From: the human T2T-CHM13v2.0 reference genome, Homo sapiens
DNA length: 64,000 nt
Assembly: GCF_009914755.1 (NCBI RefSeq)
Contig: NC_060935.1
Strand: one strand, 5' to 3'
Below are positions 1 to 64,000 of this stretch, one piece after another (the stretch's first letter is position 1; every line of letters begins with the position of its first letter). The notes under the pieces were generated by a model that was given only the letters and a program-made list of their open reading frames with translations, did no database searches and was not told the DNA's origin. The translations under genes and the position numbers were made by a program.

Positions 1-458
1 ACCCTCCCCACATACCCTGAGAGTACCAGAGTTTAGCCTTGCGCCTCTCCCATTGCTCGGACTCCATAACACAGAGCTGTCCCTGGGACAAGAACACACC
101 TTTCCAGAGATCGGGTCAGCCTGGTTAGTCCAGGTGGCCAGCGATCCTGGAATAGAGTTGAGTGGTCGATGGTGGCCACCTTTGTGGGGAGGAGGTCCAG
201 GTCTTCAGATCTTGTGAACCAGACGCGAGTAGGTTCTGAGGCAGGGCAGCCCACGGTGCTGGGTGGTATCATCTGGCCTCACAGTGACCGGCCAAGGGCT
301 CGGGGAGCCAGGGTTCCTGGCAAAAGCCAGCGGGGACGCCGGGTGTTCTGGGAGAGGCTGGTCTGTCCGTAAGCTGGCCCGGCTTTGATATGGAGCTGCA
401 CGTTCACCTGGAGGCAGGGTCCTAAAGGTAGAGAGGCTGCTGCGCCCCTCCTTGCTCT

Positions 459-548
459 TTCCAAGCAGACCTGGCCTGCAGGAAAGGCCTCACACTGGGA
501 CAGGCTGGAGAGGCCACTGTGGTTGGGGAAGGTTCCAGGAGGGCAGGC
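459..548 (-). pseudogene. Exon remnant: best-preserved GCC2/GCC3 repeat
   Basis: Single frame ACPPGTFPNHSGLSSLSQCEAFPAGQVCLE; the F in FPAG is TTT, one substitution from Cys TGT. Confidence 0.8.
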
Positions 549-890
549 GTGGAGGGAGCACAGGAACTGGGGGAGCCTGCTACCACCAGAGAGTTGGGGG
601 AGTCCGGGTAGAGTCCAGCGTCCTGGGGAGTCGCAGCAAGGTCCTGCCGTGCCCACGGCCTGCTGCGTGGCTCTCCACGGTATCCTGGTCTCTCTGAGTT
701 CCCTTCCCCATGGACAAGGCCATGGTGACAGCTCCACAGAAGCCTCCTGAGCATGGGAACCTGAGACAGTGCTGGGCCTCGGTGCTCCAAGGTGGGTCCT
801 GGACCCCCAGGCTGGCTGAGCGGGAGCCTTGATCTGGAGGGAGTGGCCCTTGCCAAACCCGAGGAGGGCAGAGGCCTGGAGAAGCCTCAC

Positions 891-949
891 CTTGACAGGG
901 GCTGAGGCTCTGAAGGTGGTGGGGAGGACTCTGAACCCCCTTGGGCCAC
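891..949 (-). pseudogene. Candidate exon remnant (59 bp)
   Basis: Acceptor ttcttaatggcag| and donor caag|gtgagg; protein motif weak (..LQSLSPCQG). Confidence 0.4.
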
Positions 950-1914
950 CTGCCATTAAGAAATGGCAGGCACTTAAGCCAGTGTGCATGCTACACCTGG
1001 CTGTGTCAGCCCATCCTGGGAACGGGCCCTGTCTGGGAACGCCCCACCCCTGTCTGCTGCAGCGAGGTGAAGATCAGCACCTTGCCAGCATCCCCTGGCA
1101 GCCCTTTCTGTCTGTGCTATGAATTCTCTCTCACTTTTTCTTTTACCCAACACCATCTACATGGCTGTTCGTGCACAGGACTTTGATTTCTGTGATGTGC
1201 TCTGATGTGCGTCGACTGTATTTTATCTACCCATGACTGCACTGCTGGCTCCTGCAGCCATCAGAACCAACCTTTAATTAACATCACTGTATATACGGCT
1301 TATAGATTCAAAGGAGTTATTGAAGTTAGTCTTAAGACAGAATCCAAATGATGGGGTTTTATGCACTGGAAATGGCCCTTGAGGGGAAGGATGAGATTAC
1401 CATTCCTGGGGAACTGTGGGGCTACGGTGGTGGAAAGGGGAGTTGCTGGTAATCCCTTCCCTCATTCTCACCCAGCGTGCATAAAATGCTGCTTCCTTTC
1501 CTAGCACATGTGCATTCCAATTCCTCCATTCTAATTTGATATATTTTTATCCAGGCACACATCTCCTCTGACAGGCAGGTGTCATTTGCTGGATTCTCTT
1601 TCTACCTTTTCTCTAAAACCTTTACTCATTTGCCAATCTTGGCAGACAGCTGGCATAATTTTTTATAGGTCCGGAATTTTATAATAGACTGGCATTATTT
1701 TGAGTTCTGGATGCCCCCATTTTTTAAAATGTCTTAAGAAAAGTCTCTGAGATATGGAAATGAAAACATGAAAAAGTTTAATTTCCTGCCTGAAATGGAG
1801 ATGAAGAAGAGAAAATGTCAGAACAAACACAGATTAATTAATAGTAATATAAATTATCCTTTTTCTTTAATGAAAGAGGAATCATGCTTGGCAGATGTAT
1901 GAGGGAAAATGCCT

Positions 1915-2110
1915 GCCTGGCTCTTGGATTTAGAGAAATCTGAATTTGCATCCTGGCACTGTGTGACCTTGAAGAAGTTATTAAGTGCCTCTAGGCCTTC
2001 ATTTTTAAATATATAAAATAGGGATGGCTTTCTGCACTCATAGGACTTGTGTGAGGATTAAACGAGATGCGATATCAGAGGATACCTCATGTGGGTTCAG
2101 GCACTGATTA
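1915..2110 (+). mobile_element. MIR
   Basis: MIR core tgtgtgaccttg...ataaaataggga...gtgtgaggattaaacgagat. Confidence 0.75.
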
Positions 2111-2209
2111 GCATCTGAGCTTTGCCATCATCCTTAAGCTACAGATTGGATGGAGGAAGGTCAGCGTGAACCAGCCTGAGGGGTCCTGCGGTTCCTGTGG
2201 AAGGCTCAC

Positions 2210-2386
2210 CTGTGGAGGGGGACAAAGTCCTTCTGAGCACCCACGCTGAGGCTGGGTTTCTCTGAGGCCCCCAGCTGACTGTGGACGCAAACACCCCCTG
2301 CTTCCCCCTCTCGCCAGGAGCTCCTGACCCTGTGAGCTCCAGGCAGCTCTTTACTGAACAGATCTTGATACCCAGGGGAACATTTC
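2210..2386 (-). pseudogene. Candidate exon remnant (177 bp, phase 1-1)
   Basis: Acceptor gcttcag| and strong donor ccacag|gtgagc; fragments KCSPGY, SVKSCL and GCSEGLCPP in different frames. Confidence 0.45.
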
Positions 2387-3029
2387 CTGAAGCAATTGCA
2401 CGCTTGCATTTTATGCTTGGAAATTCCACTTAGGCTGTGCTCCTAGGGAAGGAGTCTGGACCCTGCCTCAGACCAGGGGCCCTCCAGCTGCCCCCTGTGA
2501 TCCTGTCTCTCTGGAGGGGATGCTGTGCTCACCCCAGGCATTCATGGGGGCCCCTGGAATCCTCTACCAGATCAGATTAGCTAAGAGCTAGAGCTGGTGC
2601 CAGAGCAGACTGGGAACCACCTGGTGGCTAAGACCATTTTCTCCAGCTTCCGTGATGGTGTGACTAAGTGTGGCCCGAGGGGAGAGAGGGGAATTAATAA
2701 TTGGTTCCGAGGTAAATTGATAGAGGAGATATAATGAGGAATGCTGACTTTGTGTGATATTGCTTGGTGCTCCTGTGCAATGATTGGATTTGCAAAGTCC
2801 GTGACTCAGCTCGTTCTTTGGGAAGTGAACCCTTAAAAATTGAGAGCTAATGAGAGCAGCCGTGTCCCTCTGATGCCAAGGTTCAGAACCTGGAGCCACG
2901 TGGGAGAAAGGCCATGAGAAATGGAGAAGAGTCTGCATCAGAAATGGCATGAGGGGCCCTGCAAACTGACCCCATTCCTTCTGGAATCGCTTCTCCTCTG
3001 GCTGGTAAGTGTGTACTTCTTTCTCCCAC

Positions 3030-3273
3030 AGGCTCCTGTAAGTGGTGCTGGCTCTGCTGTCCACCCAAGGCAGCCGTCCCTGTGAGCCCCTGGTGAGCCG
3101 GGCTCCCGCCCTGTGAGGTACACACCCTGCAGGCGCAAGAGGGGTGCAGATGGGCTGAGTGCTGGGGGGATAAAGGCAGGAGGGGACTGAGAGGAAGGCT
3201 GGGTTGGACCGGGAGCCAGCTGGGCAGGGGCATTTATTGGGCACCACCGGGGCATACACAGTCCGGGTGCTAC
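3030..3273 (-). pseudogene. Exon remnant(s)
   Basis: Acceptor ctgctccacacttcag|G then GSTRTVYAPVVPNKCPCPAGSRSNPAFLSVPSCL; downstream DGCLGWTAEPAPLTG. Confidence 0.65.
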
Positions 3274-3394
3274 CTGAAGTGTGGAGCAGGGTGAGGACAA
3301 GAAAATGGAGAAAAGAAAAATCCCTGCTATTGGGTAGCTTAAGACTTGTGCTGGAAAATCAGTGGATCTGAGCAAGGTGCAGAGGAAGAGTGTG

Positions 3395-3500
3395 AGTCCA
3401 GGAATGCAGCAGTTGATGCTCCAGGCCTCACAGCGCTGGGCCCAGGGCCGGCTGACTGCACTGTACACCCAGACAGGGCAGCTCAGGGTGGAGTTATCGC
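3395..3500 (-). pseudogene. Exon remnant
   Basis: SCPVWVYSAVSRPWAQRCEAWSINCCIPGLT fits the spacing CPxGxYS..C..C..C..GLT. Confidence 0.6.
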
Positions 3501-3852
3501 AGGCCTCATCCAATTAGAGACTAAAAGTGTCCCCTACTCTTACTGTTCATGGTGACCTTGTGAGTCACCAATCTTCTATCTGATGCTAAATATTATTTTA
3601 ATGGGTTTTGATATTTTAAATATAAACCATAGACGCACTCAGAACAGATGATTCTTATTTTATCACGTGGCTTTCTGAAGAGCTGTGCGTGTAGCTCTAT
3701 GCAGGTAGATCTGGGTGAAAGCAACGGTGCAAAGTGGCTTCTGCCCTTCCAAGCTTTGGCAACTCAGCAGGGAGGTGCTGGTTCCTTCTCCCACCTACGC
3801 TCCCTGTCAGGGCTGATCCTCAGTAATGGGCAGTGTGGTCCTCGCTTTTTCA

Positions 3853-3960
3853 CCTGTTATCTGTCACCGACAGCAGCAAATCAGGCAAGGGCTGTGCAGA
3901 GCCCACACAGGGAGCATGGCAGAGCAGCGGCCCTGAGGCTGCAGGATGGAGCCAACGCAT
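3853..3960 (-). pseudogene. Exon remnant
   Basis: QPQGRCSA / frameshift / CVGSAQP, then aacag|gtgaaa. Confidence 0.5.
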
Positions 3961-4354
3961 CTCTCAGTTAAGAGCCAGGGGTCTGGGTTCCTTTCCACCT
4001 TTGCACCATCAAGCGGTGTGGCCTCTTACAAACCCTCAGTGCTGGTATCCTTGGTCCCTTCTGATTGCCACAAAGGGTCAGGAGTGGGGGCTGGACCACA
4101 ATGAGAAAGTCCCTTCAAATTGTGACCATTTGTGGTTGAACTGTGTGACTTACAGCACGGAGATTCTGAGTCGCTTTGATAGGAGCTAGAGTTTCAAGGT
4201 TAAAAACAAGGTGAGTACAATATTGAGATAAGTAGATTCTAGATTCACCCTTGGAGACTGGCACAGTTTGTAGGTGTGGAGGAATGGGAACACAGCCCTG
4301 AGATCGAAGATGAACAAAAGGGAATAATCCAAGAGGAAAAGCTCAGAGGGTGGG

Positions 4355-4447
4355 TAGGTGTGGGGACAGGAGAGGCAGGACCAGCCCTGAAGAGCACAAG
4401 TAAATGTGGCCTGTCCTCGTCTGGAGCTGCTGAACACCCCGAGACAC
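4355..4447 (-). pseudogene. Exon remnant
   Basis: Acceptor cccctctcag| then CLGVFSSSRRGQATFTCALQGWSCLSCP. Confidence 0.55.
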
Positions 4448-4509
4448 TGAGAGGGGAGGGGTGAGGTCACCTCCCCTTCCCAGGCCTGTGTGTGGGTCTC
4501 TCTCTCTGT

Positions 4510-4510
<1 letters not shown>

Positions 4511-4548
<38 letters not shown>

Positions 4549-4553
4549 GCACA
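4511..4553. repeat. (CA)n microsatellite
   Basis: Direct reading. Confidence 0.95.
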
Positions 4554-4774
4554 GCATGAGGTATGCACATGGTCTCAGCTGACATCTGAAAGCATGGGAG
4601 TGCTTTATCTGCGCTGAGATCTCTCCCGCCGTCTTCCTGGGAGAGGAGGAACGGGTGCTTTACCACAGCCGAGCGTTAGGGGGCGCCAGAGGAGCTGATA
4701 TCGGACTTGCTTAGAGGAAGATTTAGAAATGATTTTTGCTCAGAAAGGAAAAGCCGGGAGCATAAACACATCAA

Positions 4775-4900
4775 AAGGCCTCTGCAGCTGTGCTCCCTGC
4801 TAGCGAGGGGCTGGCCCTGGCTGAGTCCTCTGGTGGCTGTTGGAGATTTCCAGCCTGCCTCAAAGGGCCGTGCTTCTGCTCCAGCGCCAGGAGCCAAGGC
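4775..4900 (-). pseudogene. Exon remnant abutting an L1 fragment
   Basis: RPFEAGWKSPTATRGLSQGQPLASREHSCRG resembles PCEAGxFS..GLSQCQPC with Cys losses. Confidence 0.5.
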
Positions 4901-6183
4901 TAGCCCAAGGTCATACAGATTTTTTTCCTGTTTTCTTCTCAAAGTTTTATAATTTTTGATTTTACATTTATTTCTATGATCTACTGTGAATCAAGTTTTG
5001 TATATGGTGTGATAAAGCTCATTTAATACATAACGAATTGTCTCAGCACTGTTTGTTAAAAAATACTCTTTTTTTTTTTCTGCTGAAACGCCTTTGTACT
5101 TTTGTGGAAAATTAATTGTGTATATATACTTGGGTCTATTTCTGGCCCCCCTAGTTTCTTCCCATGGGTCTATTTATTATCTGCATTTATGACAAGATCA
5201 CACTGGTTTGAGTATTGCAGTTTTATAGTAAGTTTTGAATCAGATGTTAGGCCTTTAACTTTGTCTGTTGTACTTTCTGATAAATTTTAAAATGATGTTA
5301 TTACGCATATATTCAGTAGTTTGATTTAGCTGTTCCACAATGTATATACATTTATCAATCTTCTTGTACACCACAAATATTTATAAATTTTGTCAATTGA
5401 AAAAATAAACAAAAATGTAAAACAAATTATTTTATGAATTTCTTAAACAATATTTCTGGGACTTGGAATTGCATCAAATATATAGATCAATTTGGGCATA
5501 TTTGGTAAGATTATTGGGTCTTATGACCTATGGACATGGTGTATTTTCTCTGTTACTTAGGCTTTTTATTTTCACTCAGCATTACTTTATAGTTTTCGGT
5601 GTATAGGTGTTGCATGTCTTTGCCTTACTTGATGCTAAATATTCCTACTTTTTATCTTATTCTAAAGTGTATTCTAAGCATTTCAAGTTCCAAATATCGT
5701 TTGTAAGTATTACAGAATAAAGTTTATTTTTTGACATGAATACATGCTTTCAGATAGGCTTTATTTTTTAGAACAGTTTTAGATTTACCAAAAAATTGAG
5801 AGGGTAATATAGAGTCCCCTACCCCCGCACCCAGGTTCTCCTATTGTAAATATCTTACATTAGCATGGACAGTTGTCACAACTGATGGGCCTATGCTGAT
5901 GCAGTAACTAAAATCCACACTCCATTCCAGTTTCTTTCATTTTCCCCTAACGCCCTCCCCCGTTTCAAGATCCCATGCGGAATCCTAGGTTACTTTCAGT
6001 CGTCATGTCTTCCTGGCCTCACTTGGCTATGAGTGGCTCAGGCTTCCATTGTCTTGGACAATCTTGACAGTTTTGAGGGCTACTCAGGTGTTCTATAGAG
6101 TGTCCCTCACCTGGGATTTGTCTGATGTTTTCCTTATGGCTAGACAGGGGTTATATATTTTTGGGAGGAAGGGGGATCACAGA

Positions 6184-6400
6184 GGTGAAACGTGCCATTC
6201 TCATCCCACTGTATGAAGGTATGGACTCAATGCCAGTGTTCCCAACCTTGGTCATGGTGAAACGTGCCATTCTCATCCTGCTATATGAAGGTATGGACTC
6301 AATGCCAGTGTTCCCAACCTTGGTCGTGGTGAAACGTGCCATTCTCATCCCACTGTATGAAGGTATGGACTCAATGCCAGTGTTCCCAACCTTGGTTGTG
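6184..6400. repeat. Tandem repeat, 3 x 72 bp, inside L1MC-type sequence
   Basis: ggtgaaacgtgccattctcatcc... starts at 6184, 6256 and 6328. Confidence 0.95.
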
Positions 6401-7401
6401 GGGCTGAGGCAGTGGTCACCAGGTTTCTCCACTGTAAAGCTGCTCCTTTCCCTGCCCCTCATATTGCACTCTTTGGAAGGAAGTCACTATGCACAGCCCA
6501 TGCTTCAGGAGAGGGGTCATGCTACCCCTTCTTGAGGGCAGGGAATCTACAGGGATTTGAAATTCTTCTGCATGGGACAGTGGTCTCATCTTCCCAAGTT
6601 ACTCACTTATTCAATCATTTCTTTATATCAGTACGGACTCATGGATATGTACTTTATACTTTGGGCTATAATCCAATAATTGTTTATTTTGTGGCTTAAC
6701 TGTGTTCTACTTTTGGCCATTGGACATACATTCAGCTGGCTCCTCTGTTTCTTACCATTATCCACATGGTTTTAAAAATGGGTTGGTTTTTCCTTTTTTT
6801 TTTTCAGCGCGTTTTAAATTTCTGGGACTATAAGATGTTTCAGGCTTACCTTTTCTATTTCTTGCCCCAGTCTTAGAGTCAACCATTTCTGCAGTAAGCC
6901 CTGATTTCTTTTGTGGAGAATGACATTAGAAACCAAGATCTGGGTGCTAGGTACATTTGACTTTTGTATAATGAATGTGTATCCTGCAAACTTGCATTCA
7001 TTATTATGTGTGTGTGTTTTGTAGTTTTTATTTTTTTTAAATTTAAATAAGCTTGTAATCTGTGAAAATAGGCAGTTTACTCATTTATTTATTTCTACTC
7101 AATCTGATTGTCTTCTTCTTCTTTTTTTTTCTAATTTAGCTGTTTAGAACTCCCAAAACAATAATAATTTTAGAGATAAGAACCATACAGTCTCTCCTGT
7201 TACTAATTTTAGGGGAAAATATAGAATATTTCAGCATTAAGTATGATATTAATTATAGGTTTTTAATAGATTCCCATTATCAGGTTGATAGCTGAGAGAT
7301 TTTACTAGGAATAGATGTTGGATTTTGTCTGCATCAATTGAGATAATCACATGGTTTCTCTATTTTAATTACTGAATTACAATGAATGATTGATTTTTGA
7401 A

Positions 7402-8070
7402 TGTTTTCTGACACTAAACACCACCACTTTAAGTGGTAAATTCCCAGAAAACTCTCCACACTCCAGAAACCAGCCACATTTGGGGTCCCCAGGCCACCTG
7501 CACTTCTGACTAATTGGCTACAAGTATAGAGTACTTCCCAATCTTCCTCAAATTCAATAGTTCAATAAATGACTCACACAAACCATATAAACATTATCAT
7601 TACAATTTGATTCTAAAGGACACAAATCAAGATCAGCCAAATCAAGAGACACAGGACAAAATCTGAGAGGATCTCAAGCATACAGCTTTCGTGTTTTCTC
7701 CCTGTGGGATCAAGCACGTCACTATCCAGGCACATCAACTGGAAGCTCCACTAAGCCTTGGTGTCCAGAGTTTTTATGGGGCTTTATTAGGTAGGCATGA
7801 TTGAGTCGTGGGTCAGGTGAGTAAACTTCATCTGTAGCCCCTTCACTCCCTGGAGGTCAGGCTGTCTTCAAGCCCCAACCCTCTAATTACACGGCTGGTC
7901 TTTCTGGTAAAGCCCCATCCTGAGTCAGTTCATCCTTAGCATAAACTCATATGTGGTCCAAGGGGCTCCTGAATAACAAGGACACTCCTATTACTTGGGA
8001 AATTACAGGGATCTAAAGTCTCCCAGGAACCAGGGGAAAAGGCCAGTGGAATGATTCATTATACAATATA
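7402..8070 (-). mobile_element. MER21-family LTR
   Basis: ggtgtccagagtttttatggggc, ccccaaccctctaat and cccaggaaccagggg match reverse-complement MER21. Confidence 0.7.
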
Positions 8071-8963
8071 ACATTGAACCAACTTTGCGTTCCTGAAATA
8101 AGCTCCACTAGGTTATGATGCATTTTTTAAAAATGTATTGTTGGGTTCATTTCTATAATTTTGCTTAGAAATTTTGCACCTGTGTTCATGTGGGATGATG
8201 ACTTACAGTTTTATTTTCTTGTAATGTCTTAGTGTAGTTTTGGGATGAAGGTAATTCTTGCTTCAAAAAATCTATTGGGAAATAATGTATCCTTTTAATT
8301 TTTTTGCAGGTTTGTGACAGATTGGCATAATTTCTTCTGTATGTACTTTGTAGAATTCACCAGTGGAACTATCTGGGCCTTCAGTTTTCTTTATGGGAAG
8401 GTTTTACAGTAAAAATTCACTTTCTAATATAGAGAGAGGTTTGTTCAAGTTTTATATGACTGTTCTTGCATTGTCTTTGATAGTTTGTATCTTCAAGTAA
8501 TTTTTCCATCTTATCCAAGCTCTCAAATGCACTGACATAAAGCTGCTCGGGATATTCCGTTATTACCCTCTCAGCCTCTGATCTGCAGTGATGCACCTTC
8601 TACCCTTTCTGGTCTTGGTAATTTATGACTCCCATCAGTCCGATGAATTTTTATCAATTTTTAATCTCATCAAAGCTCTTGATTTTCTCTTCTATTAAAA
8701 TGTTTTCTACCTCATTTTTCCCTTCTTTCGTCTGCATCATTTCCTGTCTTCAAATCACTTTGGATTTAATGTTGGGTTTTCCTTTACATCCAGTTCAAAT
8801 TATTTTATAATTTCAATTTTTATTTCTTTATTGGCATGAGTGGCTATTTAAATAATAAGTATATTATGTAGTTTTCAAACAATTGGAAATTTTTAAGAGA
8901 TGCTTTTATTATTGATTTCTAATGTAATTGTATTGTGGTCGGGGAACATATTTTGTATGTGCC

Positions 8964-9391
8964 TGATATGGTTTGGATGTTTGTTTCCTCCAAATCTCAT
9001 GTTGAAATGTGTCCCTCAGTGTTGGAGGTGGGGCCTGGAGGAGATGACTGTGTCCTGGAGACAAAGCCCTCATGCACAGCTTGGTGCCCTCCTCATGGTG
9101 AAGAGTGAGTTCTTGCTCTATCAGTTCCTGCAAGGGCTGTTTGTTTAAAAGAACCAGGCACCTCCCTCCTCTGTCTCTTGGATTCTCTCTGGCCATGTGG
9201 TCTCTGCACACACAGGCTTCCCTTCAACTTTTCACTTTCCACTATGACTGGAAGCTTCCCGAGGGCCTCACCAGAAGCAAATGCTGGCACTGAGCTTTTT
9301 GCACAGCCTGCAGAACTGTGACTGTAACTTTTTCTTTATTAATTACCCAGCCTCAGGTTTTCCTTTACAGCAACACAAATGGATGAAGACA
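8964..9391 (+). mobile_element. MST (MSTB-like) MaLR solo LTR
   Basis: tgatatggtttggatg...aattacccagcctcagg...gaagaca. Confidence 0.85.
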
Positions 9392-10352
9392 ATTCCTCCG
9401 ATTCTTTTAAATGTATTTGAGACTTTTTCTGGCCTATTATATGGTCTGTGTTAGAAAATATTCTGGGTTCAGTTGAAAAGAATGCTTACTGTGATATTTT
9501 AGGTGTTAATATTCATTAAATGTCAATTAGATCAAGTTACTTGATAGTATTTTTCAAATCTTCTATATCCTCAACAATTTTCTATTTGTTCTATTAATTA
9601 TAGACAGAATGATATTTTTCAAATGTGATTAAGCTTGTGATTTTTTTCTCCTAGTCATTCTAAGAGTTTTTGCTTCAGCGATTTCAAAACTCTGTTACTA
9701 GGCAGGTATAAAACCATTTAGGATGGTTATGTGCTCCTGATGAACTGATCATTTTTCTTATAATGAGCCATATATTCTTTTTTCTTTGTGTGCCAGATAC
9801 ATTTTTATTGGATGCCAAACATTGTTAATTTTACCTTGTTAGGTGGTGTGTGTTTGTGTGTGTGTCTGTGTCTCTGTGAGTGTATGTGTATATGTGTGTG
9901 TGTATACATATATATTGCTGTACGTATTATCTGGCTCTGTTCTGTAATTCCGTCATGTTACTGGAAATTGATTTGGTCATTTTGAGTCATAGGTTGAACT
10001 GGAGCTCTATTTGGTGTAGGGGTAGTTATTTTTCACTACAGAGAAAAGACCCTTCTATGTACTGTAGCTGATGTCTCATGTCCTGTGAGGTTTTCCAGTC
10101 TGGCTGGTGGAGGCACACACTGTCCTTATTTCTGTGTGAATCTGCTGGACACTGCTGCGTCTAATCCTTTTGGGTATTTTCGTGACAATGGGTAACTTAC
10201 TTACACCCGTGCACTGATAAGCACCCAATCATCCAGCTTTTATTTTTAATACTAAAGTGAGAAAAGCAAATCTGGGAGGAATTTCACGTGCTCTTTTCAA
10301 AGCCAAATGTAAATTTTCTACCTTTTTAGTCTCCACGCCTTTGATTCCCTTT

Positions 10353-10488
10353 CCCCAATTAGACAGGCACTTGAGGACTGGGTGCATATGTGAATGGGAT
10401 GAGTCTTTCCTGCCACAGGTCCCCAATTAGACAGGCACTTGAGGACTGGGTGCATATGTGAATGGGATGACTCTTTCCTGCCACAGGT
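10353..10488. repeat. Tandem duplication, 2 x 68 bp
   Basis: ccccaattagacaggcac...gccacaggt at 10353 and 10421, one mismatch. Confidence 0.95.
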
Positions 10489-10489
10489 G

Positions 10490-10866
10490 ATGGCACAGGA
10501 GGACAGAGTCCAACGGCACCTTGGGACTTGTTCTGGCTAAGGTGCCATATGTGACTTAGGCCACTGTACGCCAAGTGGGTCCCAGGCAGGGATCCATCTC
10601 CCTGGAGGGAGGAGAAGGAGTCTCCTGGGACTTATTAATTCTAGTGTCTTATTGATTATTAACAACTTCATACTGATAAGCTCGGCAATTGAAGAGACTT
10701 GGATGAGTCCTTGGAAGGACATGGAAGGACGTGCAGATGTGTTTGGGGGGCTTCCAGCTCTTTCTGCAGGTGGAGCTTTTCTGTTCCTCCAGTTGTGCCG
10801 CTTATGAGAGACTAGACTCTCTCCATCTTTTCTGTGAGCATCCAGTGGGTTTCATGGAGATAATAC
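10490..10866 (-). pseudogene. Exon remnants
   Basis: Acceptor ttttcttgtag| at 10866, then GIISMKPTGCSQ and ISGTTGG (10785-10802); at ~10540-10595 DPC / LPGTHLAYSGLSHIW. Confidence 0.6.
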
Positions 10867-11486
10867 CTACAAGAAAAGTGTGGCCTTTCCCCACATCTCC
10901 ACCCACAGTGGCTTTGCCCTCTCTCAGCAGTGCATAAACAGGCTGCAGCGGAAGACCAGCTGCTCACGACGAACGCTTCTCCCTGGTGCCCCACTGCCTC
11001 CAGCCTGAGTTCAGTCAGTACTCAGCTGCAAATCTCGTCTCTAAATCCCAGGCAATGTGGCTGTCCTGTCACCTCAGCATTCCAAGGGGGTCAAGAAAAG
11101 TTGTGAACTTGCTGTTTATCTGAATTATTTATTGCAAGTTTGGGAACAACACTCTTTCCAACTCTCCAGGCAGAAATAGGAAAGCCTCTGCATGCTTCTG
11201 GAGTACTTTTTGGTATCATTGTTTGCTCCTAAATAGTCTTATTCGCTACACTCTTTATATTTAGTGGTTTTCTTTATACACACACACACACACACGCACA
11301 CAAACACACACACAAGTTAGCAAAACTTAGCAGTCTAAGTAAACCACTTCCTGTAAAATGCTGGAAACTTAGGAAATTGTTTCATTTACACCTCATGTCC
11401 TTTGCACTATTTCTCATGATTTTTGTGCATGTTATAAATCCCAAATGCATGGCTATTATTTTTCATTTAAACAGTTTATTATCTAT

Positions 11487-11779
11487 TTTTTTTTTCCTGA
11501 GACAGAGTCTTGCTCTGTCACCCAGGCTGGAGTGCAGTGGTGTGATCTCGGCTCACTGTAACCTCTGCCCCCTGGGTTCAACCAGTTTTCCTGCTTCAGC
11601 CTTCTAAGTAGCTGGGATTACAGGCATGTGCCATCATGCCCAGCTAATTTTTGTATTTTTAATAGAGACGGGGTTTCACCGTGTTGGCCAGGCTGGCCTT
11701 GAACTTCTGACCTTGTGATCTGCCTCCCTCAGCCTCCCAAAGTGCTGGGATTACAGGCATTGAGCCATCGCACCTGGCC
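11487..11779 (-). mobile_element. Alu (AluS)
   Basis: Full antisense Alu dimer. Confidence 0.95.
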
Positions 11780-13513
11780 TATTAGCTGAGTTTTTTTTTT
11801 AATAAAAATTAAAAATAAGCCTTTAATATATACCTTCTTTTAAAAACATTTCCAACATATATTTTCCTTTCTATAAATACAGTTAACATTTGGTATAATA
11901 TCATTTAGTCCGAAGAACTTCAACAGGTATGCAGCAACATTTGTTCAGAATATTTTGTCTTAAAATGTTTCTATTTTATGTTCAATTTTGAAGGCTATTT
12001 TTGCTGGATAGAGAATTTTAGGTTGACTTTTTTCTTCTGGTGCTTTAAATATGCTTTTGCATCATCTTCAGGCTTGCATTTTTTTTGTTGGTAACCTGCA
12101 AACATTCCAATGTTTATCCTTTATAGAGTAAGTCTATTTCTTCCTTCTGACTTCTAGTGTTTTCTTTCTATCACAGTTTTGTAGCAACTTAATTAAAATA
12201 CACCACGTGTTTTCCGTTAGATATATATTGCTTGGGTTTTATCAGCTTTCTTGATGTTGCCCCACATGGCACAGCCCTGCAAGCTCCAGCAGCCTCCATA
12301 TTTCTGGATTCTAATCTCTGTCTCCTCACTTCAGTGAGACGACTGTGCCGTGTTTGGTTTCCCTTTCCTTGGAAACCAGAACGGGAAAGGGACTCCAGAG
12401 GGGAAGGCATCGCTCAGGTGTTGCAATCCTGTGCTGTGTGTTGTCTGATTTGGGAGGAACTGTTACCCCATGTATCTGGCTCAGCTCTCTCAACGTGCAT
12501 ACATCGGGTCAAGTCTGGTGCCAGTTACTCTGTTAGAGCCACAGCCAGGGCTTTCCAATCACTCCTTAAGGATTCATTGGTTAGACATGCTAGTGCACAC
12601 TTAGAAGGTTCTTCCCACTGTATAACTACTGCCATGTGATATGTATCTAAAGCAAATGAGGTTTCTCTAGTATAAGGAAACTGGTTTTAAAATAAAAATG
12701 CAACCCTTGCCATGCCCTTGAGTTTCCCGTTCTCTGTATTGTTGGGGCTGCATCCGGTAACCAAATTTCTTGCAGGCACTAGCAGATGAGCCCCTTGCTG
12801 TCCCTCCACATGCCCCCTCTCCACTTGGGCCCATGTTTGCTCATCTGGACCCCTCTCCTGAGGAGAAACTGGTCTTTCCTCAGTTCTGATGAGAACATGT
12901 ATCCCCAGCCAAGCCCATGGAACTCAAAATGACATGGACCTCAGCTGGCCCTTGCACTGGCTGGCCATGTCCTTCAGCAGAAGGCTCAGCAGGTCCTGTT
13001 GTGCTTTGCTAGGGTCAGCGTGAATGAAAGGGAAGGCTCATAATTACGGTAATAAAACAGTTATATTCAGTCGTCGTCATTTTCATGTCAGATGGAGGTA
13101 ATTATCAGCATTTATAGAGGGTCTGCCAGGGGCCAGGCTCAGAGCTGGTGCTGGGTATACAGTGGTGCATAAAACCAGTGAGGTCTCTGATCCTGCAAAG
13201 CTTGGAATTGAGAATCTAGCTCAAGCAAAACCACTTTAATATTATTTGTCAATAAAATTTACTTTGTTTGGATTAGTAAATGTCATTTTTCCTCTTTAGA
13301 AATGATTTTGTTGTATATTAGAGTAGCATTGGGCGTAGTTCTCAAAATCATCCAAAATATTTTGGCAATGTGCGTTCACATAGACCCTTGACTGTGGCCA
13401 AACACATAACCGTTCCTTATGGCATGTCTCTGGCACATCCCTGGAAACAAATAGATGAGAGCAATAGGTCATGAACATCAGGGGACCACAGACTTAGATG
13501 TGTGTCAAGGAGA

Positions 13514-13639
13514 TCTGGACACCTCCAAGGAACACTCTGTATTCAAGGAAGCATCCTATCGGTAATGCTTCCACTCTGGACACCTCCAAGGAACACTCTG
13601 TATTCAAGGAAGCATCCTATCGGTAATGCTTCCACTCTG
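13514..13639. repeat. Tandem duplication, 2 x 61 bp
   Basis: tctggacacctccaaggaacac...ccactctg at 13514 and 13575, identical. Confidence 0.95.
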
Positions 13640-14219
13640 TGTGACCATTTCTGCAAGGCTCTGGCACAGGGAAGCCATCCTGGCTCATTGTAAAGTCCTC
13701 CGCCGCCAAGAACACCATTTGACCACAATCCACTGCTACCAGTTACATGTAATGACTAGAATATCTAAGGTTCTTTGAAGCTAACATTAATTTTCAGTGG
13801 TGGAGAAGATCCCTTTTCTCCCACCATGGGTCTGAAGGGATAAAAATCCAATCACCTTGGGATAAAAGTGTCTTATTTTTGTCTTCTGAGTAATTTAGCA
13901 TGAACGCAAAAAGTGCAACCATTCAGCAGAGAGAGATGGGAAGGAACCCAGGTTTATTTTCGAGAAACAAGCACATCTCTGCCTCTTTCTTTGACCCTGA
14001 AAGACAAACGTCTTTTCAAGATGCTGCACAGAATGTTAAGACAAAATGCTAACCAGTTCATGGAGAAAATGAGGTGCTTTCATTGAAAAATAACTGTGTT
14101 TTTATATTTTCATTATATAGTTCACAGTCACCCCCTAGTAGCAATTACACGTTTCCTCTTCCTCATGTTCTCCTGCAGCTTTCCTCTTTCCTCAGTTCAG
14201 GGAGTGTCAGCAAACTGGT

Positions 14220-14267
14220 TGGAAGGCTGCAAGCTGGGCAAAAGCTTTGCAGTCGGCATTCGCCATT
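14220..14267 (-). pseudogene. Exon remnant
   Basis: NGECRLQSFCPACSLP resembles GxCxxGxFCPAGSxxP. Confidence 0.55.
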
Positions 14268-14769
14268 CTGGGATATCATTCATTAGAACTGGCTGTCCAC
14301 TACCAGACCTCCTTTTCTTATTTTGCCTAATAGGACAAGCTGCATTCATTGACAGAATTCACCGTTTTTATCCTTCTTCCCCCTGCCCACCACTGCCGCC
14401 ACCTCTCTCTCTCTCTCTGTCTATTTAATACAGGGACTCAGGCTAAGAACTGCATGGTATAATGCGTTTATCATTTTTATCTCGTCGTTTTTATTCTAGT
14501 GTGAAGTTGTTTTTCAGGTAGTGATGAACTCACACACAATTTCTCCCCTTTTTGAGTAATTTGCAGTGTTTATGAAGAGGAGGCTAATTGTGCTGACCTG
14601 TTACCAGAGTTGTCATTAGTGTTTTCCTGCAGTTGATTCCTATATTGTCTTCTGTCTCTCATGCAAGCCCATGCTCCTTATTCTTTCTTAATGGATGCTT
14701 TTTCTGTGGGGATAATCAAGGAACTGACAGCTCCCTCGAGATTAAATGTATGACTTTGAAGTTGTAGAA

Positions 14770-14962
14770 CGAGGAGAAAGTACCAGGTGTTGAAGCCAGT
14801 ATAGGCAGATCCAGACCAGCGTCATGTCCCCAGGCAGCCTCTCCACCTCAATTCTTCACAGAAGGAAAAATAAGTATGTGTCACAAGTCAGTGCAGGACC
14901 AGCATCCCAGGGGCCCTGCATTGAAACTCCAGGTAACTGGCCAATACCTCACTGGGCAGGTG
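14770..14962 (-). pseudogene. Exon remnants
   Basis: TCPVRYW / LPGVSMQGPWDAG (14898-14962) and GGEAAWGHDAGLDLPILASTPGTFSS (14770-14847). Confidence 0.6.
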
Positions 14963-15027
14963 TGCCGTATCTGATTACCCCGTTTGATTAGATCATATCT
15001 TGGGATTCATTAAGATTAACTGATAGA

Positions 15028-15300
15028 GGCTGGGTGCAGTGGCTCATGCCTGTAATCTCAGTACTTTGAGAGGCCAAGGCAGGAGGATCACGAGGTGAGG
15101 AGTTTGAGACCAGCCTGGTAAACATGGTGAAACCCTGTCTCTACTAAAAATACAAAACTTAGCTGGGCATGGTGGCTCGTGCCTGTAATCCCAGCTACTC
15201 GGGAGGCTGAGGCAGAGGTTGCAGTGAGCGGAGATCACACCACTGCACTCCAGCCTGGGCGACAGAGTGAGACTCCATCAAAATAAATAAATACATAAAT
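15028..15300 (+). mobile_element. Alu (AluS) with an internal right-arm deletion
   Basis: TSD aagattaactga/ttaga (15012-15027, 15301-15316). Confidence 0.95.
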
Positions 15301-15809
15301 AAGATTAACTGTTAGAGCAGGACTTGGGGGCAGGGGGCAGGGCAGTGAGATATGCTAACCCTATTCTCCCACTCAGGTGACAGGAGGGCAGCTGCTGATG
15401 CAGACGGAGGGTGCTCCCTGTCTCAGCAAGAGCAGAGTCCACGGGTTGAGGCAAGGGGGGCCTGCTGGAAGTCAGGCCAAGTGGAGCTCCGGGTGTACTA
15501 GAAAGGTGGATGCAGCTCACAGCACGGTGAGATGTGGAAGTACAGGCATTTGGTGTGTGTGCAGGAGGAGCTGGTGACAACAAGGCTGGCCCAGGCCCAG
15601 GAGACCAATGGGGCATTAGGATGCCTCCTACATAAGGTCTAGGGAAGAAATGCAGCTGTGAGAATTAGGCTCAGAAACAAAGCAAAAGCACAGGGGCGTG
15701 TGGTGTGTCCCTAATGCTGAACTCTGGGAATAGGTCTGGAGGGTGGAAGACCAGACATTGTGCTGCAGTCGCGATTGGTCCTGGTGACTAGGAAAGGGAA
15801 TCCAGAGAC

Positions 15810-17000
15810 CTCATTTTTGGGACAAGGGGCTGCATATGGAGGTTTACTACCAGAAGGGGCCTGAGGTTTGTGTCACTATCACAAGGGCAAGGTCATAAGT
15901 TTTCTGTGAGGCCCTTAAATTAGTACCATGCCCCAGCCATAGACCATATACTTCATATTTGCTAGTTCACTTGGAAATCTACATTGAGGGTGCCAAGCCA
16001 TTGAGTGTCTGAGAAAGAATGAATGAAATGAATGACAGCAATCAGTGTCTGACACCTGCAATTTATGCATCAAATGCAGTAGAATGAATGATCAGTAAAA
16101 ACTCTCTACCAGCAGGAAAAATAATCAAAGCGCTCCTTAACTGATCAGATGCTGTTGTCACACTGGAGTGTGGGTGATGAGGCTGACCTATAACAGGCCA
16201 GAATAAAAATCCGGTGGAATGAAGGTCTGTCTTAGAGACCCCGAAGACAAATGAGAACTGACACGGCTCTTGTGTTCTGCAAAGCACTGTCACAGACGTG
16301 CCATTTTACCTCTGCAGTGACCCCGCTGCTATTGACATCATCACTCACATTTCACAGCCCAGGAGCCTGGGACTCAGGGTGATGGAACAACTGCCAAAGT
16401 TGGACCCACAGGGTGGACACATGATGGTCTGAGTGGTTCCTAAAGGCAGGACATGGAGGCCAGTTCTGTAGAAACACACCGGCAGCAGGACAGGACACCA
16501 GGAAGTCAGCACCAAAAACTCTAGAGGCAGAGAGAGCTGTGGAACTCGGTTCTGGACTGTGTGTCCTGTAGTATGTAGGCAAGTCTGGGCCCCAAGTACA
16601 GAGTCCTTCAAAAAGTGGGCCAGAAGCTAGCCTGTGTTTGAGGCAGGAAGATAAATGCTATTACTATTTCTAATTATACAAACACAAAGGAAGCTTTAGC
16701 TCTGAGATCGCAGTTACTGTTTAAAATTTAAGTCTAAATTCCAAATTTAAAGTTTCTTAAACGTTCACATGATGCCAGTGAAGGGCAGGTGTCCATTTTA
16801 ATATATTCTCAAATGGGGCAATATTGAGAGTCAGAGGGGGAGTTGCTAAATATTTGCCTGGAGTGGTGGCATCATCATTCCCTGGCAGATCTGCTGGTGT
16901 CGTGCTGGGCTGCCCCGGGGGCGCTGGAAGAACAGGCCCAGCAGCTCAGGACAGGGTTCCTCTCCCCAGGAGGGGCAGCTCCCAATTCCCACTGTGGACA
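15810..17000 (-). pseudogene. Cluster of exon remnants
   Basis: PSGSKPPYAAPCPK (~15820-15860); LGAQTCLHTTGH, LVSCPAAGVF and CPPCGS (~16390-16600); tgtccacag| GSCP..EPCPE..SSAPGAAQ..ICQG (~16880-16993). Confidence 0.55.
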
Positions 17001-17320
17001 GACACAGACTTTGTTTGAGTGAATCACTCCTACTAGTTGTGCAAAATCAGGAAGCCAGCCCAAAAGACCTTTGGATGCTAAGGATGAGGATGGGATCATT
17101 TAAATTTTATTTTTAAATGAAAGACCTGCCTTCTTTCCAATTCTGCCCTTAATTGGCCATGAGCCTCAGGCCTGCCCTGTTCTCTCTCCTTAGCATCACT
17201 TTGCTCATCTATTAAGTGGGAATTGTGGCCCCTTCCCCACCTCCCTGCTGTGTTTTTCTGAGGGGCAAATGAAACAAAGCGTGTTAAAGCTCCTCATGAG
17301 GTGGATACTCTTAACAAAGG

Positions 17321-18214
<894 letters not shown>

Positions 18215-18276
18215 AAAGGTAAGAGCCCATCTGTGAGGCATCGTTTCCTCTTAGTAGCAGTGTCAGCTGACAGGGG

Positions 18277-18624
18277 TGCACCAGCGCTTGAATGCTCGTC
18301 CCTCCAAAACTCATGTTGACATGTGTAAGTCAGTCCAACCATAACAGTACTAAGAGGCGGGGCCTTGAAGAGGTGATTAGGCCATAAAGCTTCTGCCCTC
18401 ATGGGTAGGTTTAGTGCTTTTACAAAGGGCTTTCAGGACTCGGTTCTTTCTCTCACCCTCTCACCTTCCACAACAGGAGGATCCACAAGGAAGACCCTCA
18501 CCAGATGCCAGCACCTTGATGTTAAACTTCCCAGTCTCCAGAGCTGTGCAAAATACATTTCTGTTCATTATAAATTACCCAGTTTCAGGTATTCTGTTAT
18601 AGCAGCACAGAACAGACTAAGACA
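18277..18624 (+). mobile_element. MST (MSTC/D-like) MaLR LTR
   Basis: ccaaaactcatgttga...ataaattacccagtttcaggtattctgttatagcagc...gactaagaca. Confidence 0.8.
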
Positions 18625-19799
18625 GAGTGAAAGTTTGTTGTTGATTTTCCTTTGGTGAGGCTGTGAGCTCTGTGGATGGGTGTCTCGGGGAGAAGCAGGT
18701 CCTTCAGTTTGGGAGCACTGAGTTGAGAGAGCAGCAACAAGGAACCAAGCAGATGCTGTGCCCAGGACTCCTGGCTACCGAGAGGCCAGCAGGAAAGAGA
18801 AATGCCGCAGGAGTCGCAGATGGATAAGCAGGTGCCGCGCGGGTGTCAGTGTTTTCTATCTTAGCTCGGTAGCAAATAAACACATATCTCAGTAATATTC
18901 TTCCTGGGATAGAGAGATGCTGGGGGAAGGACCACTTCTTCCTCTCAGGCTTTAAAACAGCACATCAGGGAGCATGATGGGAAATGCTCTGATTTACTCC
19001 AGGGCTAGAGGATTTCAAAGATACAGGGGATGTGAAGGGAAGTCGGGCTGCTTCCAACGCCTGGGGAAGGGCGGGCCAGAGAGCCAGCTTAAAAACGATG
19101 GAAAAATGCGAGGTGGGACTCCTCCTGCTTCATTTGGTTTTAAAAATAAGGTATTTGTATTCCTAGAGCTAAGTCTCCAAACAAACTTAAATTTACATTA
19201 GGATACCTTGTCAAATATTGCTGTTTAAAATGGCCTGTTTAAATAAAGCTTGGATTTTTTTTTTTAAATGGGGATTATTGAGCCAGAGACATGTAAATTC
19301 TTCAGCCCTTGCTGGGAAAATGGGTCACTGCAATTAAATATCAAATAAACTCTTTTCAAGGACAATTATTCTTTCTTCTTTAATGATGAAGTTTCAATGA
19401 TCAGTGTGTGTCCTGCATAGATATTTCTTTTCTTTCTCTCCATGTGGAAGGAAAGTGAGAAGAACCTATAAGAAATAAAACTTGGAGTGATCATCTGCGA
19501 GCAGGCAGTCACAGCCACAAAAGCAACAGTCGCTTCAGTGGCAGCGCCGGCAGCCAGGGGCTTTCAGGTGTTTCCCGCCAAGGTGCTCTGGAGACATGGA
19601 ACAGACGCCACATGAGGGATTTTGTACCTCGATAGACTTGATGACAGTTTTTTTTAAAAGGCAGGAGAAGGGGAGCTGGAGAGGGGAGCATTGTAGCCCC
19701 AGCCCAGGCTTGAAGGTTGGGACTAAACAAAGTGATGACTGGTAGAATAACAGCTCACACTTACTGAGCTCTTACTGCCTGGCAAGCTCTCTTCTGTGT

Positions 19800-20175
19800 T
19801 CTTTTTTCTTTATTTATATTTTGAACTTTTATTTGAAGTTCAGGGGTACATGTGTGGGTTTGTTATATAGGTAAACTTGTCATGAGAGTTTGTTGTAGTT
19901 TATTTTGTGGTACTAAGCCTAGTACCCATTACTTATTTTTCCTAATCCTCTCCCTTCTTCCATTCTCCAGCCCCAGTGTGTGCTGTTCCCCTCGAAGTGT
20001 CCATGTGTTCTTATTATTTAGCGCCCACTCATAAGTGAGAACATGCAGCATTTGGATTTCTGTTCCTGTGTTAGTTTTGCTGAAGGACAATGACCCCCGG
20101 CTCCATCTGTGTCCCTGCAGAGAACATGATCTTGCACATTCTTATCACCGCAGAGTATTCCATGCTGTGTATGTT
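19800..20175 (-). mobile_element. L1PA/PB 3' end inserted into a MIR
   Basis: ttcaggggtacatgtg...ataggtaaact...ataagtgagaacatgcag; MIR text on both flanks. Confidence 0.85.
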
Positions 20176-20797
20176 GCCTTAATTCATCGGCTCTTTATGA
20201 CAACCCTGGGACATATGTCCTACTGTTATCCCCACATCGGCACATGAGAACACTGGTCATCCAGAGGTTAAGAAACATTTCTAAGGTCACAGAGCTAGTG
20301 CAAGGTAGGAATGGAATGAGCAGCCCAGAGAGCACTGGATTAAACACTGTGCTAAACACCCACAGGCAATGGAGAGGAAATGCATTAGATTTGTTATATG
20401 GAAATCTGTCTTTAAATAATACCATCTTCAGATATATCATTGTGAAAATTACCTAGAAATATATACACTAATATGTTTTAAAAAGAATAAAGAATATTCT
20501 TTTACTTAATGTGTTCTTAAATGAAATAAGTATCTTTCAGTTTAGATTTTGAAACAAGTGTTGTTTTGGGACTCTGTTCACTGACATAGTATTTAGAACT
20601 TTTGCATCAATATTTGTAAGTGGTATTAGTCTGTAATCTAATTTCACTGTGCTGTGTTTATCAGGTTATATCCATTTTATACTTTATAAAGCTAATTTGA
20701 ATATTTTATTTATGTTCATTGGCTGCAGCAATTTATGTATCATTTGAATTATTTCATCTTTGAATGTTTGTTGGAATTCACCTGTGAAACTATTCAG

Positions 20798-21097
<300 letters not shown>

Positions 21098-22201
21098 CTA
21101 TTGGAACCTGGTACCGTTTTTGTGTGTGTGGAATGGTAGAATCTTGATAATTTTCTCCATTTCTGTTGTTAGAATTGGTCTGTTTAAACTTTCTGTTTCT
21201 ACTGGCATCAATTTTGGGAACCTGCTTTTCCCTAGGAAGTTACCCATTTCACATGGTTTCACTGTTTATGTTTATAGATGTGTGCAAATAGCCAATTAAA
21301 CAATTTTTCCTTTGTCAATAATTATTTACTCCTGGATGCTTGTTACTATTATTTATTATATTTGTGCTTCTACCATTTTTCTTTATTAGTGACCAGTGGT
21401 TTATTGATTTATTAATTAGGTCTATTTCTTTCTGTTTTCATGTTAATTTTTGACTCTGTTTTCTGTATCCCGTTTCCTTTAGTTTGTGTGTGAATTACTC
21501 TTTTGTTCTGTTTCTAGGTTTTAAGTTGGTAATGTAATTCACTTGTGTTCAGTCATTGCTTAAAATGAAGCATTTGAGAAGGTTCAAGGCTGTGAGAGGA
21601 GGCTGGAGTCTGAAATGAGATAGCTAGCATGAAATTCTTGGCCAATTTGACTAGGGGATTGTTAAGAGCAGGAATGTCCAACACACTGCACTATCAATTA
21701 GTTAAGATCATCTATTCGAAAGTTCAGCTGTGTTGTGGCTGTCCTCTGAGACTCTCAAATCCTCAGTAAAGGTCTCTGCACATAATTGACTTGTGCATTG
21801 GTATTTTGGAGAATGCAGGGAAAGGGTGTTGTTATAGTCCATGGTTAGGATGTCAGAGGACAGAAAGAAGAGAAGACATTTGAATGAAAGACCAGCTTGG
21901 GGGAGGAAAAATTCGGCAGGAAAAGGAGATGCGAGAGAGAAGAAATCATGGGAACGTGGTCTTTGGAAACTCACCAACAGGTTGAGGACTGAGCACTGAA
22001 CTTCGCCCAGCAATTGGGACAGAAGATGGAAGAAATGTTATTCAAATATTAAGCGGACCTGCTGACTTCATAGAGACATCTTGGTTACCAGGTACTGCCT
22101 TTCACAAAACCCCACTCTCTCCAAAATGGGAAGTATTGTTCATACTTCTATCTCCATGGCATTGAGATTAAGATTCTATAAATAATCTAACCCTGGCACT
22201 C

Positions 22202-22500
22202 TTTTTTTTTTTTTGAAACGGAGTCTTGCTTTGTCGCCCAGGCTGGAGTGCAGTAGCAGGATCTCGGCTCACTGCAAGCTCCGCCTCCCGGGTTAACACC
22301 ATTCCCTGGCCTCAACCTCCCGAGTAGCTGGGACTACAGGCGCCTGCCACCACGTCCAGCTAATTTTTTTTTTTTGTATTTTTAGTAGAGTCAGGGTTTC
22401 ACCATGTTAGCCAGGATGGTCTCGATCTCCTACCTTGTGATCTGCCCGCCTCAGCCTCCCAAAGTGCTGGGATTACAGGCATGAGCCACCGTGCCCGGCC
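22202..22500 (-). mobile_element. AluY
   Basis: AluY diagnostics; TSD aaccctggca(c/t)tct. Confidence 0.95.
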
Positions 22501-22523
22501 AACCCTGGCATTCTTGTACTCAC

Positions 22524-23475
<952 letters not shown>

Positions 23476-24099
23476 TACATCTCTGAAAAAGGAGCACCGA
23501 AGCATAACATTGCTCAACACCCACTTTCCCCGTAATTCCCACAAACACATCATTATGTCTTCTCCCTCTCCTACATTACAAGTAAAACACATCCAATCCA
23601 TCTCTAGACATAAGATCAAGGTCATCTCCTCCTCATTTATGTGCCCAGGAAAATGTGTCTTTCTCGTATTCTAAGTTTCTTATCATGCATGACTAGTGCC
23701 TGGGTAATACAGTTGGTGAGCACATATTATTTGACCACAAATCCATGCTAGTCTCAAAATTGTTCTTTCTTTTTTACCCGGGGAGAATTTAGTTGCATTT
23801 TAGGAATGTCTGTCTGATAAAATTCAGAGTCCTGAATCCTAGGTCTAGCTCAAATATTGGTTTGAAGTGTGAGCCTGGTTGTCTTTAAGATGAGGAATAG
23901 AACCTCATGAGTACCACAATTTGCTTCCACTGTGAGGCTTCGTCCCTGGCAGGAAGTTCTGTGTGATTCTCATGCCAGGTGGTGCATCTCCCCAGAACTC
24001 AGGGCCCAGGGCAAAGACATAAGTGATGGAAACACTGGAAGCATGGGGTGCTGTCTTCATCCTTCTCTACACAGCTGTTCACACTAAACCAGACAATAT

Positions 24100-25900
24100 C
24101 TCAGAGCAGACGGCCAGGATGGATGAGTCTGTATACCCTGCAACGTTGCCAACAAACGCTGGGCAAAGGCTTACACACTGCACACTGGCAGGGGCCTTTA
24201 GAGAAATGTGGGGAGGGAGAGGGGTGAGGCATGGTAGGATAGAGCATTCTGGAAGGTTGAGCGGGTTGGGTTTGATGGGGACCATGCTGTGGTCCATCTT
24301 CTCCAGGCATTTCCGTGGCACTCCCGACAATGCGTCTCACTGCTTGAACTTTAGTCAGCACCTTCCTCTGTTAAGAGAAGCACAGTTACTCCTGAGCAGG
24401 AGTGTGTAAGGCTTTCCTGAGACAAGACTTTGTAATCACAGCACCGGCCAGATTCACATATTCTTCAAGGCTGAGTGCAGGAAGTGGGTCATGACTTCTT
24501 GTTGATTACATCCTTCTTTGAATACCTATATTGTTTTTCTATAAATCATGTATTTTAATGTAAACTGTGGTCTGCCTTGGATTATTGAAATGCCTGGTGA
24601 ATGTATCTAATTTCACTCTCTGGCCTTCAAGCTCCCAGGCTTGGCAGGCAGCATGTGCTACTCTCACTTCGTAGCCCTCTCTCCTCCCACGCGTGTACTC
24701 TCAGCACAGTGATCACGGTTGAGGGGTGTTTGGTAAGTACCTGCTGACTTATATTATGGTGGGTGATCAATTGACGATTGTGATCATGGAGAGGAGGGAA
24801 GAGAAGACGTTCTCCTGAGGAAAATCAGTCAACCTCGTGCGACGCACCTCAGCAAAGATGCTCGAGCCACTACACTTCCCCATTTGGCAAAGACAGCACT
24901 GACTTTTGATATCGAGTGGATCCGCGCTCTGGCTTGCCTCCTACTGAAGCTGGACTCCAGCATCTCTCTTGTCTGACTGCTTATTGGAAGCTCCCTGCCT
25001 ACCTGTTGGGGAAATAGGTGTACACCCCCGACCCCTGGGAGCTGAAGGACTTTTATCTCATGTTTCTGTCTGGGTGTTTTATTGGTTGACATTTTACATT
25101 TAGATCTGCAATCCATCAAGAATAGACTCTTTATTGTTGTTATTGTATATGGTGAGAGGCAGGAAGCAGATTTTCCTGACAATATGCAGGTGTCTTTGGA
25201 TTACAGGTCCAAAGCTCTCATACGGATGTTTGATTGTCTCAGCACCATGTGTTGAAAAGACTATTCTTTCCCCCCATACCGATTGATGCTCTTGTCACAG
25301 AAAAGCCGGCCGTATTTTCACACATCTCCTTATTTATCCTATTTTGTTCTGTTGGTCAAACTTTCTATCCTCACATCACTAGTATACTGAATAAGCCAGT
25401 ACTGTGTTATAACACACCTGGGTATCTGCAGTAGCAAGTTACTTAGCAGTGTTTTTGTCAACATTACTTTGGTTATTCTTGGGTTTTGTATTTCCATCTA
25501 GATTTTAGAAATAGCTTATCACTTTTACAGGCACACACACACGCACACATTATGAGACTCCCGGTTAAAGCAGGCTCTGTGGTATTCCAGTCACTGAAAA
25601 GAAAGTGGGTATGTTTGTTTTCCTTTGAAAACAAGAATTACCATTTTGGGCACTGGTCAACAACATATTTTCAATGCTCTTCGAGTTTTTCTAATTGCAT
25701 TTCTCTTGTTATGGTTGGCACTGTGATGGTGGCCACTTGGCCACCTTGCCCTAGTCAGTGTAGAAAAGTAGAAAGGCTCTTCTGTCAGACTGCACCACGC
25801 GTGCATGTCGTTGGATGCCTCCAAGGAGCTGATGAGGCCTGTGGGGTGGGTCAGGGAGGAAGCATGGTCCACAAAAGCGCCCATGATTGCCTGGCAGGAA
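24100..25900 (-). pseudogene. Exon remnants
   Basis: ttctctaaag|GPCQCAVCKP (~24190); THCRECHG (~24325); KSQCCLCQMGKCSG (~24880); HGRFCG / SLTHPTGL (~25840-25885). Confidence 0.5.
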
Positions 25901-26436
25901 AGCACAGAAATGATGCTCAGCAGTGAGCGACTGCCGTGACATTGGTGGTAATGATGATGTCATTGCCTAACATCGCCTTTGCCATCCAGGAGTGGGAACC
26001 AGACAACCGTATTGCAGTCTTGTTTCTGCCTTCATGACCCTCTGTTTCTTTATCTAAAAACTGGCTTCAGAAATAATTATTTCTACTGATTAACATATGT
26101 CATAATGAAATGACTTAGGTTAAAATGACTAACAGGGTCCCTGGAACATTGTGGTCCATTATGATATATTACTTTTCCAAAGCCCCTTTGGGGATTCAAA
26201 CCATTCACTTTTCCTCTATAGCAATATCAGGCAGTATAAATATGTACAAATCAGTAATCAGCACCTGGAGAAGCTGGTGTCCTGTCCTAGGACTCTCCTA
26301 GCTCCTGAAACATATGTTTAACTGTGGAAGCAATAACAGGAGGGATGTATTTACACCTCCTCACAGGTGAGGTCCAGCTGCTCGTGGTGGCATGTGTGGG
26401 TTCCTGGGAGAGCTGAAACAAGTATGTAAAGTAACC

Positions 26437-29156
26437 ATGTCAGAGGCCCTTGCTGCCCCCTCTCCAGAGCCACTTTACTGAGCTGGCCCATGTCTCAGAT
26501 GCTGTCTGCTACATCTGCATTTTTCTCTGGAGGGCTGCTCCTTGCAGATGAAGGCTGCCTGCCAGGAGACACCACTGGGGCTGTCCGAGGCCACTGGCCA
26601 CTCGTGCCAAAGTATAAACTTCCAATCTCTGTCCCAATATGGGGCAGGATTTGTGATGCACTTGGTGCCCCAGAACTCCTCATGAGACGGGACTGAGGCA
26701 GGACTTTGGAAGTGATGTTGATATGGTTTGGCTGTGTCCCCACCCAAATCTCATCTTAAATTGTACCTCCCGTAATTCCCACACGTTGTGGGAGGGACCT
26801 GGTGGGAGATAATTGAATCATGGGGGGTGGTCTTCCCCATACTCTTCTCATGGTAGTGAATGAGTCTCATGAGATCCGATGGTTTTATAAGGTGACACCC
26901 CTTTCACTAGGTTCTCATTCTTTCTCTTGCCTGCTGTCATGTAAGATGTGCCTTCACCTCCTGCCATGATTGTGAGGCCTCCCCAGCCACGTGGAACTGT
27001 GAGTCCATTACACCTCTTTTTCTTTATAATTTACCCAGTCTCAGGTATGTCTTTATCAGCAGTGTGAAAATGGACTAATACAGTAAATTGGTACCGGTAG
27101 AGTGGGGTGCTGCTGTAAAGACATCTGAAAATGTGGAAGCGACTTTGGGACTAGGCAAGCAGAAGTTGGAACAGTTTGGAGGGCTCAGAAGAAGACGGGA
27201 AAATGTGGGAAAGGTTGGAACTTCCTAGAGACTTGTTGAATGATTTTGACCAAAATGCTGATAATGATATGAACAATGAAGTCCAGGCGGAGGTGATCTT
27301 AGATGGAGATGAGGAACTTGTTGGGAACTGAAGTAAAGGTGACTCTTGCTATGTATTAGCAAAGATACTGGTAGCATTTTGCCCTGCTCTGGAGATGAGT
27401 GGAACTTTGAACTTGAGGGTGATGATTTAGGGTGTCTGGTGGAAGAAATTTCTAAGCAGCAAAGCCTTCAAGAGGGCACTTGGGTGCTGCTGAAAGCATT
27501 CAGTTTTAAAAGGGAAACACAGCATAAAAGTTCAGAAAATTTGCAGCCTGATGATGCAATAGAAAACACCCATTTTCTGAGGAGAAGTTAAAGCAGCATG
27601 CAGAAATTTGCATAAGTAATGAAGAGCCAAATGTTAATCACCAAGACAATGGGGAAAATGTGTCCAGGGCATGTCAGAGAACTTTGTGGCAGCCCCTCCC
27701 ATCACAGACTTGGAGGCCTAGGAAGAAAAAAATGGTTTCATGGACTGGGCCCAGGGCCCCCTGCTGTGTGCAGCCTAGGGACTTGGTGCCCTGCCTCCCA
27801 GCCACTCTAGCTATGGCTAAAAATGCCAAGGTACAACTCAGGCCATGGCTTCAGAGGCTGCAAGCCCCAAGCCTTGGCAGCCTCCACATGGTGTTGAGCC
27901 TGCAGGTGCACGGAAGTCAAAAATCGAGGTTTGGGAACCTCTGCCTAGATTTCAGAGGATGTAGGGAAATGCCTAGATGTCCAGGCAGAAGTTTGCTGCA
28001 GGGTGGAATCCTCATGGAGAACCTCTTCTAGGGCAGTGCAGAAGGGAAATGTGGGGTTGAAGCCCCCACAAAGAGTCCCCACTGGGGCACTGCCTAATGG
28101 AGCTGTGAGAAGACGGCCACTGTCCTCCAGACCCCAGAATGGTAGATCCACCAACAGCTTGCACTGTGCACCTGGAAAAGCTGCAGACACTTAACACCAG
28201 CCTGTGAAAGTGGCCAGGAGGGAAGCTGTACCCTGCAAAGGGGCAGAGCTGCTGAAGACCATGGGAACCCACCTCTTGCATCAGCATGACCTGGATGTGA
28301 GACATGGAATCAAAGGAGATTATTTTGGAGCTTTAAGATTTGACTGCTCCACTGGATTTAGGACTTGCATGAGAGCTTTAGACCTTTTGGGTTGGCCCAT
28401 TTCTGCCATTTGGAATGGTTATCTTTACCCAATGCCTGTACCATTGTATCTAGGAGGTAACTAACTTACTTTTGATTTTACAGGCTCATAGGTGGAAGGG
28501 ACTTGCTTTGTCTGGGGTGAGACTTTGGACTGTGGACTTTTGAGTTAATGCTGGAATGAGTTAAGACTTTGGGGGACTGTTGGGAAGGCATGATTGGTTT
28601 TGAAATGTGAGGACATGAGATTTGGGAGGTGCCAGAGGTGGAATGATATGTTTGGCTGTGTCCCCATCCAAATCTCATCTTTAACTGTAGCTCCTGTAAT
28701 TCCCACATGTTGTGGGAAGGACCCGGTGGGAAATAATGGAATCATGGGGGCAGCCTTCCCCATACAGTTCTTGTGGTAGTGAATCAATCTCATGAGATCT
28801 GATGGTTTTATAAAGAGACACCCCTTTCGCTGCTTGGCTCTCATTCTCTCTCTTGCCTGCTGTGATATAAGATGTGCCTTTTGCCTTCCACCATGATTAT
28901 GAGGCCCCCCCGCCATATGGAACTGTGAGTCCATTAAGCCTCTTTTTCTTTCTTTTTTTTTTTATGATTTACCCAGTCTCAGGTATGTCTTTATCTGCAG
29001 TGTGAAAATGGGCTAATACAGACGTGTTTACTTCATCTCTTTCTCTCTTACCTTGCCTCCCTCACTCCAATGCAGGCATTTCCTCAGGGTACTTTCTCAG
29101 TAAGATGCTTGCCCAAGAATCCCATCTCAGCCTCTAGGGAAGCTCACCTAAGACCA
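26437..29156 (+). mobile_element. LTR16-like ERVL LTR split by THE1 (pieces ~26437-26718 and ~29026-29156)
   Basis: gtataaa...ccagaactcc..gactgaggc, then cctccctcactcc...cttgcccaagaatcccatctcag..cacctaagac. Confidence 0.6.
26719..29020 (+). mobile_element. Full-length THE1 (THE1B/C-like) MaLR: LTR 26719-27082, internal 27083-28643, LTR 28644-29020
   Basis: Both LTRs run tgatatg...ctaataca; internal part starts gtaaattggtacc; TSD gatgt/gacgt. Confidence 0.93.
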
Positions 29157-29799
29157 GATAGAGGGTCAAAAGTCTGACTGAAGAAGTAAGACTTCCAACA
29201 ACTACCTGTGCATTTCCAAACACCCTCATACTTTGCCTTCAGCAGTCAAAGTATCTGGATGTTGCTCTCAGCTTTGCTTGTCAGCATTCGGCATTTATTT
29301 TTAAAGAGGCCACAGGGATGAGGAGAAGTCACCTGATTTACCTTTTGCTCACAGCCCTCTTAGGGCAGCAGGGTCAAGGGCACACACAGAGGGTCTTTTG
29401 GGGTGGTGGGCAGTGTGGTATCAGGGAGATGTTTAGCCTTTGAGTCAAAAATCTTTATGTTAGGCCATTGGCCCATTACTCCTTAGCATGGGAGTAATTT
29501 TCCTATCTACAAATTGGGAATGTAAATATTCACCCTAAGGTGTTTTTCAGAGACCTACTTGAAATAATGAATATATTTGCACTTTTATATTATAAAATGT
29601 TAATGTAAATGTGAGAGTTTCTTTAAGTCATATACTTCAGACTGCAGTGGGTTGGTTATAGGCTAAACGTCTTTGTCATCACTGGGTAATTAATGCCAAT
29701 GGTTCCCTAAAATGGTCCTATTAATTTACATTTCCACCAGCAGCACATGCTCCTAACAGTGCTGGATGGCTGAGATGCTTGCTTCTGCTTGGCTCACTT

Positions 29800-30528
29800 C
29801 TTGTATTAGGATTATACATCCCGACCTTTGTTACACAACCTTGTGATCTCTCCCTCTAGAGGAGGCACAACACACGTCCCCACCCAGTTGATGCTGGGTT
29901 TGAACTATGGAGTGGTAGCAGATGTATTGTGGGCGAGGGCCTTCAATCTGCTTGCCTGGCTTGGTTTAGCCAGTGTTCTCTGGTGGTCCCCCCCGGGAAG
30001 CACAACCATTGCTGCAACTGCCCCTTCGGCCTGGGGGCAGAACTGACCCCCAAGGTAAGCCTGGAGTCCAGGCTAGCTCAGCCTAGATGAGTTGAATCAT
30101 AATCGGCTTGCAAACTGTTGAGAGTGAATATAAATACGGGAAATGATTGAGATTTTGAGATACAGGAGTCTGCCCGCATCAATGGTTTCACTTTCCACAG
30201 CTTCAGTTACTGTGGTATGAAAATATTAAGGTATTTTGAGAGAGAGAGAGAGTCCACATTCCCATGATTTTTATCACATTTTATTGTTGTAATTGTTAAA
30301 TTGCTCTCTTATATTATCAGTTGCTGTTGATCTCTAACTGTGCCTAATTTATAAATTAAACTTTATCATAGACATGTGTATGTACAGGAAAAAAACAGTA
30401 TATAGAGAGCACAGTACTACCTGCGGTTTCAGGCATCCCACAGGGGTTTTGGAACATATCACCTATAAATAAAGGGGGGCGGGAGACGCTAATGTAATTT
30501 GCTATACATCAAAAACCGACAAATACAT
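29800..30528 (+). mobile_element. MLT1-type LTR split by MER44
   Basis: MLT1H/I-like text (agcctggagtccag..cagcctagat) resuming after 30490 and ending in aaataca. Confidence 0.55.
30163..30490 (+). mobile_element. MER44A-like TcMar-Tigger MITE
   Basis: ggtttcactttccacag..aaaatattaaggtattttgagagagag..gtgcctaatttataaattaaactttatcata..ggtttcaggcatcc. Confidence 0.8.
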
Positions 30529-31379
30529 TCTGTTAACTTTAGAGAAATAAACTATCAAGGTGTCATAACATGGAACACGGGAAATTGGTGAAAAATGAAT
30601 AAAATGTAGTTATGTGTGTCTGCATGAACAAATACCCCAAACACAACATTATATACAAAAGCAAGTTTTAGTATAATATAATCGCATTCACAAAAAGTTT
30701 TAAAATAAAAATAATACCTATATGTGGTAAAAAATGTTATAAAACGACTAGTGGTAGTTATACCTTGGGAAAATGAATCATTCAGGAGTTGGTGATCGGG
30801 GATTTAGGCATCGTGGCAATGTTTTATTTTTCAAGCTGTGTGATAAGCCTATAGGTTATCATGTTATTATTCTTGTGCATGTTATACTCTTCAATATTAC
30901 ATACTGAATTTTGAAATATAAGAATGTAAGTTTTTGAGATAAGTTTTATGCCTATGAAGTGTTATCCAAATGTTAATCATACATGTTATTTTTGAGTCTT
31001 GGTCATGTAGGCATGTGTTGGTAGGAAGTGTGATGTTTTTCATTCTGCCTAGATTGTATTTTGGTCCACACCCATGCTAGTTCTGTTGGACTAAAGAACT
31101 CACTCAGGAGGTTGAGTCTTTACCACTAGAAGTCCTCACGAGGACTTCTCCTGGAGATCAAAACTCATAAAACATTTTCTGGGTTCCCTCTTCTCCCTCA
31201 TCCCACCCGAAGGTGCATAGGGCACTGTTGTCAGTAGAATCACCATGTTCTCTACTGGCTGGACTCACCCTGCAATCAGCTGACATGAGATGACAAAATT
31301 GAGACTGTTCTTATCTTGGATTTGTTGAGATCGCTCACGTTTTTTATTCTCCCATCTGTTTGGTCTGGGAAGTACAGGA

Positions 31380-35900
<4,521 letters not shown>

Positions 35901-38489
35901 GTTTATGGTTGAGATTAACTTTGAAATCTACAAGATACTTTTAAATAAAGGACATCAAACTCCAATTCAAAACACGTGTGTTCTGTCTCTATCCACAATC
36001 ACAGATATATTTCTAAAATACGTGTTTCTAAACATCTACATCCTACTTGTTGGCTTCTGTGTGCCATCCTCAGGAGGCCTTTTCTCATATCATGGGCTGG
36101 GCCTGCCTCTCTGCCATATACATTTTACACTCTGGATCTCATGTTTGCTATCCGTATCCCACTTGTACTAACGTGTTGAGTGTCTCCCTAAGAGACTGTG
36201 AGCTCTGAGAGGGCAGAAGACGTTGTGTCAGTCTTGTGCCCCTGCTCTCCCTGCAGAGCCCAAAACATGGCCTTGTGCCTAGGCTTACAACAAATATTTA
36301 TGAAATCCATACGTATACATAAGAAACAAATGTGTTATCAATTAATATTACCAGTTTAGTAGCCTTGGAAAATGTCTCATAAAAACTTTATGTCAGAGTT
36401 TCCCTTATCTGGAAATCAAAGAGATGAGCGAATATCATTAAAGTTTTTTATACTCTAAAATTGTTTCTCCGATTTTCTTTGATTTTCACAACTATCTGCT
36501 GAGAAAGAAAGATACTCATTTTAATTTTCAGATTATAAGTGAGAAAAACATTTTTCAAAAGGATTAAGCAATCTGTTTAAAATTGCATAGCTAATTAGTA
36601 AAAAGGCTTGGGCTCAAAGTTGTTTGACTTTATACTTTATTTCGAGAAATACATTATTATATGGAGAAATCCCTTCTACTGTAGCTTAACTCCTCCTTTA
36701 AAAAAGGAAAACAAGCAAACACAAAAAATCTTTGTGTTTATATCCTGCTTCTTCAAGAGATTGTGAGCTTCTTGAAGGCCAGAGCTGTAAATTATATATT
36801 TTTGTGATTTCCCCAAAGTCTCAAATGTGTTCTACACAGTGCAGTAAATAATTTGATATAATTCTCTGCAGGAAAATTGATCCAGTGCTGAAAACCAGTA
36901 AACAATTCTCATTAACTGTCTCTGTACCTCATGTGTCACACAGAATTTGTCCTATGGTAAGTGATTAAACCTGGTTGTTAAAGCAATGAATGATTTATCT
37001 AGCAGAATGTCAAGTTTTGAAGCCCTCCCACCTGGACCCTTTAGCCTCAAGGCTGCCATACCACAGCCCAGGTTCTGTTGAGAAAGATGTTGCCGGACAG
37101 TCTAGGTACGGGTGTAGAATTTGCCCTTCCTAATTTGTTTATCCTCTTCCAATCTTCATTGCATCCTTTATCTGGTAGCAGATTATTTTTTCAGGGGTTA
37201 AAACTTCATGTGCTTTCTAGGACTAGATAGGTAACATGAATGTGTAAATCTGTGGTCATAAAACAATAGGGTGGGACGATTCCTGTAGCAAACTAGAGCT
37301 GAGAAGGCCCTATGCATAGGTAAAAACAAATTTTAAATGCTAAAATCACCCCACCTTCCTGAGCAAATAAAATGTCTGTGCATCAAGCTAAGCCTGGGGC
37401 CCGCAAGTTCATGTCCCCTGCTTGGGGTCATTCCACACCTTTGCTCAGATGTTTGCCGTGTACTCCACCCGGCTACACAGACACATTCAGACTTCTCAGC
37501 TGGGCACACAGGCTGCTCCGAAGTCTGGTCTCAGCCCAATTTCCCAGCTGCTTCTCCCCTCTGCTCCCACACACAGCCTCCCACACTCCTGTCCACCTCT
37601 ACTGTGGGCTGTCCCTGAGCCTGACACTGTGCATCTCACCTGCTGGTCTGCTCTGCTAGACGGGTAACATGAATGTGTGAATCCGCTGGCCTGCTCCGTG
37701 CTCTGCATGCTGGAATCTGACTGTTGGAATCCTGGGTTGCCTCAGCTGCGCTCTCCACAATGAGGCCTTTTCGACTGACTCCTGCAGGGTGCATGTGGAC
37801 CTTTCCCTTTGGTTTGCATAGCCCTGGGAGGCTATTTATTTTCACTCTCGAAGCCATTTTCTGTACCTTCACCACCAGTTTACACTTCAGGAAACTAAGA
37901 CATTGAAAGCTAAGTGAGCTGACCAAGGCTGCATTTTGAGAAATGGCTTTTCTTTACCAGTACCTGCACACTTGATAACTGCATACCTTCCCTACTGGTT
38001 TAAAACTATCTGTGGGCCCTTGTCCAATGTTTGTACTGTCCACAGCACTTTTCACAGTGTTTGGCACACTGTAGATGATCAGTGAATGTCTGAAGGTCGA
38101 ATGGAGTTTATGCTGAATAGGTGTGCGTCTGTGTGTGTGTGTGCGTCTGTGCGTGTGTGTGTGTCTGCATTTCAGGTAATAGAGTCTCATTATTCCTTCA
38201 CAAAGGCATTGGTATTTGGAATTGACATCCAGAGCTGGTTTCCTTCAAACTCATTTTTTACCTTGATTTCCTCAGTGATGATGATGACATACACCCATTG
38301 GCCCATCTCTATCTTTAACTCACCACTGGATCCATCCTTTTCTCTTTCTTTTAACCTGCTTGAATGCAAACCAAGCCTTTGATGCAACGACAGCTTTGCT
38401 GATGTACGTGGTGTTGGTGACGTCATGGTTTCCTAAGTAACAATCAATCTGCTGTGCTAAAACTCTACGGAAGAAAGCCATTAAAAAGG

Positions 38490-38531
38490 ATTGTGTGAGT
38501 GGTGTGTGTGTGTGTGTGTGTGTGTCTGTGT
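38490..38531. repeat. (TG)n microsatellite
   Basis: Direct reading; a second imperfect TG tract lies at ~38120-38165. Confidence 0.9.
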
Positions 38532-39712
38532 ATACCTGAAAACAAACACACTAAGTGTCCATGCACACACACTGGTCATCTTTTTAAAGAATATCATCAA
38601 CAAAATTTCACTGTAGCAGCATCAGTGAGATGAGTCCCAGTGGATGAAGTGGTTTCCATGGAAATGTGTTATTGTGCTTTGGAAAAGCAGCTTGTTCTGC
38701 ACATGAGAAAGATGTAAAATAGGGGCTCAAATCCCATGTGAACTCACACCACTGCAAATATAGCCTCTAAGCACCTGGAACAGGCAAAGGCAGAGGCTGG
38801 AGTTTAAGAAATAGGGTCAGTTCCACCAGCATGCCCGGGACCTTGGCTGTTGTCATTTACTTGTTCCTTGTTGTCAGAGACCCCAGAAGCTGGGAGCTCT
38901 CCGAGATTAGGCACTGCACCTTGAGTCACGATGGTTGTTATTATTTTGTATTACTTATCAGCCATGTATAAGTGCTTTACATATATTATCTCATTTAGTT
39001 ATCACACAGCCTTAAATGCGAGTTAGGTTCTTAAGTCCTTTCTGTAGTTAGGGAGGTTAGAACTATGTTTAATTGCCTTGGGGCCTTGCTAATGCCTGGC
39101 TGCTGGTAGGTGTTTAGATGGATAAATGGATGCAGGAGTGAATGAGGGAGCAAGGGAAGATGTGGCAGAAAAGGCAGGTTGTTACTGGGAAGTCTCTGCC
39201 CAAGCCTGGGGAGCAGGGTACAGGATCGGAACCATCAGACATTCATGCTGATAATGGGGGCCGAGGAGCTTGGGGACTGAATGGCTTGACCAAATCTTTC
39301 CAGCACCTCCCTAGAATATTGGTTGACAGCCCCCAAGAGAACAACCTGTTTAGGTCAGCTGAAGCTGAACCACTCAATCTCAATTCATAAGTCCACCGAG
39401 GAATACATTTTTTTTTCTCCAGCAAGCTTTAATACAAGAGGCCTGAATTCTCAGCCATAGAACCTGTTCTCAGCCTGTTTTTCTGGCTCTGGCTGAGCCC
39501 CAGCCAGATAGAAGATATTTCTGAACATGGAGGGTGGTTTAGGAGCTGTCAGCATCTAGTTCACAGAAATGGCCAGGAGGTGTTCAAATACCAGAGCAGA
39601 GGGGACAGTGGGAAGAGACATTTTCAGCAACTATGGGCTCTTCCTCTGAGATTAAAAAAATACAAAAGGCAAAACTCCTTTTTTGCTCGATGTTGATAAG
39701 AATGTACACTTT

Positions 39713-40121
<409 letters not shown>

Positions 40122-40547
40122 TCAGCCACAGAAGGTGGGGTTCACGTCCCCCACTGAACCAGGCCAGGCCCAGCCGCTTAAGGTGTAAACCAGGGAAAGA
40201 CCTGGTGCTGCCAATTAGTGCATGCATGGGACGTGCATCCCTCTAGCTCCTCACTGTGATTTCATGGTTCCATTCCATCCAAGACTCCTCAGCACAACTC
40301 GCCGTCCTCACCCGGGATGTGACAGAGGAGCCTGAGAGCAGCCAGGACAGAGGGAGCTGCGGGACCCAGAGGGCCAGTTCCTGCTTCTGGAGAAGCAGCC
40401 AAGGGGGCTGTTCCTTCCTCTCCAGACAGCTGCTGGGGTCCAGGCCATGGTGGAGAGAGGAACAGAACCATGCTTCTGATATTTTATAGTGTAAAAATCA
40501 GGGAACATTTTTAGGCCATTGCTATGGTCAAAGTTCTGGTGAGGTTA

Positions 40548-40790
40548 TTTTTTTATTAACTGACAAATAATGATTGTATATATTTTGGGGTACAATGGGA
40601 TTTTTTGGCATACACATACATTGTGGAATGTTTGAATCAAGCCAGCTGACATATCCATCACCTCACATACTTAACATTTTTTTGAAGTGGGAACGTTTAA
40701 AATGTACTCTTTTAGCAATTGTGAAATATATAATTATTATTAACTATCGTTCTTTGCTGTGCAGTAAGTCACTGAAACTTATTCTCGGGT
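40548..40790 (-). mobile_element. L1MA 3' end
   Basis: ttgtatatattttggggtacaat...acatatccatcacctcacatactta. Confidence 0.8.
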
Positions 40791-43068
40791 GAGGTTTCTT
40801 GATCAAATCTTGCCTTAAATATTCTTACAACCTATGTGGTAGATGGGTATATAAAAGCTAAATGTTTTCAGGAAATAATACATGGTTGAATTTAGGCCAA
40901 AATCAAGTTCTTCAAGTGATTCATCTTCATTTCAGCTGGAAATTCTGTGTTTCAAATCCCTGTCTTTGGCCCTTCCTGTTTTCATGGGGCCTAAGGGAAG
41001 CCTATTCATGGAACCCAAGAACGTTCTTCGGCTTCCAGTTTTGCAATGTACTTCGCACTCTGCTCTTTCTCAGTGTGCTCTGCTAATAAAGTCTCTCCCC
41101 AGCTGCCTCATCTGTGCTCCAGCACAGCCAATGCCAGGCAACAATGGTGGATGTGCACCTGCACCTGCTCAGGTCTCCTCCTACTGCGGTGAAGAGGAAG
41201 ACACCTGCAGAGACCTGCACATCTGGATGGGCAAGGCCATGTCCAGTCTGGCCTCTGTGTCCTTGGACCGTGAGGTTTCTCCTCCTCCTTGTCTCCTCGA
41301 GCCAAGCCCATGCAGGATGATGGGGCTGGGCTATCCAAGCCCACTACGTCCACCCAGGGAATTGCTTTGTTTTCTGTGGGAACAGAATGGAAGGACTTTT
41401 ATTTCTAGAAGACATTATCTCATCTCCTATATTAATCCGAGATGTATTAATGACATTTTTGACCCAAAAATATGCCTTTGAAATGAAGCAGTTATCTATT
41501 GAAGAAACTTTATTTCTAACGGAGAACAGAGCTGGACTCTGACAAGTTCCAGAGTGTCTCAGGAAATAGCAAATCTATCCTGGAATAGGAGCAAGAGAGC
41601 TTTGAAAGCAAAGAGCTGAGGATTCCAGCTGCAGGAGGCACTCTAGGGAAGGCGGCTGGAGCCAAGCCAGTGTCATCTGCCAACAGTGGCCACATTCTTA
41701 GGACAGACCAGGGAAAAGGAGGCCTTTCTGGTAACCTTGTTCACCCCAAATCTTCATTCCTACTTGCTGAGATTTTTTAAGTACCAAAATATCTGTGATT
41801 CTAGATGTTGACATAAAAATAGCCTTCAAGCTTCACCCAGTCCTTGGGGGCTCTATGCAGCAAAGTAAGCTGGTGAGGAAAGGCTGGCTGAGCTTCCTCT
41901 GGGAGCCGGGGCAGATGCTCATTGCCAAGTGTGGGGAGGCGATCCTGGAATGGGTCCAAATAAACATTCAATAAACTTGTCAGCCCGCTGTGGGGGTCCC
42001 TGCGAAGGACAGGCATCTCCCCTGTTTGCGGTGTCCTGGCAGTGACCTCACTTACTTCATGAGGGGCTGCCCCAGCACCTCCTACCACGGCCACGTTTCT
42101 GCCCAGGGAGCGTGTCATCGGGGGCTCCAGCTGTGCTGATTTTTATTTTGTGGCAGGAAATCAGCACTCCCCAGGCACCGCGTGGGCTGGGTAAGGGTGG
42201 AACGGTTCAGGGGAAGAGCAGAGCTCACGTCTGGAGTATGAGTAAATCTCCGACCCTCATGTCTGTCTGATTTTGTTTTTAAGAGTTTTGGGGAAGCTGG
42301 TATTCAGGATGGGTCCTGACTGGCAGTGAGCAGCACCTGCGGGCACTCGGGAGGGAGCAGGGAGCAGGTGGAGAGACGGAGCAGGAGGTGGACCAGACAG
42401 AACAGGAGGCGATGAGGAAAGCGAGGGGAAGACAGGGATGAGAACGGGGCAGACAAGAGGCAGAGGAAAGAAATGGGAACTAAAAGGGAAAAGGGAGGCA
42501 AGAAAGGATCAGAAAGTGTACTGTGTGGAGGACATGAGGGAAAGTCAGGGAGAATGCAAGGAGACAGCTCTGCCCGAAAGGTGAGATAAAAAGAACCGAT
42601 GGCAGAACCTGAAATGTGAAAGGAAATGTGAATAAAACAGAAGGAAGAGTGGCTCGTCTGAGTGCGGAGAGCGGGAAAGCAGCCAGCACGTGAGTGTGCT
42701 CACGGCCGGGGATCGGGGGGATGCAGGGGCTGGACGATGCCCCTTCCCTGCTGCCCACATTTTGCTCATCTGAGAAGCTCCACAGCTGAGGTAGATGACC
42801 AGGCGGAGACAGGTGGAACTCCTCCCACCCATCCCCAGGCTTCCTCGTGGTGGCCAGGCTGACATGTCAGTAGTGAACCCCGAGGCTCCTTCTCCAACTT
42901 TGTCTCTGGCATAGAGATCATCCAGGGGCCGGAACGCAGCCTCTTCCTGAAGGTGAACTGAGGCTACATCCTTCAATGGCCCAGGAGCACCTGTTGAGGT
43001 GGGCATACCCTCCTTGAGTGCTGGCAGGCTCTAAGCCTCTGCATGCTGGCTCAGAAGTGCACCTGAAT

Positions 43069-43390
<322 letters not shown>

Positions 43391-45005
43391 GTGCACCTTA
43401 TGAGCAAGGATGCCCTTTGCTGTACAGGAGCTCCCTGTAGTTCCGCTCTTAGCCTACCTTCAGCCTTGCAGGGAGGTGCTGGGTGCCCCTAGCATTGCTC
43501 CCAGAGCCAGGTCCTGGGGAAGGACAAGGGCTCTAGGAAGGAGTCTGGAGGGAAAATGAGGTGAAGTGAAGTGCCCTGAACAGGTGAGCACAGCAGCAGG
43601 TCTAGATCCACAGAGAAACTGGGACTCAGCACTAAGCACCAGTGTACAGGCAACGCGGCCCATGGACATTAAGGAGGCATGAACTCACCTCCTTCAGGAG
43701 GCACGCTTCTCCCCGGAGCTTGCTCTCACTGTCTCTGGGCTTCTCTGGGGGGAACTGCAGCCTGGTAATGCAGGGGGATGGGGACCAGCCCCTAAGTGAA
43801 TAGAGGATCTCAGGTTGAAGGCAGGGACTGTGGAGGTCATCAGGGCCATCCCACTGCTCTGGCTTGACCCCATGCCCCTGGGCTGGGAAGGACAGAAGTG
43901 CATGGCTCCGGAAGAAGAGGAGGGGAAGAGTGGAGCTACCAGGAAGGAGATCCCCTCTGCTGCATCCCACCAAGCCATTCGTCCCCATAAAATAACAACC
44001 TTGGTTATAACTGCAGAGACCCAAATATGGGAAAAAATTCCAAGGTCTGTTATCCCTCAATTTGTAATTAGAAAAACCATGTTTGAGCCCAAGCTGTGTC
44101 TCTTACCAATGGGATCAATTTTATTAAATCACCCAATCTCTCTGAGCCTCAGTTTCTTCTCCTATAAAGTGTTGTTGATGGTGCGCACATTTCAAACTCA
44201 TTGTGGAGAAAAAGGACAACATAGGGCCACTATCAACAACCCTTCTGGAATGTAATTTGTGCTAATACACAAAAGTTTTTTACCATTGCTATGCGTAAAG
44301 AACCTGATTATCTGAACAGCCAATCATGTAAACCATATTTCAGTCACTTTGATAACCAAGAGGAAACATGTCTTTCACTAAGAAATATTGTTCTGGGTTA
44401 TGCTGCATCTGTAGGCTCCTCCACCTCACCCCTGCCCACATTTGCTCACACTCTGCGTCGCGGAATGCAGTAGGTGGATCCTCAGGGATCTCTGCAGTTA
44501 AGGAGAAGCCCTTGGCCATACATAAGGCTCTTCCGCAGTGCAGGAGAGCTCATTCTCCCACTCCCCCTCCACTTGAGTGACTAAAATTGAATCAGTAGAA
44601 TTCAGCAGATTAAGAAAATTGGTGTCATCCCACAGCTTCATTACCTTGCAGGAGATAATAGCACCTCCAGATCCCAGAGGGCAATTACCAAACTATAACA
44701 CATCATTCATGAGCTAACCATACATCCGCCCCCTCTGTGAGCTGAATCCCTGCCACCCTCCCTTGGTGCAGAAGACTTTACTTCCAGAGAGCACCCCCAG
44801 CCCAGCAGTGCCGTGCACATTCCTCCCCCGACACTTCCCAAGCATAGGCAGATGCAGCCACTCTGTCAGCCTCAGAGCATGAGGACCTAGTTGCAGGTTG
44901 AGCGCCTGAACCCAAAATGAGATAATACCTTTGCAAAAACTGTCATGTATTGTCTTAAGAAAGCAATTATAATCAGGGCTGGGGTGCAGCTATGTCTCAT
45001 AAATG

Positions 45006-45047
45006 ACTTTGTATAGGACACTGCAGGCCACCAGGAACATCCCCATC
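45006..45047 (-). pseudogene. Exon remnant
   Basis: DGDVPGGLQCPIQS resembles GDVCPxGxxCPxGS. Confidence 0.55.
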
Positions 45048-45559
45048 TTTCATTTGTGTTTCCTGCAGAGAACTTCTCTCTCTCAGAGAACTTCTACATG
45101 GCTGAATTCCACGTGGGCCCCACATGTGTACCGCAAGTGGTGTGGTACACAGTGCAAACTTCATCACCAGTGAGGGACTGAGACCAGTTCTCTTATGACT
45201 CAAGTTAAAAAATAATAATGAAGTTTTTTTTAAAAGCAAGCGTTTTCAAGGGCCTTCCAGTAGCTTGGGGGAGAAGATATGTATTTTCTTGGATAGGCAA
45301 AGCAAAACATATTGATTATGACAATGCAGTGATTTTTGGAAGCAAATCTAATGAGAATAGTTGCCTTTTAATGTCAGGCCACCCCAACTGGGATTCCTTG
45401 GCTTATCATCCCTTTTTGTTTACCCTTTGTAATCACTGAGGCTCAGTCCCTATGGGTACTGATGTTGGGTGAATTGGAGGAACCGGAACATTAAGTAATT
45501 CACCAACTGAAGACACAGCCATTCTGACTTTGCAAGCTCATCCTCTTCTACTTAAACCT

Positions 45560-46200
45560 GTACAGCTGAGGTTCTTCAAGGCTGGGTTGTAGTCCTCTTT
45601 TTCTCCTTTGTCCAGACTCTTCTATGGAGAGTCATTCAAGTCATTATATGCTAGTATAGTAAGTGTGAACGACATACATATATCTTCAGCACCTACTTGT
45701 CTTCTGAGCTCCAGACCTACATATTCAAGTGCCTTTCTGATTTCTCTCCTTGGATGTTTCCAAAGCACATCATACTGGTCATGTCAAAAGCTAGATCAGT
45801 GACCCCTCACTGACCACTCCCCAGCCTGCTTATCCTCTTCTGTGCCCATAATGCTGAGCACCCAATGGCAAGACATGAAGCATGGCAGTCACCCTTGACC
45901 TCTTCTCCTTTAGCCGCACATTCAATTCCTTACCAAGTCATCTACGAACTAAACGTTTATTAAACATACCCATTTCTCTATACCGCAACCATAATTTTAG
46001 TCCAAGCTATAATCATTTTCTGCCTGAGATGCTGAAATGGCCATCTATATGGCCTGGTGTCCAGCATCCCCACCTGCACCAAAAGTGACCTGCTCAATAC
46101 TTAACTATGGTGACGCTGACCACGTTATTAAACATTATTCAATGGCTTCTCATTAGTTTGAGGATAAAGCTAAACATTTTTCATGTTGTCTGTGAAGCAA
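45560..46200 (+). mobile_element. L2 fragment
   Basis: tgagctccagacctacatattcaagtgcct..ctccttggatgt..ttcaatggcttctcatt. Confidence 0.7.
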
Positions 46201-46699
46201 GTAAAGGCTGACATGAACCCTCATGTAGATTCCACCGCAATGAATCCTGCACACCCCAGATGACAACTTCAGCACCAAGGCCACATGAAAATATTTGGGG
46301 CATAGAACATTTATCTTAATTGGCTATGTTAAAGGGATAAAGGAAGTCTTGGATCTTTGGGCTTCTGGCCCTTCCAATCAATAGCACATAAAATACGTAA
46401 AGCATTGCTTTTGGTTGACAGTAAGAACAATAAATCCTCAATAAATCACATTAATGAGAAGTCCTCAATTATAGAAATCAATAAGACTCTCAGAGGTAAT
46501 GCAAACATAACTCAGGAACCTGGAATAAACTGGGACATGACCATGTATTTCTATGCATACAGAAGTTATAAATATGCATGTGAACACTGGGTGGGGGTTA
46601 TCCAAAGATGGTAGGAAACTCCTGTGAATTTCAAATCCCCTAAAAATAATTTTGCTGTGAAGTCTCAACTCAGCTGATATTAATTATTTAACAGCTAAT

Positions 46700-46940
46700 T
46701 TAACATAGTGGTTAAGAACGTGACTCCGGAGCCACAGTACCCAGCTCATATTCTGACTTTACTAACTCATTCTGGTTCTCTGGGCAAATTACTTAACCCA
46801 CCTGCGCCTTGGTTTCCTAAATAATGAGAAGGATTGTAACAATAGTGCCCACTTCATTAGAGCTATTGAGATAATTAAATTATATACAAAAGACATTTAA
46901 AAGAATATCTAATATATAAGAAGCACTACATAAAATATTA
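46700..46940 (+). mobile_element. MIR
   Basis: catagtggttaagaac..ctgggcaaattacttaacc..ggtttcct. Confidence 0.8.
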
Positions 46941-46964
46941 ATATTGCCTATGTTTTTATGTGAG

Positions 46965-47095
46965 TATGGTCAGCAGCATAATGCTTCCTCAAAGGACATT
47001 CCCTGTCCCAAATCCCTAGAATCTATGAATGTGTTGCCTTGTGACAAACGGACTTTGCAGATATGATTACAGTTTAATCCCTGAGATGGGAGATA
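46965..47095 (+). mobile_element. MLT1 LTR 5' fragment
   Basis: aatccctagaatctatgaatgtgtt..ggactttgcagatatgatta..tgagatgggagat. Confidence 0.7.
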
Positions 47096-48229
47096 AGAGG
47101 TGCTGCTTATGACATAGACCTTGATGATGAGGGCTTTTAGGCCTGGCCTGGTGAATAACTACATATGCTTCTGCTCCTCCGAATGAAACTAATTTTTCTC
47201 CTCTGAGTTTGATGTGGTTTGAAGGCATTTTGGTTGAGGAAAGAGCAAGGGTCGAACCAGTAACAGGCTGGCTATGGGAGAAGCCTGTGGATGGCAGGCC
47301 AGAATTAGGGGCAGGCAAATTTAGGAGTGGAAAGTTGCTCTGGGGAAGTAATAATATTACAGAATGTTTATTTTGTGCTTATTACAGACTAGGTGCTACT
47401 CACCCCACTTAATCCTTAGAACTCGTAATTATTTCCCTAAACAGATGGAGAAACTAAGGTATGGATGGTGTCATGCACAAGGATGCGTCGCTGGTGAGTT
47501 GCAGGTTTGGTAGATCTGAGATTAAAGCCTGCACAGTCTCGTGCCAGAGCCTGCACCCTTGGCCCCACCCTACACTGCAAATTGACCTGGATTACATCAT
47601 GTGGTGTTTGAATGACAGGATTTATTGTCGAGGCAATGGGTAAGTACACAAAGGTCTGGATAGGATGTGGCCATATCAGAGATCTGCCCCAGGAAGACTG
47701 CTCTGGCATCGATGCCAAGATAGAGTCAGTGGACCAGGGGAAGCAGAGACCAGCTCAGAGCAGGATTCCCAGTGAAGGAAAGGACGAAGAGGCAAACGGG
47801 AGTCTGTGAGGGGGTGGTGATATTTGTGCTGGAAGAGGTGTCTGAGTTGCTTATCTGGGAATCACTGTAGAGAATTGTCAGGCCAAGTTTTGAATTAAGC
47901 ATAAGGAGAAATAATTTATGTAGCTATAAAAGCCCAGAGTGGGTGACTGAGTTGGTGGCTTACATGGTCTCTAAATTGAGTAATGCTATGTCAGAGACAG
48001 GAAGGCAAAGGCATCTCAGCCGTGGGATTCATCTGCAATGTCTTCTTCAAGGCGTAAATATGTTTTTATTAGCTTTATGCATATAACCATAAGGAATTAG
48101 AACATCAGAGAGAAGAAGACCCTCATAAAATTGGGATCTTTTTTAGCACAGGTGCCAGGATGTCAGGTATCAGGTCACTTTCAGATGATTCACCACAGCG
48201 TCCCTTTCCTTGCTGCTGGTGGTCACTCT

Positions 48230-48360
48230 ACACAAGGCCAGTGGGCAGGCTGAAACCACCAAGGTCAGCAACCCAGGACAGGGAAAGGCAGAAGCCTTTC
48301 TTTCCACTCTCTTTCCCAGGGTATTGGGAGAGCTAAACCATCCAGGCATTGGTCTTTCCA
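48230..48360 (-). pseudogene. Exon remnant
   Basis: Acceptor aattttctgcag|; PGWFSSP..ASAFPCPGLLTLVVSACPLALC. Confidence 0.6.
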
Positions 48361-50589
48361 CTGCAGAAAATTTTTCTTCCCCAGCCAAGGACCTTAACTA
48401 TTAGCCCAATGGGTGACTCTTGAATCTGGGACCACTAGGTCCCTCACTGCATGGAGATTAGTTATCAAAGGCACTGCTACGCTGAGCAGTCTGTTGCAGA
48501 GCTGACTTCGGTTTGATGTTAGGTCGTTTTGACTTTATCCTTAGAAACAGCTGCTGAGAGTGTCTGCCAGTGTTCTACAATGTGCCGAAGAAGCCAGCCA
48601 GCATCTTTTTACCCTGCCTGTACCTCCAAATCACTGGGGAACCTATGCCTCACCCGAGGCCGATTGACCCAGAACGGCTTTGGCTAAGACACAGGTGTTA
48701 ATAGTCTTTAAAGCACTCTTTGTGAAATCTAATTTGCATTCAGAGCTAAGAAACACTGTGCTAGATTTTTTTAAAGATGCACACAGCTATATGCCATGAT
48801 TCTTCTTCCGGTTGAAGGAGACAGAACTTGTGAACATAAGAATTATCAGCCACAGGAGGTAGCAGATGCCAAATGCTGAGCGCTATCACTAAATGCCAAT
48901 CATGAGGAGACACGAACTAATATGAGGTGATGCAGGAAGTCTTCCCAGAGGAGGTGAGACTTGTGACAGGAAGGGAAGCAGGGTTAGGACTTAAACAAAT
49001 GGAGGGGGCATCTTTGATGTCAGAATCCCAAGAGCAAATGCACCAAGGCTGTGCATGTAAGGTGAAGTGAGGAACTGACCCTCAAGCCCACCTCTGCTGG
49101 GGGAAACAAGGTGGTTCAGTGTCGTGAGTGCTTTTTCCATGCTGAGGAGACTGGGGAGATGAGACGGTCTCATTGATCTGCTAGGGATGTGTTCCTGGCT
49201 CCAGTTCCAGCTCGTAGTCCACCTCGGAAGGACTGTGGGCTTAGATCACACCCTCCCCTCCCTCCTCATGGATAGGCGAGGGCAGAGATGAGACAGAGAA
49301 GGAGGAGAGCTGAGGGGTCACCAGCAATGTCCCTGGACGGGGCCCTCAGAAAGGCGTGGCAGCCCAGGCTCGCTCAGGGAGAGCAGTGAGCGATCGTGGC
49401 CCCACAGGCTTGGAACTAATTCATCCGTGAGCCCTTCCTGTTTCCTTTAGCTGGCCGATCTTAAACTAGACCGCCACGAAATGGAGCCCTGAGACCCACT
49501 CTCGGTTTTCGGATTTGGTGAGTCTGGGGCAGCGTGGGGATGTGGACACCCAACAATCTCCCACGTGACAGTGATGCTGCGGCTGCGACCTGGCTCTGAG
49601 AGGTGCTGGGTGCATTTCATCCTGCGCGCTGAGTTCGTATTGAGGAAAGATCTTTTTGAAAGTTTCCATCTTAGCTGTGCTGAAGGAAAATGAAGACAGG
49701 GGTGTCTGCTCACACCTGGATGATCCAGAGAGAGAAAGCTGATCCCACAGTCCTGAGGGCTGGTGCAGTGGCAGCAGAGGGATAAACAGCAGGCGACTCT
49801 GTGGGTACAGAGATATGGGCTACGCGCTGGCATCATCACAGCCTGGGGTATGCGGAGCTTTGCTTCAATGATGGAAACAGTTTCCTTCCCATTGTCAGGG
49901 ATTCCAGGGAGTTTGTTGTTGTGGCCAGACATGGGGTCCTGATTAGAGAGGAGAGGGATACAAGAAGGACAGACTGAGGCAAAATTTCTAGATAGCTTTA
50001 GACTAGAAACTTAGGGGCTTAGATTTGAATAAATGTTCTAACGTTTGACGGCAGTGTGGTTTTAATCCTGTCATTTATTCTCCCTGAGCCTTGTGTCTAA
50101 TCTTTGAAATGGAGATGACAACGATGACAATGATGATGATGATGACAATGACAGCAAATAGTCGTAGCCAGCACAAACAAGAGCATGAAGCCTGCACACC
50201 CTGCAACAGGCCTGCGTCTCCTCCCAAAGCAATGCCCCAAGCACATCCTCGGACATTCCCTGTCCTGGGTGGCCGGAGGGCAAGCGAATGAGCTGTCCTC
50301 GTGATCCTGGATCCCTCCCTAGGGTACTTGGGGTGCCGCATGAGGCGGTCAGGGTGGTTGGTGTCAGGAGAAGAATGTTGAGGAACTGGTGAGGGCATGA
50401 AGGAGGAGGACAGTGGAGGAGAGAGGGCATCCTGGAGAAAGTCACCTTGGAGCTGAGATGGGAGCAAATGATGGCTTGCAAGGCAGTCAAGAGAGAAGGG
50501 CACTCTGCGTGGAGACAGTGTCATATATGACTGCATCAATATTAAAAGACCAGGAGGGCACGATCAGTGAGTGTCACAGCGTGTGTGCT

Positions 50590-53075
50590 TGCTGCTGTAA
50601 AGGAAGGGCTCTGGGTGAGTCAGGTGAGGGCCTTGCGTGCCCTGCCAGGCAGTCGTGGGTGCCGAGCAAGTATCGGCTGTTGTCCTTTATCTAAGCAGGT
50701 GCACCCTGACCATGCTAGCCTGACAGCCCCACCCCACTGCAGGATGCTTTTGCCTATTTCAGCTCCAATCTGGTCTGCGGCAGTGACCATTGTGTCCTCT
50801 GGCTGGTGCTGGAAGGTCAGGACTGATCTTTTCTAGTCTGGATGGCTGGGCCTCTCTTCTGCTGGGGTCAAGTCCCCACCTCTGAGTGTAGTGAACCAAA
50901 CATGGGTTAGTCTTCTGCAGGCCAAGGACCATACTGGGCACAGCAAGGAAGAAGAGGATGTCCAGAGCAGCCTCTCTTTCATAATCCTGTGGAAAAGACG
51001 AAGGGAAAACTGTGCTTACGTTTGTGCCACGTGCCAAACCATGGGCCAGGACATCACTGAGATTTTATTTAATGTGAAAAACAATGCTCTAAACCAGTAT
51101 CATTCTTCCTGTTTTATAGAGAAAGAAACTAAGGCTCAGGGGTGCTCCTAACCGGCCCAAGCCACGGCTGAGAGAGAGTGGGCCAGACATCTATAAAGGA
51201 CGATGATGAAAGCCAACCCAGCCCCTGTGACGCCCTTGGTTTTCATCCATGGCGTTAAAGCAAGATAAAGACCTCGCATGGGAATAAAGTTTTCTGGGCT
51301 TGTAAGGGGAAGGATGATAAATTACACTGTGGAAAACGGGGCCAGTGACTCACAGCTGGAGGTGAGCTCCGCTGCCAGCCACTTCCCTGCTGGCTCATGG
51401 CACAGAGCCCCTTCCCTCCAGGAGCAGCCTCTTGTGTATCTGACTCTGGCCTGGCCCAGCATACTGTCTACACTGCAGACAGAAAGCATGTGGCCTTAAA
51501 CCTGGCACAGAGTGAAAGCTCAATAGCCATGAGCTGTTGTTTTAAGTGAGAGTGTGAATCAGGGCAGGTTCTGTCCTTCCTGAAGCACCTTCTCTTACTT
51601 TCTGGTGCCCTTCATAAGAAACCCCCCAATTCTGGCCTCGCCCACCCTCCCACCTCGCTCCCCGTTTGTCAGGCTGAACTGCTGCCCTTCTCCACATGCC
51701 ACACTGCTCTCTTCCGTGCCTTCACTTTGTGCTCTCTGAATTCCTTTGTTCTCTAATCCATCTGACCAGCTTCTCCTCCCAGATGGCACCTCTAGCCTGG
51801 CCTCTCATTCTCTGCACTTTGTATTTCCTTCTCCCTAACACTCCTCATAGCCACAGGGATGGTTCAGGGTCCTTCTCCCCAGGGGCTAGGGCCTCCTAAA
51901 TTCAGGCTGTGTCTTGCCGAGACTCCAACCCAGTGCCCCGCAAAGCTTAAGATCCTTAGTGAATGCTCAGGAAATGTTTGCAGAAGGAAAAAATGCTTTT
52001 CTCCAGCATCAGCGTCCTTTCTTTTTTCACGTTCTGCCTTTGGCAAGCTCTCGTCCCACCACTCAACCTTCCCAGCTGGGTTTAGTCTCCCTCCTGGGCC
52101 ATGAAACCTCCTCCCCACCCTGCCCTCCTCCTGAGGGGCTGTGCACTCTTTTCTCTGAGGTTTCTGCTCCTGGTTTCTTCTGCTGGTACATCAGTTAAGT
52201 CCTTGTATTGTTTACCCTTCTGCCTCCCTGTGAGCCTGTGAAGGGCAGGGGCTGTCTTGTTCATCTTTATATGCTCAGCACAGAGCCTCCACAGGGTCGG
52301 GACTTGGGGAACACTTGCTGTTTAAATGATGGACTGGTTGAGTAAATGAAAAGCAAGTCTGCACTAGTATTTGGAATGGATGCCACTGTGGGTGTCAGGA
52401 GGAAGTGAAGTCACTTTCTCCTGTTCAGAATGAAGAGCAAACAGACCTTAAAGTCTGTGTGTGCTCCACCGTGGTGCTGGCTTTTAATATGGCACACTAA
52501 GGGAAGAGGGATGGACACGCACCAGGGCACAGCCACCCCGCCCCACGCACCTGCTGCCAGTGGAACACAGCTTCGGCACATGCTAGTAAGAGATCAGGAT
52601 ACTGCAACAGGGAAGCCCGCTCCCTTTCTTGAGGAAGTCGAGGCCTAAAGAAAATTGGAAGGAGTGTCTCCAAATAGACTTGGGAAGGCATTCCCTGGGG
52701 AGCAGAAGCCTTCTCTGAAAAGCATTGTGTGCTGAACAAGTTAAATGTATTTATTTAACTGTGCTGGCTTGCTCAACAGGTGCTGGGATGATCTAGAAGG
52801 GCTCAAGAGGCTCCCATCTCCCAAACTGAAGACCTGGCCCCTCTCCTTCAAGTTTACAGTGGCTGATGCAGCTGAGCGAGGAGCAGCTCTGGGGCCTGGG
52901 AGGGGAACATCTCACTACAGGCAACGCTGGCTCCCCACTGCTGAAGAAGCTGGAAATGGATCTCTGTGGTTTTGAGCCATTGCAGTTTCAAGTCTGCTGA
53001 TGACAGTGGCTGAACCTACACTAACACACAGAATTCTGCCAACAACAATAGCTCTGGGACAAAATACAGACTGCC
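50590..53075 (-). pseudogene. Cluster of exon remnants
   Basis: HDCLAGHARPSPDSP (~50620-50660); LCHEPAGKWLAAELTS then |gtgagt (~51355-51410); RFHGPGGRLNP (~52090); ttttctttag| ... CRSCVPLAAG|gtgcgt (~52550-52645); QSVFCPRA and DPFPASSAVGSQRCL (~52920-53070). Confidence 0.55.
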
Positions 53076-53189
53076 TTTTACTGAGACATATGTGAGGTCT
53101 GTGTGCCTGCAATAGCTTCACCTACATTCTAAGGCCTGGAAGAGCAGGGCTGTGATTTGTGCTTCAGTATTTAGGACAGCATTTGCCTT

Positions 53190-55980
53190 TTCCCCTAGTT
53201 TAGTTATGGAAGCATTTGTGTAAGTCCTGGGTTCCTTCTTCCTTAAATGTTTGAAAGGATTCACTGGAAAACCCTTTCTGGCCTGAATTTGTGTGTGTGA
53301 AGGTTTTCAATCGAGTATTTAATTTCTCTAATGCTTGTTACAAGTGATCTCTTTGTCTGATTATTCTATGTCATTCTAAAGCACAATCTTTAAAAAGTTG
53401 TGCTTTTCTGGGAATCTGTCTGTCTTATCTAATGATGCAAATTCACTGACATAAAGTTGTTCTGTTATTAGAGATTTTATGAGCTGTGTGGTCTGTACTG
53501 ATGTTGCCTTCCATGTTATCTTGGTAGCTGAAATTGTCTTTTTTCTTTTCTTTTTCAAAAAAATCAGACTCTCCAGGGGTTTATTTAATTAATTATTCAA
53601 TTAATTTGTTTTAAGAAACAACTCTTGACTTGATTGACTGTCTCTACTAAACACTTGCTTCTATTTCACTGATTTCTGCCTGTGCACTTATGTTGTTTTC
53701 TAATTCTTGTACTGAAGCACTTAGCATGGTGCCGGGTAGAGAGTAACTTAAACGTTAGCATCACCACTGTAAAGAAAAGCCTCAACTCAGGGTGTCTGTT
53801 ATAAGAGATTGTTAAACATTAGAACTTTCACAACTTCTTTGGTGATGAGGTCTCAGAAAACATTAAATCCATTTGACCCATTCAAACTTTTACTATTATC
53901 ATTATACATTAAATCCATGTATATTTGAAAGCATATGAATATATATATTTGAAAACATACAAATAAATATAAATTTATTAATATAATATGTATTTGTATT
54001 TAATATACATATATTCTTTTCATTACTTATTATTCCTTATCTTTGTGCTTCCACCTGGAGATATAATCCCTCTGCTGAAAAATCCCCTTAGTATTTTATT
54101 TACTGTAGATCTTTCAGTAGTAAATGATCTCCATTTATGTGTATGTAAAAATGTTTACTTTCACCTTCACGTCTGAAGCATTGGGCAGAAACTTCCTTTT
54201 ACTACTTTGAAGTGGTTATTCATTGCCTTCTAGCTTGTATTATTCTGCTGAAGCATTAGCTAATTGTATTATTGTTGCTTGTTTGGGAGGAAATTGCTTT
54301 TCTTTGTTTGCTCTTAAGTTCTAGTATTTGAAAGTACAATAGGAAAATTACAGCAACTATAATACAATTTTTTAGTAAATATAGTACAATTTTTCTCTTC
54401 TAGTTATTTTGAAATATATAATAAATAAGACATAATACATGTACAGAATGTGTAATGACCACATCAGCATAATCGGGATCTCCATCACCTCAGACATTTA
54501 TATTTTGTTTGTGTTGGGAACGTTACTATTTTTCTCTTCTAGTTATTTTGAATGTATAATAAATAATAATTATATATTTAAAATATTGTGTATAATAATT
54601 ATATTTGTCAAAATAACTAGAAAAGAAAAATTGAAAGTTTCCAACACGAAGAAAATGTGTCTGAGGTGATGGAGATCCCGATTACACTGATGTGGTCATT
54701 ACATGTTCTGTACGTGTATCACAACCATATGTATCCCCAAAATACGTAAAACTATATCAATAAAAATATTAAAAAACTTAAAAATAATGTTTTTTATATT
54801 TGCTTTTTAGTAATTTAGGTTTGAGGTGACTGGGTATCTTTTAAAAAATCTTTCTTGGAGTTCTTTATGCATCTCTAGCCTGCATATAAATATTTTTTAG
54901 TGGTTTTTAAGATAATTTCGGAGAATATCTCCTCATATAATATTTGTACCTCATTCTCTCTTCTTTCTGTCTCCACATGCTCACACATATACATACATAT
55001 GTGTGTATATACCTTCCCTAGTTCCCATATTATCTCCTAAGCTATGCACACACATATACATATATATACCTTCACTAGTTCCAATATTATCTCCTAAGCT
55101 AGTTTCTATATTTGCAGTCTTTTCTTCTATGTTTGAATCTGGATATATCTAAATTCAATAATAATGACTCCTCTGTGTTTTCCGTTGTATAATTTCTATT
55201 TCTTTTATAAATTCAGCTTCTCACATGAAATTCTCTACCTGGCTATCTTGTAATGTCCTGAATATGTTTGTTATTTATTTTAAATCCCATATCTGATACC
55301 TGCCAGCATCTATTTATCCAGTGGATCTCTTTCCCATGTTGGCGTTTGTCTCTCTTATTATTCTGTCATGTGATCTTGTCTCCTGATATGCTTGGTAATT
55401 ATTGATTGACTAGCAAAAATGTGTATGAAAAATCGTACAAATAATTTAAGTCTCTGGGTGATGTTTTCATCTGTGAGAGGGAAGTAATATTGGCTTCTGG
55501 CAAATTACTGTGATTAAAGGGGAAAGCCCTACTGTAATCAGAAACCAAGCCTGTGAAGCAGAACCTCGGGCTTCCTGAGGGTCTTCTCTTCCAGTCCCCT
55601 CACTCTGAGTGCAAGTTCCTTTGTGGGCCCAATGGAATGTATGGGCATTTCATGGACCATTCCATTCTGGTAAACTGTGAGCCCTCATTTTATATTCCTA
55701 TCTCCTTCAGACCTACAGAAGCTCCCTGTGTCTTCCAGACTTCCCATTGGTCACACTTCTGATCAGTTTTTCAGAAACCCAGCCCCAATTTTGGAAATGG
55801 CAATGTTGGGGAAAATCAATATTAAATGTTGTCTCTGAACCCTGTTTTTCCCTCCACCCCCAACCAGGGATCTTTTTCCCTCAATTATTCTCTGATGCTT
55901 TCGAATATTTTTTTTTCTCCTCTCCCTTCTTTATTTTAAAAAGTTTTTCTAGCCATTCTTAACAGATGGCTTGTTCTCCT
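53190..55980 (-). mobile_element. Old L1 fragments with a nested rearranged L1MA 3' end (~54325-54788)
   Basis: Antisense L1 text; L1MA 3'UTR present in both orientations. Confidence 0.7.
54436..54718. repeat. Inverted repeat (arms 54436-54551 and 54608-54718) of L1MA 3'UTR
   Basis: taatcgggatctccatcacctcagaca versus tgtctgaggtgatggagatcccgatta, extending over ~110 bp. Confidence 0.92.
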
Positions 55981-57394
55981 AAAGTTCATCTATTATTACC
56001 AGAAGCAATTGTTATTTTCTAGTCTAGACCATAAAAAAATCACAGGAATTTTGGTATTATGGAGATAATATAACAAAAAGAGTATTTCAGAAAGTCAAAC
56101 CTGGTGGTTCATTTCAGAAGGGTCACTGACAGTAAAAGCAAGTTAATAGACGGTGGCCGCAGATGGAATAACCAATGGTTCTTATTAGGTATTCAGAAGA
56201 TACGAAATGCTCAGTGGTGTATTTCTTCTCATTTTCGTGTATTTCATAAAAGGAGTTCAAAGAAACTCGAAAGCTATCATCTGGCCCTAAGCTTCCAGGG
56301 TAAAATAGGAACTATTGACTGAGAAATAGTTTGAAACTAACATTCTTGAACTATTGTTATGAACAAGAAAATATTTAATAGACTTGCATGAGGAATTAGA
56401 AAGCTTTTGTGTTTCTTTTCTAAGTCAATGTCATATTGAAGAGTAAACTAAAAGAGCCCTCTCAGTAGAATGAACATTTAAATAAGGATAAGAAGATAGA
56501 CCTTAGGTAGAGATAGATGGATGTAGACACGGACATAGTCATGGATATAGGTAATAAAGACGTAGACACAAATGTGGACATGCACGTGTGCAAACAAACA
56601 CACACACTACTACACTAGAAAGAAAGAGGGAGATTGGGGAAAGGGTCTGAGAGAACACAAAAGGAGTGGAGTCTGGAAGGATAAGTAGGAGTTACAAATG
56701 AAGAAGAAAAGCTTTCCATCTTTAACTGTGGAAAAACCTGTCAAACTCTGGTTGTAAATCCAAGTTTTCCAAATCGTTAATTTTCACTTGAAATTTCAGA
56801 TTTCTCATTGGCAACTCACACATGAGTTGTTTTCCTTGAAGTTGTGTTATTTTTTGAGAAAATATCCATTCCATGAAAAAAATAAAGTCTATGTCAGCTT
56901 GCAACGCAGACACTTGCAGGCACGGCTCTCCTTGAGACAGTCAATGCGCTTCAGCAGCCTCAGAGGGGAACTTCCCGTTTGGCCTCATGGGATGTCACAA
57001 AGTTATGCACTCAAGGAATAAAATCAATAAGTTTTACTGCTTCATCAAGGCAATTTTTAAGTGGAATTGCCCACACTTGCTGTGCATGCATGGCCCTAAG
57101 ATGATGACAGAGTATGGAGCCTCTGCCTTGATTGGTGCTGAGGCCTCAGCAGTTGTGTCTTCATTTTTGCATCATGAGTGGAAATGTCAGCACAGAATTA
57201 AGAAAACAAGTGGGTCTCATGAATCCTTCCATGGTACAGAGACCACAGTTTGAAAACCTTTGATGTGAGGCTTAAGGCGTGGGAAGAAGATTCTTCTTTC
57301 CTCCTTTTCCTGCTCCTACTGTCCCTGCTCTTCTCCTCCCACTTTGTCATCGCTCTGCCCTCCGTGGGTTTCTTTGGGGCCTGTCCTAGGAGTA

Positions 57395-60293
57395 GGAAGG
57401 GGCAGATGGCACTGGGGCTGCACTGAAAGCTAAAATCTCTCTGGAGCAATTAGGGTTTCTGGCTCACCACTGTTCTGGTTCCTTTTGCTGGTGGCTTTCT
57501 CTGCACCAACTCATCCAACCCCCACATTGCCAAAACAAATAAAACATAACGACAAAGCTAAAAATTCTACAGGAATTAATGTGTATACTCTTTCTTTTCT
57601 GTAATAATTCCTGTGCACAAATTAAGAATTTAAGGAGCTTTCAGAAAACTCCCCTACGCATTATTTTTTACTTCATCTTCACAGCAAGCTTGAGAGGCAG
57701 GTAAACACATATCATTATTACCGTTTCACTAATGAAGAAACCAAGGCTCAGAAGGGGTGAGGTCATGCTAAAAATCTAAACTTAGCCACCCACTGGTTTC
57801 CCCTCTGAGGATCCAAGTTCTCAGGGCAGGGAAAGTGTCTGTCCAGCTCTGGAAAATCATTCTGAAAACCCTGTGCAGTCATCAGCAGGAAAGGGAGAAG
57901 TGTTATGTGAAGTCTTCCGTGTAACTCCTAGGAGCCTCTCCTCATGGTGCCACATCCTTGCCTCTGGCATGTTCCTGAGAGCTGAGTTTGGGTTGGACAC
58001 CTCCTCTCTTTCTCCTTCCCCACAGCTTTGAAAGCCCAGCCAAGTCCTTAGCTGGGCTCACTAACTAGGCTCAGAACAAAAGACTGATCTGTCCCATAAG
58101 TCAGCACTCCAACTGGTTCAACTAGACTATCAACCCTTCACGGGAATCAATTGCTTCTCAGCAATGGCAGGTGATTGGCAGGTGCTGGGGGAGGAAGAAG
58201 GGAGTGGGGAGAGGTTGTGCGGAGCTGCAGGGAGTGGCACCAGTGTGGCCAGGGTCTGCAGGAGGTCACTAGCTCTGCTCTTCACAACCCTTAACCTTTT
58301 GAAATGACAGATACAAAATTACTTGCTGGATTTGAATTTATTCCTTTGCCTTCAACACTGGAGTTTTCCTGATGAGATGAGGGTTGACACAAGTTTTCCA
58401 GACTTCTAATCTCTGAACACTCTGAAAAAATAAAACCTCTCTGACTCTTTGGAGAATAGGTCCTAGTAAGTTTCAAAGGGCTACATCCCTGTCAATACCT
58501 TCATCCACAAATGTGAACTGTATTCAAAGCAGGTGGAAAAAAGTTCTCAATCCTTCAGGTTATAAACCTTTATGTGGGGCAAATATTGTGACTCCGTGTT
58601 ATTTTTACAGAATATAGTGACAAAAGCAAAACAGCAGGTTCACAAAGTTAGCATCTCCCTTCCTATGTGGCAAGTCTGGCTTCCATCCTGTAGGACATTG
58701 ACATGGCTTGGATGTCCCACCCCAATCTCATGTTGAACAGTGTTTCCAGGTGCTGGAGGTTGGGCCTGGTGGGAGGTGTGTGTATTACGTGGGCAGATCC
58801 CTTGTGAATGACTTGGGCCATCCCTTGCTGATGAGTGAGCTCAGGCTTTGAGTTCACATGAAATCTGGTTGTTTAAAAGTGTGTGGCACTGCCTCTGCCT
58901 CTTTCTCTTCCTCTTCCTCCTGCTCTCACCATGTGACACGCCTGCTTCTAATACAATCTGCCTGCTGTCGCTTGGCCTTCCATCATGATTGAAAGCTCCC
59001 TGAGGCCTCACCAGAGGTGGAGCAGATGCTAGCCATACTTCCTGTACAGCCTGCGTACCTTGAGCCAGTTAAACCTCTTTTCTTCATCAATTACCCAGTC
59101 TCAGGTATTTCTTTATAGCAATGCAAAAATGGCTTATTACAAGTGTGCAGGTCATTTAGGAAGAACTTGAGCAGGAGGCAAGGTAGGGAGTAGAATGAAG
59201 AGAAACAGAGGCCATACTGTGAAACCTCACCTGTCACCACCCTCTCCAGGTGTGTGTCCTTGGTGTTGGAGTAAGAGGGATTGGAAACCTCACCTCGGGA
59301 TGGCTGTGATTTTAGTCCATCCATTTCTGCAGGTGCTGGCTTCCTTTCCTTTTATGTCCCCTGAATTTCTCTGACTGCTTTTGAGATTATAGCAAGGTGA
59401 ATGGGTGGGATGATGGGGAGATTTAACTATTTCCTGGCCCCTGGAGCATCTCCAACCTCCGACTTAGCGGGCAGGGGCTGGGCTGTGGGTCATAGCCAGC
59501 CTGCGTTATCAGGGGGTGCCTGTCATTCTAACCCCCTTATCTATAGCAGACAGGTTCACACCTAACCCTTATCTCACGTAGGCTGGGGGAGTTTGTGAAA
59601 ACCCTCCTGAGCAAAGTAGCAATGACTCTTTTCACTGAACAGGCACAGCGAAGCTAAATATTTCCTTCTTACCTGCCTCTTTCCTATCCCCAGTACTCAG
59701 AGGGAGGCCGTGAGCCCCGGGGATGTTCCCTCAGTAGGTTGTGTGTTTTCATCTTGGTTTTCCACACAGGGGATGTATTTGTGTTGTCCTCAGCACCTTC
59801 TTACCTGGTGTCTTTGTGACAAAATGAGGGAGCTGGATGGGAGAGGGAGGCTCATTTTCTGGAGGTATTGAATAAAGAGGGCCTTTCCTCCATTGTTTTG
59901 GTTGAGAGTTTAATAATATGCACTGAAAGTCAGGGAGAAGTGCTGAATTGTCCTTCCCTCCTACCAAGGAAGTACCAGGCTTTGGGCTGTCTGTGATAGA
60001 ACAAGGGATGGCTCCCGAGAGCCTGGCAAACCCAAAGTAGGGGTTTGATGCAGGTGGTTCAGCATCCTGGCATGTAGGCAGCGAGTCAAGTTGAATTTGC
60101 AGTGGAGTGATAGGTGAGCTGAATTATCAACTCAGGAGTCAGGTCGACACACAGGTGTTCCGGTGAAGGCCAGGGCAAGCCGGGTCAGGCGATCCAGCCT
60201 GCAGGGTAGCCTTTCATTGGATGCTGATGCAAAGCAAGCGGCAAGCTTGGCCAGGGCCAAGTCCTGAGCACCAGGAGGACAAGGACATGGGCC
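57395..60293 (-). pseudogene. Cluster of exon remnants (5'-most recognisable part)
   Basis: FQCSPSAICP (~57400-57428); TSCRPWPHWCHSLQLRTT (58213-58266); PQPSPCPL (~59465-59490); PHFVTKTPG|gtaaga (donor 59805); GPCPCPPGAQDLALAKLAACF (60231-60293). Confidence 0.65.
58699..59141 (+). mobile_element. MST (MSTA/B-like) solo LTR
   Basis: tgacatggcttggatg...ttacccagtctcaggtatttctttatagcaatgc...taca. Confidence 0.88.
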
Positions 60294-60464
60294 AGACAAT
60301 TTATGCAAGAAAATCATGGAGAGATGTGAGTGCCAGGGGCACCACCACTACGAAGTTACACCCTGCCTCAGATCAGCTGCTTCTGTGCAGTGTAAATTTG
60401 TTCTTGATGACTTATTTGTCATTCTGTTCCCAGAGTCTTTCTGGTTCAAAACAAGATTAAGTTT

Positions 60465-60630
60465 TTTGGTTCTTGATTTTTTTAAAGAAGGATCTTGCTC
60501 TGTTGCTCGGGTTGGAGAGCAGTGGTGCCATCATAGCTCACCATAGCCTTGAATTCATGTCCTCAAGCGATCCTCCCACCTCAGCCTCCCGACGTGCTGG
60601 GACTACAGGCCTGAGCCACTGTGCCCTGAC
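60465..60630 (-). mobile_element. Alu monomer (FLAM-like)
   Basis: tcatagctcac..ctcaagcgatcctcccacctcagcctcc..tgagccactgtgccc. Confidence 0.85.
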
Positions 60631-60634
60631 CCCC

Positions 60635-62135
60635 TCATTTTCCCCAGGCATCCTTTCCTCCTCCAGCATCTCATCCAGGAGACCACATCATACTAGCTGT
60701 CGGGGATCCCTAGATTCCTCTTGGCTGTGCTGTTTTCTTGGGCTTTCCTAGTTCTTGCTGACCTTGACTATTTTCAGGAGTGCTAATTCGGTAGAACCTT
60801 CCTTTATCAGAAGGGTCCTGATGTTTTTCTCATGATGAGATGAGTTTATGCGTTTAGAGGACTAAGGGCACAGTGGTAAAATGCCGCTCATCACACCGAG
60901 TCAAGGGTACGTGCCGACCCCACTGACCGCTGTGCATGTGCCCTGATCGCCGGCCAGAGGAGCGCTGGCCGGGCGGTTTCTCCACTGTATGCAAAGGCCC
61001 CCCTTCCACGCTGCATTCTAGGAAGAAAGTCACTATGGGCAGCTCACATTTCAGAGTAAGAAGGTACGTTCCTCCTCATCGAAGGCTGAGCATCTACAGA
61101 AATTATGTGAAAAATTTTTGCATGGGAGATTTGACTTTTGTGTCCCATGTATTTATTTATTCATTTATTTATATCACTATAGACTCGTGGGCATTTATTT
61201 TCTGTTCTGTAATGTAATCCGGCATGTTATTTTGTTGCTGCAGAGCGCAGTCGTTGAGACCTCTTTCATTTCGCAGCTGTGTCCCTCTCACTTCCCTGCA
61301 TCACTGTGTGTGTGTGTGTGTGTGTAAGTATGGTTATGTGAGTGTAAGTGTGGGTATGAGTGTGTGTGTATGTGAGTGTGTATGAATGTGGGTGTGTGTA
61401 TGTGTGTGTGCGAGTGTGGGTATGTGAGTGTGTGTGTATGTTATTGTGTGTGAATGTAGGTATTTGTGTGTGTGAATGTAGTTATATCTATGTATACGTG
61501 TGTGTGTGAATGTGGGTGTGCGTGTGTGAATGTGTGTGTGTGAGTGAATGTGGGTGTGTGAGAGTGTAGGTGGATGTGTGTGAATGTGGGTGTGTGAGTG
61601 TGTGAGAGGGTGTGTGTGAATGTGAGTGTGGTTATGTGACTGTGTGTATGCACTCTCATGTAATATTTTATTACTTGCTGGCACAACAAGATGTTCCAGG
61701 CTCTTTTTTTATTTCTTGTCTTAGTCCTACTAAGTCTTAGTCCTACTAAGTCTTAGTCTTAGTCATCCATTTCTATAAGGAGCCTGGTTTCTTTTATTGC
61801 AGAATATGACCACAAATGAAGACCTGGGTGTTAGATGCATTCCTTTCTACTGGGATGTCATTGCTTCTAGGTCTTCTCAGCTGACATAGACATGTGTATG
61901 CTATCCTGTGTATATGTGCATAGTTATAAATGTTTCTGTATGTAACTATCTGTGTATAAATTAAACTAAACATGAGTTGATTCTGATATCTCTGACTCTG
62001 ATTCAGTGCCACAGGAATTATTCTAGCCTCCTCCCCCTCACCTATGTACTTCTGCTCCTACCATGAGACAACTAGCTGCTAGCATCTGCCATCCATTTAC
62101 TTAATTGTTCAATTCCAGCATACACAGTTTTGCTA
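60635..62135 (-). mobile_element. L1MC-type 3' end containing a TG-rich low-complexity expansion (61305-61650)
   Basis: Same family text as 5760-6950 (tttctccactgta..ggaagaaagtcactatg..gacctgggtgttag). Confidence 0.75.
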
Positions 62136-62381
62136 TTTTAACAGGAAAAACATAAATTCTTTCATTAAAAGAAAAAGAAAAGACAGGTAAGGTGCAGAAA
62201 AGGGAGTACAACCCCTCTCAACACAAGAACACAAAGAGAATTCCAGATTCCTGATTTCAATCATTTCAGTAGGAGAAAGGCATTAGCTAATGCTCAGAGT
62301 GGGGATGAAAGAGAGATTGTTGGAAGTTTAAATAAAGGGAAGACTGCATGACATGGGCGAGCTTATTTGTAAAAGATGCAA

Positions 62382-64000
62382 GATTGCTAACCAGCATTGA
62401 GGTAGGTTTCCATAGTTGATTGCTCACCAGTGTTGAGGCAGGTGGTCATAGTTGATTGTTAACCAGTGTTGAGGCAGGTGGTCATAGTTGATTGTTAACC
62501 GGTGTTGAGGCAGGTGGTCATAGTTGATTGTTAACCAGTGTTGAGGCAGGTGGTCATAGTTGATTGTTAACCAGTGTTGAGGCAGGTGGTCATAGTTGAT
62601 TGTTACCCAGTGTTGAGGTAAGTGGTCATAGTTGATTGTTAACCAGTGTTGAGGCAGGTGGTCATAGTTGATTGTTAACCAGTGTTGAGGCAGGTGGTCA
62701 TAGTTGATTGCTAACCAGTGTTGAGGCAGGTGGTCATAGTTGATTGTTAACCAGTGTTGAGGTAAGTGGTCATAGTTGATTGTTAACCAGTGTTGAGGCA
62801 GGTGGTCATAGCTGATTGCTAACCAGTGTTGAGGCATGTGGTCATAGTTGATTGCTAACCAGCGTTGAGGCAGGTGGTGATAGTTGATTGCTAACCAGTG
62901 TTGAGGTAAGTGGTCATAGTTGATTGCTAACCAGTGTTGAGGCAGGTGGTCATAGATGATTGTTAACCAGTGTTGAGGCAGGTGGCCATAGTTGATTGCT
63001 AACCAGCGTTGAGGTAAGTGGCCATAGTTGATTGTTAACTAGTGTTGAGGTAAGTGGTCATAGTTGATTGTTAACCAGTATTGAGGTAAGTGGCCATAGT
63101 TGATTGTTAACCAGTGTTGAGGCAGGTGGTCATAGTTGATTGTTAACCAGTGTTGAGGCAGGTGGTCATAGTTGATTGTTAACCAGTGTTGAGGCAGGTG
63201 GTCATAGTTGATTGTTAACCAGTGTTGAGGCAGGTGGTCATAGTTGATTGTTAACCAGTGTTGAGGTAAGTGGTCATAGTTCATTGTTAACCAGTGTTGA
63301 GGCAGGTGGTCATAGCTGATTGCTAACCAGTGTTGAGGTAAGTGGTCATAGTTGATTGTTAACCAGTGTTGAGGTAGGTGGTCATAGTTGATTGCTCACC
63401 AGTGTTGAGGCAGGTGGTCATAGTTGATTGCTAACCAGTGTTGAGGCAGGTGGTCATAGTTGATTGTTAACCAGTGTTGAGGCAGGTGGTCATAGTTGAT
63501 TGTTAACCAGTGTTGAGGCAGGTGGTCATAGTTGATTGTTAACCAGTGTTGAGGTAGGTGGTCATAGTTGATTGTTAACCAGTGTTGAGGCAGGTGGTCA
63601 TAGTTAATTGTTAACCAGTGTTGAGGTAAGTGGTCATAGTTGATTGTTAACCAGCGTTGAGGTAGGTGGTCATAGTTGATTGTTAACTAGTGTTGAGGTA
63701 GGTGGTCATAGTTGATTGTTAACCAGTGTTGAGGCAGATGGTCATAGTTGATTGTTAACCAGTGTTGAGGTAGGTGGCCATAGTTGATTGTTAACCAGTG
63801 TTGAGGCAGGTGGTCATAGTTGATTGTTAACGAGTGTTGAGGTAGGTGGTCATAGTTGATTGTTAACGAGTGTTGAGGTAGGTGGTCATAGTTGATTGTT
63901 AACCAGTGTTGAGGTAGGTGGCCATAGTTGATTGCTAACCAGTGTTGAGGTAAGTGGTCATAGTTGATTGTTAACCAGTGTTGAGGCAGGTGGTCATAGT
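62382..64000. repeat. 36-bp minisatellite/VNTR, about 45 units visible, continuing past the window end
   Basis: Unit AACCAGTGTTGAGGCAGGTGGTCATAGTTGATTGTT, head to tail with point variants and no spacers. Confidence 0.98.

What the first reader, a model, noticed from the sequence alone, without database searches (positions are those of the whole stretch)
400..60300. A 60-kb fossil gene for a giant GCC2/GCC3 Cys-repeat protein hidden between the repeats
Seen: most non-repeat islands translate on the minus strand into pieces of one repeating Cys/Gly/Pro pattern (CPxG.YC..G, PCPPGTFS..GL....C..CPAG, GL..P.G.C, GTTGG.C), often next to AG|G acceptors or G|GT(A/G)AG donors. No comparable recurring signal was noticed on the plus strand. 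Known: this pattern is the GCC2/GCC3 (Pfam PF07699 Ephrin_rec_like) repeat. SCUBE, SVEP1 and Eph proteins carry a few copies, and very long arrays occur in large uncharacterised animal proteins (from memory, mouse Gm9195 and fish predicted genes; unverified). Inference: an intron-containing, many-exon gene that was inactivated in place (unitary-type loss) and would look like intergenic or lncRNA space in annotation.
Basis: partly seen in the sequence, partly recalled or inferred. Interest (0 to 1): 0.88.

Follow-up and report, generated by a model that had tools for sequence, protein, structure and literature searches.

The report
Small dead fragment of Cys-repeat gene
Only the first kilobase of this window holds a decayed piece of a cysteine-repeat gene, copied long ago from a locus on chromosome 2, and the other 59 kb show no trace of the proposed giant fossil gene.

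Summary
The claimed 60-kb minus-strand fossil gene is not there. In window 1100-60300 the core motif C[PA].G occurs 11 times on each strand, against simulated means of 14.3 (+) and 11.6 (-). Pfam PF07699 matched 0 of the 150 longest minus-strand open pieces. tblastn with 63 natural family proteins gave no HSP better than E=0.05 there.

One island is real. Window ~1-1035 (minus strand; clearest exon relic ~411-590) is 72-74% identical in DNA to chr2:110463003-110463678 and to its inverted twin. It also drew all 10 tblastn HSPs at E<=1e-3, against 0 in the reversed control.

The homology runs colinearly from 5.6 kb left of the window to 1035 and includes an intron. It is therefore a non-processed, partial duplicate of about 6.6 kb.

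The source is a many-exon GCC2/GCC3-repeat locus at 2q13, which RefSeq splits into 'SCUBE3' and 'PEAR1-like' models plus lncRNAs. That locus is the only human match to a bird family member.

The extent, 'giant' and 'unitary' are wrong.

The parts
1..1035 (-). In-window part of the duplicated gene fragment. The whole fragment is chr11:134906394-134913035, that is window -5606..1035.
   Evidence: Four colinear same-orientation blastn blocks link chr2:110458854-110463678 to window -5606..1035. The in-window block is 391-1035 against chr2:110463003-110463678: 72.3% over 678 columns, E about 1e-110. Over all 995 aligned bases identity is 73.6% and K2P 0.335. Only 3 places genome-wide: itself and two chr2 copies.
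983..1035 (-). 3' tip of an upstream exon relic, and the right-hand breakpoint of the homology, which falls inside that exon.
   Evidence: It aligns to the end of the chr2 exon that reads ..CPAGRACTQAGLTHPDAACSPG. The chr2 donor GGG|GTAAGT reads GGCTTAAGT here. Similarity stops abruptly right of about 1035; the next alignment rows show 34-47 identities per 100 columns.
591..982 (-). Intron relic.
   Evidence: It aligns to chr2 about 110463216-110463625, between a GTAAGT donor and a ..CTGTAG| acceptor, with 69-81 identities per 100 columns. That is at least as high as in the neighbouring exon (51 and 69). The Cys motif is continuous across this gap on chr2 (CSPG / .YVCPSG), which supports calling it an intron; this last step is inference.
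411..590 (-).
   Evidence: It reads ..FLCSLHACPPGTFPNHSGLSSLSQCEAFPAGQVCLERARRGAAASLPLGPCLQ, followed by GTGAAC. It aligns to turtle, annelid and bird family proteins with E from 2.7e-6 to 1.8e-5 and scores 19.4 bits with the chr2 repeat HMM. Lesions relative to chr2 and the family: an 8-base gap at the exon start, and Phe where the second Cys of CxxC is expected.
21..192 (-). Weak relic of the next exon downstream.
   Evidence: In the pairwise alignment the chr2 exon at 110462500-110462739 (..CPPGIWSNQTGL..CMPCPRGWFC..) falls on window about 21-192 with 48-50 identities per 100 columns and one well-matched stretch of about 20 bases. Blastn does not detect it, so this part is tentative.

Best explanation
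Window ~1-1035 is the right-hand end of a ~6.6-kb dead, non-processed, PARTIAL duplicate of a gene segment. The whole fragment is chr11:134906394-134913035.

Its source, or sister, is a many-exon minus-strand locus at 2q13, chr2:~110444700-110464000. That locus is repeated as an inverted near-identical copy at chr2:110.75-110.77 Mb next to NPHP1. It encodes, or once encoded, a large protein built of GCC2/GCC3-type cysteine repeats of the form CPxGxYCPxG...PCPxGTF...C..CPxG.

A stretch of genomic DNA carrying about five exons with their introns was copied to distal 11q25. It has since drifted neutrally to about 74% identity. At mammalian neutral rates recalled as 1-2.2e-9 per site per year, K2P 0.335 puts the copy at roughly 80-170 million years old.

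The fragment has lost splice sites and cysteines and has no detectable function. The rest of the window (1036-60300) contains no detectable part of this or any other GCC2/GCC3 gene.

Shown: the homology, its colinearity, its intron content, its limits, and the absence of signal elsewhere.
Inferred: the direction (chr2 to chr11), the age, and the lack of function.
For: (1) The 264-aa open piece of the island matches chr2:110463075-110463680 and chr2:110752520-110753125 at E=2e-20, 45% identity. In DNA it is 73% identical, E=1.2e-93, with no other place in the genome.

(2) tblastx finds the block in all frames on both strands, which means DNA-level rather than frame-specific conservation.

(3) There are four colinear blocks from window -5606 to 1035. 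Exon relics also lie at -474..-352 and -4532..-4434.

(4) The intron is as similar as the exons, and donor sites are lost on chr11.

(5) The chr2 locus carries 19 minus-strand repeat hits of at least 12 bits. Its motif counts are 63 on minus against 12 on plus. PF07699 is found in 3 of 10 of its exon pieces at 17-21.9 bits. The Atlas places it among PF07699 clusters. Orthologous fragments from bear, tiger, duck, penguin, tamarin and frog are 40-77% identical to it.

(6) Bird protein P0007 matches the human genome only at the two chr2 copies: 18 of 18 matches at E<=1.

(7) Power test. When a copy of the 20-kb chr2 locus was mutated at 26-35% substitutions plus 3-4% indels, the same blastn settings recovered 19 of 19 exons in 15 of 15 trials. 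The missing exons were therefore not simply decayed at the same rate.
Against: - The protein-level negative is weak on its own. At 26% substitutions plus 3% indels the repeat HMM recovers only 0-3 of 19 exons. A much older, independently decayed array could therefore escape every protein test used.
- Pfam itself does not call PF07699 on the window island.
- With only 8 orthologue fragments the island scored 12.8 bits, against 14.3 for the reversed control. Significance appeared only with 63 queries.
- The direction of the duplication, and whether the copy was partial from the start, were not tested. No other vertebrate genome was available.
- In one exon the chr11 copy keeps an open frame where chr2 has a TGA and a frame shift. 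The chr2 locus is therefore not an intact parent today.
Confidence: 0.8

Rival explanations
1. One reading: a ~60-kb, many-exon giant GCC2/GCC3 gene inactivated in place (unitary pseudogene), spanning window 400-60300 on the minus strand.
For: One genuine minus-strand GCC2/GCC3 exon relic lies at the left end. Protein-level tests have low power against neutral decay.
Against: - Window 1100-60300 shows no motif excess and no strand asymmetry.
- PF07699 is found in 0 of 150 pieces.
- The best tblastn E there is 0.05, on the plus strand; HSPs at E<=1 number 22 on minus and 17 on plus.
- The repeat HMM gives at most 9.5 bits, against 9.0 for the control.
- Homology to chr2 ends abruptly at 1035, inside an exon.
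- A paralogue with shared intron sequence exists, which rules out 'unitary' for the part that can be seen.
- If the motifs were readable by eye, regular expressions would find them; they give 0 hits.
Confidence: 0.03
2. A once complete second copy of the whole chr2-type gene sat at 11q25. Its other exons were later removed by large deletions or overwritten by insertions, leaving the 6.6-kb remnant.
For: The remnant has sharp limits on both sides. An L1-like insertion lies inside it at window about -3999..-2735, which shows the region has been remodelled.
Against: No trace of the 14 or so more 3' chr2 exons was found in the 34 kb to the left, nor of the 5' part in the window, although blastn power is 19 of 19 at this divergence. 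The right breakpoint lies inside an exon, as expected for a random duplication endpoint, though a deletion endpoint would look the same.
Confidence: 0.13
3. The similarity between chr11 and chr2 is due to a low-copy interspersed repeat or to chance, not to a gene duplicate.
For: tblastx matches in all frames. The genome DNA search skips very common words (tool note).
Against: - Only two loci in the genome hold it, plus the recent chr2 twin.
- Four blocks are colinear over 4.8 kb on chr2 and 6.6 kb on chr11.
- The blocks coincide with chr2 exons that match bird, turtle and other family proteins.
- E values run from 1e-93 to 1e-110.
Confidence: 0.03

Closest known systems
The 2q13 locus chr2:110444700-110470900 (T2T) and its inverted twin at chr2:110.745-110.772 Mb. 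RefSeq models: LOC124905945 ('SCUBE3'), LOC124900614 ('PEAR1-like'), lncRNAs LOC105373985, LOC124906058, LOC105373986.
   Same: It has the same sequence family at the DNA level, 72-74% identity including an intron. Orientation and exon order are the same.
   Different: The chr2 locus keeps about 19 recognisable repeat exons over about 20 kb. The chr11 copy keeps about 5 relics over 6.6 kb, of which about 1 kb is in the window. chr2 matches orthologues at E down to about 1e-35; chr11 reaches only 2.7e-6.
An unnamed metazoan family of GCC2/GCC3-repeat proteins. Its members carry varied automatic names: SCUBE1/3, MEGF10/11, SVEP1-like, zonadhesin-like, 'AB24G'/'WBC30' in bird annotations, and 'GCC2 and GCC3 domain-containing protein'.
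   Same: The repeat grammar is shared: CPxGxYCPxG..PCPxGT[FY]S..G......C..CPxG.[FY]C...GL..PSGPC. The window exon relic aligns to it.
   Different: Those are predicted proteins of other species. Only fragments of 113-355 aa could be retrieved because of the tool's length window, so the full-length architecture was not seen. The window copy is broken and partial.
GCC2/GCC3 (Pfam PF07699, Ephrin_rec_like) modules of human SCUBE1-3 and SVEP1.
   Same: The general Cys/Gly/Pro module is the same. Some orthologues of the chr2 locus carry precomputed PF07699.
   Different: An HMM built from 14 strong human PF07699 copies at five loci (chr6, 8, 9, 11, 22), which I take from recall, not from an annotation look-up, to be SCUBE1-3, SVEP1 and one more gene, gives the window island only 5.5 bits, and the window maximum is 10.4 bits on the plus strand. 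The chr2 family is a distinct, divergent subfamily. Its exons score 17-21.9 bits, below Pfam's 23.1 cut-off.

Membership tests
PF07699 Ephrin_rec_like (GCC2/GCC3) domain | Match to the Pfam model at or above the curated cut-off of 23.1 bits. | tested here: not met
   The window island gave 0 families at E<=10. PF07699 was found in 0 of the 150 longest minus-strand pieces at E<=1. As a positive control, 3 of 10 chr2 exon pieces scored 17.0, 17.5 and 21.9 bits, also below the cut-off.
PF07699 Ephrin_rec_like (GCC2/GCC3) domain | Conserved cysteine spacing C-P-x-G-T-[FY]...G-L...C-x-x-C-P-x-G. | tested here: inconclusive
   The island reads CPPGTFPNHSGLSSLSQCEAFPAG. The pattern is kept except that Phe stands where the second Cys of CxxC is expected.
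The chr2q13-type GCC2/GCC3-repeat protein family (unnamed) | Significant similarity to natural family members above a reversed-sequence control, on one strand. | tested here: met
   10 HSPs at E<=1e-3, all on minus and all within window 282-788; the reversed control gave 0. The chr2-derived HMM gave 19.4 bits, against a control maximum of 9.0.
Duplicated (non-processed) pseudogene fragment | Homology to a second locus in the same genome that extends through intron sequence. | tested here: met
   The block of about 390 bases between a chr2 donor and acceptor aligns at 69-81 identities per 100 columns. The chain is colinear over 6.6 kb.
Duplicated (non-processed) pseudogene fragment | Disabling lesions: lost splice sites, indels, lost key residues, truncation. 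| tested here: met
   The upstream exon's donor is altered, an 8-base gap lies at the exon start, Cys is replaced by Phe, and the homology ends inside an exon at about 1035. No named protein matches the island.
Unitary pseudogene | No paralogue of the lost gene elsewhere in the same genome. | tested here: not met
   Paralogous loci lie at chr2:110.44-110.47 and 110.75-110.77 Mb.
Unitary pseudogene | An intact orthologue at the syntenic position in other species. | not testable with these tools
   No vertebrate genome other than the human reference could be searched, and the protein hits carry no genomic context.
Giant multi-exon gene spanning the window | Many colinear same-strand exon matches across 400-60300. 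| tested here: not met
   There is no hit above control beyond 1035 by HMM, tblastn, tblastx or blastn against the chr2 locus, and no motif excess.

The most novel reading that the evidence does not exclude
The interesting object may not be in the window at all. It is its source at 2q13: the only human locus, present as two inverted copies beside NPHP1, that matches a widely conserved but unnamed metazoan family of large GCC2/GCC3-repeat proteins.

It looks like an unrecognised unitary pseudogene that RefSeq has split into two small 'protein-coding' models and several lncRNAs. The 11q25 fragment would then be an ancient 'snapshot' of five of its exons. In at least one exon the fragment keeps an open frame where the chr2 copy now has a stop and a frame shift. 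It could therefore help to date when the human-lineage gene died.
Probability: 0.4. Interest if true: 0.35.

Novelty: new member of a known kind. Interest (0 to 1): 0.17.

Why it matters
The practical value is mostly negative. About 59 kb of distal 11q25 flagged as a hidden giant gene can be released as ordinary gene-poor DNA.

The small positive result is an unannotated, very old duplicated gene fragment. It points to a poorly annotated locus at 2q13, inside the NPHP1 segmental duplications. That locus appears to be the human remnant of a conserved GCC2/GCC3-repeat gene family that has no curated name.

If that locus is a true lineage-specific gene loss, it adds one case to the list of human unitary pseudogenes. 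It would also correct two doubtful 'protein-coding' models.

Tried and rejected
- A whole-genome PF07699 scan found nothing in the window, but it scores only 100 candidates.
- An HMM from 14 strong human PF07699 copies gave only noise in the window.
- The Rfam gathering scan gave 0 matches.
- Pfam on selected and on the 150 longest minus-strand pieces gave no PF07699. The recurrent 'families' (MF_alpha, MCM_N, Cyclin_D1_bind; 4 members each) presumably come from translating the 36-base minisatellite; the call did not list which pieces matched.
- phmmer with the first 8 orthologue fragments was not above control: 12.8 against 14.3 bits.
- A named-protein search with the window island found nothing: 197 candidates, none at E<=0.01; 2439 unnamed candidates were left out by the tool and only lengths of 145-462 aa were eligible.
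- A PDB sequence search with P0007 gave 0 hits.
- Literature:
  - 'Gm9195' occurs in 2 papers. I read one passage of PMC12528612, a table of gene names with nothing about the protein.
  - '11q25/pseudogene/B3GAT1/unitary' gave 2 irrelevant listings.
  - 'Ephrin_rec_like/GCC2' was swamped by the golgin GCC2 and was useless.
  - The six RefSeq LOC names of the chr2 locus occur in 0 papers.
  - No supplements were opened.
- Full-length ('giant') orthologues could not be reached, because the protein search admits only 0.55-1.75 times the query length. The longest family member seen is 355 aa, and the Atlas lists a 991-aa chordate cluster representative.
- I first read the chr2 GTAAGT just after ..CPEGLACPGG as a donor. 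The family alignment shows the exon probably runs on to ..SGPC with a GTGAA donor, so I moved the exon end to window about 411.

Full report
**Setting.** The window is chr11:134912001-134976000 (T2T), distal 11q25, with no RefSeq gene. The annotation lists only a silencer (window 37566-37860) and an H3K4me1 enhancer (41665-42592). Soft-masked repeats cover just 5402 bases in 26 intervals. GC is 44%.

**Checking the observation across the span.**
- I translated all six frames into 3197 stop-free pieces of at least 12 aa.
The exception is the GL...C...P.G form, which has one hit, on the minus strand at ~465-545.
- Cysteine is less frequent in minus-strand pieces (3.5%) than in plus-strand ones (4.5%).
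- In window 1100-60300 the core tetrapeptide C[PA].G occurs 11 times on each strand. 200 block-wise first-order Markov simulations give means of 14.3 (+) and 11.6 (-). Paired motifs occur 0 times.
- An HMM from 14 strong human PF07699 copies (loci L001-L014) gives at most 10.4 bits, on the plus strand.
- Pfam finds PF07699 in 0 of 9 selected pieces at E<=10 and in 0 of the 150 longest minus-strand pieces (each at least 65 aa) at E<=1.
- So the recurring pattern claimed for 'most islands' is not in the sequence.

**The one real island.** The longest open piece of the window, 282-1073 minus (264 aa), contains ..ACPPGTFPNHSGLSSLSQCEAFPAGQVC...
- Searched against the whole reference, it matches chr2:110463075-110463680 (-) and chr2:110752520-110753125 (+) at E=2e-20, 45% identity over residues 13-204.
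- As DNA, window 403-1035 is 73% identical to the same two places (E=1.2e-93) and to nothing else.
- tblastx matches in all frames, so the conservation is at the DNA level.

**What sits on chr2.**
- RefSeq has a patchwork there: LOC124905945 ('SCUBE3'), LOC124900614 ('PEAR1-like') and three lncRNAs. The same set is mirrored beyond NPHP1.
- Six-frame translation of chr2:110440001-110480000 shows a dense minus-strand series of CPxGxYCPxG..PCPxGTF..C..CPxG exons: 34 minus pieces with 66 motifs, against 13 plus pieces with 13.
- jackhmmer from one exon gathers 19 minus-strand hits of at least 12 bits.
- Pfam gives PF07699 for 3 of 10 exon pieces at 17-21.9 bits, just under the 23.1 cut-off.
- The Atlas places an exon, and a bird homologue, among PF07699 clusters. 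One of these is a 991-aa chordate 'GCC2 and GCC3 domain-containing protein'.
- Named homologues include fragments from polar bear, tiger, tamarin, duck, penguin and frog: 8 of 9 candidates at E<=0.001.
- With the bird fragment P0007 as query there are 57 proteins at E<=1e-10 among 70 candidates. They come from turtles, fishes, amphioxus, a hemichordate, molluscs, annelids and protists, under many automatic names.
- P0007 matches the human genome only at the two chr2 copies: 18 of 18 matches at E<=1.

**Extent and nature of the chr11 copy.** Sensitive blastn of chr2:110442501-110480000 against window -40000..30000 gives four colinear, same-orientation, single-copy blocks:

| chr2 | window |
|---|---|
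| 110458854-110459349 | -5606..-5081 |
| 110459816-110459921 | -4523..-4428 |
| 110461947-110462044 | -474..-378 |
| 110463003-110463678 | 391..1035 |

- Everything else shared between the two regions consists of multi-copy elements. I recognise these from memory as Alu and L1; no tool named them.
- Over 995 aligned bases identity is 73.6% and K2P 0.335.
- The base-level alignment shows a chr2 exon end (..CSPG|GTAAGT), about 410 bases of intron, an acceptor (..CTGTAG|) and the next exon. The intron aligns to the window at 69-81 identities per 100 columns, at least as well as the exon. On chr11 the donor is altered and 8 bases are missing at the exon start. Similarity stops at ~1035, inside the upstream exon.
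- A further exon relic is faintly visible at window ~21-192.
- Two more lie outside the window at -474..-352 and -4532..-4434.
- This is a non-processed, partial duplicate.

I ran tblastn of all 63 retrieved family proteins against 124 kb (window plus 40 kb to the left and 20 kb to the right).
- There are 10 HSPs at E<=1e-3. All are on the minus strand and all lie within window 282-788. A reversed control gives 0 (best E 0.024).
- The chr2 locus gives 1824 such HSPs, all on the minus strand.
- At E<=0.1 there are 41 HSPs in the island bin and 4 in the bin holding the -474..-352 relic. The rest are 3 on the plus strand at ~10.5 kb, 2 at about -29 kb and 1 at ~40 kb.
- In window 1100-60300, HSPs at E<=1 number 22 on minus and 17 on plus, best E 0.05.
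- The best alignments pair ..PCPEGTFSNQTGLSSSKDCRACPGGKFC..PSGPC of a turtle protein with the window's ..ACPPGTFPNHSGLSSLSQCEAFPAGQVC..PLGPC.
- They also show that this exon runs on to a GTGAAC donor at ~411. In this exon the chr2 copy has a TGA and a frame shift where chr11 stays open.

**Power of the negatives.** Random decay of the chr2 locus at 26% substitutions plus 3% indels leaves only 0-3 of 19 exons above 12 bits for the HMM. Protein tests alone therefore cannot exclude a much older array. The blastn settings recover 19 of 19 exons in 15 of 15 trials at 26-35% substitutions. So the rest of the chr2 gene was either never copied to 11q25 or was removed by large deletions. It has not merely faded.

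**Interpretation.** A ~5-kb genomic segment of the GCC2/GCC3-repeat gene was duplicated between 2q13 and 11q25. At recalled mammalian neutral rates of 1-2.2e-9 per site per year, K2P 0.335 implies roughly 80-170 million years; this is inference. The copy is inert. The direction (chr2 to chr11) is inferred from chr2 holding the whole array and being the only locus that matches orthologues.

**Verdict.** It greatly over-extended the feature and mis-typed it as unitary. No vertebrate synteny could be examined, and paper supplements were not opened.

Noticed in passing
window 2452-2633, 3044-3318 and 14439-14712: A second, unrelated old local duplication. Three colinear same-strand islands match chr11:134768763-134768940 (84%), 134769353-134769606 (71%) and 134778839-134779115 (72%), about 143 kb upstream. 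Some patches have 88-92 identities per 110 columns, separated by poorly aligned DNA, and both copies keep an AGGTAAAT donor-like site. No gene is annotated at either copy. This may be conserved non-coding elements or lncRNA exons.
   Followed up: partly
window 62382-64000, continuing to L023:1981 (chr11:134974382-134977981): A 36-base minisatellite, 45 + 55 copies at 93% matches, about 3.6 kb in all. It translates into a long open LTINYDHLPQHW-type repeat and is the likely source of the recurrent spurious Pfam hits; one search did not list the matching pieces.
   Followed up: partly
L023:5584-8138 and L023:8993-9521 (chr11:134981584-134985521, right of the window): Two more large minisatellites: a 40-base unit x 64 copies and a 57-base unit x 9 copies. 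This fits a subtelomeric-type, VNTR-rich region.
   Followed up: no
chr2:110444700-110470900 and chr2:110745300-110771500 (outside the window): A many-exon GCC2/GCC3-repeat locus, present as an inverted pair flanking NPHP1. RefSeq splits it into small 'protein-coding' models named after SCUBE3 and PEAR1, plus lncRNAs. Several repeat cysteines are replaced, and at least one exon has a stop plus a frame shift relative to the family. It is a likely unrecognised pseudogene of a conserved unnamed family. None of its six LOC names occurs in the searched papers.
   Followed up: partly
window 6184-6396, 10352-10488, 13514-13639: Short tandem duplications with long units: 72 bases x 3, 68 bases x 2 and 61 bases x 2, at 95-100% matches.
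   Followed up: no
window 61305-61650 and ~4400-4470: Degenerate (TG)n-rich tracts. They translate into His/Thr- or Cys/Val-rich open pieces and could mislead a reader looking for Cys repeats.
   Followed up: no
window 11486-11779, 15039-15303, 17852-18148, 20803-21097, 22202-22503, 23126-23426, 31794-32083, 39719-40010, 43082-43372, 60462-60619; and ~32000-36000: Ten ~300-base multi-copy elements match two elements in the chr2 locus at 70-83%. A 33% GC stretch carries an open piece typical of an L1 ORF2 remnant. The names Alu and L1 are my recollection, not a tool result. Most of these elements are not in the supplied soft-mask table.
   Followed up: no
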